Source: an uncultured Anaerolineales bacterium
Lineage (GTDB): Bacteria > Chloroflexota > Anaerolineae > Anaerolineales > UBA11858
NCBI GenBank assembly: GCA_964603385.1
Contig: CAZRUS010000006.1
Location: 33,540 to 97,539 of the forward strand
Reading direction: 5' to 3'
Length of the DNA stretch: 64,000 nt
Shown: piece by piece, positions 1 through 64,000 of the stretch
How the letters are laid out: every line of letters begins with the position of its first letter
How positions within the stretch are numbered: position 1 is the stretch's first letter
The notes under the pieces: model-generated
What the model was told of the DNA's origin: nothing
What the model saw: the letters and a program-made list of their open reading frames with translations, nothing else
The model's database searches: none
Translations under genes and position numbers: made by a program

Positions 1-1
1 T

Positions 2-664
2 CAAGCCGCGGTCAACCGTGACCTGACTGAGGAGGATCGGCAGATTGTACTCCAAGATATGATCTATCAAACCCTGCTTGCCCAGGGAGCGGCAGCGGAG
101 GGATTTCAAATTTCAGAGGAAGAGCTGGATCAGCGTCTTTCCACCCTGGAAACAGGAAGCCTCTCGCTGCAGGATTGGCTGGCCGACAATGGGTACACCG
201 AGGAAAGCTTCCGGGCCAATCTCAAGCGCTCCCTGGAAGCAGCCTGGATGCGGGATCAAATCCTGGCAGAGGTGCCTACCAAAGCCGAGCAAATTCGCGC
301 CCAGCAGATTCTTTTCTATGAGCGGAATCTGGCTGAATCGGTGGATGACACCCTCCGCAGCGGCGCGAATTTTGACCAGCTGGCTGCTCAATATGATCCG
401 CAAACTCGGGGAGATTTAGGCTGGTTCCCGCGAGGATATTTAACCCTCCCAGCGCTGGACGAGATTCTGTTTGCACTGGAAGGCGGGGACATCACTGAGA
501 TTATTGAGACAGAAATCGGGTATCATATCATCAAAGTCATTGAAAAAGATCCGGACCGCCTGCTTGATCCAGCCGTTCGGCTGGTATTGCAGGAACAAGC
601 CCTGCAGGATTGGCTTGATCGGCGCTGGAAGCTTAGTACAATACAGATCACGCTGCCTCAGTAA
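2..664 (+). CDS. PpiC/parvulin-type peptidyl-prolyl isomerase (PrsA/SurA-like), 5' end outside window
   Basis: The frame is open from nt 2, with no stop before the listed ATG at 59, so the N-terminus lies upstream of the window. Parvulin-like C-terminus GDLGWFPRGYL...GGDITEIIETEIGYHIIKV. TAA stop. Confidence 0.75.
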   Translation, partial: QAAVNRDLTEEDRQIVLQDMIYQTLLAQGAAAEGFQISEEELDQRLSTLETGSLSLQDWLADNGYTEESFRANLKRSLEAAWMRDQILAEVPTKAEQIRAQQILFYERNLAESVDDTLRSGANFDQLAAQYDPQTRGDLGWFPRGYLTLPALDEILFALEGGDITEIIETEIGYHIIKVIEKDPDRLLDPAVRLVLQEQALQDWLDRRWKLSTIQITLPQ

Positions 665-685
665 ACCGTACCCAGGAGAATCGGT

Positions 686-1480
686 ATGGCAAACGAATTT
701 GAAGAATATGCAGACCTGGAAGATTTCGAGGATTTTGAAGAGTTTCCGAAAGATGCTCCCCCAATGGACCCCAGAAGGCCCCCGCGGCCCGGCCTGGTGC
801 TGAATGTGCTCTCAGGATGCCTGGTTGCAGCCACCCTGTTGGTTGCCCTGATTTTTGCGGTCATCTTCCTCTATCCCCAGTCAATGATCAATCCGCTTCC
901 GCCCACCACGCTGCCCGCTCTGGTGCTTACCAGCACCCCTACCCCCACAGCCAAAGGGATTCTCCCTCCCACCTGGACGCCAACCATGGTTCCCAGCAGC
1001 ACCGCCACCGAAACGCCGACGCCCACCAATACGCCTCAGCCAACAGCCACAGAGACCGTGGGACCGGAAGCCCTGCCAACCACTGAGCTGGATGAAAATG
1101 CCTCCTTTATCATCCAGGAGGGCTACCCGCAGTATTCCGAGAACGACATCCAGCCTGATGCCGGCTGCAGCTGGATGGGTGTGGTCGGGCAGGTTCTTGA
1201 CGACAGCGGTGAGCCGGTAAACGGCATCCTCGTCGAAACGGGTGGCTTTCTCGGTGAGACAGAAGTGCAGAACCTGACCATGTCCGGAATGACAAACACG
1301 GTTGGAGAGGGTGGTTTTGCCATTAAACTCAGCGATTCCCCCCAGTTTTCAGAAGGCCAGATCTGGATTCAGCTGGTTGACCAGTCCAATTTACCGCTGT
1401 CCGATCAGATTTATTTCGACACCTCGGATGCCTGTGAGGAAAATCAGATCCGGATCAATTTCATCCAGCGGGCTGAATAA
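686..1480 (+). CDS. hypothetical single-pass membrane protein with Thr/Pro-rich linker
   Basis: 264-aa ORF with an AGGAGA RBS upstream. Acidic N-terminus (EFEEYADLEDFEDFEEF), one hydrophobic helix (LVAATLLVALIFAVIFLY), a T/P-rich linker, and a C-terminal domain with no motif I recognise. Confidence 0.6.
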   Translation: MANEFEEYADLEDFEDFEEFPKDAPPMDPRRPPRPGLVLNVLSGCLVAATLLVALIFAVIFLYPQSMINPLPPTTLPALVLTSTPTPTAKGILPPTWTPTMVPSSTATETPTPTNTPQPTATETVGPEALPTTELDENASFIIQEGYPQYSENDIQPDAGCSWMGVVGQVLDDSGEPVNGILVETGGFLGETEVQNLTMSGMTNTVGEGGFAIKLSDSPQFSEGQIWIQLVDQSNLPLSDQIYFDTSDACEENQIRINFIQRAE

Positions 1481-1504
1481 CCCCCTGAGGACCCTAATCA
1501 GAAA

Positions 1505-1535
1505 CAAGCCAGGCCAGGATACCAGGCCTGGCTTG
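1505..1535. terminator. bidirectional intrinsic terminator hairpin between convergent genes
   Basis: Perfect 11-bp GC-rich stem: caagccaggcc (1505-1515) pairs with ggcctggcttg (1525-1535), with a 9-nt loop. T/A-rich flanks on both sides. Lies between the stops at 1480 (+) and 1538 (-). Confidence 0.6.
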
Positions 1536-1537
1536 AT

Positions 1538-2146
1538 TTATTCCAGCAAACGCTGCCGGTGACTGTCAAGCCGCTGGAGAGCCTGTTCGATCAGCTCCCG
1601 GTTTGCTTCGCTCTGATGCCAGCGGCTGGCACCGGATGAATGGGGCAGCGGTACAATCCAGCGCCCGTCCTTCTGGATCTCCCGACCGATGATTTCAGTC
1701 AGTTTCAATTTCCGGGGGAAGAAGAGATTGATTGCCAGTCTCCCGATGGGAATGATCACCCGGGGGTCAACAAAGTGGATTTCCTGTTCCAGATAGGGAC
1801 GGCAGAGCTTCTGCTCCGCTCGGGTGGGAACCCGATCACCGCTTCCAGAAGTTTGTCTTCCCGGATAGCATTTGGTCACAGAAGTCATATACTGGGTTTC
1901 CCGGAACCAATTTTCCTCAATCCCGGCATCCGCCAGCCAGCCAAAAAGTCGGGTTCCGCTGCCGGCATTAAAGGGGCGACCCACCTCCATTTCGGTGATC
2001 CCCGGCGCCTGCCCAATGGTCATAAAAACTGCCGATTGCTGTCCAGAAAAAACAGCCGGGGGGTAGATCTCATAGCCCTGCTCAAGGCACAGGCGGCATT
2101 GTTTCATCGCCCGGTGGACTTCCTCCAGCGATTGGTATTCTTGCAT
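1538..2146 (-). CDS. uracil-DNA glycosylase superfamily protein (family 4/5-like)
   Basis: 202 aa. Contains GQAPG (motif A-like) and LPHSSGASRW (motif B-like HxS) spaced as in the UDG family. Confidence 0.65.
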   Translation of the reverse strand: MQEYQSLEEVHRAMKQCRLCLEQGYEIYPPAVFSGQQSAVFMTIGQAPGITEMEVGRPFNAGSGTRLFGWLADAGIEENWFRETQYMTSVTKCYPGRQTSGSGDRVPTRAEQKLCRPYLEQEIHFVDPRVIIPIGRLAINLFFPRKLKLTEIIGREIQKDGRWIVPLPHSSGASRWHQSEANRELIEQALQRLDSHRQRLLE

Positions 2147-2181
2147 GATGGGGATTCCTTCGTCTCTGAACTCTGAGGCCG

Positions 2182-3030
2182 CTATTCTGCTTCCCCGCTG
2201 AATGCCATCCAGGCGTCCTTGATGATCAAGGCATCCTCTTCCAGGGTGGGACTTTCACACAGCAGTCGACCTTCAACCCGAAATTCCTTAAGAGCTTTGA
2301 ACAGGGCTTCAAGCTCGAAATCTGACTCTTCCATGATCAGATGGTTTTGCTCCCCTTTTTCAGTGTATTCAATTCCGGAGATATGACAGTGCAGATGGGT
2401 GAGGCTGTCCTCTCCCAGCCGGCTGGCGTAGGTTTCCAGCATCTGCATCCATTCCTGATAGCTATTCATCGACCCATCCCCGGGGCGAGCGTGCAGATGG
2501 GCGAAATCCAGGCAGGGCTCCACACCCTCAATCTTGCTCATCTCCAGGGTGTCCTCCAGGCTTCCCAGCATGGCGCCTTTGCCCATGGTTTCCGGGCGAA
2601 GGACCACAGTGTTCCCTTCCTTCTGGAGTTCTTCCACACAGCCAGCCAGACGCGGCATGACGGTTTTCAGCACATCGCTCGGGTCCTGTTCAAAATAAGA
2701 TCCGGGATGAAAGACGATATCAGTGGCCCCGGAGAGGAAACCAGCTCTGGCTGCATCCATCAACCGCTTCCGGGATTTCGGCCATTCCTGATCATCGCCG
2801 TTTAGATTGATGTAATAAGGGGCGTGCACACTGAGAGCAACATCTGATTTTTCCCCCGCTTTCTTGATCGCCTGTGCAGTGGAATCTGAAACTCGCACCG
2901 AACGAACCCAGCCCAGTTCCATAGCATTCAAACCAATCTCTGCCGTGTAAAGCACACCGCCGACACTCCCTCCCGGGCTGGAGGGTTTGTTCTTTGGGGT
3001 TCCAACAGTGCCAAATCGAAATGACAGCAT
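2182..3030 (-). CDS. endonuclease IV-like TIM-barrel protein (AP endonuclease family 2)
   Basis: 282 aa. The pattern HAPYYINL...FHPGSY...RPETMGKG...DFAHLHA...HCHISG...CESP resembles the metal-ligand pattern of Endo IV/xylose-isomerase-like barrels. TAG stop at 2182-2184. Confidence 0.55.
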   Translation of the reverse strand: MLSFRFGTVGTPKNKPSSPGGSVGGVLYTAEIGLNAMELGWVRSVRVSDSTAQAIKKAGEKSDVALSVHAPYYINLNGDDQEWPKSRKRLMDAARAGFLSGATDIVFHPGSYFEQDPSDVLKTVMPRLAGCVEELQKEGNTVVLRPETMGKGAMLGSLEDTLEMSKIEGVEPCLDFAHLHARPGDGSMNSYQEWMQMLETYASRLGEDSLTHLHCHISGIEYTEKGEQNHLIMEESDFELEALFKALKEFRVEGRLLCESPTLEEDALIIKDAWMAFSGEAE

Positions 3031-3055
3031 ACAGCATCTCCTTCAACAAGAATCC

Positions 3056-3457
3056 TTAACGGCTAAAAAATCCGGCTGCCGATTGCACCGTTCTCCACAG
3101 CGGCGGACCGAAAATCAGCAGTCCAATAAAGACCGATATCACAGCGGCTACCAGCACACCGGCCGCACTGACATCTTTACAAATTTTTGCTGCCGGATGA
3201 ATCTCGGGGCTGAGCTGGTCTACCAGCACCTCAAGCGCTGTGTTAAATGCCTCGGCAGCCCAGACCAAACCGATTGTAATCGTCAGCACCAGCCATTCCT
3301 GACGGCTGAGTCTGAAACCCACCCCGCCCAGGATTACCAGGGCAGCAATCACCAGGTGAGCACGAGCATTCTGCTGGGTTTGGAGAACATAAAGGATGCC
3401 TTCCGAGGCATGGCGGATCGATCGGGGGATTTTTCTCCAAAAAACCTGATCGCTCAA
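3056..3457 (-). CDS. dgkA: diacylglycerol/undecaprenol kinase (DgkA family)
   Basis: EAFNTALEVLVD and KDVSAAGVLVAAV align with E. coli DgkA EILNSAIEAVVD and KDMGSAAVLIAII (from memory). The listed ORF extends to 3523 but would then overlap ybeY by 64 nt. An in-frame TTG at 3457 directly after the ybeY stop is the more likely start. Confidence 0.65.
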   Translation of the reverse strand: MSDQVFWRKIPRSIRHASEGILYVLQTQQNARAHLVIAALVILGGVGFRLSRQEWLVLTITIGLVWAAEAFNTALEVLVDQLSPEIHPAAKICKDVSAAGVLVAAVISVFIGLLIFGPPLWRTVQSAAGFFSR

Positions 3458-3459
3458 AT

Positions 3460-3915
3460 TTAGTCTTCCTCCACAGAGAGATCCAGATTCAGCGCTTTCA
3501 GGACCTGATCCTGACGCCCCCACATGGCAGCTTTTTCTTCCGGCTCGAGGTGGTCATATCCCAACAGATGCAGCACCCCGTGAACTGTCAGCAGCTGCAG
3601 CTCGTCCTCGACCTGATGACTGCCAATCGCTGCTTGAGATGCTGCCTGCGGATAAGAGATCACCACGTCACCCAAATAAGGGGCATTGGTATCCGGATCA
3701 TGAAAATCCGCGGGGAAAGCCAGCACATCGGTCGTCTGGTCAACCTGGCGGAACCGACTGTTCAGCTCTTTCATACGGTGGTCATCCGTTACCACAATGG
3801 TCAGGGAAGAGGAGGGATCTGCCCGGCAAACCTGGAGGGTTGCCCGAGCAGCCCTGCGGAGCAGGTCTTCAGAACCCTGGCCCGAAAACTGCCGGCCAAC
3901 ATCGAGGTGAATCAC
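3460..3915 (-). CDS. ybeY: rRNA maturation endoribonuclease YbeY
   Basis: 151 aa with the HGVLHLLGYDH zinc motif. Conserved position next to the 7TM-HD gene and dgkA. 4-nt overlap with the upstream gene. Confidence 0.9.
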   Translation of the reverse strand: MIHLDVGRQFSGQGSEDLLRRAARATLQVCRADPSSSLTIVVTDDHRMKELNSRFRQVDQTTDVLAFPADFHDPDTNAPYLGDVVISYPQAASQAAIGSHQVEDELQLLTVHGVLHLLGYDHLEPEEKAAMWGRQDQVLKALNLDLSVEED

Positions 3916-6059
3916 CTCTGCTCCTGAAGATCAGTCCGTTTTTCCACCACAGTGACATCATCCGCCGCCGGGATGGTCTCCCGGGATTCCTCTGTGTCTT
4001 CCTCCGGGTATTCCATCCGGGCATGATAGGTACCTTTCAGGGTGGCAGTGAAAGAATCTACAACAGTTTTCAAATCCTTCAAGGTCAATTCGGTGTTGTC
4101 CAGCTGTCCGGAATCCACCCGACTCTTGACCATCTCTCTGATCAGGGAGCGGAGTTCTTCATCATCATCCGGGGCCTGGGAGCGCACATACGCTTCACAG
4201 CCGTCTGCCAGCATGACCAGCGCAGTCTCCACAGATTGGGGTTTGGGGCCAGGATAGCGGTATTGATCGATATCCACCTTGCTTTCGTCCCCGCCAGCCG
4301 CCTCAACAGCCTGGGAGTATTGGTAGCGAGCCACCAGAGTGCCGTGGTGCTCGGGAATAAAGTTCCGGATCCGACGGGGAAGACGGTACTTGCGGGCCAG
4401 CTCCAGTCCGTAGTTGACATGATCAATAATCACAGAAGCGCTTTCCTCTGGATCCATTTCTTCATGGGTGTCAATCCGGGTGGTACCCTGATTTTCGATG
4501 AAGAAGGCCGGTTCGTTCATCTTCCCGATATCGTGATAAAGTGCCCCGACCTGGGCCAGCAGACTGTTGGCTTGAATGCGTTCGGCTGCCTGTTCAGCCA
4601 GGTTGGCCACCTGCAGGGTGTGCTGGTACGTTCCGGGCACCTCCCGGAGAAAACGCTGCAGCAGGGGATGATCGGGTCGGGAAAGCTCGACCAGCTGCAG
4701 TGTGGTGGTTAAATCCAGCAGCGGGGCGAGAATGTACTCCAGCAGCACGGTCAAACCGGCGGAAGCCACCCCGTGGAAGACTGATGCCCCCACCAGCGTG
4801 GCCAGGCCGACCAGGTCAGTGGCCGGATCAATGATTCGATAGGCAACCAGGATCACCGCCCCGGTGACCGCGATAATACCGCTAACAGAGACATAGGCGG
4901 AGAGACGCTGGGGACGGCGCAGGATGAGCAGGCCCATCATACCGCTGATGCTGTAATAGAGAGTCAGATCCAGGGCGTTGGGCATCCCGTAAGCAGCCAG
5001 AATGGCCAGGGGAACCGTGGTAAACAGGGCGGTTCGCCGATCAATCAAAGCCGCTACAATCAGCGGATAAGTAGCCATCGGGAACAAATAAGGGATGACC
5101 AGGTTCCCCGGATTGACATACCGGGCGCTTCCCAAAAATAGCAGGAAAAACACGAAGAACAACACCAGCTGTCTGGTCTTTTTTAACATCGCCGGATAGG
5201 CTTTGAAATAAAGCAATATGAACACTGCCGACAATGAGACCACAGCCAACGAGCCGGCTTTCTCCTGCCAGCCGGCGAAACTGGTCATCAGCCCTACTTC
5301 TTGAAGCGCTTCAATATCCTCCGCTTGGACGATTTCTCCGCGGCGGATTATCGTTTCCCCGGCAGCTATGCTTCTGGTGACCGGTGCCACGGTTTCCCGT
5401 GCCTCCTGCTGGGCTTCCCTGGTCTGTTCTTCACTGTAGAAGCTGTTGGGAGCGACGAAAGCAGAAGCCAGCTCAACGACCAGAGACACTTGATCCTCTG
5501 AGAGCGCCAGGCTGACCAGCGATGGCAGACGCTGGCGGGCTTCCTCCATATCCACTTCCCGTATGGTTGACCTCATCACCTGCTCAAGGATAACCACAGC
5601 TTCCTGTTTTACAGTTTGCCAGCGGACCTCGCTCAACTCTAAAATCTGGGAGGCGGTGTCCTGCGGTAGATAGATGCCCTCCAGCGCTGCCAGATCATTG
5701 AGCTTTTCTTCTCTGGTGGCAAACTGGTCATTTCTCACCACATCAATGAACTGCAGGGCATCCTGAAGTCGGTTCAGCTGCCGGCGGGCGATTCCCGGAT
5801 CCGGACTGCTGTACACGGGTTCTACCTGTTCAGCAGCCTGCTGTTGCTTCTGTTCTGTCAGCACCTCACTCTGATAGGTAACAGCGTAAGGCGCCATGAT
5901 GTCCTGCGTCGCCACGCTGCCCTCCTCGACCGAAACAGTGGATAGGGCACCGGTCAGCGACCAGTTGATAAGCCACCATATGCCGGCCATGGAAGCGATC
6001 AGGACGACGGTGACGATGATGAAACGGATTAAAGAAGGTCTTTGCTGCTCTGTACTCAT
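3912..6059 (-). CDS. 7TM-receptor/HD-domain phosphohydrolase (YqfF/PgpH-like)
   Basis: 715 aa with an N-terminal extracellular region, a polytopic membrane block and a C-terminal HD domain (HDIGK, EHHGT). Confidence 0.8.
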   Translation of the reverse strand: MSTEQQRPSLIRFIIVTVVLIASMAGIWWLINWSLTGALSTVSVEEGSVATQDIMAPYAVTYQSEVLTEQKQQQAAEQVEPVYSSPDPGIARRQLNRLQDALQFIDVVRNDQFATREEKLNDLAALEGIYLPQDTASQILELSEVRWQTVKQEAVVILEQVMRSTIREVDMEEARQRLPSLVSLALSEDQVSLVVELASAFVAPNSFYSEEQTREAQQEARETVAPVTRSIAAGETIIRRGEIVQAEDIEALQEVGLMTSFAGWQEKAGSLAVVSLSAVFILLYFKAYPAMLKKTRQLVLFFVFFLLFLGSARYVNPGNLVIPYLFPMATYPLIVAALIDRRTALFTTVPLAILAAYGMPNALDLTLYYSISGMMGLLILRRPQRLSAYVSVSGIIAVTGAVILVAYRIIDPATDLVGLATLVGASVFHGVASAGLTVLLEYILAPLLDLTTTLQLVELSRPDHPLLQRFLREVPGTYQHTLQVANLAEQAAERIQANSLLAQVGALYHDIGKMNEPAFFIENQGTTRIDTHEEMDPEESASVIIDHVNYGLELARKYRLPRRIRNFIPEHHGTLVARYQYSQAVEAAGGDESKVDIDQYRYPGPKPQSVETALVMLADGCEAYVRSQAPDDDEELRSLIREMVKSRVDSGQLDNTELTLKDLKTVVDSFTATLKGTYHARMEYPEEDTEESRETIPAADDVTVVEKRTDLQEQR

Positions 6060-6095
6060 GACTTGCCCTTTAAGTGATCAGGCCGGACGGACAGC

Positions 6096-6554
6096 TCAAT
6101 CGCCCTGAAGCTCCTCGCGCACCATCTGGTTGGCTTCTTTGCCGTCCGCTCTGCCGCGAATTCTGGGCATCAGCGCCCCCATCACTTTGCCCATATCGGA
6201 CATGGAAGCAGCCTGCACCTCGGCAATTGTCTCCTTGACAACCTGGCGGAGTTCTTCCTTCGTGAGCTGTTCCGGCAGGAATTCATTCAGGATATCGATT
6301 TCCCTCTCAGCTTTGTCAATCAAATCCTCTCTGCCGGCCTGCTCCGCCCCTTCTATGGTCTCCTGGCGGGCTTTGACTTCCTTTTCAAGGATTCTTAACA
6401 TTTCCGAGTCTTCCAGCGGGCCCTGCTTTTCGATCTCAGCGTTCTTGATTTCCGCCAGGGCCATCCGCAGCGTGGTTTTTCGCTGTGCTTGGCCCTTTTT
6501 CATAGCTTCTTTTAGTGATTGCTGCAGTTTTTCTTTTAGATTCATAGCTACCAT
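6096..6554 (-). CDS. GatB/YqeY domain protein
   Basis: 152 aa, Lys/Glu-rich helical protein. LKEAMKKGQ...LRMALAEIKNAEIE is typical of the YqeY family. Confidence 0.75.
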   Translation of the reverse strand: MVAMNLKEKLQQSLKEAMKKGQAQRKTTLRMALAEIKNAEIEKQGPLEDSEMLRILEKEVKARQETIEGAEQAGREDLIDKAEREIDILNEFLPEQLTKEELRQVVKETIAEVQAASMSDMGKVMGALMPRIRGRADGKEANQMVREELQGD

Positions 6555-6572
6555 TATACCCTTTCCTGGTTC

Positions 6573-6917
6573 TCAGCCCATAGGGTGCTTCATTTTCCCA
6601 CCCCCCAGCAGGTGCATATGAAGGTGGAAGACTTCCTGCCCTCCATCCGGTCCTGTGTTGATAATCAGCCGGTAACCGGAGGCCTGGATCCCCTTCTCAG
6701 CGGCCATCTGTTTTGCCGTAGTGATCAGATGACCGAGCAGAAGCCGCTGCTCTTCTTTCACCTCATTCACCGAAGCGATGTGCTCATTGGGTACGATCAG
6801 GAGATGCACCGGCGCGGCCGGATTGATATCCTTAAACACGGTCACCAGGTCATCTTGGTACACGGTCTCGCTGGAAATCTCCCCTGAGACAATCTTACAG
6901 AATAAACAATCAGCCAT
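6573..6917 (-). CDS. HIT-family nucleotide hydrolase (HinT-like)
   Basis: HLHMHLLGG histidine triad. The ATG at 6917 (MADCLFCKI) is preceded by an AGGAGGGG RBS; the listed ORF start at 6950 is probably an over-extension. Confidence 0.85.
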   Translation of the reverse strand: MADCLFCKIVSGEISSETVYQDDLVTVFKDINPAAPVHLLIVPNEHIASVNEVKEEQRLLLGHLITTAKQMAAEKGIQASGYRLIINTGPDGGQEVFHLHMHLLGGGKMKHPMG

Positions 6918-6962
6918 GCTGCCCCTCCTATCCCATATTTTGTTCAGCAAACAACAAACTCA

Positions 6963-8261
6963 TTATATCTGAGAGGAAGTGATTTCCCCGATCAACCCTC
7001 TTGAGCTCAGTCTGACCATCCTGGCCGGGGTGATCGTATTCCAGACCGCTGCCGGCGCGTGTGTCTCCACCCTCAGGTAGTTGTTCGTCAGACCGCGGAC
7101 CAGAGGGTCAGCTGCGGACTCCGCTTCATGCTCGGACCTGACATCCTCCCAGAGCACCATCAGCTGCTGCCCCAGGAACTGATTTCGATACGCCTCGGCG
7201 GACTGTGCCAGGACTTTGCGCATCCGGGCGTTGCGTTGTTTTCTCACCGGATGGGGGATCTGCTGGTCCAGCGCAGCCGCCCGGGTGCCATCCCGGGCTG
7301 AGTAAGTGAACACATGTCCATCTGCAAACCTCATCTCCCGGACAAAAGCCAGGCTGTCTGCAAACTCCTCCTCTGTCTCTCCGGGAAATCCGGTCATGAT
7401 ATCGGTGGTCACCGCGGCTTCCGGAATCTCTCTGCGGATCATCTTGACAATCCGGGCGTAGCGGGTAGGGGTGATTGCCCGGGACATCCTGCCCAGGGTG
7501 GAAGCGGATCCTGACTGCAGGGGTAGATGGAAATGCCGGGCGACCCGCTCTGAGGCAATCGCGGACACCAATCCTGGGGTAATATCCCAGGGCTCAATTG
7601 ATGACAGCCGCAGCCGGGGTAGAGACGTCCCCTTGAGAATTTCTGCCACCAGATCCGACAGCTCGGGCTTGCCGGGCAAATCCCTTCCCCAGGAACCCAG
7701 CTGAACACCGGTCAATACCGCCTCCTTAACGCCGCTCTCTACCGCCTGGTTGATGCGTCTCAGCACCCCCCTGGTGGGAACGCTGCTGGCTGGACCGCGA
7801 GCAATCGTGGTGATGCAAAAGGCACACTGATGGCTGCAGCCGTCCTGGGTCTTGATAAAGGCCCGGGTTCGATTGCGAGAGCCAGGGATGCGCTGGCGCC
7901 CAATCTCATCATCCTCAAGCTCCTCCGGCGGCATGGACAGCAGCTGGGAAACCAAAAAATTTTTATCCCCGTTGGATATTACCCGGGTAACACCGGGTAG
8001 GGAAGCCGCTTTCTCTGGCGCTAAGGTAGCCCAGCAGCCGGTAACGACAATCTCATCCACCCCGGACCGTGCCAAACGGCGGATGGTTTTTCTGGAATCT
8101 GCTGCAGCAGAGACGGTAACTGTACAGGTGTTGACTAACCCCAGGTCAGCTTGAGAGGGATCAGCTGTCAGGGTATGTCCAGCAGAAGCAAACTGGCGGG
8201 CCATCTCCTCCAGCTCGCTCTGATTTAACCGGCAGCCTACCATATCCAAATAAACTTTCAT
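6963..8261 (-). CDS. mtaB: radical-SAM tRNA methylthiotransferase, MtaB-like
   Basis: UPF0004 N-domain (VGCRLNQSE...NTCTVT), radical-SAM CSHQCAFC, HLPLQSGS and GFPGETEEEF motifs. The pattern matches B. subtilis YqeV/MtaB as I recall it. Confidence 0.7.
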   Translation of the reverse strand: MKVYLDMVGCRLNQSELEEMARQFASAGHTLTADPSQADLGLVNTCTVTVSAAADSRKTIRRLARSGVDEIVVTGCWATLAPEKAASLPGVTRVISNGDKNFLVSQLLSMPPEELEDDEIGRQRIPGSRNRTRAFIKTQDGCSHQCAFCITTIARGPASSVPTRGVLRRINQAVESGVKEAVLTGVQLGSWGRDLPGKPELSDLVAEILKGTSLPRLRLSSIEPWDITPGLVSAIASERVARHFHLPLQSGSASTLGRMSRAITPTRYARIVKMIRREIPEAAVTTDIMTGFPGETEEEFADSLAFVREMRFADGHVFTYSARDGTRAAALDQQIPHPVRKQRNARMRKVLAQSAEAYRNQFLGQQLMVLWEDVRSEHEAESAADPLVRGLTNNYLRVETHAPAAVWNTITPARMVRLSSRGLIGEITSSQI

Positions 8262-8298
8262 AGACTGTGATGCTCAAAGGGCTCAGCCCGGCCACCGG

Positions 8299-8961
8299 TC
8301 AGGGAACCGTAACCAGGAAACTATCAAAGACAATATCGACCCCGGGTTCATCAAAGGACCCCACTATTAATCCTACATCCCCATCCTGGAATGCGGCATC
8401 TTCCGCTTCTGCAATTGGAACATTATTTACGATCAAAGCCAGTCGGGTTCCCTTGCATTCCACCCGCAGGCGGTTAATCTGTTCACCAGTAAGAATAGCC
8501 TCCGAATAGTACATCTGCGGGGGTTCAAGCAGGGCTTGTTTGCCGTTCTCCACCTTTCCCAGGCCATAATATCCATCGCTGCTGATAATAAAAAAATAAA
8601 AATTTTTCACATCCTGGTAGCGGCAGAGAACGCCAAAATTGTTATCATCCGGTCCACCGATCTTTTCGGCTTCCACTTCCACCACTACATCGGTAAAATC
8701 CAGGCCTGGATTGGACCAGTAATCCGCATTGCTTTCATCCACCACAATGCGATAGCGCCCCTGGTCATAATCGGTCATTCCGGAGTCAGTCCGCACTCGA
8801 TCCCAGCCGCTGCTGGGATTCTCAAACCCATCCTGAAAAAGCAGAGCGCCGCTTTCCTCCGGGTAAGCGCCGAAAAATGAGGAAACCTGGGACAGGCTGC
8901 AGGCGGCAGAGAACACCACAGCCAGACAAAACAGGACAGTTAAGGCGGGTTTCCGGATCAT
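8299..8961 (-). CDS. hypothetical lipoprotein (beta-sandwich/lectin-like domain suspected)
   Basis: Signal peptide with a lipobox-like sequence (VFSAAC), 220 aa. Domain assignment is uncertain. Confidence 0.5.
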   Translation of the reverse strand: MIRKPALTVLFCLAVVFSAACSLSQVSSFFGAYPEESGALLFQDGFENPSSGWDRVRTDSGMTDYDQGRYRIVVDESNADYWSNPGLDFTDVVVEVEAEKIGGPDDNNFGVLCRYQDVKNFYFFIISSDGYYGLGKVENGKQALLEPPQMYYSEAILTGEQINRLRVECKGTRLALIVNNVPIAEAEDAAFQDGDVGLIVGSFDEPGVDIVFDSFLVTVP

Positions 8962-9045
8962 TTCTTCCTTGTCAGTCGATATTTCAGTACGGTTCCCGGG
9001 TGGAGGTGCTGTGGAAATATTCTAGCACAGCTGACTTGAGAACCC

Positions 9046-10449
9046 TCAGGAATCAAGGGTAGCCTGCAAAGTTCTGGCCCGTTCCTGCAGGGCTGGATTA
9101 TCCGCAAAAGCCAGCGCCTGTTCAATATGATATCCTGCTGCGGCATCCTCTCCCTCCACCGAGTATAGAATTGCCAATTGAAAATGTGCCGGTGCGTAAG
9201 TGTGATCCTCTTCCACAGCCCGGGAGAAGAATTTCCAGGCGCTGGATGGATCATCGAGGGCTAACATCACCTCCCCCATCACGGTGAGGACCTCCGGGGT
9301 TTGACCGGCGAGCTCAATGGCCGCCCGGGCAGCCGGCAATCCTACTTCTTTCAGCTGATATTTGTATTCCACGGTGAAGGTAGCCAGCCGGCTGTAATAC
9401 GTCCCGCTGCCATCGCTGAGGGCCACAGCCTGCTGGTATTTGGTCAGCGCTTCCTCCAGCTCCCCCAGAGCAGCCAACGACCGCCCCTGTTCAACATAGA
9501 CATCGGGACGATCTCCCCAGGCATCAGCGGTCTGCTGGAAATATTCCAGGGCAGTGCGGTGAGATCCCTGCCGCTGCCAGTACATCCCCAGAAATAAATT
9601 GGCCAGCGGGGAGTCTTCTTCCAGGCTCCGGGCTTTTTCCAGGGTTTGCAGGGGATCTCTTCCGGGGTCAGCAATGTGCTGCAGCGCCTCGCCTAAGTAC
9701 GCCCAGGCTTCGACATAATCAGGACGGAAGTTGACCGCTTTTTCAAAAGCCCGCACCGCCAGCTGCCAGTGGTCATATGCCCCCAGCGCCTGACCGGTCA
9801 CCACGGCGCGGTAGGCCGGCTCCTCCTCCAGATTTCCCTCAACAGCCCGGAGAATCCCTCCGGCATCCGGATATTCACGGGAGGCGGCTTCCAGGTAAGG
9901 CAGTGATTTGGGGGGATCTTCCACTGCCAGCAGCAGTCCGACCGAGCGCTGCTCTTCCAGGGAGAGTTCAGCTTCCAGGGACTGCTGGTATTCTTGCCAC
10001 TGAGTGACCGCTGCAGAAAAATTGCCCTGGACGAAATAAAGGTCGGCCAGCTTGCGATGGGAGGAAGGTTCCCCCGGCAGCTCCCGCCAGATGTCTTCCG
10101 CTTGCTCCGCATTCCCGGCAGCCAGGTAAATATCCCCCAGGAGGAGCTTCCCCGCAGGAGTGAGGCTGTTCTCCTGTGCGGCTCGTTCCAGGGCCTTCTC
10201 TGCCAGTGCCAGATCTCCAGCTTGATAAGCGGCCTTCCCAGCTGCGGCCGGGAGACTTTTTCTCCAGGGAAGTTCCTCCGACAATTCCAGGAGGGCTGCT
10301 GCCCGGGCTCGATCATCCCCAGCAAGATAAGCACGCTCCACTTCCCGGTAATTTTCGATTACGCTCATCGGAACAGGACTGAAGTTCAGCAGCACGCCGA
10401 TCACGAAAAACGCTGTCAATCCCAAGATTATTTTCCATTTTTCATTCAT
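9046..10449 (-). CDS. membrane-anchored TPR-repeat protein
   Basis: Multiple TPR-like repeats. Plausible start MNEKWKIILGLTAFFVIGVLL (signal anchor) at 10449. The extra 108 codons of the listed ORF (to 10773) are low-complexity and probably non-coding. Confidence 0.65.
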   Translation of the reverse strand: MNEKWKIILGLTAFFVIGVLLNFSPVPMSVIENYREVERAYLAGDDRARAAALLELSEELPWRKSLPAAAGKAAYQAGDLALAEKALERAAQENSLTPAGKLLLGDIYLAAGNAEQAEDIWRELPGEPSSHRKLADLYFVQGNFSAAVTQWQEYQQSLEAELSLEEQRSVGLLLAVEDPPKSLPYLEAASREYPDAGGILRAVEGNLEEEPAYRAVVTGQALGAYDHWQLAVRAFEKAVNFRPDYVEAWAYLGEALQHIADPGRDPLQTLEKARSLEEDSPLANLFLGMYWQRQGSHRTALEYFQQTADAWGDRPDVYVEQGRSLAALGELEEALTKYQQAVALSDGSGTYYSRLATFTVEYKYQLKEVGLPAARAAIELAGQTPEVLTVMGEVMLALDDPSSAWKFFSRAVEEDHTYAPAHFQLAILYSVEGEDAAAGYHIEQALAFADNPALQERARTLQATLDS

Positions 10450-10456
10450 ACCAGAG

Positions 10457-10462
10457 ATTATA
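10457..10462 (-). promoter_or_regulatory. -10 box (TATAAT) 7 nt upstream of the TPR-gene ATG; possible leaderless mRNA
   Basis: Minus strand reads TTCAAA-16 nt-TATAAT-ctctggt-ATG. There is no SD between the -10 box and the ATG. Confidence 0.3.
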
Positions 10463-11028
10463 TTGCATATTTCCGGGATTTGAACATTCCACCCGGGAAA
10501 GCGCCTGACTCTTAACCAGCGCACATATACCCCCCAAAAAAATGGCCCCGGATTGGATTTTGCCCCAGCTAATGACCATAAATCGCCCCATGGCCGGTTT
10601 GCGGTTTTGCCGGGATCACGCCTCCCTCCCACCAAGGAGAAGAAATGGAAATAAACCCGGGTGCTGAGAATCAAATCAGTCCAGAAAAAATTCATCCTGC
10701 GACGGTTTCGGCAGCTCACTTTCTGCCTGCGATCCCGGGTGAAAAGCACGAAATTGGTGCTGGCGGGCTCCAACTGCTCTCTCCGGGCTCTCCTTGTTAC
10801 CTGTTAGAGTCAGAATCTTTCGATCCAAATCCGCGGTGGATCCTGTCTGGGGGATGCAGCCGCGGAACCATTCCTTTCTGATCTCTGAGGATGAACTGCT
10901 GGGTCTTATCGAAAACAATGACTTCGGAGAGGCGTTTCTGTCAATAGATGAGTCCAAATATATCTATCGTCATGGGGAAAAGCAGCGAAAACAAAAACTG
11001 ATATCTATCGAATCCAGACGTCAGTTTG

Positions 11029-11034
11029 TATAAT
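11029..11034 (+). promoter_or_regulatory. candidate -10 box (TATAAT) upstream of etfB
   Basis: Perfect TATAAT about 67 nt upstream of the etfB TTG start, in an AT-rich stretch. The -35 is weak. Confidence 0.3.
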
Positions 11035-11100
11035 TGACCCCATGAGCATAACTCATTAAAATATTTCTTTGATGGGTGTGCGGCCAAAGAGAGGAACATT

Positions 11101-11880
11101 TTGAAGATCATCGTCTGTGTTAAACAGGTCCCGGACACAGCTGCCGATATGGCGGTGGAGGACGGAAAAATCAGCTGGGGAGATGCCTCGCTGATCATCA
11201 ATCCCTGGGATGAATTCGCTGTGGAAGCAGCCCTGGACTTAAAGGCGGAGCACGGGGGAGAAGTCATTGCCCTCAGTCTGGGAAAAGAAAAACAACTAGA
11301 AGCTATTAAGCATGCCCTGGCCATGGGAGCCGATGAGGCTGTGCTGGTCTCTGATCCGGACCTCCGAGGAGCGGACACCATCGCAGTATCCCAGGTGCTG
11401 GGAGCTGCTGTTAAGAAAATCGGCGGTGGGGATCTGGTGCTTTTCGGCCAGCAGTCAGTCGATATCACTAACGGACTGCTCCCGGTTCAGGTTGCCCGAC
11501 AGCTGGATTGGCCCTCCCTCAGCCTGGTCTCCCGTTTTGTGGAACTGTCAGCAAAAGACAGCTCGCTGACAGTGGTTCGAGCGATGGAAGAGGGCAACCA
11601 GGTTGTGACCAGTCGTCTGCCCACCGTTATCAGCATCACCAAGGATTACGGAAAACCCCGATATCCTTCTTTCATGGGAATCCGGAAAGCATCCCGGGCA
11701 GCTTTCTTCACCTGGAGTTTGTCAGAACTTGGGCTGGAGACACCGAAATCCGCTGTCTCCCGGCTCGCGGTCATTGAACCTCCGGGGAGGGAAGTGGTCA
11801 CGGAAATGGTCCCTGGCGATACCCCGCAGGAAAAAGCTCACAACCTGGTTCAGAAATTGATTGAAGCCAAGGTGATCTGA
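11101..11880 (+). CDS. etfB: electron transfer flavoprotein beta subunit
   Basis: TTG start encoding MKIIVCVKQVPD, the canonical EtfB N-terminus. GAGAGG RBS. TGATG overlap with etfA. Confidence 0.9.
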   Translation: MKIIVCVKQVPDTAADMAVEDGKISWGDASLIINPWDEFAVEAALDLKAEHGGEVIALSLGKEKQLEAIKHALAMGADEAVLVSDPDLRGADTIAVSQVLGAAVKKIGGGDLVLFGQQSVDITNGLLPVQVARQLDWPSLSLVSRFVELSAKDSSLTVVRAMEEGNQVVTSRLPTVISITKDYGKPRYPSFMGIRKASRAAFFTWSLSELGLETPKSAVSRLAVIEPPGREVVTEMVPGDTPQEKAHNLVQKLIEAKVI

Positions 11881-12923
11881 TGGGAAAGAAAATCCTTGCC
11901 TACATCGATCATCATCATGGAAACCTGCAGCCTTCCTCCTGGGAAGCCATCGGGGTAGCTGCCCGCATGGCCTCGGATCTCGGCGGAGAAGCCGCCGCTT
12001 TAATCCTTGGCTCTGATCTCAGAGAGCTCCCTGCGCAGGCAGTTCACCGCGGAGCGGATCGAGTCCTGACCGTACAGCACTATGCCCTCAAAGATTTCAT
12101 TCCCGAAATCCTGGCTGATGCCTTGAAAACCGCCGCGGAATCCTATCAGCCGGATGTGATCATTTTCCCATCCACCACCCGGGGAAAGACGCTGGCCGGT
12201 ATGGCTGCTGTGGATCTGGACAGCGGGGTGATGGGGGATGTCATTGACCTTGATTGGACAGGGGATCAGCTGACTGCCACCAGACCAATTTACGCTGGTA
12301 AACTGCTGTCCACCCTGATCTGCACGGCAAAGCCGCAAATTGTCACCCTCCAGGCACGGGCTTTTCCCCGGCCGGCACCAGATCTGGAACGGTCAGGGGA
12401 ATTCAAGGCTGTCGAGATAGACCTGGATGGGAAAAGATACCCCAGCAGGCTATCCACAATGGCAGAAAAAGAACAGAACCTCAGCCTCACAGATGCTTCA
12501 GTAATTGTCTCTGGCGGCCGAGGTACCGCCAATAATCCTCTCCACACCCCACCGTCAGAACTGGATCAAGAAGCATCTGAAATCTGGAAAGCTCAGCGGG
12601 GGTTTGAGCTGATCGAGCAGTTGGCTGATGTACTCGGTGCTGCTGTGGGTGCCAGCCGAGCGGCAGTGGATGGAGGCTATATCGAGTATGACCACCAAAT
12701 CGGACAGACAGGGAAAGTGGTCACCCCTGATCTCTACATCGCCTGCGGTATCTCTGGAGCGATTCAGCATCTGGCCGGGATGGTCAGCAGTAAAACCATC
12801 GTGGCTATCAACAAAGATCCGGATGCTCCGATATTCCAATACGCCCATTTCGGTGTCGCAGCAGATCTATATGAAATCCTTCCTGCGCTGACAGAGGAGC
12901 TGCGCTCCTACCTGGAAGGATGA
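11880..12923 (+). CDS. etfA: electron transfer flavoprotein alpha subunit
   Basis: 347 aa. C-terminal FAD-binding region GASRAAVDGGY...QIGQTGKVVTPDLYIACGISGAIQH. Translationally coupled to etfB. Confidence 0.9.
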   Translation: MGKKILAYIDHHHGNLQPSSWEAIGVAARMASDLGGEAAALILGSDLRELPAQAVHRGADRVLTVQHYALKDFIPEILADALKTAAESYQPDVIIFPSTTRGKTLAGMAAVDLDSGVMGDVIDLDWTGDQLTATRPIYAGKLLSTLICTAKPQIVTLQARAFPRPAPDLERSGEFKAVEIDLDGKRYPSRLSTMAEKEQNLSLTDASVIVSGGRGTANNPLHTPPSELDQEASEIWKAQRGFELIEQLADVLGAAVGASRAAVDGGYIEYDHQIGQTGKVVTPDLYIACGISGAIQHLAGMVSSKTIVAINKDPDAPIFQYAHFGVAADLYEILPALTEELRSYLEG

Positions 12924-13209
12924 ACTCTCAGGTCCCGAAAGCGCTCCCCCGTTTTCGTCACCCCCACCCTCTTCTTTCTCAGACCGGCACGCCACCCAGC
13001 TGTTCTGGGCATTAATTCGGGGATAACGGACTGCATTGAAAACGCGATTTGGATCTTTACGAAGAGCAGAGTTCTCCAGAAATAGCGGACCACCACCTAG
13101 CTCCTGATTCGAAAAACTTTGCTATCATAAGCCGCCCTCCCAGCTGGCGTGCTTCCGGGTACAATGAGACTGGATTTTCTTCTCCCTATCGGCTGCCCGG
13201 GTGTAGGCC

Positions 13210-14370
13210 ATGAATTCTCTCACCTCAGAATTTCTTTTAGACCCCGAAGTGGTGTTTCTCAACCATGGTTCCTTTGGAGCCTGTCCCCGCCAGGTATTTG
13301 AAACCTACCAGCGCTGGCAGCGCCTGTTGGAACATCAACCGGTGAAATTTCTCAGCCGAGATTATCTTGATCATATGCGCTCCGCTCGCAAACAGCTGGC
13401 TTCCTTTGTTAGCGCCGACCCCAGTGATCTCGCCTATATCCCCAATGCCACCTTCGGTGTCAATGTGGTCGCCCGTTCCCTGGAGCTGAAGGAAGGAGAT
13501 CAGGTGCTCCTTACCAACCATGAATACGGCGCCTGTGAGAACGTGTGGAGGTTTTTGAGCAAAAAGCTGGGGTTTCAGCTGCACGCCGTAGAGATTCCCC
13601 TTCCGCTGCCGTCCCAGGAAAACATCGCAGAAATGATCTGGAAGGAAGTGAACCCGCGGACAAAGATAATATTCCTCAGTCAAATCACCTCGCCAACCGC
13701 CGGTCAACTCCCTGCTGCGCAGATCTGCACCCGGGCCAGGAAGCAGGGAATTCTCACCATGGTGGACGGCGCCCATGTCCCCGGCCAGCTTGACCTCGAC
13801 CTGGGTGAGATCGGCGCTGATTTTTACTCCGGGAACTGCCATAAATGGCTGCTGGCGCCCAAAGGGGCTGCTTTCCTCCATGTGCGGCCGGAGCGGCAGG
13901 AGCGCATCGATCCCCTGGTGGTCAGCTGGGGGTGGGGGGATAACTCCCCCTTTCAAAGTGATTCCCGATTTCTGGATCTGCTGGAATGGTGGGGGACGAA
14001 GGACCCTTCAGCATACCTGACTGTCCCGGAAGCGATTGCCTTCCAGCGGATGCACCACTGGGAGAAAGTCCGGATTGGCTGCCGGGAGATGCTCCGCGAT
14101 CTGCTGGCTGAGATCCAAACGCTGACCGGTCTGCCTTCCCTGTACAGCGCCCCTCCCGAAGCCGATCTGCAAATGGCTGCAGCCGAGATTCCCGCCTCCT
14201 GGAAACCAGAGGGTCTGCAATCCTGGTTGTACCAAAGATACCGGATTGAAATTCCAGTCATCCAGTGGGAGGAGCGCTGGCTGATCCGTCCTTCGGTTCA
14301 GGGATACAATTCCCGGGAGGATCTTGACCTGCTGCTGGCAGCCCTGCGGGAATATCGGGATCAGGTCTAG
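13210..14370 (+). CDS. class V aminotransferase-fold PLP enzyme (isopenicillin-N epimerase/cysteine desulfurase-like)
   Basis: 386 aa. FLNHGSFGACP..., and NCHKWL contains the PLP lysine context. TAG stop at 14368-14370. Confidence 0.7.
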   Translation: MNSLTSEFLLDPEVVFLNHGSFGACPRQVFETYQRWQRLLEHQPVKFLSRDYLDHMRSARKQLASFVSADPSDLAYIPNATFGVNVVARSLELKEGDQVLLTNHEYGACENVWRFLSKKLGFQLHAVEIPLPLPSQENIAEMIWKEVNPRTKIIFLSQITSPTAGQLPAAQICTRARKQGILTMVDGAHVPGQLDLDLGEIGADFYSGNCHKWLLAPKGAAFLHVRPERQERIDPLVVSWGWGDNSPFQSDSRFLDLLEWWGTKDPSAYLTVPEAIAFQRMHHWEKVRIGCREMLRDLLAEIQTLTGLPSLYSAPPEADLQMAAAEIPASWKPEGLQSWLYQRYRIEIPVIQWEERWLIRPSVQGYNSREDLDLLLAALREYRDQV

Positions 14371-14523
14371 CGCCCGCCTGGCAGCCCGCGGGAGGAAAGC
14401 ACTCCCTCAGGAAGGACCGGGTACAATCACGGCCACCGCAGGAGCCCGATAAGGGGACTATCTGCGGAAGGATAGCAGCTGCTGGCTGGTTGTTTTCTGG
14501 GGTGTGCTCGCCGCGAAAAATAA

Positions 14524-15051
14524 TTAACGCCAAGCCTCTCGACAAATGCTGTACTGCAGCAGCCGGCGGCCGTAGAGCTCGATCTCGCCCTCCAGGGATT
14601 CTCCCAGCCTGACTGCCAATCGGATCGAGCGGGTGTTCTCTGGAAAGATCAGGCTGATCAGTTTCTCTTTTTCCAGTTGCTCAAAACCCCATTTCACCGC
14701 GGCGGATGCCCCTTCAAATGCCAGCCCACGGCCCCAGAAGCTCCGGGCCAGCATCCAGGCAATTTCCACATCCGGGAACTCATCCGGGTACTGCAAACCG
14801 ATCCGTCCGATCAACTGACCGCTGGATTTTTCCTCAACGGCCCACATCCCATACCCGCGCAGCCGCCAGTGACCGGCCATAACACAGAGCCACTGCCAGG
14901 CCTCCGCCCGGTTGAGCGGCTTTCCGGTAAAGGAAGCACAGCGCATTACCTCCGGATCAGCGACAATGGCCGCAAAGGATTCCAGATCCGCCCCCTGAAA
15001 CTGCCGGAGGATTAACCGCTCGGTGGTCAGCACGGGATCATTTTCAGCCAT
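14524..15051 (-). CDS. GNAT N-acetyltransferase (RimJ/RimL-like)
   Basis: 175 aa. Has the ERLILRQF N-terminus and the FWGRGLAFEGASA acetyl-CoA loop typical of the RimJ/RimL subfamily. Confidence 0.8.
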   Translation of the reverse strand: MAENDPVLTTERLILRQFQGADLESFAAIVADPEVMRCASFTGKPLNRAEAWQWLCVMAGHWRLRGYGMWAVEEKSSGQLIGRIGLQYPDEFPDVEIAWMLARSFWGRGLAFEGASAAVKWGFEQLEKEKLISLIFPENTRSIRLAVRLGESLEGEIELYGRRLLQYSICREAWR

Positions 15052-15188
15052 CAGGGACGGTATTCCCTCCAGGCTGCTCTCCAGGGATTCCTGAACTCCC
15101 CCTGCGTGGTCCGGGCTTTCAGGGTCGGGTAGACATGCTGCAGCTGCAGTTTGACCTCCTCCTTGGTCTGCGGGGTATTCACACCCAT
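15051..15188 (-). CDS. possible small ORF (45-58 aa) translationally coupled to the GNAT gene
   Basis: Not in the ORF track (<60 aa). Minus-strand frame MGVNTPQTKEEVKLQLQHVYPTLKARTTQGEFRNPWRAAWREYRP ends in a TGA that shares its A with the GNAT ATG (TGATG). GGAGAG lies 9 nt upstream of the ATG at 15188; an alternative ATG is at 15227. Confidence 0.2.
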   Translation of the reverse strand: MGVNTPQTKEEVKLQLQHVYPTLKARTTQGEFRNPWRAAWREYRP

Positions 15189-15447
15189 CTGGATCCGCTC
15201 TCCAGAGTCCGCTGCTGAGGATAGCATATCGGCTGAATTTCAGCGCTGCCGGAGCTCATCCCTCCTGTTGTTGTGCAGCGCGGGAGCACTGTACTCTGCC
15301 GGGAATGCCATCGATTCTTTTCCCTCAGGAGAGCGCTTTGCTCTTAGAAAACCAGTATACCTTAAGAGAAAGCGCCGGCAGTTTTTTTACCGGCGGCGCA
15401 GACTGATTTTTAAATACAATTCTTATCTTTCGCCACCCCCCTGCCGG

Positions 15448-15453
15448 TATAAT
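15448..15453 (+). promoter_or_regulatory. candidate -10 box (TATAAT) upstream of the OsmC-like gene
   Basis: Perfect TATAAT 47 nt upstream of the ATG at 15500. No convincing -35. Confidence 0.3.
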
Positions 15454-15499
15454 CAGTATCATCATCCTCATTATCCGGATACTGACAAGGAAAGGACTG

Positions 15500-15925
15500 A
15501 TGGAAACAAAAACCAAACGGGTCAAACTAGAATGGGTTCGTTCTCGAATGTTCGTGGGCACAGACCATCTGGGCAATTCCACCGCGATCGGTTATCTTCG
15601 AGATGATGACCAGGAGGGGCAGGGGATCAACCCTTCCGACATGCTGCTGCTGGCTGCCGCTTCCTGCTCAGCTTATGACGTCGTGCAGATCCTGGAGAAA
15701 GCACAGCAGCCGCTGGAAGACCTCAGGGTGGATGTATCGGCGGAGCAGAGTCAGGAACCGCCCTATCCCTATGTCTCCCTGCATTTCAGTTATCAGGTCA
15801 AAGGGAACGTTGATGCCGAAAAGCTGGAGCGGGCTATGCAGCTTTCTGAAGAGAAATACTGCTCGGTCCTGGCTACCGTCAAACCTGCCCTGACCTTTAC
15901 CAGTGATTATCAAATCGACTCCTGA
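15500..15925 (+). CDS. OsmC/Ohr-family peroxiredoxin-like protein
   Basis: 141 aa. Has the two conserved Cys contexts (AAASCSAYD and EEKYCSV) typical of OsmC. Confidence 0.8.
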   Translation: METKTKRVKLEWVRSRMFVGTDHLGNSTAIGYLRDDDQEGQGINPSDMLLLAAASCSAYDVVQILEKAQQPLEDLRVDVSAEQSQEPPYPYVSLHFSYQVKGNVDAEKLERAMQLSEEKYCSVLATVKPALTFTSDYQIDS

Positions 15926-16307
15926 TTCAACCCCAGAAGAGCTTCATCCCCAGGCCCAGCGGGGGATCGCTCATTACAATCGGGGAGAATTTTTCGAAGC
16001 CCACGAATACCTTGAGCTGGCTTGGATGGCGGCCCCTGGCCCGGAGCGTGATCTCTACCAGGGGCTGCTGCAAATCGGTGTGGCTTACTATCAAATTAAG
16101 CGGGAAAATTACCGCGGGGCCCTGAAAATGTTCCGCCGTGGACAGCGCAATCTGCGCCCTCTCCCGGACGAAATGCTGGGCATTGATGTCGAGCAGCTCC
16201 GGGTGGACGCGTATCGCGCAGAAAGCACCCTGCGCTCGCTGGGTCCGGTAGAAATTTCCCATTTTGACCGCAGTTTGTTTTCCCCGGTTCCCCTGGCAGA
16301 GAGTTAA
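15903..16307 (+). CDS. DUF309-domain protein
   Basis: GIAHYNRGEFFEAHEYLELAW...LYQGLLQIGVAYYQIKRENYRGA matches the DUF309 helical signature. GTG start overlaps the OsmC gene end. Confidence 0.7.
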   Translation: MIIKSTPDSTPEELHPQAQRGIAHYNRGEFFEAHEYLELAWMAAPGPERDLYQGLLQIGVAYYQIKRENYRGALKMFRRGQRNLRPLPDEMLGIDVEQLRVDAYRAESTLRSLGPVEISHFDRSLFSPVPLAES

Positions 16308-16400
16308 TCCCCTAACCAGTACCCTCCAGACCCCCTGCTGCCACAGCAGTTTCCTGTCCTCCCTTCCGCGGTGCAGTCCAGCTGACTCCTCAAACAATCC

Positions 16401-16428
16401 TTGCGGTCATTCAGCAAGGCGGTACAAT
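16401..16428 (+). promoter_or_regulatory. candidate sigma70-type promoter for the cNMP/TPR gene
   Basis: TTGCGG (16401-16406), 16-nt spacer, TACAAT (16423-16428), about 37 nt upstream of the ATG at 16465. Confidence 0.35.
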
Positions 16429-16464
16429 GCTAATAATCAAGGGAAATCAATCAGATCATCAACG

Positions 16465-17817
16465 ATGATGACCAATAAACACTCAGCAGCTGCATCGGAT
16501 CGCTTGATCTCAGACTTTTTTCGTGACCTGCCGGAAGAGCAGCAGCAGCGCCTGGCATCCAGGCTGAAACGCATCCAGCTCAATCCCCATACCTGTCTGG
16601 TAAAGGAAGGCAGCCAAGGCCAATTTTGGGCCATCGTCGAGAGCGGGGAGATCATCCTGTCGGACAGCAGCTCGCGGACCGGGAGACTAACAGCCGGTGA
16701 GTATTTCGGCATGGATATGCTCCGACACGGCATCCCCAGCCCCTACACCGCGCAGACAGACTCAACAGCCGTGATCTGGGTGCTGAACCGGGCAGACTGG
16801 CTGGCAATCACAGCGGACCCGGCCCCGGAGCGACCCTCCCAATCAATCCGCCCTCGATTCAGGAAGCTCCGCTGGGCGGTGCTGGGAGCTGCGTTATCTC
16901 TGCTGATGATTGTCTTCACCCTGGGCTCCACGCTGCTGGATTTTGCCACCGGTACAGTCCCTGATCTGCTGTTCGAGGCTGGTCGTCCGCAGCTGGCTGA
17001 ACGGTACCTTCGGCTGGCGGCAAAAATTCAGCCGCAGTCAGCTCATGTACAGGGTGCCCTTGGCGATCTGCTGATGCTGGCAGGAAAAAATGCCCAGGCG
17101 GTTGAGGCCTACCAAGAGTCCGTTGATCTCGACCCTTATCTCCCCTGGGTGCATAACAACCTGGGTGTGGTGCTGCTGGAAGAGGGGAACCCAGAACAGG
17201 CCGTGGTTTCCTTTCAAACCGCGGCGAACCTCAACCCGGATAGTGCTGACGCCTTCCGCAATCTGGGCAGTGCCTATCTGACCCTGGAGCGCTGGGAGGC
17301 TGCCGCCGATGCCTACTGGCAGTCCATGGTGCTGGATGGATCTCAGATCTCCACCAAAGCGGCCTGGGCTGGAGCCGTGCTGCACCGGAACCAGCTGGTA
17401 GAATCCCGACTGATCTGGCAGGATATCCTGCAGTCAGAGCCCCGCCATCCCCAGGCCCTGCAGGGACTGGGCGTGATTTCCCTGCTGGAGGATCAGCCGG
17501 AGGAAGCTTTACGATATCTGGATGCCGCCTTGTATGTTGATCCACAGAACGCTGTCACCCGACTCTATCTCGGGCTGACATTGGAGACCCTGGAGAAATC
17601 CGAGCAGGCAGCCCTGGAATATCAATATATAATAGAAAATGGAACCGATCCGGAGCTGATCAAGCTGGCTGCCACCCTGCTTGAGGTCATCCAAAGGGAA
17701 GCCGAATCAGGATTTTTTGTCCCCGGTATGCATTTCGGCCCTGTTCTTGCACTAAAGAGGGCAGACCGATCAGAATTCATGCACTCGATGATTATCGAAA
17801 GGAGATTATCGCTATGA
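16465..17817 (+). CDS. cyclic-nucleotide-binding domain / TM / TPR-repeat protein
   Basis: Likely start MMTNKHS at 16465; the listed ORF start at 16264 overlaps the DUF309 gene. cNMP-binding-like fold (LVKEGSQGQFWAIVESGEI...GEYFGMDML), one TM helix (WAVLGAALSLLMIVFTLGSTLL), then about 6 TPR repeats. Confidence 0.65.
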   Translation: MMTNKHSAAASDRLISDFFRDLPEEQQQRLASRLKRIQLNPHTCLVKEGSQGQFWAIVESGEIILSDSSSRTGRLTAGEYFGMDMLRHGIPSPYTAQTDSTAVIWVLNRADWLAITADPAPERPSQSIRPRFRKLRWAVLGAALSLLMIVFTLGSTLLDFATGTVPDLLFEAGRPQLAERYLRLAAKIQPQSAHVQGALGDLLMLAGKNAQAVEAYQESVDLDPYLPWVHNNLGVVLLEEGNPEQAVVSFQTAANLNPDSADAFRNLGSAYLTLERWEAAADAYWQSMVLDGSQISTKAAWAGAVLHRNQLVESRLIWQDILQSEPRHPQALQGLGVISLLEDQPEEALRYLDAALYVDPQNAVTRLYLGLTLETLEKSEQAALEYQYIIENGTDPELIKLAATLLEVIQREAESGFFVPGMHFGPVLALKRADRSEFMHSMIIERRLSL

Positions 17818-18245
17818 AGAAGATCCATATTTTGGCAATCGCCGCCCTTTTGGCCGCAGTGCTCATTCCAGCTGTTGTCCTGGCTGGAGGGACATTTTAC
17901 TGCAGCACGACTGCCGCAACAGACGGGGATGGGACCCTGAATAACCCCTGGATGTGCACCACCGAGGATGAATTAAACACAGTGATTGATGACAGGATCT
18001 GCGCTACCTATCTCGGTGGCAACCTCTACGAAATCTTTCCCGACTCCTATACCCTGCATGTGATCACCTACTACAGCGCTAGTGACTGCCGGGTCACTTC
18101 CTCCACTGATTTCGCCGGCTTCCCACCCGATACCGGTGTGAATATTCCCACTCCGGTAATTGTGGCAGGTGCTGCGCTGGCCGGCGCCGGTCTGGTTGCC
18201 GCTGGTATCTTCCTGAAGAATAAACAGGAAGAAGTCACCGTCTAA
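17814..18245 (+). CDS. small Cys-containing secreted protein with C-terminal sorting-signal-like tail (candidate sortase substrate)
   Basis: Signal peptide MKKIHILAIAALLAAVLIPAVVLA. C-terminus is FPPDTG, then a 26-aa hydrophobic stretch, then KNKQEE. Confidence 0.6.
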   Translation: MKKIHILAIAALLAAVLIPAVVLAGGTFYCSTTAATDGDGTLNNPWMCTTEDELNTVIDDRICATYLGGNLYEIFPDSYTLHVITYYSASDCRVTSSTDFAGFPPDTGVNIPTPVIVAGAALAGAGLVAAGIFLKNKQEEVTV

Positions 18246-18313
18246 TCTCTCCAGACGGACGAGCGCCACAGCTTCACAGGAAAAAAAGGAAGCGGCCAAA
18301 ACTTTATTAAATC

Positions 18314-18352
18314 CAGCCAGGCTGTATGTGGAAAGACCAGACAGCCTGGCTG
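18314..18352 (+). terminator. intrinsic terminator-like hairpin
   Basis: Perfect 12-bp stem: cagccaggctgt (18314-18325) pairs with acagcctggctg (18341-18352), with a 15-nt loop. Followed by a moderately T-rich tract. Lies downstream of the stop at 18245. Confidence 0.5.
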
Positions 18353-18401
18353 CGCTTGTCTGTTAATTAGTGAACCTGGTCAGGTAACGGATAGGGCTGC
18401 T

Positions 18402-19172
18402 GTGAAAAAACAACCCGGACGGGGCATTCTGAATGAGATCATGATCATCGCCGGCGCACTGCTGCTGCTCTGGGCTGCCTTAACCTCCCTGAAACCCGTC
18501 CTGGCAGCCCAATCCCTGCCCGATGGACGCTATTTTGTCACCGGCCCTGAGATCCGGCTGCCTCTCCCTCAGCTGGCTTCCGTGCTCAACACCGGCCCGG
18601 TGCAAGAGGATGTCTTCTCTCCCCTGCTTTACAGGACACCTACCCCGACACCGACGCCCACCCCGACACCAACCCCCACTCCAGTTCCCAGTGCGGGTCC
18701 TGTGGTCCGGCTGGTCATTCCCCGGATTGACGTTGACCGGGCCGTAGTCCCCCTTAATCAGCAGCGGGACAGCAGTGGTCGGATCCGCTATGACACCGCT
18801 GCCCTGTTTGCCACCAGCAGCCGTTTGGACCTGGTCGGCCAGGTGGCCACCTCTGTTAACCCGGGAGACGGCAGCAATATTGTTCTGGTCGGGCACAATT
18901 ACAACCGGGGCTGGTATGCCTGGGAAGGGGTTTTTGTCGACCTCCATAAACTGAAAACGGGGGACAAAGTGGTTCTGTTCACTGAGAATGGGGACAAACA
19001 TACCTATCGGGTTAAAAGAATCAAGGAAATCCCCTGGTCAAGCAAGACCAATGCTGAGATCCAGAAGCACAGCCGGTACCTGGGCCCTTCCGCAGAGGAA
19101 AAGGTGACCCTGATGACCTGTGGGGGTGTCTTCGGTGTCTGGGGCGCCCGGGTTTACGTCGTGGCGAAATAA
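18402..19172 (+). CDS. sortase (class E/F-like) with (Thr-Pro)n linker
   Basis: GTG start, N-terminal TM anchor, and a TPTPTPTPTPTPTPTP linker. Catalytic signature LVGHNY (His), TLMTCGG (TLxTC Cys) and ARVYVVA (Arg). Confidence 0.8.
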   Translation: MKKQPGRGILNEIMIIAGALLLLWAALTSLKPVLAAQSLPDGRYFVTGPEIRLPLPQLASVLNTGPVQEDVFSPLLYRTPTPTPTPTPTPTPTPVPSAGPVVRLVIPRIDVDRAVVPLNQQRDSSGRIRYDTAALFATSSRLDLVGQVATSVNPGDGSNIVLVGHNYNRGWYAWEGVFVDLHKLKTGDKVVLFTENGDKHTYRVKRIKEIPWSSKTNAEIQKHSRYLGPSAEEKVTLMTCGGVFGVWGARVYVVAK

Positions 19173-19196
19173 CCGCTGCTTCTCCAGAAGTAGGAT

Positions 19197-19211
19197 AAAA
19201 CCCTTGGTTTT
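19197..19211. terminator. weak bidirectional hairpin between convergent genes
   Basis: AAAACC-ctt-GGTTTT between the stops at 19172 (+) and 19216 (-). The stem is short and AT-rich. Confidence 0.3.
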
Positions 19212-19215
19212 GAAA

Positions 19216-20403
19216 TTAACCCATCTCCGACCGGGTTTCCTCCAGACAGCCTCCCAACCTTTCGATTCCCCGCGCAAGCTGCTTTTGATCATAATAGCTG
19301 AAGCTCAAGCGGATGTGCTCCACCAGTCCCTGCTGACTGGAAAACAGCGTTCCGGGACGGAAATCGACCTTCCGATGCCGGGCTTTTTCCCGCAGCGCGG
19401 CTGTTTTCACACCCGGCAAACGCACCCAGAAGAAAAATCCCCCTCTGGGAACCCGGTACTCCGCCCAGGATAGATGCTCTTCCAGCGCCGCGGCCATGGC
19501 TTCCAACCGCCGCTGGTAGGCTGCTTTCAGCTGCTGGATATTCTTCCGCAGGTCACCGGCTTCGATCAACGCTGAGACCAGCGCACTGGTGAAAGGATTC
19601 ATTCCCCCACCGCTGTCCAAGAGACCGCTGCCAGACAGCTGCTGGATCACCTCCTCATGGGCCTGAATCCAGCCCAGACGCAGGCCGGGAGCAAGGATTT
19701 TTGAAAAGGAATTCAGCGAGATCACCTGGGGCACCTCTTTGCTGTAAAAGGAAAACGGTCGGGGAACCACCCCCTGATACCCCAGGAAATGGTAGACCTC
19801 ATCGGCGATGAGCAGAAAATGATGTTTTTCCGCCAGCCTGACCAGTTCCTCCCGGCGGTCCCGGGGCAGGGTCAGACTGGCCGGATTATGAAAAGTGGGA
19901 ACGGTGTAGAGCAGCTTCGGCTGCTGCCTCTCCAGGGCTTTCTTCAAGCGGTTGATATCCAGGCCGCGGTCATCCATGGGGAGGGAGATTACCTCCAACC
20001 GGTGATCCCGGAAAATGCGCAGCGCCAGGAAATAGGTCGGCTCCTCTACAAAAACCACATCCCCGGGCTGTGTGAACAGCGTGCAGAGCAGATCCAACCC
20101 GGAGGAAGCCCCTGCTGTGGTAAACAGGGAGTCCGGACGGACCGGAAAGGAACTTTCAGCTGAGAGAAAATCCGCCAGCGCGATCAGGAAATTACCGTTT
20201 CCCTGTTCTGCGCCGTACTGCAGGGTGCGCGGGTCAGCTTCAGAAAAATACTGTTTGGCCGACCGCTGCAGCTTCTCCAGGGGCATCAGTTCCAGACCCG
20301 GGTTGCCGGAGCCGAGATCAATAAAATCTGGCGGGGGGTCAGTTTGGGCGATTCGGGGAATGAACATATCTCCAAGTATACCGAAAGCATGCCTGGAATT
20401 CAA
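19216..20403 (-). CDS. class I/II PLP-dependent aminotransferase
   Basis: 395 aa. The pattern DLGSGNP...NPASLTL...SFSKILAPGLRLGW (PLP lysine in SFSK) is typical of the 2-aminoadipate/aromatic aminotransferase-like family. TTG start with a GAGAGGTG RBS. Confidence 0.75.
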   Translation of the reverse strand: MNSRHAFGILGDMFIPRIAQTDPPPDFIDLGSGNPGLELMPLEKLQRSAKQYFSEADPRTLQYGAEQGNGNFLIALADFLSAESSFPVRPDSLFTTAGASSGLDLLCTLFTQPGDVVFVEEPTYFLALRIFRDHRLEVISLPMDDRGLDINRLKKALERQQPKLLYTVPTFHNPASLTLPRDRREELVRLAEKHHFLLIADEVYHFLGYQGVVPRPFSFYSKEVPQVISLNSFSKILAPGLRLGWIQAHEEVIQQLSGSGLLDSGGGMNPFTSALVSALIEAGDLRKNIQQLKAAYQRRLEAMAAALEEHLSWAEYRVPRGGFFFWVRLPGVKTAALREKARHRKVDFRPGTLFSSQQGLVEHIRLSFSYYDQKQLARGIERLGGCLEETRSEMG

Positions 20404-20673
20404 AACACCTCTCAGGTTCCGGCCCGTTTGGCGCGGTGTTCAAACCAGCGGAATTGGGAAAATCCCCTCAGGGCCTGGATTGCCAGCATGCCCGACGCCG
20501 AGAATCGAGGGAAGCCCCAGCCGCTTCTTTGACCCGTCTAATTGGCGTCTGGAGTATTTCCTGATCCTCTTTCCGATTTTGATTTTTTTCCACTGAGGAA
20601 GATGGGGCAGTCAGAAAACAAGTTCCCTCATCCTGTTCAGCTGCAAAAGGAATTTTGCTGATTAGTTCAGCTC

Positions 20674-21897
20674 TTACCCAATCCCTTTCAGCTGGGTGGA
20701 TTCCTGACTGTCAAAAATGAATTTCTTCACCAGCAGAAGGGAAAGCAGGATCAAGCCCGAGCCCATCAGGACCACGGCGGGTGTCCCCCCCCGGGTCCAT
20801 AAGAAAGTGAACAGGGGGGGCGCGATCCCTTCCCCGATCGTATTACCAAAAGAAATCAGACTGAATAATGTCGCCCGATTTTCAATAACCTGTTCGGAGA
20901 TTAAGGGGATGGAAGAGGTAATTGCAAATTCCAGAGAGACTGTGTAGAGGATCATCAGCAGCAGGATGAGATTCAAGGAATCCCGGACCAGCAAAAAAGC
21001 AACAAAAAACATCAGGCTGATCAGCAGACCAACCAGGGTGCCCCGCCTTTTCCCAATCCGATCGACAATCATCCCGGCCAGCAGCAGACCGAATAATTCA
21101 GCGATGCCGATCGCAGTCCCGGTGACTCCAATTTGGAGAGGGCTAAAATTAAAGCGCTCATTGAGCAAAAAAGCCCAGAAGAGGGTAAACAAGGTAAAAG
21201 CATTCAAAAGCAGTGTGGAAACGCCGATGGATGCCAGCACTTTTGGTTGTTTGCTCAGCGTCCAAATGGAGCGCAGAATGCGGGAATGGTCAGATCTGAT
21301 TTCTGTTTTAGGAAGGCTGAAGGTGAGAATCAACCCGTTGACCAGGCAGAGGCCAGCCAGAGCCACAATGGGCAGCTTCCAGCTGCCGATCTCGATTAAC
21401 CATCCTACCAGGGGAAGACCCACAATGCCGGCTGTGGGAAAAGAAGCGTCCACCGCTGCCAGCGCACGCCCACGGCGCTGGTACCTGACCAGGTCGCTGA
21501 CATAGGCTCTCAACACCGGATAAAACGCAGCGGCGCTGAGGTTGAGCAGCAGCATGGGGAGCAGGCTCCACCATCCCTGAAAGATGGTTAATCCCAGCAG
21601 GGAAAGCCCCCGCAGACCCAGTGCCAGGGTCATCATCAACCGTCGGCCCCGTTGATCCGCCAGAGCCCCAATCATCGGGCTGACCAGTCCAATCAAGGAA
21701 CGGACGCCGAGAATCCAGCTGAACCCGGCAACCGTTAACCCCAGACCGCTGGAGATCTCCGGGAGGAAGGGCATAAAGAAACGGGCGCTGGTATCAACTA
21801 CCAGACGGGAAATGAACAGGATGCTGATTACTTCAACACTGACACCCAGAAAAGCAGTCAGCCGGTTGCCCTTTGAGGGAAGCTGTGGATCCGTCAA
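20674..21897 (-). CDS. MFS transporter
   Basis: 407 aa with about 12 predicted TM helices. The GALADQRGRR loop matches the MFS motif A. Confidence 0.8.
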   Translation of the reverse strand: MTDPQLPSKGNRLTAFLGVSVEVISILFISRLVVDTSARFFMPFLPEISSGLGLTVAGFSWILGVRSLIGLVSPMIGALADQRGRRLMMTLALGLRGLSLLGLTIFQGWWSLLPMLLLNLSAAAFYPVLRAYVSDLVRYQRRGRALAAVDASFPTAGIVGLPLVGWLIEIGSWKLPIVALAGLCLVNGLILTFSLPKTEIRSDHSRILRSIWTLSKQPKVLASIGVSTLLLNAFTLFTLFWAFLLNERFNFSPLQIGVTGTAIGIAELFGLLLAGMIVDRIGKRRGTLVGLLISLMFFVAFLLVRDSLNLILLLMILYTVSLEFAITSSIPLISEQVIENRATLFSLISFGNTIGEGIAPPLFTFLWTRGGTPAVVLMGSGLILLSLLLVKKFIFDSQESTQLKGIG

Positions 21898-21931
21898 AAA
21901 TAAACTCCTCGGTTTCCTTGATCAGGAATGA

Positions 21932-22471
21932 TCATAAAACGGGTGGTGTGATGCAGCAAAGCACTGTCAGGGCCTGCCGGTTGGGAGATCCGAACTCCCG
22001 CAGCAGATCTCCTTCATAATAAACCGTATCCCCTTTTTCAAGCAAAAAGCGATCTTCTCCAATCAAAATCTCCAATGTTCCACTGATGACATGCATCCAC
22101 TGCTGGGTGGGTTTTGCCAGAGGTTGAGCAATTCTTTTCACCCCTGGATCAATGGAGATCAGGTATGCCATCATATCCCGGCTGAAATCCGGAGTCAGCA
22201 GGTCATAACTGATCTGATCGTCTTCAAACTTAAGCCGGCGGCGCTCATCCGCCCGGACAACATTTCCCGCCGGCTCGTCGATCAGCAGGGAAAACATGGG
22301 GATTTCCAGGGCTCTGGCGATACTTTGCAGTGAATTCAGGGAAGGGGAAACCTGGTCGTTCTCAACCTGGCTGAGGAAGCTGGCCGTCACCCCCGCTTTT
22401 TCGCCCAGCTCTCTCAGACTGAGACCTTTTTGATGCCGATGTTCCTTGATTTTGTCGCCAATATTCATCAT
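21932..22471 (-). CDS. XRE-family HTH regulator with C-terminal cupin domain
   Basis: IGDKIKEHRHQKGLSLRELGEKAGVTASFLSQVENDQ (HTH_3) followed by a cupin-like beta-barrel. Likely start MMNIGDK at 22471/22468 rather than 22528. Confidence 0.8.
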   Translation of the reverse strand: MMNIGDKIKEHRHQKGLSLRELGEKAGVTASFLSQVENDQVSPSLNSLQSIARALEIPMFSLLIDEPAGNVVRADERRRLKFEDDQISYDLLTPDFSRDMMAYLISIDPGVKRIAQPLAKPTQQWMHVISGTLEILIGEDRFLLEKGDTVYYEGDLLREFGSPNRQALTVLCCITPPVL

Positions 22472-22502
22472 CGTCTTCCAGTCCCTCCCCAGTGAACCAT
22501 GG

Positions 22503-23282
22503 TCAAGAGAGAATAATCCCTCCATCAACTTCCAGGGCCTGTCCGGTCAGATAGCGGGAGTCTTCAGAGGCCAGGAAGGAAATCACCCCGGCGATCTCCC
22601 AGGGTTCTGCCAACCGCTTCATAGGACAGTCGTTGGCGCGCATCTCCAGCCACTCCTGGGCTGACAGCCCATCCGCTTTCCCCACTTTTTTAGCCACATT
22701 GCGGACCATATCCGTGAGCGTGTTGCCGGGACATACCGCATTGGCTGTCGGTCCGAATGGGGCCATTTCCATCGCCACCGAGCGGGTCAATCCGATCACG
22801 CCGCTCTTAGAAGCAGAGTAAGCAGCTGAAGCCGGCCAGCTGGTTTTTCCGGCCATGGAAGACAGATTAATAATGCTGCCGGATTGATTTTCCATCAAGA
22901 TCGGTGCCACTGCTTGATTGGTTAAGAACACCCCGGTGAGGTTAATATCCAGCGTCCGCTGCCATTCCTCCTCAGAGACTTCATCCAGCGGAGACCCGGT
23001 GTAGATCCCGGCGGAAGCCACCAGAACATCAATTCGTTCCCATTTTTCCAGAATAGTGTCCACTGCGGACTGAATGCTCTTCCGTTTGGTGACATCGCAG
23101 GTTAAAGCCAGGACTTCTGCACCCTGATCACGGCACTGATCAGCAGCTTCTTGATTGTGTTTCTCATCCAGATCAAGGCAGGCCACCCGGGCTCCTTCCC
23201 CCGCAAAACGCACTGCTGCGGCTCTGCCAATCCCATTCGCCGCGCCGGTGATCATCACCACTTGGTCAACAAATCGCTTCAT
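22503..23282 (-). CDS. classical short-chain dehydrogenase/reductase
   Basis: TGAANGIG (TGxxxGxG), NLSS, YSASK (YxxxK). The start at 23282 (MKRFVDQ) is preceded by a GAGGTG RBS. Confidence 0.85.
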   Translation of the reverse strand: MKRFVDQVVMITGAANGIGRAAAVRFAGEGARVACLDLDEKHNQEAADQCRDQGAEVLALTCDVTKRKSIQSAVDTILEKWERIDVLVASAGIYTGSPLDEVSEEEWQRTLDINLTGVFLTNQAVAPILMENQSGSIINLSSMAGKTSWPASAAYSASKSGVIGLTRSVAMEMAPFGPTANAVCPGNTLTDMVRNVAKKVGKADGLSAQEWLEMRANDCPMKRLAEPWEIAGVISFLASEDSRYLTGQALEVDGGIILS

Positions 23283-23320
23283 GTTTTGCACCTCGCTTCT
23301 GTTTCTAATCATGGGTTCAA

Positions 23321-24097
23321 TTAGCTCTTTAAGATTTCCAGCGCTTCTGCAATGGAAACATTCTCATGGATCAAGGCAGCCACGGCTGCGGTCATGCTGG
23401 TGGGATTCTCGGCCTGGAAGATATTGCGCCCGATGGCCACACCCCGGGCTCCTACATCCAGCGCTGCGCGGATCTTTTCCAGCATTTCCTGCTCACTGCC
23501 CTTTTTCGCCCCGCCCAGGATCACCGCCGGAACATAACAGGTGCTGGTCACCCAGTCAAATCCCTCCGCATAGGGAATTTTGACCCAATCGGACCCCAGC
23601 TCCGCCCCCACCCGGGCAGCAATTGCGATGCTTTTCGCTGTTCTCATATTGTCGGGACTGTCAAATCCGCCGGGAACCATCTCCCCCATCACCGGTATAT
23701 GCCAGCGGTGTGCTTCTCCGATCACCCTGGCCAGGGTGGCCAGGGATTCTTCCTCATTGGGCGCCCCGGGGAAGGCTGAGACGGCCACAGCATCTGCACT
23801 GACGCGAATGGCATCCTCCAGGGAATAAAATTGTGATCCCGGCCCCATCTCCCCCAGGCTGGTCCCCCCGCCGTCCAGGCGCAGGATCAACCCCAGCGGG
23901 GCGATTTCTTTCGCAAAGCGGCTGGCGGTACCGTAGCTGGTCAGGATGGCATCCGCTCCCCCAGCGACAATTTTTTCCAGGGTCTTTCCAGGCTGCTCCA
24001 TGCCGGGCGCAGGTCCATCCAGCATCCCGTGATCGAAAGCAACAATCAAGGCTCTCCCATCCTTTTGAAAAATCCGATTCAATCTTCTGGTCTTCAT
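23321..24097 (-). CDS. class I aldolase, DhnA/LsrF family (COG1830)
   Basis: 258 aa. [10 protein letters not shown]-terminal motif, Schiff-base lysine context [18 protein letters not shown]-terminal motif. Confidence 0.75.
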
Positions 24098-25105
24098 TTA
24101 GGCAATCCTCTCTAATGTTTCTTTGGTTACTTGGTAAATGGGTTCTTCTCCATGGAAAAACCGCCGCAACTCCTCGACGGCTAATTCTCCCATGTGGTGG
24201 CAGTTATCAATACATCCGGCTATGTGCGGTGTGACTACCACATTCGGCAGGCTGCGCAGCGGACTGTCTGCGGCAGGGGGTTCAGGATCTGTGACATCCA
24301 AAAAAGCGAAGAACCTCCCCTTTTGAAGTTCCGCAATCAAAGCTTCTTCCTCAATCAGCGAGCCTCTGGCGGTGTTGATAAGCAATGCGTCATCCTTCAT
24401 CATCAGCAGGCCCGCTTTGTTCAGCATCTGGTAGGTCTGGGGATTGGCGGGGGCGTGGAGCGAAACCACATCAGATTGAACCAGCAGTTCCTCCAGGCTG
24501 ACTTTTTGGGCCCCAAAAGATTTCGCCCGCTCCTGATTGACAAAAGGATCATACAACAAGATCTCCACATCATAGGGCTGCAGCAGATCCATCACATGTC
24601 TTCCCACATTGCTGGCTCCAATAATCCCCACCTTCTTCCGGAAGAGCTCTTGCGAATACCAACGATCCCAGGTCGGTGAATCCCGCCAGCCTCCTTCCCG
24701 GACATGCACACCCAGCGGCCAGATGCGCTTCATCCCCACCAGCATCAACCCAATCGTGGTCTCCGCGACCGTCTTTGCCAGCGCAATTCCCGCACTGGTC
24801 AGGTGGATCCTCTGCTCCCAGAAGGCCTCCGAGATGAACCGTTTGACGCTGCTGCCCATATGAGCCATAGCCTTCAATTTCGGCGCAGCAGCGATTACCT
24901 CCGCATCCAGACGGGATACACCCCAGCTGGTGATGCAGGCATCGGCTTCCCGCAGCAGCCGAATCAGGGACTTTTTATCCGCTGGTTCCGGATGATCATG
25001 ATGGATCACAGCGGCAAATTTCTTGAGTGATTCCCAGGCCCGGTCACTGAACATTCGCTGGTAATGAACCTTTCCAATGACCACAGCAACAAGGGGTTTA
25101 TCCAT
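24098..25105 (-). CDS. D-isomer-specific 2-hydroxyacid dehydrogenase family protein
   Basis: NAD-binding VGIIGASNVGRHV, catalytic region LINTARG...DV...EP...TPHIAG. The stop abuts the downstream ATG (TAAATG). Confidence 0.8.
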   Translation of the reverse strand: MDKPLVAVVIGKVHYQRMFSDRAWESLKKFAAVIHHDHPEPADKKSLIRLLREADACITSWGVSRLDAEVIAAAPKLKAMAHMGSSVKRFISEAFWEQRIHLTSAGIALAKTVAETTIGLMLVGMKRIWPLGVHVREGGWRDSPTWDRWYSQELFRKKVGIIGASNVGRHVMDLLQPYDVEILLYDPFVNQERAKSFGAQKVSLEELLVQSDVVSLHAPANPQTYQMLNKAGLLMMKDDALLINTARGSLIEEEALIAELQKGRFFAFLDVTDPEPPAADSPLRSLPNVVVTPHIAGCIDNCHHMGELAVEELRRFFHGEEPIYQVTKETLERIA

Positions 25106-25133
25106 ATCAGTACCTCCAGATAGCTATGTTGTT

Positions 25134-25168
25134 CAGCAGCAGATCCCGGTTTGGTCAGCCTGCTGCTG
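25134..25168 (-). other. intercistronic stem-loop
   Basis: 9-bp stem cagcagcag (25134-25142) / ctgctgctg (25160-25168) in the 66-nt gap between the FGGY kinase and dehydrogenase genes. Confidence 0.35.
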
Positions 25169-25171
25169 GAT

Positions 25172-26629
25172 CTAAAGATGAAATGATCCTTGGTAACGCC
25201 GATATTTCTCCCTGTAGAGATTTCGCTGTTCTACGCCGGGGTTCACCAGACGGAAGGATTGACTGCCACCCCTTTCACCGGTGTTCAGTTCCTTCATCCA
25301 CCCCAACCCGTATCCAGTCAGGACGGCAGCGCCGAAGGCCGGCCACATATCATAATCAGGCAGCACGATGGGCCTTTCTGTAATATCAGCCAGAATTTGA
25401 GGCCAGTGGTTGCTGTTCGCCGCTCCCCCCACCATCCAGAATTCCTCCGCGTCCATTCCAGATTCCTGCACCGCCCAGTTCAGTTCAAAACCGGCACTTT
25501 CCATCACAGCCCGGGATAAATCTCCCCAGCTGTGATTTAACTGCAGCCCGGAAAATTCCCCCCGTCCGGTAGTCGCGGGATCCCGATGTCCCCCGCTGAG
25601 GGGATGGAACATCAGCTCCATCTGCAGGGAGGTTGTGTTTAAAGACCGGGCTAAAATAGCATAGCGCTCCTGCCGGTCTCCCGGCCGGGTCTGTTCCAGC
25701 CACCACTCCAGAGAGGCACCCAGCCCCCCCAGGGATTGGGAAACCATCCACCTCCGGGGTGAAACATGAAAATTCACATCCAGTGTTGGGGGCACCTGAG
25801 TGAGCTCCTGCCCCCTGACAGCTCCACTGATCACCCACGCTGTTCCGCAGGCCAGCAATATTTTCCCGGGCTCGGTAATTCCCAATCCCAGGGCAGTACA
25901 GGCCTGGTCATGGCCTCCGTTAACCAGGCGGACCCCCTCCGACAGCCCCAGCTGCTTGCAGAGCTCCTTCCTGATCGGGCCTACCACCGCCCCGGAGGGG
26001 AGAATTTCCGCCAGCTGCCGGGAGGAGATCCCTGCCAATTCACAGAGCGATTCACTCCAGGTACCGGTGCTGATGTCGACCAGCTGCATTCCTCCGGCAT
26101 TGGAAGGATTGCTCACCCAGCGGCCGGTCAGTCGGTGAGCCAGAAAGTCATTCAGGGAACAAAACCGGGCTGCGGCCTGGAAGGTTTCTTGATCATTTTC
26201 CCGCAGCCAGGCGATCGTGGGCAGCGGCAGACCTGAATACAGAGACCAGCCGCTGATTGTTTTGACTGCCTGCTGCCGGCCAGCATTTTTCCAGCGTTTG
26301 GTGATCTCCTGAGTCCGTCCGTCCATCCAGGTAATCAGGGGGTATACCGGCTCTCCTGCAGCATCGACCGGCAGCAGGGATCCGCTCTGGGCGGAAATGG
26401 CTGCTCCCAGCACCTGGACAGGGTGACCGATGGTTTCCAGCAGCTGCCGGATCACCCGGCAAACCGCTCCCCAGATTTCTTCCGGATCCTGCTCCACCCA
26501 GCCAGGCCGCCTGGATTTGTGCTGATACGCGGGAGACTGTACCCTGGCCAATTCCCTCCAGGAACGATCATAAAGCACCCCCTTTGTTGAACCGGTCCCC
26601 ACATCCAGGCTGAGCACAACCTCTTTCAT
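25172..26629 (-). CDS. FGGY-family carbohydrate kinase
   Basis: 485 aa. N-terminal LSLDVGTGSTK phosphate-1 motif, a GGMQLVD region and C-terminal MVGGAANS. TAG stop. Confidence 0.8.
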   Translation of the reverse strand: MKEVVLSLDVGTGSTKGVLYDRSWRELARVQSPAYQHKSRRPGWVEQDPEEIWGAVCRVIRQLLETIGHPVQVLGAAISAQSGSLLPVDAAGEPVYPLITWMDGRTQEITKRWKNAGRQQAVKTISGWSLYSGLPLPTIAWLRENDQETFQAAARFCSLNDFLAHRLTGRWVSNPSNAGGMQLVDISTGTWSESLCELAGISSRQLAEILPSGAVVGPIRKELCKQLGLSEGVRLVNGGHDQACTALGLGITEPGKILLACGTAWVISGAVRGQELTQVPPTLDVNFHVSPRRWMVSQSLGGLGASLEWWLEQTRPGDRQERYAILARSLNTTSLQMELMFHPLSGGHRDPATTGRGEFSGLQLNHSWGDLSRAVMESAGFELNWAVQESGMDAEEFWMVGGAANSNHWPQILADITERPIVLPDYDMWPAFGAAVLTGYGLGWMKELNTGERGGSQSFRLVNPGVEQRNLYREKYRRYQGSFHL

Positions 26630-27378
26630 CGGCGATCCGCCTTGCGGTGAGCATAATGCTCCCCCCCGTCCACCAGAAGCACCTCCCCGGTGATGTAATC
26701 AGCGGTCAGTAAAAAGATCACCGCCCGGGAAATATCGTCTGGCGTTCCCCAGCGGTTGAGCAGCGTGTTCCGGGCACCCCGTTCGATGTCCTCCAGATCG
26801 AAGTCAGGCGGCGGCAGCACCGGGCCAGGAGCAACGGCATTGACCCGGATCAAGGGAGCCAGCTCCAGGGCAAGCTGCCGGTTGAGGGCCAGAACAGCGG
26901 ACTTCCCCACCACATGAGCAATATAATTAGGCCAGGGATCAAAAGCGGCCAGGTCCACGATGTTAATAATCGCCCCTTCTCCCCTGGCTGTCATCAATGG
27001 AGCAGCTTCGTTGGCGCAGTAGAAAGAGCCATTAATCAAAACATTAGTGACCGCATGCCAATCCGAGTAATCTGTTAATGGAAATGGGGTTTCCCGCCAT
27101 AAAGAAGCACTGTTGATCAGAATGTCTATCCCGCCGAAGGCTTCCACGGCAGCAGCAACCATACTCTTAACCTGGGAGACATCGGCGATATCTGCCTGGA
27201 TGGGCAGTCCGACGACCCCGAAGTTTTCGGCCTCTCTACAGGTTTCCTGGGCTGCTCGTGCCGATGAGTGGTAATTGATAATCACATTTACACCCGCTTC
27301 GGCCAGCGCCAGGGAAATCGCCTTCCCAACCCGCACCGCTCCCCCGGTAACAAGAGCGGTCTTGGATGTCAATTCCAT
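26626..27378 (-). CDS. SDR with TGX3RXG motif (pteridine reductase/FolM-like subfamily)
   Basis: VTGGAVRVG has Arg in place of the second Gly, which is the PTR1/FolM hallmark. Also NYHSS, LINSASLW and ELAPLIRVNAVAPGPVLPP. The canonical YxxxK reads HVVGK, with a Tyr three residues upstream. Confidence 0.65.
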   Translation of the reverse strand: MELTSKTALVTGGAVRVGKAISLALAEAGVNVIINYHSSARAAQETCREAENFGVVGLPIQADIADVSQVKSMVAAAVEAFGGIDILINSASLWRETPFPLTDYSDWHAVTNVLINGSFYCANEAAPLMTARGEGAIINIVDLAAFDPWPNYIAHVVGKSAVLALNRQLALELAPLIRVNAVAPGPVLPPPDFDLEDIERGARNTLLNRWGTPDDISRAVIFLLTADYITGEVLLVDGGEHYAHRKADRR

Positions 27379-27481
27379 AGTATCCTACCCTTCAAATCAT
27401 CCCCTCACCCCAAGGGACCCCTGAAACGCGGCAAGTCTGACTCCCGGGGGCCCTGCTGGCTGGCATCCGCTCCCCTCCTGG

Positions 27482-28840
27482 TTAAAGGGAAACACCCGCT
27501 CTTCTAAATAAATCGGTACAGGTTTCCCGGGCTCTTTTTAACAGCGCCTGTTCATCCAGAATGGTGATCTCTTTCTGCCGCATGACAATCCGACCATCGA
27601 CAATTACCGTATCAATATCCCGGGCGCTGAGATTATAAACCACTGCAGAGGCAGGACGATGGACAGGCATGGCCAGCGGGGTGTTGAGGTCAATCACAAT
27701 GCAGTCTGCTTTCTTTCCTGGCTCCAATGAACCCAGCTGATCTTCCTCCCCGAAAGCGGCAGCACCTCCCCGGCAGGCCATCCAGATCACATCTTCCGGG
27801 AGCAGCGCCATGGCATCCAGGCTGCTGACTTTGTGCAGCAGCGCGGTCGTTTTCAGCGTCTCCAGCATGTCTTGATTATTATTACTCCCCGGACCATCTG
27901 TTGCCAGAGCAATACGAATCCCTTTTTGATGCATCTCCGGGATTCTGGCCGCTCCGGAGGCCAGATACATATTACTAACCGGACAGTGGACAATAACGGC
28001 ATCGGCTCTGGCCACCTGATCAATCTCCCAGTCATCCAGCCAGACGCTGTGCACCAGCTGATAATCAGCGCCCAGCACGCCCAGGTCCAGCAGCCATTCG
28101 ATATGACGCTGCCCCCGTTCCTGGATGTTCATCTGCACTTCTTCCTGGGTTTCCGCGACGTGAATATGCGTACCGGCCCCCCACTCCTGGCTTAACCGAT
28201 GGGATGCCAGCATGGTCTCATCGGTGCATCCCCAGGGGATGAGCGGGGCAAATTCCACTTTTGTGCGTCCATTTCCATTTATCTCCCAACGCTGGTGGAG
28301 GCGGGTGGTTTCAGCCAGGATCACTTCTGCCGGTTCCATCAGACTGGGATGGTAATTTATATCCGTCCACCCCCGGGCCAGCTTGAACCGCAGGCCGGAT
28401 TCATCCGCTGCTCGGCAGATGGCATCATCGTTCGCCGGCTCCGTATGAATGTACTGGTGATCGACAACCGTGGTGGCTCCCCCCCGAATATTTTCAACCA
28501 GCCCGAGCAAACCCGACACATAAGCATCCTGTTCATTCATCACCGCGGCCAGAGGCCAGATGGCGGTCTTCAGCCAATCCAGCAGCGGTTTATCGTCCGC
28601 CAACCCCCGCAAAAAAGTCTGGAATAAGTGCGTGTGGGCATTGACCATCCCGGGCATAACGGCCATCCAGCTGGCATCAATGACGGTATCAGCCTTCTTA
28701 AGCCGGCGGGGCGGAGAGCCTTCTCCAACAGCGGTAATCCGGTTATCCTCAATAAAAACATAGCCCCGAGAAAACATTTCCTGCTGATCATTTACGGTGA
28801 TGATGGATCCATTTTCAATCAGGATGGTGCTCATATTCAT
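27482..28840 (-). CDS. COG0402 amidohydrolase (MtaD/SsnA/guanine- or pterin-deaminase-like)
   Basis: 452 aa. PGMVNAHTHLFQTFLRGLADDKPLLDWL (HxH metal site), later HVAET and HSVW, and an Asp near the C-terminus. Confidence 0.75.
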   Translation of the reverse strand: MNMSTILIENGSIITVNDQQEMFSRGYVFIEDNRITAVGEGSPPRRLKKADTVIDASWMAVMPGMVNAHTHLFQTFLRGLADDKPLLDWLKTAIWPLAAVMNEQDAYVSGLLGLVENIRGGATTVVDHQYIHTEPANDDAICRAADESGLRFKLARGWTDINYHPSLMEPAEVILAETTRLHQRWEINGNGRTKVEFAPLIPWGCTDETMLASHRLSQEWGAGTHIHVAETQEEVQMNIQERGQRHIEWLLDLGVLGADYQLVHSVWLDDWEIDQVARADAVIVHCPVSNMYLASGAARIPEMHQKGIRIALATDGPGSNNNQDMLETLKTTALLHKVSSLDAMALLPEDVIWMACRGGAAAFGEEDQLGSLEPGKKADCIVIDLNTPLAMPVHRPASAVVYNLSARDIDTVIVDGRIVMRQKEITILDEQALLKRARETCTDLFRRAGVSL

Positions 28841-30621
28841 CCACCTTTCTGTCCGTTAGATTCTGGAATCACTGCTATCCGGCCGTCTCGGCGGACCCCG
28901 CTATTCCTGCTGATCCCTCCCTGGTCCTTGATATAAGCGGTAATTTCCTGCCGGAGGATAATCCCGGTGTCGATAAAGGGAAGATCAGTCAGCCGAAAGA
29001 GAGCAAACGGCTGCTTTTTCTCCCAATGGAGGGCTAATTCCCTGGTAAAGCTGCTCGCTGCAGCAAGAAAAGTTTTTTCTTTCAGGTTGTCCAGAGGGAT
29101 TTTCCACCAGGTGGCGCTGAGCAGCTGAATTTGCTCCCGGGTTCTGGCCAGCTGGATCTGGTAGCGGATCTGATGGCTGAAGTGCAGAAACCCCCTATCC
29201 ACAGCCTCATCGCCGGGCAAACGAATTCGGCGGGCATTATCCAGCAGCAGGTCCAGCAGCTGCTTTCCGGTCAACTCATAAAGGAACAGGGTATCCGGAA
29301 AAGGCATAGCGGAAAAGAAATCCCCGTAGGTGAGGTGCTGCTTTTCAGGAAGGCCGCATTGAAGGATGGAAGCATCCAGCATGACCACATCAGCATGATA
29401 ACCATGCTGCTGCAAACGCTGGTCAATCAGGTCACAGAAATAATTAATCAGGGGAACCTCGCCAGAGGCGAATTGGTCACAGACAGCTTCCGAACTGAGA
29501 TCCAGAGATTGTTCCAGCTCGCCCAGGATTTCACTCTTTATCTTCGCAGACCAGTCCAACAGTGGTTCAACAAACGTTTGGTGAAATGAGGGATTACAGG
29601 GCAGCTCAGCAACCGGGATTAACCGCGCATGTTTGACTGCAGAGCTTCCTTCCTGGATCAACATTTCCACTTTTCCCAGGTATCTTCCCTGCTGTCCAGC
29701 CTGAACGATAGGAATGCCGTTAATGACATTCTTCTGTTCGATGTCCTTCCGATTCAACGATGTGTGAGTATGTCCGCCGATAATCAAATCGACACTGCCG
29801 GGGGGAAGGGCTTCTGCCAGCTGAACATCCCCGGCTTCTGCCATGGGGACACTTGAACTGTGCAAACAGTACCCCAGATGACTGAGGATGATCAGCAGAT
29901 CACAGTGTGGACGCAGCAGAGATATTAAATTCCGGGCAACCGGAATCGGGTCCGTAATCACCCCTGTCTGGGGATCCAGGCGGGTTTCAGCCTGGGTGAC
30001 CAATCCAAACAACCCTATGCGGAGCCCGTTTCGGATCAATACAGCGCCGGGAACAATCCCCAGTGATTGGTCAGCTTTCCAGCGGATGTTGGCTGTCAGC
30101 ACCGGAAAGCGGGCCGATTCCTGAATGGCATCCACCAGATGTCGCAGTCCGTGATCCAGATCATGATTTCCCAAACAGGCGGCATCAAGTCCAATTTCCG
30201 AGAACAACTGATAACAAGGATGGGAAGAAAAACCATCCTCGGCGAAGAAAACCAGATCATCAAAAATCGAACCCCCGCTGTCATCGCCACAGCTCAATGC
30301 CAGCACAGCCCGGGAAGGGTCCTCCCGGCACCGCTGGCGAGCCCGAGAAATGGTTTCCGAAAACCGGGATACAACCGATACCTCCCCCTGTGGGGTATAG
30401 TGAACTAAATGACCATGAAGATCATTGAAATGATAGATATCGAGCTGAAATGAACCTTTGATCCGCTGATCCTCCGGCGGATACCCAGCTTGAGGATCAA
30501 TCAGCATGGTTTCTACCTCACCCGCGCTGGCATCCCCCTGCAGGAGAAATAAGTCCCGCTGACCAGAGGATGCTTCCGCCCGCACTAAACGGAGAAATCG
30601 GGAAGATGGTCCGAATTTCAT
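28837..30621 (-). CDS. bifunctional metallophosphoesterase/5'-nucleotidase-like protein, no signal peptide
   Basis: DIYHFNDLHGHL, GDDSGGS and GNHDLDHG calcineurin-like motifs plus a C-terminal 5'-NT-like domain. ATGA overlap with the downstream gene, and its ATG shares 1 nt with the upstream permease stop codon. Confidence 0.7.
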   Translation of the reverse strand: MKFGPSSRFLRLVRAEASSGQRDLFLLQGDASAGEVETMLIDPQAGYPPEDQRIKGSFQLDIYHFNDLHGHLVHYTPQGEVSVVSRFSETISRARQRCREDPSRAVLALSCGDDSGGSIFDDLVFFAEDGFSSHPCYQLFSEIGLDAACLGNHDLDHGLRHLVDAIQESARFPVLTANIRWKADQSLGIVPGAVLIRNGLRIGLFGLVTQAETRLDPQTGVITDPIPVARNLISLLRPHCDLLIILSHLGYCLHSSSVPMAEAGDVQLAEALPPGSVDLIIGGHTHTSLNRKDIEQKNVINGIPIVQAGQQGRYLGKVEMLIQEGSSAVKHARLIPVAELPCNPSFHQTFVEPLLDWSAKIKSEILGELEQSLDLSSEAVCDQFASGEVPLINYFCDLIDQRLQQHGYHADVVMLDASILQCGLPEKQHLTYGDFFSAMPFPDTLFLYELTGKQLLDLLLDNARRIRLPGDEAVDRGFLHFSHQIRYQIQLARTREQIQLLSATWWKIPLDNLKEKTFLAAASSFTRELALHWEKKQPFALFRLTDLPFIDTGIILRQEITAYIKDQGGISRNSGVRRDGRIAVIPESNGQKGG

Positions 30622-31559
30622 TATCCCTTCACCGCGCCTTCCACCATGGCCTTGAAAAACGTCCGGCGGGTGAATAAGAATACAATTACCATCGGAGCCG
30701 CGATGATAATGCAGGCCGCTGCCAGCACCTGCAGATTGATAATATTTTGACTCAAGAAATCATATAACCCGAACAGCGCCGGTTTGAATTGGTTTTCCGG
30801 AACGAGCAGGAAGGCAACGATAAATTCATTCCAGACCCCTACGAAGGTGAGCAGGAAAATGGAAACGATCCCGGGGATAGCCAGGGGGATGGTAACTCGA
30901 AACAGCGCCCCTATCTCGGTGGCGCCTTCGATTAATGCTGATTCCTCCAATTCTCGAGGGATAGAATCAAAGAACCCTTTCATAATCCAGACGCTGATGG
31001 GCAGAAAGAATCCCACATAGATGAAGATCAAATACAGCCGTTCATCAAAGAACAGAAAGTTTTTCCTGAGATTAATCCCCATCTGATAAATGGCCAGCAG
31101 ATTGGTCAGGATCGGCACCCCAGTGATGGCATAGATAGCGATCAGCAGCGAATTCGATCCAGGAAACTGAAAGCGAGAAAAGGCATAGCCAGAAAGGCTG
31201 GCCAGCAGGCTGACCAGCAGGGACGTCCCGGTGGCATACAGGATCGTGTTGGGCAGATAGATCCGGAGCATATTCCCCAATAATCGGAACCCCAGCAGGG
31301 CATCCTCCGATACCTCAAATCCCAAGACCCGCTGGTACCCTTCGGTGGCCCAGCGACAGGCGGTGATATCAAAGGCACTGTTGGGCGTATCACAGGGGAA
31401 GAAAGTCGGCGGCTTACGAATGACATCAGCCTGTTCTTTAAAAGAGATCAGAATGGTGGTGGCGATGGGGATCATCGAGATAAACACGATCAGCAGCAGC
31501 ACAAAATTAATAATCCAGAAAGTCATCGCCCGGGAGGACCAGTTGAATTTCTTAAGCAT
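30621..31559 (-). CDS. CUT1-type ABC sugar permease (MalG-like)
   Basis: 312 aa, 6 TM helices, EAA loop ESALIEGATEIGALFRVTIP. Confidence 0.85.
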   Translation of the reverse strand: MLKKFNWSSRAMTFWIINFVLLLIVFISMIPIATTILISFKEQADVIRKPPTFFPCDTPNSAFDITACRWATEGYQRVLGFEVSEDALLGFRLLGNMLRIYLPNTILYATGTSLLVSLLASLSGYAFSRFQFPGSNSLLIAIYAITGVPILTNLLAIYQMGINLRKNFLFFDERLYLIFIYVGFFLPISVWIMKGFFDSIPRELEESALIEGATEIGALFRVTIPLAIPGIVSIFLLTFVGVWNEFIVAFLLVPENQFKPALFGLYDFLSQNIINLQVLAAACIIIAAPMVIVFLFTRRTFFKAMVEGAVKG

Positions 31560-31560
31560 G

Positions 31561-32505
31561 TTAGATGCTCCTCTCAGTGACCCTGGTTACCCGCAGGACA
31601 CCAAAAATTAATAACCAGTTGACAAACGCGATCAGGATAGCCAGGGCAGCTGCCTGCCCAAAGTCCAATCTCGCCCATCCCAGCGTGTAGAGCAGGTAGC
31701 TTAATACATAGGTGGTCGTGCCCGGTCCTCCCCCGGTAAGGCTGAACACCATCCCTACCCCATTCATTCCTCCCAGCATGAGATTGAAAAGAGCCACGAC
31801 CATTGCCGGCAAAATTAACGGCACTGTGATGTAGCGGTGCAGCTGGAGGCCGCTGGCGCCGTCAATTCGGGCGCTTTCCACCACCTCTTTAGGAATTGTT
31901 TGCAGGGCAGCCAGAATGAGTAATGTCACAAAAGGCAGGGCCCGCCAGCAGGAGGCCAAAATCAAATAAATCATCGCCGGTGAGGGGGGAAAGGGGAATT
32001 TGCCAAACCACGGTTTCGGTCGAATTGCAGTCAGGACCGAAAGACCGTCCGGGGGAAAGAGGTCAGGATTGCCGAGAATCCCATTCAGCAGTCCGTATTC
32101 CGGCACAACCAGCAGACGGAATACCAGTCCGGCAATAATATCAGCAATAATCCAGGGGATGAACAGCAGCGTGATGTACACACCGGAAAGCACCCCGGCT
32201 TCCTTCAACAGCATCGCGATTAAGAAACCCAGGGAAAGGGTGATCCCGGTATACCCCACCAGGAAAATAACCGTATGTCCAATGCTTTCGGTAAATAACC
32301 CTTTATTGACCAGCAGCCGGAAGTTGTTCGTCCCCACATAGGACCAGCCTTCGGGGACCCGTTCATGAAAGCTCAGCCATCCAGTGTAGACAGCAGGGTA
32401 AAACTGTACAATCAGCAGAACAATGATGGTGGGAAGGATCAACCAGAAAGGGAGTGATTTGCGAAAAAACCGCTGAACAGATTCAGAACGGGTTGAAGCA
32501 GTCAT
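31561..32505 (-). CDS. CUT1-type ABC sugar permease (MalF-like)
   Basis: 314 aa, EAA loop ESARIDGASGLQLHRYITVP. Confidence 0.85.
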   Translation of the reverse strand: MTASTRSESVQRFFRKSLPFWLILPTIIVLLIVQFYPAVYTGWLSFHERVPEGWSYVGTNNFRLLVNKGLFTESIGHTVIFLVGYTGITLSLGFLIAMLLKEAGVLSGVYITLLFIPWIIADIIAGLVFRLLVVPEYGLLNGILGNPDLFPPDGLSVLTAIRPKPWFGKFPFPPSPAMIYLILASCWRALPFVTLLILAALQTIPKEVVESARIDGASGLQLHRYITVPLILPAMVVALFNLMLGGMNGVGMVFSLTGGGPGTTTYVLSYLLYTLGWARLDFGQAAALAILIAFVNWLLIFGVLRVTRVTERSI

Positions 32506-32590
32506 AGGATACCCTTATGTAGATAGTCTGGTGCGAACAAACCAGGAACCGAAGAAAACAATAATTCCACTCACAGCGCGGGGCATCGAT

Positions 32591-32630
32591 CCTGCGGGGT
32601 GACAGGTCACCAGCACTGCCACCCCGCAGG
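32591..32630 (-). other. intercistronic stem-loop between the SBP and permease genes
   Basis: 11-bp stem cctgcggggtg (32591-32601) / caccccgcagg (32620-32630) with an inner gtgac..gtcac pairing. No U-tract follows on the minus strand, so it is more likely an mRNA-stabilising or attenuating element than a full terminator. Confidence 0.5.
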
Positions 32631-32667
32631 GAGCTCAAGAAAATCTCAGCAGATCTTCCAAGCTGTT

Positions 32668-34176
32668 TTATTCATTGGCTGCATTGTATTCTTCTTCTGC
32701 AGCGGTGAATACTTCTGCGATATCCGCAGTGGGATCTTCCTTGACCACTTTGTAAATTGCATTCATGATCAACTCTTTGGCCTCACCGCGGCGTTCCAGC
32801 GAACCGTACCAGGGGGTGCAAACGCTGTTTTCCATCGCCTTGGCTGCTTCCTGATAGAAAGCGGTATCAAATTCCGGCGCATCAAAGATCGCCGTATTGG
32901 CCGGTGTCCCAGCACCCGGACCCAATACAAACTGCACATTGCGCTCCGGTTCCATCAGCCAGTTAATGAAATCATAAGCAGCTTCTACATTCTGGGCGCC
33001 GACCGGAATGGCCAGTCCCTGAATGTCCGTTCCACAGCCCGGGGTCATCCCTTCGGGGGCAAACATCTCAGAGAGGACCACATCCCCGGCTTCAATGGCA
33101 TCCAGCATATCCTCTGCACTGGCCTTGTCGTACTCGGTGCCGTCAGGGGCAGTCAGCGGGTTGATGTAGCGGTAGCCAAACAACCCAGTGGGGATGGAAG
33201 CAGCAGAGGCATCCTTGAAGGAATCTTCCTCAATGAAGCCGCCAGCAAAAACGGTCTCGGGGTTGTATCCCATCTGTACCGTTTCGCGCAGGAACTCAAC
33301 TGCAGCGATGGTCTCTGGAGAATTCAGGTAGAGATTGCCTTCGCCGTCATCGTAGGTGCCGCCAAAGGAATCAATCAGCGACCAGATCATCCGGGTGGAT
33401 CCATCGCCACCAAAGTCGGTGGACCCAAAGTAGGTCCAGGCATAGATGCCTTCCGCCTTGAGCCGCTCCGCTTCCTCCATGAACTCCTCAGGGGTGTCCG
33501 GATAGCCATCGGGATAGTGGGCCGCCCAGACATACACCAGGTGGGGGCGAACAGCAAAGGGGATGCAGAACAGCTGCCCATCATCAGAGGTGCAGGTCGC
33601 CATGGCACCTTTGTCCATGTCATCATACCAATCCTGCTGCTGGGCCCATTCACTGAGATCCTGTACAGCACCCTTGCGGATTACCAGGTTGAGCTCCGAG
33701 CTGCCCATCTCAATGATGTCAGGAACGGTGTTGCCGGCAATCACCGCAGCCACCAGCTCCTGGTACATGGTGTCAAAGGCCTTGGGCCGGTTGACCCAAT
33801 TCCACTTGCCTTCAAAGTCCTCATTAAACATGGGCATGGTGTTGCGAAGGTATTCATTGCCGACGCGCTCATCACTGGCCGGATCCTCATTGGTCTCATC
33901 ATACTGGAACCAGGTCAGGAAAGTCTCCTCGGCATCCCCAGCCTCTTCGGCAGCAGCCTGAGCTTCTTCCAGAGCGGCCTGGGCAGCCTCAAGCTCCGCC
34001 TGGGCGGCTTCCAGCTCTTCTTCACTGACTGCTCCCTCTGCCATTGATTCGGCTTCCGCCAGGGCGGCTTCCAGTTCAGCTATCTGAGCAGCTTGATCCT
34101 GGCCGCAGCCGGTCAGGGCCACTGCCATCAGGGCAATGACCAGTATTGCAAGCACTGCTTTAATCTTGGTATTCAT
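32668..34176 (-). CDS. ABC extracellular solute-binding lipoprotein (family 1, sugar-type) with long Ala/Glu-rich linker
   Basis: Lipobox LTGC, about 60 aa of low-complexity AEAQ-rich sequence, then a MalE-like SBP fold. AAGGAGTG RBS. Confidence 0.8.
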   Translation of the reverse strand: MNTKIKAVLAILVIALMAVALTGCGQDQAAQIAELEAALAEAESMAEGAVSEEELEAAQAELEAAQAALEEAQAAAEEAGDAEETFLTWFQYDETNEDPASDERVGNEYLRNTMPMFNEDFEGKWNWVNRPKAFDTMYQELVAAVIAGNTVPDIIEMGSSELNLVIRKGAVQDLSEWAQQQDWYDDMDKGAMATCTSDDGQLFCIPFAVRPHLVYVWAAHYPDGYPDTPEEFMEEAERLKAEGIYAWTYFGSTDFGGDGSTRMIWSLIDSFGGTYDDGEGNLYLNSPETIAAVEFLRETVQMGYNPETVFAGGFIEEDSFKDASAASIPTGLFGYRYINPLTAPDGTEYDKASAEDMLDAIEAGDVVLSEMFAPEGMTPGCGTDIQGLAIPVGAQNVEAAYDFINWLMEPERNVQFVLGPGAGTPANTAIFDAPEFDTAFYQEAAKAMENSVCTPWYGSLERRGEAKELIMNAIYKVVKEDPTADIAEVFTAAEEEYNAANE

Positions 34177-34545
34177 ACATTCACTCCTTAGGATTTGTTG
34201 ACAATAGGGATCTTATCCGGATAGGGGACTGATCTCGATTTTCACCTCCTTACCAAGAGTACCTGCTGACTGTAACGAGGAATCAATGGATACAAGGATA
34301 AGCCATTCAGCAGATGTTACCCGGCGAAAGCCGCTCGCTGTCTGAGCAGCACAGGAAAGAATTCCCTGATTCCATTTCTGACAATCTATGACCTCCAGGC
34401 ATCTCCTCATCATCCCCTGAGAACTGCGAACGAGGTCTTTCCACATGGTGGATTATGAGCTCCCGTTGGATCGTTAGAAAAGATCGAAGAATTGGCTTGG
34501 CTCTGCTGGATGCGGCAAAGAAAGGCACAACCAATCACCATTTGT

Positions 34546-34574
34546 AGAGTACAATAATATCAATACTGTGTCAA
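34546..34574 (-). promoter_or_regulatory. sigma70-type promoter for the ABC-transporter operon
   Basis: Minus strand reads TTGACA (34574-34569), 17-nt spacer, TACTCT (34551-34546). This implies a 5' leader of about 360 nt before the SBP ATG at 34176. Confidence 0.45.
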
Positions 34575-34575
34575 G

Positions 34576-34591
34576 TGTGACTTATCTCACA
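34576..34591. promoter_or_regulatory. CRP/FNR-family-type palindromic operator TGTGA-N6-TCACA
   Basis: Sequence aagTGTGActtatcTCACAttc, with both consensus CRP half-sites perfect. Sits between the divergent promoters. It is the only such site I found in the window. Confidence 0.5.
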
Positions 34592-34613
34592 TTCTTTTTG
34601 TTTATTTATACTT

Positions 34614-34619
34614 TACAAT
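34614..34619 (+). promoter_or_regulatory. candidate -10 box (TACAAT) for the URO-D-like/GH38 operon
   Basis: TACAAT with a poor -35 (ATTCTT, 17-nt spacer). The CRP-like site centre lies about 42 bp upstream of the predicted TSS, a class II-like geometry. Confidence 0.35.
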
Positions 34620-34620
34620 A

Positions 34621-34685
34621 TTAACAAAAGTGGGGGTTTTTTGCAAAAATACACCCCATATCGTTTTTCCTGACTTAACAAAAGT
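34621..34685 (+). repeat. two copies of 11-nt direct repeat TTAACAAAAGT, 54 bp apart
   Basis: Exact copies at 34621-34631 and 34675-34685 in the predicted 5' UTR of the plus-strand operon. Candidate repressor operators. Confidence 0.4.
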
Positions 34686-34707
34686 TGGACATTAAAGAGG
34701 ACATGAT

Positions 34708-35754
34708 ATGTACAGAGGGAGCTCCATCCCGAATCGGAAAATCAAAGCGGATTTTGACCAGCTTCTTGCTGTTCTTGCCAATCAGGTCCCGGACCGTCCA
34801 GTCCTGTTCGAATTTTTCCTCAATGAACGCCTCTATGACCGGCTGGCGCCGGATTCCCCAGCGCAGGAAGACGCTCACCTTGGAGAAGAGCTTCAGATGA
34901 TGCTGGCTTTCCACCGAGCGGGGTATGACTATCACAATCTGAAAATCCCGGGATTTGATTTTCCCTGCGGACGGGATACCTCAACGCAAACCGTGGATCT
35001 CAACGAAGGGGGCTTGATCACCGACTGGCCGTCTTTTGAAAACTATCCCTGGCCCAATCCTGAAAGCGCTTCTTACCAGATCCTCGATCAGCTGGCAGAT
35101 CTGCTGCCGGATGGGATGAAATTAATCATTTACGGCCCTTGCGGCGTGCTGGAAAATACCATCTCAATTATCGGTTTTGAAACGCTGTGTTTCATGGAAG
35201 TGGAGCAGCCGGATTTATTGGCCGCGGTGTTTAATCAGGTGGGGTCCAGACTGCTCCGTTATTACGAGCTTGCCTGCCAGCACCCTGCTGTGGGGGCCTG
35301 CATAGACAATGACGATTGGGGATTCAACACCCAGACACTGCTCTCCCCCGCACAGATGCGCCGGAACATCTTCCCCTGGCATAAAAAGATCATCCAAACT
35401 GTGCACCGGACCGGCAAACCGGTCATCCTGCACTCCTGCGGGTATTTTGAGGGCATCCTGGACGACCTGGACCGGCTGGAGATTGACGCCCGGCATTCTT
35501 ACGAGGACAACATCCTGCCCGTGGAGCAGGCCTACCGCCGCTACCATGACCGCTTTGCGGTGCTGGGCGGGATTGATGTCGATTTTCTCTGCCGATCCAG
35601 CCCCGAAGCTGTCTACCAGCGGGCCAGCGGGCTGCTCGATCTCACTGCAGAACAGGGCGGGTACGCGCTGGGCAGCGGCAATTCGATCCCTGACTATGTT
35701 CCCGACGAAAATTATTTCGCTATGATCCGAGCCGCTCATGAGCGCTGGAACTGA
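34708..35754 (+). CDS. uroporphyrinogen decarboxylase (URO-D)-fold protein, MtaA/CmuA-like paralog 1
   Basis: 348 aa. N-terminal QVPDRPVLFEF (the DRxP motif of the URO-D/MtaA family), core ILHSCG, and AGAGGA RBS 6 nt upstream. Confidence 0.65.
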   Translation: MYRGSSIPNRKIKADFDQLLAVLANQVPDRPVLFEFFLNERLYDRLAPDSPAQEDAHLGEELQMMLAFHRAGYDYHNLKIPGFDFPCGRDTSTQTVDLNEGGLITDWPSFENYPWPNPESASYQILDQLADLLPDGMKLIIYGPCGVLENTISIIGFETLCFMEVEQPDLLAAVFNQVGSRLLRYYELACQHPAVGACIDNDDWGFNTQTLLSPAQMRRNIFPWHKKIIQTVHRTGKPVILHSCGYFEGILDDLDRLEIDARHSYEDNILPVEQAYRRYHDRFAVLGGIDVDFLCRSSPEAVYQRASGLLDLTAEQGGYALGSGNSIPDYVPDENYFAMIRAAHERWN

Positions 35755-35759
35755 TAAAC

Positions 35760-38519
35760 ATGAATCAAATGCCGAAAACTGCCTTTGTGATCTCGCACAG
35801 CCACTGGGATCGAGCCTGGTACCTGCCCTTTCAAATCTGTCGATTGGCCCTGGTGCGACTGATTGATCAGCTGCTGGATCATCTTCAAGATTCGGTTGAA
35901 TTCCAGAGCTTCATGCTGGATGGGCAGATGCTTCCCATTTATGATTATCTGGAGATCCGACCGGAAAATCGGGAGGATTTGGTCCAGCTGGTCAAGGAAG
36001 GCCGGCTGACCATTGGACCGTGGTACTGTCTGGCCGATGAGTATCTGGTCAGCCCAGAAGCGTTGATTCGCAATCTAATGTACGGGCTTCGAATGAGTGA
36101 AGAATACGGTGGTGGCTCCCGACTTGGTTATGTCCCAGACAGCTTTGGACACATCAATCAGCTACCCCAGATCCTGCAGGGGTTTGGAATTGATTCCGCA
36201 GTATTCTGGCGGGGCATGGGGGATGAGGCGGAGCACCTGGGAGATGAATTCACCTGGTCAGCTCCCCAAGGCAGTGCCGTGCTGGCCGTTCACCTCCGCA
36301 ACGGATATTTCAACCTCTCCAACCTCGGGTATCCCGTGCGGTTTGGTTTCCCTGATCCAGAGACCTTCGATCCCGATCTGGCTCTCAGCCAGCTTCTGGA
36401 GACCGCTGGTGAGCTGCTGAAGACCAGCAAAAGCAACACCGTGCTGTTGATGAATGGAATCGATCACGCCCATTTTGACCCCCGTGTCCCAGCAATCCTT
36501 CAACAAGCCAACGCTGCCCAAGAGGACATCATCTTCCTCCACAGCAGTCTGGGCGAATTTCTATCTGAAATCCGACAGCACCTGCCAAACGATCTTCCTG
36601 TGTTTAAGGGAGAGTTTAACCGCTCCCGTTTTGCCTACGGACTGCAGGGAGTGTATTCATCCCGAATGTACCTGCAGCAGGCCAACTATCTGGCTCAGCT
36701 GAGTCTGGAACAGTATGCCGAACCGCTCAGCACCTAGAGCTGGATCAACGGAGCGGCATACCCCGGGGAATTTCTCCAACAGGCCTGGAAGATTCTCCTG
36801 CAGAATCACCCCCACGATGACATCTGCGGCTGCAGCTCAGATCCGGTCCACCGGGAGAACCAGGTGCGCGTTGAGCAGGTCCAGCAAATCACCGAACCGA
36901 TCTGTGAAGCAGCACTGGCTGCTGTAGCCGCCCGGATTGGGGAAATCGATGATCAGGGACCGAATTTCCTGATCTACAACCCCCTGCCTCATTCCCGGCG
37001 GGAAACGGTGGAAATCGATCTCTATCAGCCGGCTGAAACCCCCCTCCCGGACGATTTCCAGCTGCTGGACGCCAGGGGGAAACCTCTGCCGATGCAGCGC
37101 CTGGTGGAGGAAGAAATCTCCCTCCACCGCATCAATCAAAGCCGGCCTTATCAGCATATCCGGGCGGCTGTCGCCCTTGAAGATCTGCCGGGCTGCGGGT
37201 ATATGACCGTCCGGGCTGCATCAGCGGAGCAGCACGATCCCCCGCTACCCCCGCCGGTACTGAATTCAACACCTTCAGGGATGGAAAATCAATCCCTGCG
37301 GGTGGAGATCAATCCCGACGGTACGCTGAACCTGGAGGACAAAATCACCGGTCGCCAGTTCAATAATTTGCATCATTTTCAGGACCAGGCAGATGTCGGT
37401 GATGGATATGACTTTGCCCCCTGCCCGCATGCGGAGGACTATACCACCCGGGAGAAAACCGCTGAGATCAAACAGCTCAGCAAGGGACCTCTGCAGATCA
37501 GCTATCAAATAAAGCACCAGTTCTCACTGCCAGAAGCGATCAACCGCGACCGCAGCTCCTGCACAGAGACTTGCGAGTTGATCTCCGTGATCACCCTGAG
37601 AAAAGGTGCCCGACGGCTGGAAATCAAAACCACCTTCGAGAACCGGGTCAGGGACCATCGCCTGCGTGTGCTCTTTCCAACCGGTGTGCACGCCAAGCAG
37701 GTCCACTCTGAGGGCCATTTTTGGGTCAATGAACGCCCGGTAAACATCCCCCCCGGTCAAGACTGGGATCAGCCGCCCGTCTCCACCCGCCATCAGCGCT
37801 CTTTCGTCGATCTTTCCAATGGCGAATGGGGACTGGCCGTCCTCAATCGGGGGCTGCCGGAATATGAAATCCTGCCCTCAGAGGGAGGCGGCATCATTGC
37901 CCTGACACTGCTGCGCTGCGTAGGGTTTCTTTCCCGGGGAGACCTACCCACCCGGCCGGGCGGACACGCCGGCCCTCCCGGGGTCGCCACGCCGGACGCC
38001 CAGTGTCCTGGAATTCAGGAATTTGAGTATGCCATTGTCCCTCATGCGGGGGACTGGCGGGCGATGTATCCCGAGTCAGCCCGCTATCAGAAACCGGTGA
38101 TCACCTTAAAATCCATTCTGGAATCTCTTCCGGTGCCCGATGCAGACCTGAACGCCTCACCTTTTATCCCCCGCCGCAGAGAGAAAAAATCCCTCCTTCC
38201 CCGCCAACATTCTTTTCTTACCCTGGAACCGGAGCTGCTCGGGCTGAGCATCGTCAAGAAGGCGGAGGACCACGATGCGCTGATTGTCCGGATTTTCAAT
38301 CCAGGACCGGATAAGATCAAGGCCACCCTCAGAGCTGGCTTCTTCATCCAGACGGCGCAGGAAGCCAAGCTCAATGAACAGCCCTTGCGGCGCCTGAGCC
38401 TGACAGATCCGCAGACCATCACGCTGCCCATTGCGGGAGGAGAAATCAAAACGCTAGCCCTGGATGTCAACCGGGAGGATGATGCCCTCTGGGACATCAG
38501 CAGGGGAGCAAATCCCTGA
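35760..38519 (+). pseudogene. GH38 alpha-mannosidase interrupted by a single in-frame TAG (36735-36737)
   Basis: ORFs 35760-36737 and 36864-38519 are in the same frame. N-terminal part has HSHWDRAW, GPWY and PDSFGH. The 42 codons between the TAG and the next possible start encode the conserved GH38 motif AWKILLQNHPHDDICGCS. No frameshift is needed. Confidence 0.8.
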
Positions 38520-39537
38520 TGAAACGGCAGGTTCTATTCACCACAGACCGGGGAGAATGGCATCAGCGGGCTGCCCTGCAGGCCGCTCCGGAGAACCTTT
38601 CCGTGGAAATGCTCCGCAGTCCGGATGGGGAGGAACTATGGGCAGCCCTCACTAAGGCAGAATTCTGGATCTCTGAGCGTTCGGGGAAAATCACTGCCGA
38701 GCTGATTAACGGCGCGCCGAAATTAAAGCTGATTCAGCGCCTGGGCTCTCAGGTTCATGACATCGATCTGCGGGCGGCCAAAAGGGCAGCCACTGCCATC
38801 TGTTATCTCCCCCTGGAAGATGCCATCCAGGTCGCCGAACACCTCATTCTACAGATGCTCTCTCTGGCTCGAAAACTCCTCCAAACATTGGAGATCCCTC
38901 TGCAACCCCGCCCGGAGTGGGAGGAAAGCCGCCAGACTGATGAAGATACCTTTCAATACAACTGGGCCGGTATCTCTGGGATCCAATCCCTGTGGAAAAA
39001 GACGGTGGGGATTTTCGGTTTCGGTGAAATCGGGATGGAGCTGGCCCGGCGGCTGAAAGGCTGGAACTGCCGGGTTTGGTACCAGAAGCGCACCCCCCTG
39101 CCCCCAGGGGTGGAAGAGCAGCTGGGGATCGAATACCGAACCGCGGAGGCAATCTTTGCTGGAGCGGATTTCCTGGTCAATTTGCTGCCCTATTCTCCCC
39201 AGACCAAAGACTATTTTCATCAAGGCGTTTTCGACGGATGTCAGCAGCGACCATGTCTGGTCAGCTGTGGGAGCGGGGGCACGATCGACGAGGCCGCCCT
39301 CTGCCGGGCCGTGCTTCAGGGGAAGCTGTCCGGGGCCGCATTGGATACTTACAGCTGGGAACCGCTGCCCGCAGATAGTCCCCTGATTGCCGCTGCCAAA
39401 CAGGGGGCCAATTTGCTGCTCACTCCTCATATTGCCGCCGGGACTGCGGATTGGGAGGGAGAACTGCCCGACCGGAGCGGAGACTACCGAAACCTGCTTC
39501 ATTATCTTGCCGGAGAACCATTGGAATATCAATTGAT

Positions 39538-39541
<4 letters not shown>
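38519..39541 (+). CDS. D-isomer-specific 2-hydroxyacid dehydrogenase family protein
   Basis: VGIFGFGEIGMELARRL NAD motif and the LLTPHIAAGT catalytic-His region. Its ATG overlaps the GH38 stop codon by 1 nt. Confidence 0.75.
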
Positions 39542-42010
<2,469 letters not shown>

Positions 42011-42047
42011 ACAATCAACCAAACCAGATCAGCCAAGGATAATCAGC

Positions 42048-43208
42048 ATGAATTCAAGAGAAAGAGTACTGCGGGCGCTCAACCATCAGGAACCGGATCG
42101 GGTGCCTTTTGATCTGGGTGCTACGGTGGTTACCGGCATCCATCTCAATGCCTATGCGAATCTGCGGGAACATCTCCAGCTGACATGCAAAGAACCCGAG
42201 ATCGATCACCTCTACCAGCAGCTGGCCCGCGTTGATGCTGACTTACTGGATCGTTTTCAGGTCGATGTCCGCAGCATCTTTGCTCACACCCAGCAGGATC
42301 CCCAGGAGCAAATCCAGACTACAGCGGACGGCCGCTACTACCAGTACTACGACGCCTTCGGCGTCGGCTGGCAGATGCCCACCACCGGGGGAATCTATTA
42401 CGACATGTTCGACCATCCGCTCAGCGGTGAGATCACCGCGGAGGATATCGAGGCCTATCCCCTGCCGGACCCGGCGGATTCCCGGCGCTTTCAGGGACTG
42501 CGGGAATCCGCCCTGAAAATCCTCCAGGAAGAACAGCGCGCACTCACCGTGGGTAATATGTCCTCGGGGATCTTTGAGCTGCTGATGTACCTGCGGGGTT
42601 ACTTCGACGGCTACCTGAGCTGGGGCGATGACCAGCCCACCACCCAGAAGCTGCTGCACCGCTTTGTGGACCTGCAGCTGACCTACTGGGAGACCATGTT
42701 TGACACCCTGGAGGGCATCCCCATTGATGTGGTGGAGATGTCAGATGATATGGCCGGACAGTCCGGGATGCTGATCTCCCCGGATTCCTACCGGAAAATC
42801 CTCAAGCCGCTCCATCAGGAAATATTTGACTATATCCACTCCCGTACGGAGGCGAAAATATTCTTTCATTCCTGCGGAAACCTCCGCCCGGTTATCCCGG
42901 ACTTGATCGAGATCGGCATTGACATCCTCAACCCGGTCCAGGTCAATGCCGAAGAGATGGATTCTGCCGATTTAAAGCGGGAGTTCGGTTCCGAGCTGGT
43001 CTTCTGGGGCGGTGGGGTGGATACCCAGGGAGCTTTTGATGAACGCTTCACACCGGAGGATGTGCGCCGGGATGTGCGCCGGCGCCTGGAGGACCTCATG
43101 CCGGGCGGCGGCTTTGTCTTCACTGCAGTCCACAACATTCAGGGAAACGTTCCCCCCGAAAACATCCTGGCCATGTGGGAAACCCTCCAGGAATTTGGCC
43201 GCTACTGA
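42048..43208 (+). CDS. URO-D-fold protein, MtaA/CmuA-like paralog 3
   Basis: True start MNSRERVLRALNHQEPDRVPFDLG at 42048; the listed ORF start at 41691 overlaps the GH1 gene. Core FFHSCG. Confidence 0.65.
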   Translation: MNSRERVLRALNHQEPDRVPFDLGATVVTGIHLNAYANLREHLQLTCKEPEIDHLYQQLARVDADLLDRFQVDVRSIFAHTQQDPQEQIQTTADGRYYQYYDAFGVGWQMPTTGGIYYDMFDHPLSGEITAEDIEAYPLPDPADSRRFQGLRESALKILQEEQRALTVGNMSSGIFELLMYLRGYFDGYLSWGDDQPTTQKLLHRFVDLQLTYWETMFDTLEGIPIDVVEMSDDMAGQSGMLISPDSYRKILKPLHQEIFDYIHSRTEAKIFFHSCGNLRPVIPDLIEIGIDILNPVQVNAEEMDSADLKREFGSELVFWGGGVDTQGAFDERFTPEDVRRDVRRRLEDLMPGGGFVFTAVHNIQGNVPPENILAMWETLQEFGRY

Positions 43209-43235
43209 TCCCTCGGGGGACTCCGATCCTGGCAC

Positions 43236-44726
43236 TCATTCCTCAAACCCCCGGTAAAAGGGCCTCAATAGCGGATAGAGCTCCCGGTAGGTTTCATAGA
43301 GCTGCTGATAGCGGCTGCTCTCCGGGCCGGGAGCAGTTCGATCCACCACCTTGATGACCGATCGGCAGGCGTCCGGCACCGAGGCAAATGCACCGGCGCC
43401 CACTGCAGCCAGCAGGGCGGCTCCGAACGCCGACCCCTCACTGGTATTGACACGGACCAGCTCCACGCCCAGGACATCCGCAATGATCTGACGCCAGAGG
43501 GGGCTTTTTGATCCTCCACCGGTGATCCGCACCTGGTCGATCTTCTCCAAACCGGCCTTTTTGATCAATTCAAAACTGTCCCGCAGCCCGAAAGCCACCC
43601 CTTCTAAAACAGCCCGGGTGAGATGGTCCCTGCCGTGGCGGACACTGAGGCCCAGAAAAGCACCTGTCGCCTGGGGATCAGGATAGGGGGTGCGCTCTCC
43701 GGTTAGATAGGGAACAAAGAAGACCCCCTCGCTGCCTGCCGGAGCGGATCGGGCGCTGTGAGTCAGTGTTTCGAAATCTTCCCCCCCGGCGAGAGTATCC
43801 CGGTACCAGCGCAGACTGCCTGCTGCCGAGAGCATCACGCCCATCAGATGCCAGGTGTCCGGCAGCGCATGGCAGAAAGCGTGCAAACGGCCTTCCGGGT
43901 CAATCGAGGGCTCCGATGTGGCGGCAAATACCACCCCGGAGGTCCCCAGCGTCAGGCTGACCACACCGGAGGTCACTGCGCCCATGCCCACTGCACCGGC
44001 AGCCTGATCTCCCCCGCCGGCTGCCACTGGCGTGCCCGGCGTCAACCCGGTTTCCCGGGCTGCCTGCGCAGAAATCACACCGGTGGTTTCGATGCCCTCA
44101 AAGCAGGGAGGAAACCACGCCGGGGTCATCCCCAGTTCAGTAATCAGTTCCCGGGACCAGTCCCGTTTTTCCAGGTCAAAGAGCACGGTGCCCGCCCCTC
44201 CGGCCTTATCGACGGCGTATTCCCCGGTCAGGCAGTAGCGCAGGTAATCCTTGGGCAGCAGAATCTGGCGGATTTGATCGTAAATATCCGGTTCATGGTT
44301 CCTGACCCAGAGTATCTTGGGAGCGGTAAATCCCGGCAGGGCGTCATTGCCGGTGATCTGGATGAAACGGTCTTTCCCGATGCGCTCTCTGATCTGATCG
44401 CATTCCGCCCCGGTGCGCTGATCGTTCCAGAGGATGGCCGGCCGCAGCACCTCTCCTGCCGCGTCCAGCGCCACCATGCCGTGCATCTGACCGGTCAGGC
44501 CAATCCCCTGGATCTGGTGCGCATCAACACCGGATTCCGCGAGAACAGTCCGAATCGATTCCACAGCGGCTTTCCACCACAGCTGGGGGTCCTGCTCGCT
44601 CCACAGCGGCCGGGGAGTCTGGTAGCTGTAGGAAGAACTGGCCGTGCCCAGCAGCCGGCCTTTTGGATCCATCAGCAGCGCTTTGGTGGCGGTGGTGGAA
44701 GAGTCAATCCCCAGATAACAGCTCAT
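43236..44726 (-). CDS. xylB: xylulokinase
   Basis: 496 aa FGGY kinase. LGIDSSTTATKALL N-terminus and GGGSKSPLWRQI C-terminal motif. Lies directly downstream of xylA. Confidence 0.85.
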   Translation of the reverse strand: MSCYLGIDSSTTATKALLMDPKGRLLGTASSSYSYQTPRPLWSEQDPQLWWKAAVESIRTVLAESGVDAHQIQGIGLTGQMHGMVALDAAGEVLRPAILWNDQRTGAECDQIRERIGKDRFIQITGNDALPGFTAPKILWVRNHEPDIYDQIRQILLPKDYLRYCLTGEYAVDKAGGAGTVLFDLEKRDWSRELITELGMTPAWFPPCFEGIETTGVISAQAARETGLTPGTPVAAGGGDQAAGAVGMGAVTSGVVSLTLGTSGVVFAATSEPSIDPEGRLHAFCHALPDTWHLMGVMLSAAGSLRWYRDTLAGGEDFETLTHSARSAPAGSEGVFFVPYLTGERTPYPDPQATGAFLGLSVRHGRDHLTRAVLEGVAFGLRDSFELIKKAGLEKIDQVRITGGGSKSPLWRQIIADVLGVELVRVNTSEGSAFGAALLAAVGAGAFASVPDACRSVIKVVDRTAPGPESSRYQQLYETYRELYPLLRPFYRGFEE

Positions 44727-44741
44727 TGGATCCCCCGCAGC

Positions 44742-45902
<1,161 letters not shown>

Positions 45903-45940
45903 AACTTTCCTTCTTTAACTAGGCTGCTGAAATGATTTCA

Positions 45941-46519
45941 TCACTGCTGAGAACCAGACCATTGGTAAGTTCCAGGAAGGGAGATGCCAAATCTGGTCAG
46001 GATCCGCCGGGCAGTTTGATCAACCAGGGTTTCCAGGGAATCTGGCCGGCTGTACCAGCTGGGCACCGGCGGCATAATCACCGCCCCGTTCTCCGCTGCT
46101 TCCAGCATGCGTTTCAGGTGCCCGGCATGGAGGGGAGTTTCCCGGACCACCAGAAGCAGGGGGCGCCCTTCTTTGAGCTGGACATCAGCCGCCCGGACCA
46201 GTAAATTGTCGCTGCAGCTGAGAGAGACCGCAGAAAGGGTTTTCATCGAGCAGGGCACAATGATCATCCCGTCTGCAGGATAGGAGCCGCTGGCAGGCGG
46301 GGCACCGATATCCTGGTACTCATACACACAATCCGCCAGGGCACGGACCTGATCCAGGTCATAGTCCGTCTCTTCCCGGAGGGTCCTTTCCCCGGGCGGA
46401 GAGATGATCAGCTGGGTTTCAAAATCAGCTGCCTCGGCTAACAGCTCGAGGATGCGGATGCCGTAAATCACCCCGCTGGCGCCGGTAATAGCAATCAGAA
46501 TCCGTTTGGGCTCATCCAT
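45941..46519 (-). CDS. ubiX: flavin prenyltransferase UbiX
   Basis: 192 aa. IAITGASGVIYGIRILELL and PCSMKTLSAV motifs. Confidence 0.85.
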   Translation of the reverse strand: MDEPKRILIAITGASGVIYGIRILELLAEAADFETQLIISPPGERTLREETDYDLDQVRALADCVYEYQDIGAPPASGSYPADGMIIVPCSMKTLSAVSLSCSDNLLVRAADVQLKEGRPLLLVVRETPLHAGHLKRMLEAAENGAVIMPPVPSWYSRPDSLETLVDQTARRILTRFGISLPGTYQWSGSQQ

Positions 46520-46597
46520 GGTATTCTTCCTGCCGGGAATAACACCGCCAATCCTTCCCGGACATGACTAGAAAAATCTGTCTGCCGTGATTCCCTT

Positions 46598-48502
46598 TTA
46601 TCCGGTATATGCTGCAATTCCCAGCTCTTCCAGTCTGTCCTGCTGGGGAACCCCTTTTTGATCCCAGCCCATGAATTGATAATACACCTGCAATCCTTCC
46701 GCCAGTTCGCCCCCAGGAACCGTTCTGCCGGCGATGGGCCCTTCCTCCACAGCATGATAGAGGCGGGTCGATAAGCGGTCCTCCTCATGAGAACTTCCCT
46801 CGCGGAGAACAAACAAGCGGGCCAGGGTGATGATCCGCCAGCCGATCCGGTTGACCTCATCCGCAGAAAAATCCTCCCATCCTCCGGCTGCCCGGAACGC
46901 TTCTACCAGATGCCGGTATTCGTAGGGATAAAAATGGCAGATCAGGGCAGCATCCATGACATGCCGCACAGCGGATTCATGGGCATAGGCTTTGACTTTT
47001 TCCTCCGAGATGCCAAACAGCGGCAGCGGGGTCTCGAAACCCATCTCCTCCAGCCGGCTGCAGACATCCGATCCCTCAAAATTGGCGAAGTTATCCAGCA
47101 TATTGTGCATGTGATCTGCCCCGGTCGGCGATACAGCGTAGCCCAGACCAGTGGTGTTCTTGAACCGGGGGTCATGCAGGGGGAGCTCCTGTTTGCGGGC
47201 GACGGCCAGGAAGGCCTCCGACCCGCCGCCGATCTCCTCTGCCATGCGGGCGCTGCCCTGGGCCATCAGATCGCCCAACCCTTCCCGGCGGCCAATCAGA
47301 TCAATCCCGCTGACCAACGCCTCAGCGCTGCCGAATTCGGGCAGGTAATCTCCCTCCCTGAGCAGTCCTTTCTCCACACATTCCATGGTGAAAGCAATGG
47401 TCGCCCCGGTGGAGATGGTATCCAGCCCGTATGCAGCGCACAGCTGATTGGCATTGGCGACCGCATGGGGATCATTGACTTCACAGAGGGACCCCAGGGC
47501 GCCGATGGACTCATATTCGGGACCGCCGTAAGGCTTGTCAATCTTGGGTTCGTCCGATTCGACAACGATTTTACAGCGCACCGGACACCCACTGCAGGTA
47601 TCCCTTTCCACAACCAGCGCTTGATGAAATTCATCTCCAGAAAGCGCACTGACGTCCTCCAGCACGCCCTTGAGGTAGTTTTTTACTGCCATGCCTCCGG
47701 AATCGTGATTGTACTGCACAGATCCAGAGGTCCCGTAATCAACAGCCCACTTCATGGAATCCTGGTAAGTGCTGGTGATCCATTTAAGCGTTTCCTTCAT
47801 TTCAGAGCGGTCCACCAGTCCGATCCGCTGATTTCCTCGCACGGCGACAGCTTTGAGCTTCTTGCTGCCCATAACCGCTCCCAGCCCGGAGCGTCCAGCC
47901 GCCCGATTAACATCATGCATAACCGCCGCAAAACGCACCTGATTCTCACCCGCCGGCCCGATCTGAGCTACCCGCACTCTGTCATCCCCCAGATCGGCCC
48001 GGATGATCTCCTCGGTTTCTGCAGTGAACTTTCCCCACAGATGGTCCGCGGATCTGAGAACGGCTCTTCCATTCTCAATGCTCAGATACACCGGGGAAGG
48101 GGATGCTCCGCTGATCACCAGGGCATCAAAACCAGCCCGTTTTAATTCATGTCCCCACCACCCGCCGGCTTCACTGGAGGCGAGGGCGTTGGTGAGGGGT
48201 GACTTGGCGCCCACAGCATGCCTGCCGGTCCCCGGCAGGACAGTCCCTGTCAGCAGCCCGGAGGCAAAAATCAGCAGGTTTTCCGGGCCGAGAGGATCTG
48301 CTCCTGCCGGCATTTCCGACAGCAAATAATGCAGAATCAGACCTCTTCCACCGATCAACAGCCGGTAAAAATCGCTCCCCTTTTCCTCATGCCAGATTTC
48401 CCCCTCGGAGAGATCGACCCGAAGGATCTTGCCGCTAAAAGCTTGTTTTCCAGCGGCAAAGGGCTCAGCATGGTCTACCTGGTAAACTATTTCCTGCTTC
48501 AT
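46598..48502 (-). CDS. tungsten/molybdopterin aldehyde:ferredoxin oxidoreductase (AOR family)
   Basis: About 634 aa. N-terminal GKILRVDLSEGEI, GGRGL and a 4Fe-4S Cys context (CSGCPVRC). The ATG at 48502 forms an ATGA overlap with the upstream MoaD-like stop. Confidence 0.85.
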   Translation of the reverse strand: MKQEIVYQVDHAEPFAAGKQAFSGKILRVDLSEGEIWHEEKGSDFYRLLIGGRGLILHYLLSEMPAGADPLGPENLLIFASGLLTGTVLPGTGRHAVGAKSPLTNALASSEAGGWWGHELKRAGFDALVISGASPSPVYLSIENGRAVLRSADHLWGKFTAETEEIIRADLGDDRVRVAQIGPAGENQVRFAAVMHDVNRAAGRSGLGAVMGSKKLKAVAVRGNQRIGLVDRSEMKETLKWITSTYQDSMKWAVDYGTSGSVQYNHDSGGMAVKNYLKGVLEDVSALSGDEFHQALVVERDTCSGCPVRCKIVVESDEPKIDKPYGGPEYESIGALGSLCEVNDPHAVANANQLCAAYGLDTISTGATIAFTMECVEKGLLREGDYLPEFGSAEALVSGIDLIGRREGLGDLMAQGSARMAEEIGGGSEAFLAVARKQELPLHDPRFKNTTGLGYAVSPTGADHMHNMLDNFANFEGSDVCSRLEEMGFETPLPLFGISEEKVKAYAHESAVRHVMDAALICHFYPYEYRHLVEAFRAAGGWEDFSADEVNRIGWRIITLARLFVLREGSSHEEDRLSTRLYHAVEEGPIAGRTVPGGELAEGLQVYYQFMGWDQKGVPQQDRLEELGIAAYTG

Positions 48503-48756
48503 GAACAACATCCTCCTGCAATTTGAGGGATTAACTGCACCGTATCCCCGGGCAATAATACCCGTGTCATATCCGCTGTTTTGCCATTAACCACCGCAAC
48601 AACCGGCTGATTAAGCTGAATCTGGCAGCTCTGCAGATAATCGTGTACGCTCTTTCCCGCCGGAACGTGGATGGCAAACAGCGGTCCCTGTTTGCTGACT
48701 TCAAAGCCCGGATCTGCCTCGACGAGCAGTCGGGGATCAACTTTTATGGTAACCAT
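48499..48756 (-). CDS. MoaD/ThiS-family ubiquitin-like sulfur-carrier protein with C-terminal GG-CCS extension
   Basis: 85 aa. GDTVQLIPQIAGG followed by CCS and the stop. Its ATG abuts the upstream gene's stop codon (TAAATG), and its own stop overlaps the AOR start (ATGA). Confidence 0.65.
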   Translation of the reverse strand: MVTIKVDPRLLVEADPGFEVSKQGPLFAIHVPAGKSVHDYLQSCQIQLNQPVVAVVNGKTADMTRVLLPGDTVQLIPQIAGGCCS

Positions 48757-49824
48757 TTATGTGTTGTAATTCCCTACCTCCCGGACCAGATCGAGAGCAA
48801 ACCGGTAGGTATCCAGTGTAGTCCCCGGCGGGATGGAATGATCACTGTGATATATATAACCGCCGCCAGCCATTGCCTTAGGTATTTTACTGCGAATTTC
48901 CTGCTCCAGGCCAGCCCGATCGTTGCTTTCAAAGAGCCGGGCATCGATGTTTCCCATCAGAGTGATCTGGTCTCCGTACTCTTTCTTCAGCTCCAGGACA
49001 TCCACCCCCGCCTTGACCTCCAGCGGGTGCAGACAATCCACACCAATCTCGATCAAATCCGGCAGAGTGCGGGTCATGTCACCGTCTGTATGGTAAATCA
49101 GGTGAGCTCCTGCACTGTGGGCTAATTCCACCAGCCGGGCATGGAACGGTTGCAACAGTTCCTGATAATGACGGGGAGAGAACAGGGGACCGTTTTTATA
49201 GGCAATATCGCCGTAAAGCCACAGTGCATCCGGTTGAATTTGCCGTGAGGCCAGGTCCTGCCAGGCGTCTTCAATCAACTTTGTACACGCCTGATATATA
49301 TCCTGCAGCCATGCTGGATCCTTGATCATCAGCTTGAGCTGCTCTTCAGGCCCGACAACACGCCAGCCGCACTCAAATGGATCCAGCATGGAAAGCACGG
49401 CGTACCGGTTTGCTTCCCGGATTTGCTGGTAGCGGGCTTCCAGGCTGGGCCAATCGATCCGGGAAGGATGATAATCCAATCTGGGGCGGAACTCTTGCTC
49501 CCATTGATCTCGAGATTCTACGGCAAAACCCAGCAGCCCCGGGGAGGTCTGCTTGGTGAGAAATTCCAGATTGGTCGTTCCCCAGCTGTCTTTGTAGAGC
49601 CTTTTCTCGGCTGTTTCTTCCAGGATGACCTCGGGGAGCAGAAAGGACTGCTCAAACCAGAACATATCCATATCCAGCTGAAAATAATCCATCAGGCTCT
49701 GACCCTGAGGGATCCCCTGCTGTCGAAAATCGCGCTCTGTATCCCACCAATAGGAATCATACATGGGGATGCGGTCCACCGGCTGTCGATCCAGGGTTCT
49801 GCGCACTCGCTCACGTGAATTCAT
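48757..49824 (-). CDS. URO-D-fold protein, paralog 4
   Basis: MNSRERVRRTLDRQPVDRIPMYD N-terminus, close to paralog 3. Core IYHTDGD (Asp in place of Cys). TGATG overlap with the upstream amidohydrolase gene. Confidence 0.65.
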   Translation of the reverse strand: MNSRERVRRTLDRQPVDRIPMYDSYWWDTERDFRQQGIPQGQSLMDYFQLDMDMFWFEQSFLLPEVILEETAEKRLYKDSWGTTNLEFLTKQTSPGLLGFAVESRDQWEQEFRPRLDYHPSRIDWPSLEARYQQIREANRYAVLSMLDPFECGWRVVGPEEQLKLMIKDPAWLQDIYQACTKLIEDAWQDLASRQIQPDALWLYGDIAYKNGPLFSPRHYQELLQPFHARLVELAHSAGAHLIYHTDGDMTRTLPDLIEIGVDCLHPLEVKAGVDVLELKKEYGDQITLMGNIDARLFESNDRAGLEQEIRSKIPKAMAGGGYIYHSDHSIPPGTTLDTYRFALDLVREVGNYNT

Positions 49825-51119
49825 CAATCCAGACCTGCTCTCTTTCTTAATTGCCTGATCGCTCTTCGGGCCTGGTCGAGGAGATCGGCTTCATCCAAGA
49901 CCTTGACCTCCCCATCCAGGAGCAGTATCTCCCCAGCCACCACGACAGTCTCCACAGCTGCGCCCTGGGCGCCGAGGATCAGCGCCGATGAGACGTCTTG
50001 CACCGGAACCACCCCGGGGTGGTCGAGATTGACAATGACCACATCCGCCGGCGCTCCTGCGGTCAGTTTTTTCCCGGCCAGAGCCAGATGCAGCACCTGT
50101 TCCGGGGGGAGCAGGGTGGCATCCTGCCGGGAAATGCGGGCGATCATCAAGGCACTTTTCGCCGTCTCCCAGAGATCCTGATTGTCGTTGCTGGCCGGTC
50201 CGTCCGTACCCAGCCGTACGGGAATTCCTGCCTGCAGCATCTCCGGGATGGGCGCTAGGCCGGATCCCAGAACGGCATTGCTGACCGGGCAGTGAACCAC
50301 AACTGCCCGATGCTCGGCCAGCTGTTCAATTTCCTGCTCATTCACCCAGACAGCATGGACAAGCTCCGTGGATCCATCCAGCACCTCGATCTCCTTCAGC
50401 CAGTGGACCGGGCGGCGATCATACGCCTCCAATGACATCCGGACTTCGTCCCGGGTCTCAGCAACATGGAAGTGGGTCGTACCGCCGTAATCGGTGATCA
50501 GCTGATGGCTGCGCTGGAGCATTTCGGCAGAGCAGCGCCACAGCGCCAGCGGTCCATTGGCAATGGAAATCCGGGGGTGATGCTGCCACTGCACCTGAAG
50601 GCGGTCCAGATCGGCGAGGATTTTTTCCGGCTGCTCTGCCCCGCTGCCCAGATCAGCCCAGGACCGGGCCAGGGTGAACCGCAGACCAACCCGGTCTGCT
50701 GCCTGACAGACCGCATCGGTATGAGCCTCAGAGGCGGTAATTTTATGGTGGTTGGTGAGACTGATCGCCCCGCAGCGCAGATTTTCAATTAAACCCACCA
50801 GGGCAGCCAGATAGAGCTCCTCCGGGCTGATCTCCCGCTGCAGAGGCCAGATGACCTCCTTCAACCACTCCAGCAGCGATCGCCCCCCCGCCAGCCCCCT
50901 CATGAAGGTTTGACTGAGGTGGGTATGGGCGTTCGTCAATCCCGGGACAAGGGCTTTATTTTCAGCATCGAGGACTGTTTCGGATTCCTCTACCAGCTGC
51001 CGCGGAGGGCTTCCCGGGGAAACGTCCCGGATTTGATCCTTATCTATCACCACATATCCGGGATCAAGCCAGCCCTTTTCCCCGTACACCGCACCGCCAT
51101 GGATCAGCAAGTCAGCCAT
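49824..51119 (-). CDS. COG0402 amidohydrolase (SsnA/MtaD/pterin-deaminase-like), paralog of 27482-28840
   Basis: PGLTNAHTHLSQTFMRGLAGGRSLLEWL, HVAET and HAVW. Same motif order as the other copy. Confidence 0.75.
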   Translation of the reverse strand: MADLLIHGGAVYGEKGWLDPGYVVIDKDQIRDVSPGSPPRQLVEESETVLDAENKALVPGLTNAHTHLSQTFMRGLAGGRSLLEWLKEVIWPLQREISPEELYLAALVGLIENLRCGAISLTNHHKITASEAHTDAVCQAADRVGLRFTLARSWADLGSGAEQPEKILADLDRLQVQWQHHPRISIANGPLALWRCSAEMLQRSHQLITDYGGTTHFHVAETRDEVRMSLEAYDRRPVHWLKEIEVLDGSTELVHAVWVNEQEIEQLAEHRAVVVHCPVSNAVLGSGLAPIPEMLQAGIPVRLGTDGPASNDNQDLWETAKSALMIARISRQDATLLPPEQVLHLALAGKKLTAGAPADVVIVNLDHPGVVPVQDVSSALILGAQGAAVETVVVAGEILLLDGEVKVLDEADLLDQARRAIRQLRKRAGLD

Positions 51120-51128
51120 TAAGCCGCC

Positions 51129-53423
51129 TCAACTCTTATTGATCTCAGATTTCAACCACTCGGCCCGGATGGGAAGCTGATAGGCCCGAACCCCGGTGGC
51201 GTGGTAGACCGCATTGGCAATCGCCGGGGCGGTGGCGATCATCACCGGCTCGGCCAGATTCTTGGCTCCAAAGGGTCCTTCCGGAAGAGTGGTTTCGACA
51301 TAGGTGGTCTCAAACTCCGGCATGTCCAGTGTGCTGGGTATGGTGTAGTGGGAAAATCTCAATTTCCCAGGAACACCATCCTGGTAGTCAAACCCCTCGG
51401 TGAGGGCATACCCCAATCCTTGGGCGATCCCGCCCAGCATCTGACCCCGGGCTCCGTGCGGAAAGAGGATCTTTCCAGCGTCATGCGCCGACCAGATCTT
51501 TTCCACCCTGACCCTTCCCGTTGCCTTTTGAACCGCGACCAAGGCGGCCTGGGCCCCGAAGCTGTAGGTAAAATAAGGGATCCCGGTCCCGGTTTCAAAG
51601 TCCCAGTGAATCTCCGGAATCTGCCAGTAGCCGCGCTCATAGAGCTGAAAGCCCAGCTGAAAAGCGTGCTCGACCACCTTGTCAAAGGGAACCGGTTCTT
51701 CATCCGGTCCAATAAACGCTTCCTGGTGGCGGTGGATCTGCTCCGGATCACAATCGAGGAGATCGCTGGCAGCCATCACCAGTGATTGATGGAGTTTTTG
51801 GGCAGACACCCGGACAGCGTTGCCGCCGACAATGGAAGCCCGGGAAGCTACCGTCGGCCCGGATTCCAGCGCTGTCTGTGTGTCCGGGCGCAGCATGCAG
51901 ATCCGCTGCGGGTCCACGCCGAGAACTTCGGCGGCTATCAGGGTGAACACCGTCCGACTCCCCTGGCCGTAATCCGTCAGGCCGGACTGCAGGGTGACGC
52001 TGTGATCCCGTTCGATCCCCAGGGTGGCCCGGGCATAATCCAGACCCTCACCACCCAGTCCACTGCCGTGAAAATAACAGGCAAAACCCAGACCGCGGAA
52101 TACACCGTTCTTATTCCGCTCCTGCTCCAGCTGCTGCCTGATTGTATCCCACGCTGACCGCTCCCGGACCCAACTGATGCACTTGGCCAGCCCATTCTCA
52201 TGAGTGAGCTGATTCCCGGTAAAGGCGCGGTCTCCTTTCTGAAGGCAATTTTTAAGCCGGAAATCAATCGGGTCCTCCCCCATTTTTTCGGCAGCTTCGT
52301 CAATCATCATTTCTGAGGCGGCCGCTGCCATGGTGTTTCCGAAGCCCCGGAAAGCGCCGGAATAGCCGTTGTTGGTGTAAACCACATCGGCATCGACGGT
52401 CGCCGCCTGATAACGGTAAACGCCTAATAAGTGCATTGAGGCCCGGAAAGCAGCCAATGTGGTCATAGAAGCATAGCCGCCGCTGTCGGCCAGCAGGTAG
52501 CCTTTGCCGGCCAGGATATGGCCTTTTTCGTCCACGCCGATCTCCAGGTCAATCCTCCCTGCCTGGCGCTTGTAGGACATCAGCAGTGATTCCTCCCGAT
52601 TGAGGATCAGGCGAACCGGCTTCCCGGTCAGCAGGGCCAATTTTCCCGCCTGCGCTGTGAGCTGGTAAACATGATCATCCTTGCCGCCAAATGATCCCCC
52701 CACCGGGGGCTGAATGATCCGCACCTGGTCCGTGTTCATCTCCAGCACATCGGCTGCGTTATCACGGTTGATATGGGGGCTCTGGTTGTTGGCAAAAATG
52801 GTCAGGGAGCCGTCCGGCTCTGGAAAGGCAACCACCCCTTCAGTCTCAATGCAGGCATGCTCCTGGTGAGCAAAATGAAATGAACCTGAAAAGCGGTGAG
52901 CAGCTGATTCCAGCAGCTCCTCCGGGTCTCCATTGCGGACGATCTGGCGGTCACAGAGATTCCCCTGCCCCTGCGGGGCATCAAGCGGAATCAGGACAGC
53001 CTCCGGATCCAGGGCCCGGGCAGGGTCGGAGACCACCGGCAGCGCTTCCAATTCCAGGTCGATCGCCTGGACGCCAGCCGCAGCAGCTTCCGGGGTATCA
53101 GCAGCCACCACAGCGATGGGATCCCCCTGATAACGGACTTTTTGGTAGACCAGAATATACGCATCCCTGACCGGCCAACCAAATGAACCCTGATCCCGGA
53201 AGTCATCGGAGGTGATCACCGCCCGAACACCGGGAATCTTTTCGGCGGGGGAAACATCCAGTTTGCGAATTCTGCCGTGGGGAATTGGGCTCAACAGCAG
53301 TTTGGCATGCAGCATGCCCGGAAAAACCAGATCGGCCACATAACGGGCCTTGCCCATCACTTTTTCCAGCGCATCCACAGCCGTGCTGGATGGATTACCG
53401 ATAAAACGAGGCTGTTTATCCAT
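51129..53423 (-). CDS. xanthine dehydrogenase-family molybdopterin-binding subunit
   Basis: About 764 aa. Aldehyde oxidase/XDH a/b-hammerhead and Mo-binding domains (GGSFGGK, GFGN, GxxxAExxMIA-type C-terminus). Start MDKQPRFIG at 53423 overlaps the 2Fe-2S gene by 8 nt. Confidence 0.85.
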   Translation of the reverse strand: MDKQPRFIGNPSSTAVDALEKVMGKARYVADLVFPGMLHAKLLLSPIPHGRIRKLDVSPAEKIPGVRAVITSDDFRDQGSFGWPVRDAYILVYQKVRYQGDPIAVVAADTPEAAAAGVQAIDLELEALPVVSDPARALDPEAVLIPLDAPQGQGNLCDRQIVRNGDPEELLESAAHRFSGSFHFAHQEHACIETEGVVAFPEPDGSLTIFANNQSPHINRDNAADVLEMNTDQVRIIQPPVGGSFGGKDDHVYQLTAQAGKLALLTGKPVRLILNREESLLMSYKRQAGRIDLEIGVDEKGHILAGKGYLLADSGGYASMTTLAAFRASMHLLGVYRYQAATVDADVVYTNNGYSGAFRGFGNTMAAAASEMMIDEAAEKMGEDPIDFRLKNCLQKGDRAFTGNQLTHENGLAKCISWVRERSAWDTIRQQLEQERNKNGVFRGLGFACYFHGSGLGGEGLDYARATLGIERDHSVTLQSGLTDYGQGSRTVFTLIAAEVLGVDPQRICMLRPDTQTALESGPTVASRASIVGGNAVRVSAQKLHQSLVMAASDLLDCDPEQIHRHQEAFIGPDEEPVPFDKVVEHAFQLGFQLYERGYWQIPEIHWDFETGTGIPYFTYSFGAQAALVAVQKATGRVRVEKIWSAHDAGKILFPHGARGQMLGGIAQGLGYALTEGFDYQDGVPGKLRFSHYTIPSTLDMPEFETTYVETTLPEGPFGAKNLAEPVMIATAPAIANAVYHATGVRAYQLPIRAEWLKSEINKS

Positions 53424-53901
53424 GCGCTTTTTCCTTGCTGTTCCGCTGGTCCGCGGTATATTCGATGGCCTCGAAAATTTGCTCATATCCTGTGCAGCGG
53501 CACAGATTCTTAGCCAGATGCTCCCGGATTTCCTCCCGACTCGGCTGGGGGTTGCTCCGCAGCAGCACTTCCGCAGCGATGATCATCCCCGGCGTGCAGT
53601 AGCCGCACTGGGTGGCGCCAAATTCGACAAAGGCCTGCTGGAGATCATTGGGGCCGCCGTCTTCGCCGTGAATCCCTTCAATGGTGACGACCTCTGCTCC
53701 CTCCAGCTGGCCTGCCTTTATCAGGCAGGACCGGGCCAGTTTGCCATTAAAAATAACTGAACAGGCTCCGCAGTCTCCCAACTCGCAGCCGGGTTTTGCC
53801 CCGGTCAGTCCCAGCTTCTGGCGCAGAATGATCAGCAGGGTATCTGCGGAAGCCGCTTCTACCGCCACCTGGGATCCATTTACCGTCATGTGAATTTCCA
53901 T
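53416..53901 (-). CDS. [2Fe-2S]-binding small subunit of the Mo hydroxylase (CoxS/XdhC-type)
   Basis: GCELGDCGACSV (plant-type cluster), CGYCTPGMI and C-terminal NLCRCTGY motifs. Probable start MEIHMTVNG at 53901. Confidence 0.85.
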   Translation of the reverse strand: MEIHMTVNGSQVAVEAASADTLLIILRQKLGLTGAKPGCELGDCGACSVIFNGKLARSCLIKAGQLEGAEVVTIEGIHGEDGGPNDLQQAFVEFGATQCGYCTPGMIIAAEVLLRSNPQPSREEIREHLAKNLCRCTGYEQIFEAIEYTADQRNSKEKAHG

Positions 53902-53911
53902 AAGCAACCTT

Positions 53912-54643
53912 TTAGACCAGCGACCTGCCTCCATCCACAAAATAGACCGCGCCAGTGATAAAGTCATTTTCAATCAGAAACGCTGCCGTGCGGGCGACAT
54001 CTTCAGGACTGCCGATGCGCTTGAGAAGGGACTTTTCTTCCGCCCAGCGCTTTTTCTCCTCCGCGGCGTTTTCCGGCAGCAGCACCGTCCCCGGGGCAAT
54101 GGCATTGACCCGGATCTCCGGTGCCAGCTCAGCTGCCATGGATTTTGTCAGCGACACCAGACCGGATTTGCTGGCAGCATGATGGGCATATCCGGGCCAA
54201 ACCTGAAACGCAGAGAGATCCGTTATGTTGATGATGCATCCCCGGCCGCCAGCCTGCATTTTTTCAGCTGTCAGCTGACTGGCCAGGAAAGGACCTTTCA
54301 GGTTGACATCCAGGGCCAGATCCCATTCTTCCTCCGAGATCTCCATCAAGTTTCCCTTCAGCCAGACCGAGGCATTGTTGATTAAGACATCGATCCTGCC
54401 AAACTTTTCCCAGGCGGCTTCCACCAGGGAGCGGATCGAGGCCGCCGAGCGGACTTCCGTCCGGGCTGCCAGGGCCGGATTTCCATAGGCTTCGATCTCC
54501 TCCAGCGTCTGCTGCCAGGGTTCCTCTTCTTGATAGTAGCTGAAGGCAATCCTGGCGCCCTGGCTGGCCAGGTGAAGGGCAATCACCCGGCCAACCCGCT
54601 CCGCCGCTCCCGTAATGATCACAACCGCATCAGCAATATTCAT
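53912..54643 (-). CDS. SDR with TGX3RXG motif (pteridine reductase/FolM-like), paralog of 26626-27378
   Basis: ITGAAERVG, SYY, LINNASVW and ELAPEIRVNAIAPGTVLLP. The YxxxK position reads HAASK, with a Tyr three residues upstream. Confidence 0.65.
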   Translation of the reverse strand: MNIADAVVIITGAAERVGRVIALHLASQGARIAFSYYQEEEPWQQTLEEIEAYGNPALAARTEVRSAASIRSLVEAAWEKFGRIDVLINNASVWLKGNLMEISEEEWDLALDVNLKGPFLASQLTAEKMQAGGRGCIINITDLSAFQVWPGYAHHAASKSGLVSLTKSMAAELAPEIRVNAIAPGTVLLPENAAEEKKRWAEEKSLLKRIGSPEDVARTAAFLIENDFITGAVYFVDGGRSLV

Positions 54644-54665
54644 TCCCTATCTTTCCTTTTCTGCC

Positions 54666-55724
54666 TCACATCACCAGGCTCATGACCGCTTTCTGGGCAT
54701 GGAGCCTGTTTTCTGCCTCATCAAAGACCACTGATTTCCACCCCGGACCTTCTGTCTTGTCAATAACGTCATTGTTGACCTCGTATCCCCGGTCCGCCGG
54801 CAGACAATGCATATAGATCGCCTTGGGATTGGCAATCTCCATCAGTTCTGCCGTGCATTTCCAGTCCTGATGGGCGTCAAACACCTGCTGAGCTTTTTCT
54901 TCGGAGTCCTCGCCCACCGGGGGTTTGAAGAATATCTGCGGGCACCAGGCCTTGGGGTAAAGCACATCAGCTCCATGAAAACCCTCTTCAAAGTCGTGGG
55001 TGATCTGGAAAGATCCTCCTTCCTGGGTGGCATAGTCCTGACACTGCTGGATTATTTTGGGATCAAGCTCCATCCCTTCTGGATGCGCCAGGGTGACGTT
55101 CATCCCCATCATGGTGGCGTAAAGAACTGCGGATTGAGGGACAGCCCGGGGCTTGTGAATGCTGGGCGAATAAGCCCAGGACATGGTGAAGTTCACCCCT
55201 TTGAAGCCGCCCATGTGCTCTTTGACGGTGAGCATATCGGCCAATCCCTGGAAGGGGTGATAGATATCATCCTCCATATTAAGAATGGGAATATCTGCCC
55301 AACGGGCAAATTCCTGGAGCAGTTCATGGGCTACACCGTACTCCCATTCCACTGGATCCCCATAACAGCGGATGGCGATGGCATGTCCCATCCGATCCAG
55401 TACCCGGGCCACATCGGAGACCCGCTCGGTGCTGTAAGCGACCTCTTTCCCTTCCAGCGCAGGGGTGTAAATTTTATTGGAGTCCAGGAAATGGGCGTGG
55501 CCTCCCAGCTGGGTCATCCCTCCCTCAAAGGAGTTTCTGGTCCTCAGCGATGTGTTGTAAAAGAGCATAAAGAGGGTTTTGGCCCGCAGTAAATCGTCAT
55601 GATAAATTCCCATGTCATTCTGCAGCTTGAGCTCCTCAGCTACTTCCAGAATGCGCTTAATCTCATCGGGTGTGAAATCCGTTTCGGACAGGAAATCTCT
55701 ACCCTTGAAACCTGATGTTTTCAT
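54666..55724 (-). CDS. YgeW-family (knotted) carbamoyltransferase
   Basis: SLRTR, HPFQGLAD and HCLPADRG transcarbamylase motifs. SWAYSPSIHKPRAVPQS...NVTLAHPEG...GGSFQITHDFEEGFHGADVLYPKAW...HQDWKCT closely parallels E. coli YgeW TWAYSPSYGKPLSVPQG...DVTLAHPEG...GGSFRQVTSMEEAFKDADIVYPKSW...HKDWHCT (recalled from memory). Confidence 0.7.
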   Translation of the reverse strand: MKTSGFKGRDFLSETDFTPDEIKRILEVAEELKLQNDMGIYHDDLLRAKTLFMLFYNTSLRTRNSFEGGMTQLGGHAHFLDSNKIYTPALEGKEVAYSTERVSDVARVLDRMGHAIAIRCYGDPVEWEYGVAHELLQEFARWADIPILNMEDDIYHPFQGLADMLTVKEHMGGFKGVNFTMSWAYSPSIHKPRAVPQSAVLYATMMGMNVTLAHPEGMELDPKIIQQCQDYATQEGGSFQITHDFEEGFHGADVLYPKAWCPQIFFKPPVGEDSEEKAQQVFDAHQDWKCTAELMEIANPKAIYMHCLPADRGYEVNNDVIDKTEGPGWKSVVFDEAENRLHAQKAVMSLVM

Positions 55725-55748
55725 GCTGTGCCTCCAAAAGATGTTTGA

Positions 55749-57089
55749 CTAGTTGCTCAATTCTTGAAAAAACCGGCTGCCTTCCAGCAGCTGGCAGAGA
55801 TATTGAAAAAATTCCGCCGCCGGGGCGCCGTCCACCAGGCGGTGGTCAAAGGATAAACTGAGGGTGATCTGCTGACCGACCGCCAGCTCTCCCTCCTGTA
55901 CGACCGGGACAGCTTTGATTTTGCCCACCCCCAGAATAGCTGTTTCCGGTGGGTTGATCAGCGGCGAGAAGGCATCCACGCCGAAAGCGCCCAGATTGGT
56001 AACTGTAAAGGTGCCCTGGCTGTAATCGTCTGGAAGCAGTTTCCCGGCCAAGGTGCGCTCGACCAGATCCTCCAGCTCCAGCTGGATCTCCTCAATGGTT
56101 TTCCGGTTGGCCCCTTTCAGCACCGGGACCATCAAACCACGCTCGGTGTCCACAGCCAGGCCGACATTGATCTCCTGCCGAATGATCAGTTCTCCACTGA
56201 CAAGCTGATTATTGAGAGCCGGGAAGTGCTCCAATGCCCGGGCAGCAGCTGCCATCAAGAATGCATTGTAGGCAATTTTCTTGCCCTGCTCTTTCATGCG
56301 CTGGCGGGCAGCCACCAGCGGGCCCGCATCCACAGCTGTAAACAAGGTCACCTGGGGACGCTCATTCCAGCTGGCAGTCAGGCGGTCGGCAATCACCCCC
56401 CGGAGGCCTTCCAGGGCAGCCGACGGGGGCTCTCTCCGTGGGGCTGCGGGTTCCGTGCTCAGCAGCTGGCGGATGTGTGCAATCAGATCATCCCGGGTCA
56501 CCCTGCCCCCGGGACCGGTAGCGGGGACCTCTTCCAGGAAGATGCCAAATTCAGCTGCCATACTGCGGGCCAGCGGCGTTGCCGGCACCGCCTCAGCAGC
56601 CGGAGCAGCCTGATCCAGGTCACGGGCGACAATCATACCGCGCGGGCCGCTGCCCCTGCCCACCTGCCGGAGGGAGATCCCCCGCTGCCGGGCCAGCGTC
56701 CGTGCCTTGGGCGACGCCCGCGTTCCAGATCCATCCGTTTTGAGGTCAGCCCCGCCAGCTTTCACAGCGTGAGGAGATTCTGCAGCTGCCTGCTGCGGTT
56801 CTGCTTTTTGGGGAGAACGGGAATCCGGTTCTGCGGCCTGATCGCTGATCAGGGCAACCGGCGTCTTCACGGGAAACTTCTCCCCTTCGGAAACCAGGAT
56901 GGTCACATAACCGCTGACCGGAGCCTCAATTTCGATCAAGGACTTATCGCTTTCCATGGCAAACAAGGGAGCCCCCTCATCAATGTAGGCCTGGTTTTGA
57001 ACATGCCATTCAACAATCACCGCTTCCGACATGGTCAGGCCCAGTTTCGGAAGCACCACTTGATAGGGGGTTTTCGGAGTCATCATCAT
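55749..57089 (-). CDS. dihydrolipoamide acyltransferase (E2) of a 2-oxoacid/acetoin dehydrogenase complex
   Basis: Lipoyl domain (AMESDKSLIEIEAP), two peripheral-subunit-binding segments (SPKARTLARQRGI..., TPLARSMAAEFGI...), and catalytic DHRLVDG. Likely start MMMTPKTPYQ at about 57089. TAG stop. Confidence 0.85.
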   Translation of the reverse strand: MMMTPKTPYQVVLPKLGLTMSEAVIVEWHVQNQAYIDEGAPLFAMESDKSLIEIEAPVSGYVTILVSEGEKFPVKTPVALISDQAAEPDSRSPQKAEPQQAAAESPHAVKAGGADLKTDGSGTRASPKARTLARQRGISLRQVGRGSGPRGMIVARDLDQAAPAAEAVPATPLARSMAAEFGIFLEEVPATGPGGRVTRDDLIAHIRQLLSTEPAAPRREPPSAALEGLRGVIADRLTASWNERPQVTLFTAVDAGPLVAARQRMKEQGKKIAYNAFLMAAAARALEHFPALNNQLVSGELIIRQEINVGLAVDTERGLMVPVLKGANRKTIEEIQLELEDLVERTLAGKLLPDDYSQGTFTVTNLGAFGVDAFSPLINPPETAILGVGKIKAVPVVQEGELAVGQQITLSLSFDHRLVDGAPAAEFFQYLCQLLEGSRFFQELSN

Positions 57090-57120
57090 ACCGCTTCTCA
57101 CCTTACTGCTAAATCGATTC

Positions 57121-57978
57121 CTATGTGCGGGCTTTTCGTTCCCGGTAAAGCTGGATATAGCGTTCGCCATACGCATCCCGGTTGGTCAGAAAATCCACCG
57201 CCCGGACAGTTTCCAGCAGCCCGCTGGTAGTCGGGTCCACCAGAGCCGCGTGCAGGCCCCAGGGGATGGCTGCAATTAAATACGCCAGATCAATCACCGT
57301 CTGCTCCGGCATCCCGAAGCCGGCATTGCCGATCCCCAGGATGGTGGCCAGATTGAGATCCTGTTCCAGCACCTGCAGGGTCTCCAGAGTCACCTGCATG
57401 GAATCCGGCAGAGCCGAGCTGGCCATGCAGATCGCGTCAACCACGATATCCTCCTCCGGGATCCCTGCGCTGCGGCAGGCGTCCAGGATCACGCTGGTCT
57501 GCTCCAGCCTTTCTTCCACCGTAGCCGGGATCCCTGCCCCACCGACCGGCATGGCCACCACAGCAGCCTGATAACGAGCAGCGATCGGAACCAGCGTTTC
57601 CAGGGGATCCGGCTCCGCGGAGATAGAGTTGACCAGGCACTTATAGGGTTGCAGGGCTTTCAGGGCCGCCTCCAGAGCCAGAGGATCCCGGGTGTCGAGG
57701 GAGACCGGACAGCCGAGCTGTTCCTGAACGGCCCTGGCCGCCCGGGGCAGCAGTTCCTCTTCATTGAGATCAATATGAGCCAGCAGAATATCGACCATAT
57801 CCATGCCCGCCCGCTGTCCCTGCTGGGCTGCCTCAAGCAGGAAATCAATTCTTCCCGCACGCAGCTCTTCCAGCATGCGGGGTTCCTGATCCATCACCCG
57901 CAGCTGGTCATTGACCAAAACTGTTGGTTTTCCAGGCCCGATCACGAGGGGGCCGTTGGGAGAGGTCAGCGTGGTCAT
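57121..57978 (-). CDS. pterin-binding domain protein, methyltetrahydrofolate:corrinoid methyltransferase (MeTr/AcsE)-like
   Basis: 285 aa. CPVSLDTRDPLALEAALKAL...CLVNSISAE and ILGIGNAGFGMP...GLHAALVDP align with Moorella AcsE LCLDSTNIKAIEAGLKKC...AMINSTNAE and VLGLSNVSQNC...GLDAAIADA (from memory). TAG stop. Confidence 0.65.
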   Translation of the reverse strand: MTTLTSPNGPLVIGPGKPTVLVNDQLRVMDQEPRMLEELRAGRIDFLLEAAQQGQRAGMDMVDILLAHIDLNEEELLPRAARAVQEQLGCPVSLDTRDPLALEAALKALQPYKCLVNSISAEPDPLETLVPIAARYQAAVVAMPVGGAGIPATVEERLEQTSVILDACRSAGIPEEDIVVDAICMASSALPDSMQVTLETLQVLEQDLNLATILGIGNAGFGMPEQTVIDLAYLIAAIPWGLHAALVDPTTSGLLETVRAVDFLTNRDAYGERYIQLYRERKART

Positions 57979-58775
57979 CAGGGCTCCATGATTTCTTTGA
58001 CACCGGCCAGCACGTCACCGGGATCACCGGAGGGGGAAAATTCCATGCCGATAAAGCCGTCAAACCCCAGGTCGTGCAGCTTCCGGGCGATGTTCCGGAA
58101 ATTGATCTCGCCCGTTCCCGGTTCCTGGCGGGTGGGGCAGTCCCCGACATGCACAGTGGGGTACAGTCCCCAGTAGTCTTCCAGCCCCTGGATGAGATTT
58201 CCTGAGCCGCGCTGCTGATGGTAGCAGTCAAAGGCCAGGCGGAACTGGGGATGGTCCATCCGCCGCACCCAATCGGCAGCCAGCTCATGATTATGCACCA
58301 GCACACCGCCCTGAATGTGATATTCGTTCAACCCTTCTACCCAGACTTCAACCTCAGTCTGCTCCACCAGCTTGAGAATCTTTTCCGTTTGGGAAAGCAG
58401 ATTGGCGTACTGCTCCGCCTCGGTAACATTCCGGGACAGCCGGCGGGTCCACTCCTGACCGTCGATAATCTCCACCTGATTGGAAAAGATGAACAGGTGG
58501 TCAATCTCATATTGGACGGCCAGCTCCAGGCTTTCCTCCCAGGAGCGGAGCGTTTTCTGGTTATCCGCCGGGTCAGCCAACGAGCCCATGTCCTCATCAA
58601 AGGTACTGTTAATCCGGGAACCAGCAGCACGGCAGGCTCCGCTGAGCGCCTGCCAATCCAGGCTGCGCCAGCACCAAACATCCAGGCGGTGGACGCCGAT
58701 TTCGGCAAATTTCTCCACCCGGTCCACCAGAGGAAACTCTGTAAACCAAAAATCAAGATATCCGGTAAACTCCAT
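57978..58775 (-). CDS. xylose-isomerase-like TIM-barrel protein (hydroxypyruvate isomerase/Hyi-like)
   Basis: Start MEFTGYLDFWF at 58775, 1 nt after the EcfT stop codon. Has the EGLNEY...AFDCYH...GMEF pattern of the Hyi/sugar-phosphate isomerase family. Confidence 0.6.
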   Translation of the reverse strand: MEFTGYLDFWFTEFPLVDRVEKFAEIGVHRLDVWCWRSLDWQALSGACRAAGSRINSTFDEDMGSLADPADNQKTLRSWEESLELAVQYEIDHLFIFSNQVEIIDGQEWTRRLSRNVTEAEQYANLLSQTEKILKLVEQTEVEVWVEGLNEYHIQGGVLVHNHELAADWVRRMDHPQFRLAFDCYHQQRGSGNLIQGLEDYWGLYPTVHVGDCPTRQEPGTGEINFRNIARKLHDLGFDGFIGMEFSPSGDPGDVLAGVKEIMEP

Positions 58776-58776
58776 C

Positions 58777-59628
58777 TTAGACAGGCCCTCCAAAGGTGCC
58801 GATCCCGTAGGCGAACAGGAGCACAAAAGCGGCGATAAAAAATATTCCAAAGAACGCCATCAGAGCGTAATCCTGCCAGCCCAGCACGGATTCGTGCAGA
58901 TAGGTCCGATCTGCGCTGCCCGAAAAGGCTTTCGACTGCAGCACGACTTCCAGCTGCTGGGATTTCACCAGCGCACCCAGGATCAGCGGCACGGCTACTT
59001 TGGCATAGACCCGGACCCGCTTGATCGGCCCCATTTTTTCCATCGCCAGACCACGCAGACGCTGGGCTTCGATGATCATATTGAACTCCTGGATCAGCAG
59101 CGGAAAAAAGCGCAGCGTGGAGCTGAAAATGAAAGCGATCTTATAGGGGATTCTGGCTTTGACCATGCCGACGATCATGTTGTTCACCTCGGTAGTAAAC
59201 ACACCCAGCGGGATGATCAGCGTCAGGGTCAGGGTCTTAAAGATGACATTAAAGCCGTAGGTAAGCCCTTCCACCGTTGCGGAGCCGCCGCCAATTAACC
59301 ACCAATTTTCCGGGAAGGTAAACAGCGGTGTCAGGGTATTCGTATCCAGCAGCGCCATCACTTGATCCCGGTTAAAAAAGGCATGGGTGAGCAGCAGCAG
59401 CAGGTAAAACGGCAGCAGAATGAGCAGAATCGTACGAATGTAATTCCACTTCACGCCGACCAGCAGGCAGGCGGCGATAATAATCAGGGCCATGACAAAC
59501 TGCAACAGCGGTGATTCCCAGGCAAAGGCCACCACAGTTACGGTGGCCATCATGAACAGCTTGGGCCGGAAATCCAGCCGGGAAAAGAAAGAATCCCGCT
59601 CAACGGTTTGAAACTTCATCATACTCAT
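58777..59628 (-). CDS. ECF transporter transmembrane (T) component, CbiQ family
   Basis: 283 aa polytopic protein. Coupling-helix region ARIPYKIAFIFSSTLRFFP...EAQRLRG. ATGA overlap with the ATPase gene. Confidence 0.75.
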   Translation of the reverse strand: MSMMKFQTVERDSFFSRLDFRPKLFMMATVTVVAFAWESPLLQFVMALIIIAACLLVGVKWNYIRTILLILLPFYLLLLLTHAFFNRDQVMALLDTNTLTPLFTFPENWWLIGGGSATVEGLTYGFNVIFKTLTLTLIIPLGVFTTEVNNMIVGMVKARIPYKIAFIFSSTLRFFPLLIQEFNMIIEAQRLRGLAMEKMGPIKRVRVYAKVAVPLILGALVKSQQLEVVLQSKAFSGSADRTYLHESVLGWQDYALMAFFGIFFIAAFVLLFAYGIGTFGGPV

Positions 59629-61355
59629 CGCGGTACCCTCACATCTTTAGCATAGTAGTCGGCAATCTCTGCAGGGGTCAGCAGGGGGGGAAAGTCCCCG
59701 CTTAAGGACTGCATCTTCTGCGACAGGTGTACAGCCTGGGGCGGAGTCAGATAAGTGCTCTGAAGGATATCGGTAGAATGGTAGGCGGTGCGAATATCCT
59801 CATCAAGCAGGATGGTGCCTTTCCCCATAACAATCACCCGCTCGGCATAATCCGGCATCAGGTAGAGGTGGTGGGTGATAACAATCACCGTCTTCCCCAT
59901 TTGATGCAGTTTGCGGCTGATCTCCAGGATGTAGCTGGCACCCAGATAATCCTGGCCCGTGGTGGGTTCATCAAAAATAATGATCTCTGGTTTCATGGCC
60001 AGGATTGCTCCGATGACCACCCGGGCCCGGTCGCCTTTTGGCAGAGCCAGGGGATGTTCATCACGCACATCCATCAGACCCATCGCTTCCAGGCTCTCCA
60101 CGGTTCTGGTCTCAACTTCCTCCTCGCTGTAATCCAGATTGCGGAGGGCAAACCCAATTTCATCCCCGACCGAGGTGCTGAAAATCTGGTTGTCGGGATT
60201 TTGAGCCACATACCCGATCCGCCGGGCTAATTCACTGACAGAAAGGTCAGTCGTGCTGGTGCCGCCAATCCGGACCAATCCTTCCGTAGGTTCGAGCAGC
60301 TTCAGGAAATGCTTCACCAGGGTGCTTTTTCCGGCCCCGTTCTGACCGATGATCAGCACATACTCCCCTTCTTTGATCTCCAGGGAAACACCGCCGAGCG
60401 CCTTGGTGCCGTCCGGATATATATGGGAGAGATTTTCCACAGCGATCAATGGCTCGCCCAGCTTTTCTTCCTCCTCCGGAATGGCAAAATCCGGATTGGA
60501 AGCTTCTTTGGCCAGGTCCGGCAGGAATTCTTCCGCGTCTTTCATCCGAACAGGGATTTCTGGAACCTCGACACCCTGCTGCTGGATGGAGTAAAAGGTG
60601 CGGGCAACCTGGGGTGGACGAAGAGAATTTTCCTCCAGCAGCTCAATCTGGGAATAGATCTCATCCGGTGTTCCAACGGCCATGATCTTCCCATGGGAAA
60701 GCATGACAATGCGGGAGGCATAGGTGGCCACCTCTTCGGCGGAATGACTGGCCATCACAATCGTCATTCCCAGCTCCTGATTGAGCTCATAAGCGGTCTG
60801 AAAGACTTCCTCCCCGCCAATGGGGTCCAGCTGGGAGGTGGGCTCATCGAGCACAAGCAGGTCAGGCTGAACCGCCATGGCGGCAGCAATCGCCAAACGC
60901 TGCTTCTGACCGCCGGACAATTCGTGGGGGTGTTTCAACTCCGAACCCTCTAATCGAACCGCTTCCAGCACCTGCGGAATGCGGCGAATGATTTCGTCCC
61001 GGGGGACCTTGAGGTTCTCGAGGGCAAAGGCAATTTCATTTTCCACCGAAGTGGAAATCAACTGCGTCTCAGGATCTTCGAATACCTGACCGACGTGATT
61101 GGCCATTACGCTGATGGGATGCTCCAGGGTATCCATCCCTGCGGTGGTGATCCTGCCAAAAAAACGACCGCCATAAAATTGGGGAACAATGCCGTTTAGT
61201 GCGTTGCACAGGGTGGTTTTTCCGGCCCCGGTGGGGCCGATGATGCCGAGAAATTCACCCCGATGGATCTCCAAACAGATCTCACAGAGAACAAATTCCC
61301 TGGAACGGGGGTATTTATAAGAAACATCTTCCAGTGTGGAAATAATTTCTGCCAT
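59625..61355 (-). CDS. ECF transporter fused tandem ATPase (EcfA-EcfA', YkoD-like)
   Basis: 576 aa with two ABC cassettes: Walker A GPTGAGKTT and GQNGAGKST, signature LSGGQKQR, and Walker B LLVLDEPT/IIIFDEPT. Confidence 0.9.
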   Translation of the reverse strand: MAEIISTLEDVSYKYPRSREFVLCEICLEIHRGEFLGIIGPTGAGKTTLCNALNGIVPQFYGGRFFGRITTAGMDTLEHPISVMANHVGQVFEDPETQLISTSVENEIAFALENLKVPRDEIIRRIPQVLEAVRLEGSELKHPHELSGGQKQRLAIAAAMAVQPDLLVLDEPTSQLDPIGGEEVFQTAYELNQELGMTIVMASHSAEEVATYASRIVMLSHGKIMAVGTPDEIYSQIELLEENSLRPPQVARTFYSIQQQGVEVPEIPVRMKDAEEFLPDLAKEASNPDFAIPEEEEKLGEPLIAVENLSHIYPDGTKALGGVSLEIKEGEYVLIIGQNGAGKSTLVKHFLKLLEPTEGLVRIGGTSTTDLSVSELARRIGYVAQNPDNQIFSTSVGDEIGFALRNLDYSEEEVETRTVESLEAMGLMDVRDEHPLALPKGDRARVVIGAILAMKPEIIIFDEPTTGQDYLGASYILEISRKLHQMGKTVIVITHHLYLMPDYAERVIVMGKGTILLDEDIRTAYHSTDILQSTYLTPPQAVHLSQKMQSLSGDFPPLLTPAEIADYYAKDVRVPR

Positions 61356-61377
61356 AGCTGTCCCTTCTTGGGGGCAG

Positions 61378-61405
61378 CCAGAGGGCAGATTGCTCTGCCC
61401 TCTGG
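61378..61405 (-). other. intercistronic perfect hairpin between the S-component and ATPase genes
   Basis: 12-bp stem ccagagggcaga (61378-61389) / tctgccctctgg (61394-61405) with a 4-nt loop. No U-tract on the coding (minus) strand. Confidence 0.5.
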
Positions 61406-61418
61406 TTTGCCAGATTGT

Positions 61419-62204
61419 TTAGTAAATGGCGTGCTCAGGTTTGACCAGCCCGATCGCCCGCAAACCGGCAATGACACCACCGCCGATAACTACACCGACA
61501 GCAGCGCGCATCACGTTCTCAAAGGGGATCAACGGGATCAACATGGTCCAGATCTCCTCAGGCCAGTTGAACATGTGGTAGGTGATTGCCGACTGGCAGA
61601 CATGGGCGAGCCCAAAGACTGTCCAGGTGCCCAGCGCCAGGCCGGCGACGACCAGACCCACCTGTTTGCTGTGGATCCATTTGGCGAACAGTGTCCGGGT
61701 GGGGAGAGCAAAGAGGATCAGCGCCGACCAATCCAGGAAGGACCCGGCGATAACCGGCCACAGCCCAACACCGTTCAGGAAGAGTGCCCGGCCGGTGAAG
61801 TATAAAAATGAAACCAGGGCATAGATCCAAACCGGCAGCCACCAGCTCTTGCGCTCCTCACCGATGACCATGGTTCCGGCTGCAAAGGAAGCCACCACGG
61901 CCCCCAGAATGGTCACTACAGGAACACCGGCGGTATGCGGTGCCAGAAAGACAGCGATCAGAGCACCGATTCCGGATGAGACAGCACCAGCGATTGGTCC
62001 CAGCACCCAGCCGACCAGGCCGAGGATGCCCTGAGACATCGGGAAGCTGCCGCCCGAAGCCAGAACGACGGACATCGGGAAAAAGGAGAGAGCCACGACC
62101 ACAGCAGCCAGGACGACGATGTAAGCTACGGGCGCGCCGTCAATCGCTGCGCCGCCTAAAAATTCAACCTGCCGCTCTTCCCCACGGGGTGTTTCTTCAG
62201 ACAT
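61419..62204 (-). CDS. polytopic membrane protein, candidate substrate-capture (S) component of the ECF transporter
   Basis: 261 aa with about 7 hydrophobic helices. It occupies the position of ykoE in an S-AA'-T (ykoEDC-like) order. GGAGG RBS. No match to an S-component family I can name. Confidence 0.5.
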   Translation of the reverse strand: MSEETPRGEERQVEFLGGAAIDGAPVAYIVVLAAVVVALSFFPMSVVLASGGSFPMSQGILGLVGWVLGPIAGAVSSGIGALIAVFLAPHTAGVPVVTILGAVVASFAAGTMVIGEERKSWWLPVWIYALVSFLYFTGRALFLNGVGLWPVIAGSFLDWSALILFALPTRTLFAKWIHSKQVGLVVAGLALGTWTVFGLAHVCQSAITYHMFNWPEEIWTMLIPLIPFENVMRAAVGVVIGGGVIAGLRAIGLVKPEHAIY

Positions 62205-62361
62205 AGTTTTCCTCCATTAGAAAAATTAATTGATGATTAACTACCTGTACCGTAGAATCCTCAGTTAAATCATTTTCCAGGCACCTCCATTCCGGGGGCA
62301 GCACCGCCCCGAAGACCCCACCAGAAATCACCGGCGATGGGTTCACTGCCGGTAGCGGGGC

Positions 62362-63339
62362 TTATGAAATTAAAAATCGGACAGCCTCCAGGATGCTCTC
62401 CACATCGGGAAGCACATCCTTTTCCAACACGGGACTGTACGGTAACGGTACGTTTTTGGCGCCAATTCTCATAATCGGGCCATCCAGATATTCAATGCCC
62501 TCCTCAGCGATCACCGCAGCGATTTCCGCTCCCGGTCCGGAGCGCCGATGGGCCTCCGCAGCCACCACCAGCCGGCTGGTTTTCCGCACCGAGGACAGCA
62601 AAGTCTCCTTATCAAGAGGAACCAGGGTGCGGGGATCGACCACTTCCATGCTGATTCCTTCCTTTTCCAGCACATCGGCCGCCTCCAGTGCTTTTCCGAC
62701 CATGCTGTTGACAGCAATCACCGTGACATCCCTGCCCGCCCGAACGACGGCTGCCTGGCCGAAAGGCACCTGGAAATCTTCCTCCTCCGGCACCGGTCCG
62801 CTCACCCCGTAGAGCATTTTATGCTCGAAGAACAGCACGGGGTCATTCCCCCGCAGGGCTGTTTTCAGGAGCCCTTTGGCATCGGCCGGGGTGGACGGTA
62901 CGGCAATTTTCAAACCAGGAACGTTCATGAACCAGGATTCCGGGCTCTGGGAATGCTGGGCGCCGGCAGAACCCGGTGCCCCGGTGGTCACCCGGATGGT
63001 CAGAGGCACATTGGCTTTCCCACCGCTCATAAAGCGGGCTTTGGCCACCTGATTGACGATCTGGTCCCCGGCGCACATCAAAAAGTCGCCAAACATGATC
63101 TCCACAATGGGACGCATACCGACCATGGCAGCGCCCAATCCGGCCCCGACGATAGCGGCCTCGCTGATCGGGGTATCCAGAATTCTCTCCTCCCCGAATT
63201 CCTCCAGCATCCCGGCAGAGACCCCCCAGACCCCACCAAAGGTGGCGACGTCCTCCCCCATCAAGAAAACCTCCGGGTTGGAGCGCATTTCTTCAGACAT
63301 CGCTTCTCGAATCGCTTCTGAATAAGTAATTTCCTTCAT
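62362..63339 (-). CDS. 2-oxoacid/acetoin dehydrogenase E1 beta subunit
   Basis: 325 aa. Transketolase-like pyrimidine-binding and C-terminal domains (EEFGEERILDTPISEA, GGKANVPLTIR). Confidence 0.9.
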   Translation of the reverse strand: MKEITYSEAIREAMSEEMRSNPEVFLMGEDVATFGGVWGVSAGMLEEFGEERILDTPISEAAIVGAGLGAAMVGMRPIVEIMFGDFLMCAGDQIVNQVAKARFMSGGKANVPLTIRVTTGAPGSAGAQHSQSPESWFMNVPGLKIAVPSTPADAKGLLKTALRGNDPVLFFEHKMLYGVSGPVPEEEDFQVPFGQAAVVRAGRDVTVIAVNSMVGKALEAADVLEKEGISMEVVDPRTLVPLDKETLLSSVRKTSRLVVAAEAHRRSGPGAEIAAVIAEEGIEYLDGPIMRIGAKNVPLPYSPVLEKDVLPDVESILEAVRFLIS

Positions 63340-63348
63340 GATTTCACC

Positions 63349-64000
63349 TTAAAACACCAACTGGTTGTGAGTATCGTCGTACACCCCCTGCAGGGCTTCT
63401 TCTTTGGTTGGCTGGGGAGCAGCGGCAGCAAATTCCACCGCTTCATCCAGCTCCTGCTGCAGTTCTTGGTCAATTTCATTCAAGTCCGATTCGGGAACCA
63501 GGTCTTCCTTGAGCAGGTAGGCCCGGAAAGTATCAATGGCATCGCGTTCTTTCCATTCTTCCAGCTCGCCCTCCGGTCGGTAGACCATGGGATCTCCTTC
63601 ATAGTGCCCGCGGTAGCGGTAAGTCTTGGCCTCAATCAAGGTGGGGCCTTTGCCGTCCAGAGCCCGCTTGCGGGCTTTGACGGCTGCTTCATAGACGGCC
63701 AGGACATCATTTCCGTCCACGCTGACGCCGGGGAACCCGTAGCTCTCGGCGCGGAGAGCCAGATCCTGAATGGGAGCCTGCTTGTGCTGTGGGGTGCCTT
63801 CCCCGTAGAGGTTGTTCTCGCAAAAGAAGATCACCGGCAGCTCCCAGAGACCGGCCATGTTAGCTGATTCGTGAAAAGTTCCCTGGTTGATGGCCCCATC
63901 GCCGAAGAAGGTCAGTGAGACGCGCTCTTCCTTCCTCATTTTGAAGGCCAGGCCTGCCCCCACCGCGGCCGGAAAGCCGCCGCCGACAATCCCGTTAGCG
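63349..64000 (-). CDS. 2-oxoacid/acetoin dehydrogenase E1 alpha subunit (TPP-binding), 5' end outside window
   Basis: The frame stays open to the window edge. TPP motif region FFGDGAINQGTFHESANMA...FFCENNLYG. Confidence 0.85.
   Translation of the reverse strand, partial: ANGIVGGGFPAAVGAGLAFKMRKEERVSLTFFGDGAINQGTFHESANMAGLWELPVIFFCENNLYGEGTPQHKQAPIQDLALRAESYGFPGVSVDGNDVLAVYEAAVKARKRALDGKGPTLIEAKTYRYRGHYEGDPMVYRPEGELEEWKERDAIDTFRAYLLKEDLVPESDLNEIDQELQQELDEAVEFAAAAPQPTKEEALQGVYDDTHNQLVF

Follow-up and report, generated by a model that had tools for sequence, protein, structure and literature searches.

The question raised by the 64,000-nucleotide stretch of DNA analyzed here (the window) is which pathway is encoded by a long minus-strand gene array at its end. 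The preliminary description regarded the array as centered on a carbamoyltransferase that looks catabolic, together with a Mo/FeS hydroxylase and amidohydrolases, and as unlike the described cluster of E. coli and Clostridium; both views are supported. The gene island is real and conserved, its host being an Anaerolineales (Chloroflexota) bacterium. It most likely serves the anaerobic degradation of a purine-type ring compound by means of a new kind of carbamoyltransferase, and would be an uncharacterized version of a pathway that was not solved until 2023 to 2025.

Extent and conservation of the gene array

The ORF listing of the window contains 17 minus-strand ORFs spanning 45941 to 64000, from E1 alpha to UbiX, and bears out the positions, order, and junctions described previously; all features given below lie on the minus strand. 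Gene starts follow independent gene calls made on contigs that are 98% identical. The spacings on the ECF side are 9 nt (E1 alpha-E1 beta), 157 nt (E1 beta-S), 63 nt (S-EcfAA'), -4 nt (EcfAA'-EcfT; ATGA), and 1 nt (EcfT-Hyi), followed in the middle by -1 nt (Hyi-MeTr), 31 nt (MeTr-E2), 24 nt (E2-carbamoyltransferase), 22 nt (carbamoyltransferase-SDR), 10 nt (SDR-FeS), and -8 nt (FeS-Mo), and distally by 9 nt (Mo-amidohydrolase), -4 nt (amidohydrolase-URO-D), 0 nt (URO-D-ThiS), -13 nt (ThiS-AOR), and 78 nt (AOR-UbiX). The larger gaps (157, 78, and 63 nt) match the earlier figures exactly. Since the strand continues beyond UbiX with xylA and xylB, after spacings of 38 and 15 nt, the same-strand run comprises 19 genes. 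Consensus promoter and terminator scans of the array gave no excess over shuffled controls. The earlier family calls were all backed by Pfam, except for that of a 261-aa membrane protein, which has no match in Pfam or NCBIfam.

The gene arrangement is not due to chance, and the order is clearly present in relatives. All 17 genes occur in the same order, with 53 to 87% amino acid identity, on the Anaerolineales metagenome-assembled genome (MAG) contig CAZUMA010000001 (L005/L089), where there is one additional esterase gene and xylA lies downstream. Besides this full-order relative, about 20 loci carry reduced or rearranged versions of the island, and partial versions of the array were seen in L002-L014, L036, L038, L043, and L064.

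Carbamoyltransferase, molybdenum hydroxylase, and hydrolases

The carbamoyltransferase (54666..55724; Pfam OTCace_N and OTCace) belongs to a family of its own that bears knotted-type signatures in its sequence. It had been called YgeW-type, which did not hold: with cut-offs at 453 and 500 bits, the YgeW HMMs gave 174 and 162 bits, and the AOTCase (262 bits; cut-off, 288) and OTC (248 bits; cut-off, 281) models scored higher. Relative to P. furiosus OTC, it lacks DxxxSMG, the ornithine-binding motif, and its 80s, 120s, and proline-rich loops contain insertions. Such insertions are signatures of knotted carbamoyltransferases (PMC4581275). Identification as OTC, AOTC, or YgeW was rejected, as the motif is absent and every model stayed below its cut-off. 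The HMM scores leave a placement with OTC/AOTC ambiguous; the absence of the ornithine motif and the catabolic gene neighborhoods speak against it.

Orthologues with 65 to 87% identity occur in Chloroflexota, Acidobacteriota, and Elusimicrobia. In Anaerolineae class-C clusters, the carbamoyltransferase gene shares its surroundings with dihydropyrimidinase and SsnA-like genes and with a reductase of the PreA/UacX-like DHO_dh+Fer4 type, and in Thermoanaerobaculaceae and other Acidobacteriota its orthologue occurs with carbamate kinase (~50% identical to YqeA), in neighborhoods that also hold SsnA-like (34%), YgfK-like, HyuA-like, M20 YgeY-like (42%), and PALP (YgeX-like) genes. Luciferase-like genes flank the carbamoyltransferase in 14 to 15 loci. 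Judged by homology, the neighborhoods of this family together would provide nearly all the functions that the published pathway comprises (PMC12507026; bioRxiv 10.1101/2025.04.24.650524). A second carbamoyltransferase paralogue is often adjacent at the Acidobacteriota loci, and some clusters contain 5'-nucleotidase-like genes.

The usual partners had been reported as absent. This stands for the window, in which no orthologues of carbamate kinase, YgeX, YgeY, YgfK/UacX, HyuA, or SsnA were found, but not for the closest relatives, in which dihydropyrimidinase/HyuA-like and SsnA-like genes lie directly upstream of E1 alpha. Indeed, this region in L089 and L002 encodes a dihydropyrimidinase (TIGR02033, 510 bits; cut-off, 393), an amidohydrolase best modeled by SsnA (259 bits), and an HTH/cupin regulator, and in L089 it additionally encodes UbiD and a luciferase-like protein. 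The absence would thus be partly a window-edge artifact, the upstream genes being predicted from relatives only. It has been reported that a luciferase-family reductase replaces YgfK/UacX in SsnA neighborhoods of Chloroflexota (PMC12507026) and that carbamate kinase lies outside the cluster in some pathway-bearing organisms (bioRxiv 10.1101/2025.04.24.650524).

The Mo hydroxylase [2Fe-2S] subunit (53416..53901; Fer2 and Fer2_2) gave 166 to 168 bits with XdhC/PucE-type models, under the cut-off. The molybdopterin subunit of this xanthine oxidase-family hydroxylase (51129..53423; Ald_Xan_dh_C, MoCoBD_1, and MoCoBD_2) was likewise under the cut-off with the XdhA (486 bits) and 4-HBCR alpha (475 bits) models, and its top PDB match was 4-hydroxybenzoyl-CoA reductase (311 bits). 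The catalytic Glu (AEPV) and the Arg in AFRGFG are kept, GGSFGGK is followed by Asp, and no FAD subunit was found in the cluster. The more specific call of an XdhD-like enzyme failed: whereas XdhD is fused and has Gln, the enzyme in the window is split, is 27% identical, and has Arg at that position. The COG0402 amidohydrolase (49824..51119; Amidohydro_1), previously taken as SsnA-type, scored 173 bits with SsnA versus a cut-off of 444 and is closest to the Tm0936/MtaD deaminase group, its top NCBIfam models being chlorohydrolase/MtaD (298 bits), 5'-deoxyadenosine deaminase (266 bits), and 8-oxoguanine deaminase (237 bits). Its PDB matches were 4dyk, 4gbd, 4dzh, 4f0r, TM0936, 3hpa, and 2paj; the first five, its nearest solved relatives, are deaminases of the adenosine, guanine, or oxoadenine type, in favor of a purine-type substrate.

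The ECF importer and the MeTr-like protein

The 261-aa membrane protein (61419..62204) is probably the substrate-capture (S) component of an ECF importer, for folate, and would represent a new family, as suggested by context, PF12822 in homologues, and weak structural likeness to RibU/FolT. None of its 469 homologues is named, and 4 of the 469 carry PF12822 (ECF_trnsprt). Its AF2 model (pLDDT, 78.6) is all-helical; Foldseek with this model gave no significant match, the highest target-normalized TM-scores being 0.55 (TmRibU) and 0.41 (FolT). The S gene is always followed by EcfAA' and then EcfT in the loci examined. The fused ATPase EcfA-EcfA' (59625..61355) has two PF00005 ABC_tran domains, and its orthologues (66 to 76% identical) adjoin the S gene in 30+ loci; EcfT (58777..59628) matched PF02361 CbiQ (98.6 bits) and, under the cut-off, TIGR02454 (73 bits). 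Between the S and ATPase genes lies a GC-rich stem-loop (61378..61405) that lacks a U-run; its perfectly paired core measures 11 bp, and its predicted fold contains 12 pairs. The surrounding 70-nt intergenic stretch (61356-61425) has a predicted folding energy of -34.7 kcal/mol (z = -5.5 versus shuffles), strong hairpins of differing sequence are predicted at the equivalent place in most related loci with a readable spacer, and the 98%-identical contig L122 has compensatory changes in this hairpin. We infer that differential mRNA stability may leave S in excess over the energizing module.

The MeTr-like pterin-binding methyltransferase (57121..57978; methyl-THF:corrinoid type, MT2-like) matched PF00809 (61 bits) and NF005719 (177 bits versus a cut-off of 259). 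Its top PDB matches, at E about 1e-23, were MeTr 2yci/1f6y and 4o0q, the last of these deposited as dihydropteroate synthase. The alignment shows conservation of four positions (sLDt, vNSi, vvDa, and GigNa), which we take to be the pterin-contacting Asp/Asn/Asp/Asn of MeTr. The gene is accessory, being missing from L002-type and L006 clusters. In other loci, a MeTr-like gene or FolC follows the S-protein unit: S-AA'-T-MeTr is free-standing in L086, L098, L103, L107, and L110, L088 and L092 have S-AA'-T-FolC, and the L006 cluster ends with FolC. Importer and MeTr-like protein thus make up a separable module inserted in the island. Because S-EcfAA'-EcfT recurs with these genes outside catabolic clusters, the unit probably imports folate rather than, as previously proposed, a catabolic N-heterocycle. 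The module is also found within such clusters, arranged in several ways and in one case in the class-C cluster L114; this hints at a tighter functional connection than the supply of a cofactor and counts against the cofactor reading.

Proposed pathway and its rivals

The published pathway needs no 2-oxoacid dehydrogenase, Hyi-like isomerase, AOR, URO-D-like protein, or UbiX/UbiD, all of which the window or the island has; we infer the roles of E1/E2, Hyi, AOR, the URO-D-like protein, and UbiX, and roles assigned to parts beyond that pathway's needs are guesses. E1 alpha (63349..64000; PF00676 E1_dh, 225 bits; TIGR03182 PDH E1 alpha, 233 bits) is a C-terminal fragment of 216 aa, as the gene leaves the window, and is 79% identical to the full-length 343-aa L089 gene. 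PDH/BCKDH-like E1 beta (62362..63339; Transket_pyr and Transketolase_C) exceeded the cut-off of NF006667 (388 bits; cut-off, 321), and its PDB matches were nondiscriminating (Thermus 2-oxoacid dehydrogenase, 284 bits; human PDH, 280 bits; BCKDH, 226 bits). The E2 dihydrolipoyl acyltransferase (55749..57089; PF00364, two PF02817, and PF00198; 446 aa with the start taken from gene calls on L122/L123) has one lipoyl domain, two E3-binding stretches, and a catalytic domain; every NCBIfam E2 equivalog was under its cut-off, and no E3 gene was found in the cluster. The Hyi/OtnI-like xylose isomerase-fold TIM barrel (57978..58775; PF01261), a putative keto-aldo isomerase or epimerase found in 10 related loci, was far under both cut-offs with hydroxypyruvate isomerase (90 bits) and 2-oxo-tetronate isomerase (89 bits) models and weakly matched 3ngf and YgbM in the PDB.

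The URO-D/MtaA-fold protein (48757..49827; PF01208, C-terminal half only) belongs to a distinct subfamily and may be a methyltransferase or decarboxylase. It has no sequence match in the PDB; its AF2 model (pLDDT, 96) resembles HemE and the M. mazei MtaA-like 4ay7 (Foldseek TM, 0.68 to 0.75), and it has invariant H246, E270, D276, D295, H327, D329, and H330 and no Cys ligands. A 48%-identical homologue occurs in a Planctomycetota corrinoid methyltransferase island. The ThiS/MoaD-like protein (48499..48756; PF02597, 27 bits) is paired with a W/Mo-pterin aldehyde:ferredoxin oxidoreductase-family enzyme (46598..48511; AFOR_N and AFOR_C, 258 and 343 bits). Several of the related clusters have such a pair, L002 and L090 being those in which it was read directly, with the ThiS-like family in 9 loci and AOR-family genes in 17, some in clusters without Mo hydroxylase. 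UbiX (45941..46519; NF004685, 231 bits; cut-off, 188) is a flavin prenyltransferase, which makes prFMN for UbiD decarboxylase. UbiD is not in the window, and it (TIGR00148, 322 bits; cut-off, 245) shares the island in L089, L112, L008, L009, L012, L014, L040, L044, and L064.

The chances are about even that the island, most of which lies in the window, encodes the reductive purine (2,8-dioxopurine-type) pathway in a Chloroflexota variant, with a PDH-like complex, the Hyi-like isomerase, and a tungsten-type AOR taking the place of YgeY/YgeX; it would work similarly to the published reductive urate pathway with largely different proteins. The Tm0936-type deaminase would convert an amino-purine to an oxo-purine, and the two-subunit Mo/FeS hydroxylase would adjust the ring oxidation pattern, presumably exchanging electrons with ferredoxin. 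The ring may then be dearomatized by a reductase, the candidates being the TGX3RXG SDR of the window and the luciferase-like enzyme of relatives, and opened by the SsnA-like hydrolase and dihydropyrimidinase, whose genes were seen upstream of E1 alpha in relatives only. As orthologue neighborhoods suggest, the new-family carbamoyltransferase would phosphorolyze a ureido compound to carbamoyl phosphate, and carbamate kinase encoded elsewhere would yield ATP. In the weakest step, the leftover carbon skeleton might pass to the Hyi-like isomerase, PDH-like E1/E2, and AOR. UbiX would supply the UbiD of the same island, and folate is most likely taken up by the inserted importer and demethylated as a cofactor by the MeTr-like methyl-THF methyltransferase.

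The rival explanations are pteridine catabolism instead of a purine route and a mosaic of independent units. A pteridine route would likewise need UbiX/UbiD, a Mo hydroxylase, a deaminase, and a TGX3RXG SDR (PMC12391406). The NADPH-type SDR (53912..54643; adh_short_C2, 191 bits; TGAAERVG) has pteridine reductase NF006598 as its top NCBIfam model (216 bits versus a cut-off of 288; generic SDR models, 196 and 191 bits), and PTR1/FolM were not found in its top PDB matches. The catalytic Glu of the molybdopterin subunit and its Arg, a residue typical of purine hydroxylases, argue for the purine-type reading; the AOTCase/OTCase scores above YgeW count against it, the carbamoyltransferase substrate in the pathway being putative.

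Array layout and conservation among related loci

Seventeen successive minus-strand ORFs fill positions 45941-64000 of the window, which the E1alpha gene leaves at 64000. The starts of the E2, Hyi, FeS, and Mo genes were set to independent gene calls on metagenome contigs 98% identical to the window; these contigs begin at the S gene, and none extends upstream of E1alpha. With the adjusted starts, 13 of the 16 junctions were overlaps or gaps of 31 nt or less, and the three larger gaps (157 nt between E1beta and S, 63 nt between S and the ATPase, and 78 nt between AOR and UbiX) were confirmed as given in the preliminary description. Its domain assignments were also reproduced by Pfam, except for that of the 261-aa membrane protein (S; 61419..62204, minus strand), which had no Pfam match. 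Downstream of UbiX, xylA and xylB (43236-45902, minus strand; 585 bits with TIGR02631 and 586 bits with TIGR01312, respectively) are encoded on the same strand, spaced by 38 and 15 nt, resulting in a 19-gene co-directional run, although xylAB plainly has a different function from the rest of it.

Rfam searches detected no riboswitch or other known RNA in the entire window at gathering thresholds, and no known RNA in the 157-nt gap at E ≤ 5. Besides, about 35 S-gene leaders (220 nt, compared by eye without alignment) had nothing in common except a ribosome-binding site and therefore offered no candidate for a new riboswitch, and scans for consensus promoters and terminators did not exceed shuffled sequences. 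A terminator-like hairpin with a T-run was observed at 55766-55791 (minus strand), within the last E2 codons and shortly ahead of the carbamoyltransferase gene; as such matches numbered 25 against 18 expected by chance, it may mean nothing.

Homologues of the carbamoyltransferase (CTase; 54666..55724, minus strand) number in the thousands, the closest (72-100% identity) being found in Chloroflexota/Anaerolineae metagenome bins. A scan with one genome per species yielded 80 CTase loci (all loci discussed here are numbered with the prefix L), the majority from Anaerolineales, Promineifilaceae, Ardenticatenaceae, Pelolinea, and Leptolinea, with a related cluster at L032 of the culturable Pelolinea submarina MO-CFX1; at 65-70% identity, the enzyme was also found in Thermoanaerobaculaceae, other Acidobacteriota, and Elusimicrobia. 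Synteny was assessed by a tblastn matrix of every window gene against these loci. All 17 genes were present in identical order on contig CAZUMA010000001 of an uncultured Anaerolineales bacterium (L005/L089), together with one additional AXE1 esterase gene and with xylA downstream, a position thus kept in L005. Nearly full gene sets occurred in L006, L007, L011, L036, and L043; a cluster without the ECF genes and the MeTr-like gene in L002-L004, L010, L013, L038, and L064; and a rearranged version with divergent E1/E2 in L008, L009, L012, and L014. Because the full order recurs in L005/L089 and partial sets elsewhere, the array is a real inherited unit with a conserved core and accessory parts. 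The AXE1-family esterase gene (L089, 13505-14470; also in L005) sits between EcfT and Hyi.

Immediately ahead of E1alpha, L089 and L002 carry, in this order, an HTH_31/Cupin_2 regulator, a GH31 glycosidase, a dihydropyrimidinase/D-hydantoinase, and an SsnA-like amidohydrolase; in L089, divergent genes for a UbiD decarboxylase and a luciferase-like oxidoreductase precede this set. The dihydropyrimidinase of the relatives scored 510 bits with TIGR02033, above the cut-off, and that of L002 was 42% identical to E. coli HyuA. The upstream amidohydrolase had SsnA as its best model, at 256-259 bits in L089 and L090 and under the cut-off, and an SsnA-like gene also lies upstream of E1alpha in the ECF-carrying L006 and L011. 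Within the window, no SsnA-like, dihydropyrimidinase, regulator, GH31, UbiD, or luciferase-like gene of this kind was found. The earlier statement that the usual partners of purine catabolism are absent therefore holds for the window but is partly an edge effect, since relatives carry HyuA-like and SsnA-like genes just upstream of E1alpha. A luciferase-family reductase has been noted to replace YgfK/UacX in Chloroflexota SsnA neighbourhoods (PMC12507026), and thus such a variant has been glimpsed already, though not described. Orthologous GH31 glycosidases (54-65% identity) occur in L089 (2561-4936), L002 (603-3002), L103, L107, L109, L110, and L114, both heading the CTase island and adjoining stand-alone modules of S, fused ECF ATPase, EcfT, and MeTr-like genes; this recurrence may point to a glycosylated substrate or cofactor.

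The carbamoyltransferase and its catabolic neighbourhoods

The CTase reached no curated cut-off of a named family in NCBIfam. It scored 262 bits for AOTCase (cut-off, 288) and 248 bits for OTC (281), and the YgeW-type identity first proposed for it failed with both models, NF005538 and TIGR03316, at 174 and 162 bits against cut-offs of 453 and 500. A phmmer search of the PDB gave 184 bits for OTC, 175 for AOTCase, and 160 for YgeW. YgeW is characterized by a length of about 396 aa, by additional helices at both termini, and by two helices that lengthen its 240s loop (PMC4581275). The CTase has 352 aa, is about 35% identical to E. coli YgeW, aligns with 3q98 by phmmer over query residues 3-312 only, and possesses neither the extra terminal helices nor the long 240s insertion.

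The carbamoyl-phosphate motifs SxRT (SLRT), HPxQ (HPFQ), and HxLP (HCLP) are kept in the CTase, whereas the ornithine motif DxxxSMG is missing, with YPKAWCPQ where Pyrococcus furiosus OTC has YTDVWASMG; a Lys (YPKAW) opens the 240s region. Compared with P. furiosus OTC, insertions were found in the 80s loop, in the 120s loop (10 residues), and at the proline-rich position, which reads SPSIHKPRAVP. A proline-rich loop, an extended 120s loop, and the lack of DxxxSMG are the signatures of the knotted group (PMC4581275), and the CTase therefore agrees in sequence with the knotted carbamoyltransferases (AOTCase, SOTCase, and YTCase/YgeW), with which it shares the carbamoyl-phosphate motifs, both loops, and the Lys of the 240s region. 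Its extended 80s loop has no Trp, unlike that of AOTC/SOTC, and neither the HMM cut-offs nor the binding motifs of ornithine or N-acetylornithine carbamoyltransferases were matched. Given the scores under all cut-offs, the missing DxxxSMG, the knotted-type insertions, the shorter length than YgeW, and the absence of the 80s-loop Trp, we treat the CTase as a putative distinct family with knotted-type signatures.

The neighbourhoods of this family are consistently catabolic and take four forms. Class A (the window, L089, L002, and similar loci) comprises the 17-gene island and its reduced forms. Class B (L001 and similar loci) has several amidohydrolases, including an Amidohydro_2 protein, a fused FeS-Mo enzyme, and SDRs, followed by transaldolase, aldehyde dehydrogenase, and transketolase. 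Class C (L090 and similar loci) has dihydropyrimidinase, Fer4, AOR, and ThiS genes, an SsnA-like gene, and a PreA/UacX-like DHO_dh+Fer4 reductase, often with a luciferase-like gene immediately after the CTase. Class D (Acidobacteriota and others) carries carbamate kinase (about 50% identical to YqeA), SsnA-like (34%), YgfK-like, and HyuA-like proteins, an M20 YgeY-like protein (42%), and a PALP enzyme, i.e., essentially all functions of the published reductive urate pathway, with the CTase family replacing YgeW. A second CTase paralogue (36-42% identical to the window enzyme and 27-36% to YgeW) occurs in eight loci (L040, L044, L073-L076, L082, and L084), six of them class D, and is adjacent to the first in several; in the six class D loci, carbamate kinase is also near. 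In the reductive urate pathway, YgeW and YqeA convert 2,3-diureidopropionate to a mono-ureido product plus ATP (PMC12507026; bioRxiv 10.1101/2025.04.24.650524). The paired copies would suit a diureido intermediate of which both ureido groups are phosphorolysed. The match of the class D neighbourhoods to the published pathway is the main gene-context basis on which we infer a purine-type function.

It is very improbable that the CTase is instead an anabolic, arginine-type (AOTCase/OTCase-like) housekeeping enzyme with an incidental neighbourhood. AOTCase and OTCase do give its top HMM scores, homologues are labelled as "ornithine" or "N-acetylornithine carbamoyltransferase" in the sources, and its conservation across phyla is very high (65-87%). 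However, these scores are all below the curated cut-offs, the substrate motif and the 80s-loop Trp are missing, and the neighbourhoods read gene by gene contained no arginine-biosynthesis genes; instead, they comprise carbamate kinase, cyclic amidohydrolases, Mo/W enzymes, and reductases, and tandem paralogues occur with carbamate kinase in eight loci. We therefore rejected the anabolic assignment on motifs and neighbourhoods. The family and its tie to anaerobic heterocycle catabolism in Chloroflexota and Acidobacteriota appear to be new; as a candidate, it may couple the release of ring nitrogen to ATP formation in these phyla, and the labels of many of its closest named homologues call for correction.

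Putative ring-processing enzymes and a candidate back end

The XdhD/DOPDH type consists of a fused FeS-Mo protein with a YgfM FAD partner (E. coli) or of Se-dependent XdhAC (Clostridium). The Mo hydroxylase of the island had been regarded as XdhD-type, an assignment that could not be upheld, because its FeS and Mo subunits are two polypeptides, a gene for an FAD subunit is missing, identity to XdhD is 27%, and Arg stands where E. coli XdhD has Gln. The enzyme nevertheless belongs to the xanthine-oxidase family, with Ald_Xan_dh_C, MoCoBD_1, and MoCoBD_2 domains, the catalytic Glu, and a Fer2/Fer2_2 subunit. Its Mo subunit falls in the XdhA/PucD/4-HBCR part of the family, with Asp after the GGxFGGK motif, and retains both the Glu and the Arg; the corresponding Arg of bovine XOR binds purines. 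Since the FAD subunit is not encoded, a ferredoxin-type partner is likely.

The COG0402 enzyme of the window had been taken for SsnA, but it scored only 173 and 169 bits with NF005540 and TIGR03314 against cut-offs of 444 and 455, and the SsnA model ranked ninth. Thus, none of the three purine-catabolism markers originally named (YgeW, SsnA, and XdhD) passed its family test. The best models and nearest solved structures of this deaminase are of the Tm0936/MtaD group, members of which deaminate adenosine analogues, guanine, and oxo-adenines. 8-Oxoguanine deaminase and isoxanthopterin deaminase scored lower, and in the PDB comparison the Tm0936-type adenosine/guanine deaminase entries reached 144 bits versus 117 bits for the isoxanthopterin deaminase 2paj. 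The SDR carries TGAAERVG (TGX3RXG), and its best model was "pteridine reductase", with generic SDR models only slightly behind.

The E1alpha, E1beta, and E2 proteins are PDH/BCKDH-like (PDH and BCKDH were not told apart by comparison of E1beta with the PDB), and no E3 is encoded nearby; their linkage to the CTase survives inversions. The Hyi-like barrel has a weak likeness to hydroxypyruvate and 2-oxo-tetronate isomerases. AOR and the MoaD/ThiS-like protein recur in classes A and C, and class C has two AOR paralogues where the Mo hydroxylase is absent. UbiX was assigned by NF004685 (231 bits; cut-off, 188) and TIGR00421 (223 bits; cut-off, 109), and UbiX needs a UbiD partner, whose gene lies in the same island in 9-10 relatives. 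An attempt to tie the UbiD of the relatives to xanthine-8-carboxylate decarboxylase via plasmid homologues was uninformative, as the best matches (39%) lie in presumed hmf (furan-degradation) clusters.

The URO-D-like protein is confidently predicted to have the URO-D/MtaA fold (pLDDT, 96; TM, 0.68-0.75). Its His/Glu/Asp set is invariant, Cys ligands are lacking, and H-T-D-G and H-S-D-H stand in their place, whereas the MtaA zinc site is His-x-Cys...Cys. MtaA/CmuA models gave 35-48 bits against cut-offs of 235-400, and with MtaA, MtbA, and HemE the protein has only the fold in common; phmmer against the PDB returned nothing, and the fold search did not separate decarboxylase from methyltransferase. 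A homologue with 48% identity is present at a Planctomycetota locus (L120), among ten URO-D paralogues in an island that also holds a corrinoid protein, RACo, MTHFR, a Pterin_bind protein, and MttB; the amidohydrolase of this island is not related to the window deaminase. This setting makes a corrinoid-dependent transfer of methyl groups to THF conceivable, which would account for the folate module. In the island of the window, however, no corrinoid protein was detected. Two further URO-D-family genes (PF01208) lie on the plus strand at 34708-35754 and 41691-43208 among glycoside-hydrolase-like genes, the latter with an HSCGN motif that is absent from the island copy, and a third plus-strand ORF (39451-40629) is similar to an unannotated gene amid the L120 paralogues. 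The co-occurrence at L120 of the URO-D paralogues with the corrinoid and methyl-transfer proteins is a hint that some family members are corrinoid-dependent (de)methylases with individual substrates, perhaps methylated sugars.

Among the closest known systems is the reductive urate (2,8-dioxopurine) pathway cluster (E. coli ygeW-ygeX-ygeY-hyuA-yqeA ... ygfK-ssnA-ygfM-xdhD, with variants in C. sporogenes and C. difficile). The common logic is a Mo hydroxylase, a dearomatising reductase, SsnA-type and hydantoinase/dihydropyrimidinase-type openers, and a carbamoyltransferase yielding carbamoyl phosphate. Of the urate-pathway set (XdhD, YgfK/UacX, SsnA, HyuA, YgeW/UacY, [YqeA], YgeY, and YgeX), the window contains analogues of XdhD and YgeW only; HyuA-like and SsnA-like genes are found upstream in relatives, a UacX-like gene in class C, and carbamate kinase, YgeY-like, PALP, and YgfK-like genes in class D. 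The island differs in its CTase family and in its split Mo enzyme, which is devoid of an FAD subunit and departs from XdhD at the substrate Arg/Gln position, and it has no YgfK/UacX; YgeX, YgeY, and YqeA are absent from it and from the class A clusters. In addition, it has the PDH-like E1/E2, the Hyi-like isomerase, AOR with the MoaD-like protein, the URO-D-like protein, UbiX(/UbiD), the Tm0936-type deaminase, and the ECF/MeTr module. The island resembles the reductive urate pathway in core logic, but by gene content it does not appear to be a member of that cluster type. It is chemically plausible that the variant keeps the oxygen function that the E. coli route removes, and that the C3 fragment leaves at the level of tartronate semialdehyde or hydroxypyruvate (aldehyde or 2-oxoacid) and not as diaminopropionate. 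Its further processing would then require a 2-oxoacid dehydrogenase, an isomerase, and AOR in place of YgeY/YgeX. This candidate back end, in which the 2-oxoacid dehydrogenase, the isomerase, and a tungsten AOR take the place of diaminopropionate lyase, appears to be new.

The ECF/MeTr module and alternative readings of the island

PF02361, two copies of PF00005, and S are encoded together, and the unit of S, fused A-A', and T accords with dedicated (group I) ECF transporters such as ECF-FolT, ECF-RibU, and CbiMNQO, as do the small all-helical S protein and a conserved stem-loop after its gene. The S protein is longer than known S components (261 versus about 165-200 aa) and has no Pfam family and no significant structural match. 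It belongs to about 470 unnamed proteins, a few with PF12822. Its AlphaFold model is a helical bundle (pLDDT, 78.6), for which Foldseek against the PDB gave no significant match and the best target-normalised TM-scores were 0.55 for TmRibU and 0.41 for FolT. It was not recognizable as FolT, with no sequence-family match and Foldseek E > 2 and TM 0.25-0.41 for FolT 4z7f. We assign it as the S component because of its unvarying adjacency in 30+ loci and of PF12822 in four homologues, the structural support being weak. L007 (2166-4177) carries the S component as two paralogues in tandem, which share 70% and 82% identity with the protein of the window.

The stem-loop lies at 61378-61405 (minus strand), and the 70-nt stretch around it has a predicted energy of -34.7 kcal/mol (z = -5.5). 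A strong predicted hairpin occupies the same place, with unrelated sequences, in most related loci with a readable spacer (L005, L007, L011, L036, L043, L086, L094, L100, L101, L105, L106, L110, and L122). It shows compensatory changes relative to a 98%-identical contig and has no U-run. The element is probably an mRNA-stability or processing element setting the ratio of S to the energising module, as would be typical of operons making the S component in excess.

The MeTr-like protein has the Pterin_bind fold, although its score with NF005719 (177 bits) was below 259. Its best PDB matches were MeTr (AcsE) and 4o0q, presumably the Desulfitobacterium MT2, and four conserved positions shared with them (Asp/Asn/Asp/Asn) are taken to contact the pterin. 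The island also resembles MeTr/MT2 demethylase systems in holding a URO-D-fold protein, a possible MT1/MtaA analogue, but it is devoid of a corrinoid protein, RACo activase, and MTHFR, and its MeTr-like gene is coupled to an importer and not to a demethylase set. We detected no B12-binding protein in the island, and a tblastn search of the window with a single B12-binding query (from L120) gave no match either. S, EcfAA', EcfT, and a Pterin_bind protein form a four-gene unit far from any CTase cluster in L086, and the same unit occurs in L098, L103, L107, and L110; S, AA', and T are followed by FolC in L088 and L092, and a FolC gene ends the cluster in L006, which has no MeTr. FolC traps folates by polyglutamylation, MeTr binds methyl-THF, and both are linked to the importer; thus, the simplest reading of the module is uptake of a folate, probably 5-methyl-THF, followed by demethylation as cofactor salvage, the folate assignment of S deriving solely from this linkage. 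The module recurs within catabolic clusters in several arrangements, including class C L114 and beside the cluster GH31 gene, and some functional tie is therefore likely. An importer of lipoate or thiamine for E1/E2 was set aside, because the module is found with MeTr or FolC and without E1/E2. A corrinoid importer is a minor possibility; a BtuF-family binding protein adjoins the module in L088. The S-component family coupled to MeTr or FolC appears to be new, and we know of no description of such an arrangement; it may serve folate (5-methyl-THF) salvage in folate-dependent anaerobes.

In Cupriavidus LA-1, pterin is converted via lumazine, 6,7-dihydroxylumazine, and xanthine-8-carboxylate to xanthine by a pterin deaminase, a Mo lumazine dehydrogenase, an amidohydrolase-fold (Amidohydro_2) isomerase, and a UbiD decarboxylase with UbiX, encoded in cluster I as PDA, LuDH (3 subunits), DHLI (Amidohydro_2 alpha/beta plus a GTPase), and XCDC plus UbiX (PMC12391406). 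Three of these four functions are found in the window island. As in that cluster, a deaminase of the COG0402 type, a Mo hydroxylase of the XOR family, and UbiX (with UbiD encoded in relatives) are combined, presumably for the breakdown of a fused pyrimidine heterocycle. This raises the alternative of pteridine or folate catabolism as the main route, which we consider unlikely. The ECF system would then import pterin or folate as substrate; the pterin-binding protein and SDR would handle it; the COG0402 enzyme would act as pterin deaminase and the Mo enzyme as lumazine dehydrogenase; UbiD/UbiX would decarboxylate a xanthine-8-carboxylate-like intermediate; E1/E2, Hyi, and AOR would dispose of the C6 side chain or pyrazine carbons; and the SsnA-like hydrolase, dihydropyrimidinase, and CTase would finish the resulting purine or pyrimidine. 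The TGX3RXG motif and best model of the SDR, the four pterin-type residues of the MeTr-like protein, and the linkage of S-AA'-T to the clusters in varied arrangements and to GH31 speak for this, and class B L001, where Amidohydro_2 is accompanied by transketolase, transaldolase, and aldehyde dehydrogenase replacing E1/E2, Hyi, and AOR, would fit a polyol side chain. However, the class A clusters read gene by gene (L002 and L089) are not of the Cupriavidus type, as they lack the Amidohydro_2 isomerase (DHLI), an LA1_0143-like GTPase, and an FAD subunit; the island is anaerobe-type (AOR and ferredoxin-type partners), and its CTase/SsnA/dihydropyrimidinase ring-opening genes are absent from the aerobic cluster. 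Moreover, FolC beside the importer argues that folate is kept as a cofactor and not destroyed, the SDR margin over generic models is small and PTR1/FolM are missing from its top PDB matches, the deaminase is nearer to Tm0936-type entries than to 2paj, the L089 UbiD is closest to that of the presumed hmf clusters, and the core cluster occurs without importer or MeTr (L002, L013, and L038). Quite unlikely, too, is the bolder version in which the island encodes a complete and as yet undescribed anaerobic route with the imported pteridine itself as fuel. A folate fragment, pterin, or pterin glycoside would be taken up by S and handled by the MeTr-like protein and TGX3RXG reductase. It would then lose its amino group and be hydroxylated by the Mo enzyme, and its contraction would give a purine carboxylate for decarboxylation by UbiD/UbiX; the SsnA-like hydrolase, dihydropyrimidinase, and CTase would open the rings, conserving energy as carbamoyl phosphate, while E1/E2, Hyi, and the tungsten AOR would oxidise side-chain or pyrazine carbons. 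If true, the pterin-to-xanthine and reductive purine pathways, both of 2025, would be joined in one operon of an uncultured anaerobe.

It is also doubtful that the array is a mosaic, in which units of independent function have accumulated on one strand (a PDH-like complex, a folate-salvage ECF module, a heterocycle core of CTase, SDR, Mo/FeS, and deaminase, AOR with the MoaD-like protein, UbiX, and xylAB) and are kept linked by common descent within one clade, not by a common pathway. In favour of a mosaic, the ECF/MeTr module is clearly a separable unit, the functionally different xylAB follows on the same strand, the 157- and 78-nt gaps coincide with module borders, E1/E2, Hyi, URO-D, and UbiX are missing from classes B, C, and D, and long co-directional gene runs are frequent in Anaerolineae genomes. 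A pure mosaic is nevertheless weakened, because the E1/E2-CTase linkage outlives rearrangement (divergent in L008, L009, L012, and L014, and inverted in L064) and junctions are translationally coupled across the supposed borders (EcfT-Hyi, 1 nt; Hyi-MeTr, -1; UROD-ThiS, 0; ThiS-AOR, -13). Furthermore, AOR and the ThiS-like protein recur with the CTase in class C clusters of different gene order, and UbiD recurs in classes A and C.

With regard to the purine-type reading, the anaerobic breakdown of purines has, to our knowledge, been elucidated only for gut Proteobacteria and Firmicutes, and not before 2023-2025. In digesters, sediments, and mats, where nucleic acids and cofactors of necromass are a major source of nitrogen and carbon, Anaerolineae are among the most abundant fermenters. 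In caffeine-fed anoxic sediment, Anaerolineae and Ardenticatenales were enriched (bioRxiv 10.64898/2026.01.06.697959), which is compatible with purine fermentation by these groups but proves nothing on this island. A second operon-like gene run was observed in the window at 19216-34176 (minus strand), encoding a sugar-type ABC transporter (SBP_bac_1/8 and two BPD_transp_1), a 5'-nucleotidase-like protein, an Amidohydro_1 protein (26% identical to E. coli GuaD), two SDRs, an FGGY kinase, a 2-hydroxyacid dehydrogenase, a DeoC aldolase, an HTH_3/Cupin_2 regulator, an MFS transporter, and an aminotransferase. The regulator is 36% identical to that of the CTase island in L089, and the pair of 5'-nucleotidase-like protein and amidohydrolase is also found within the rearranged CTase clusters L008, L009, L012, and L014. 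This run may be a nucleotide/nucleoside scavenging unit feeding the same catabolism.
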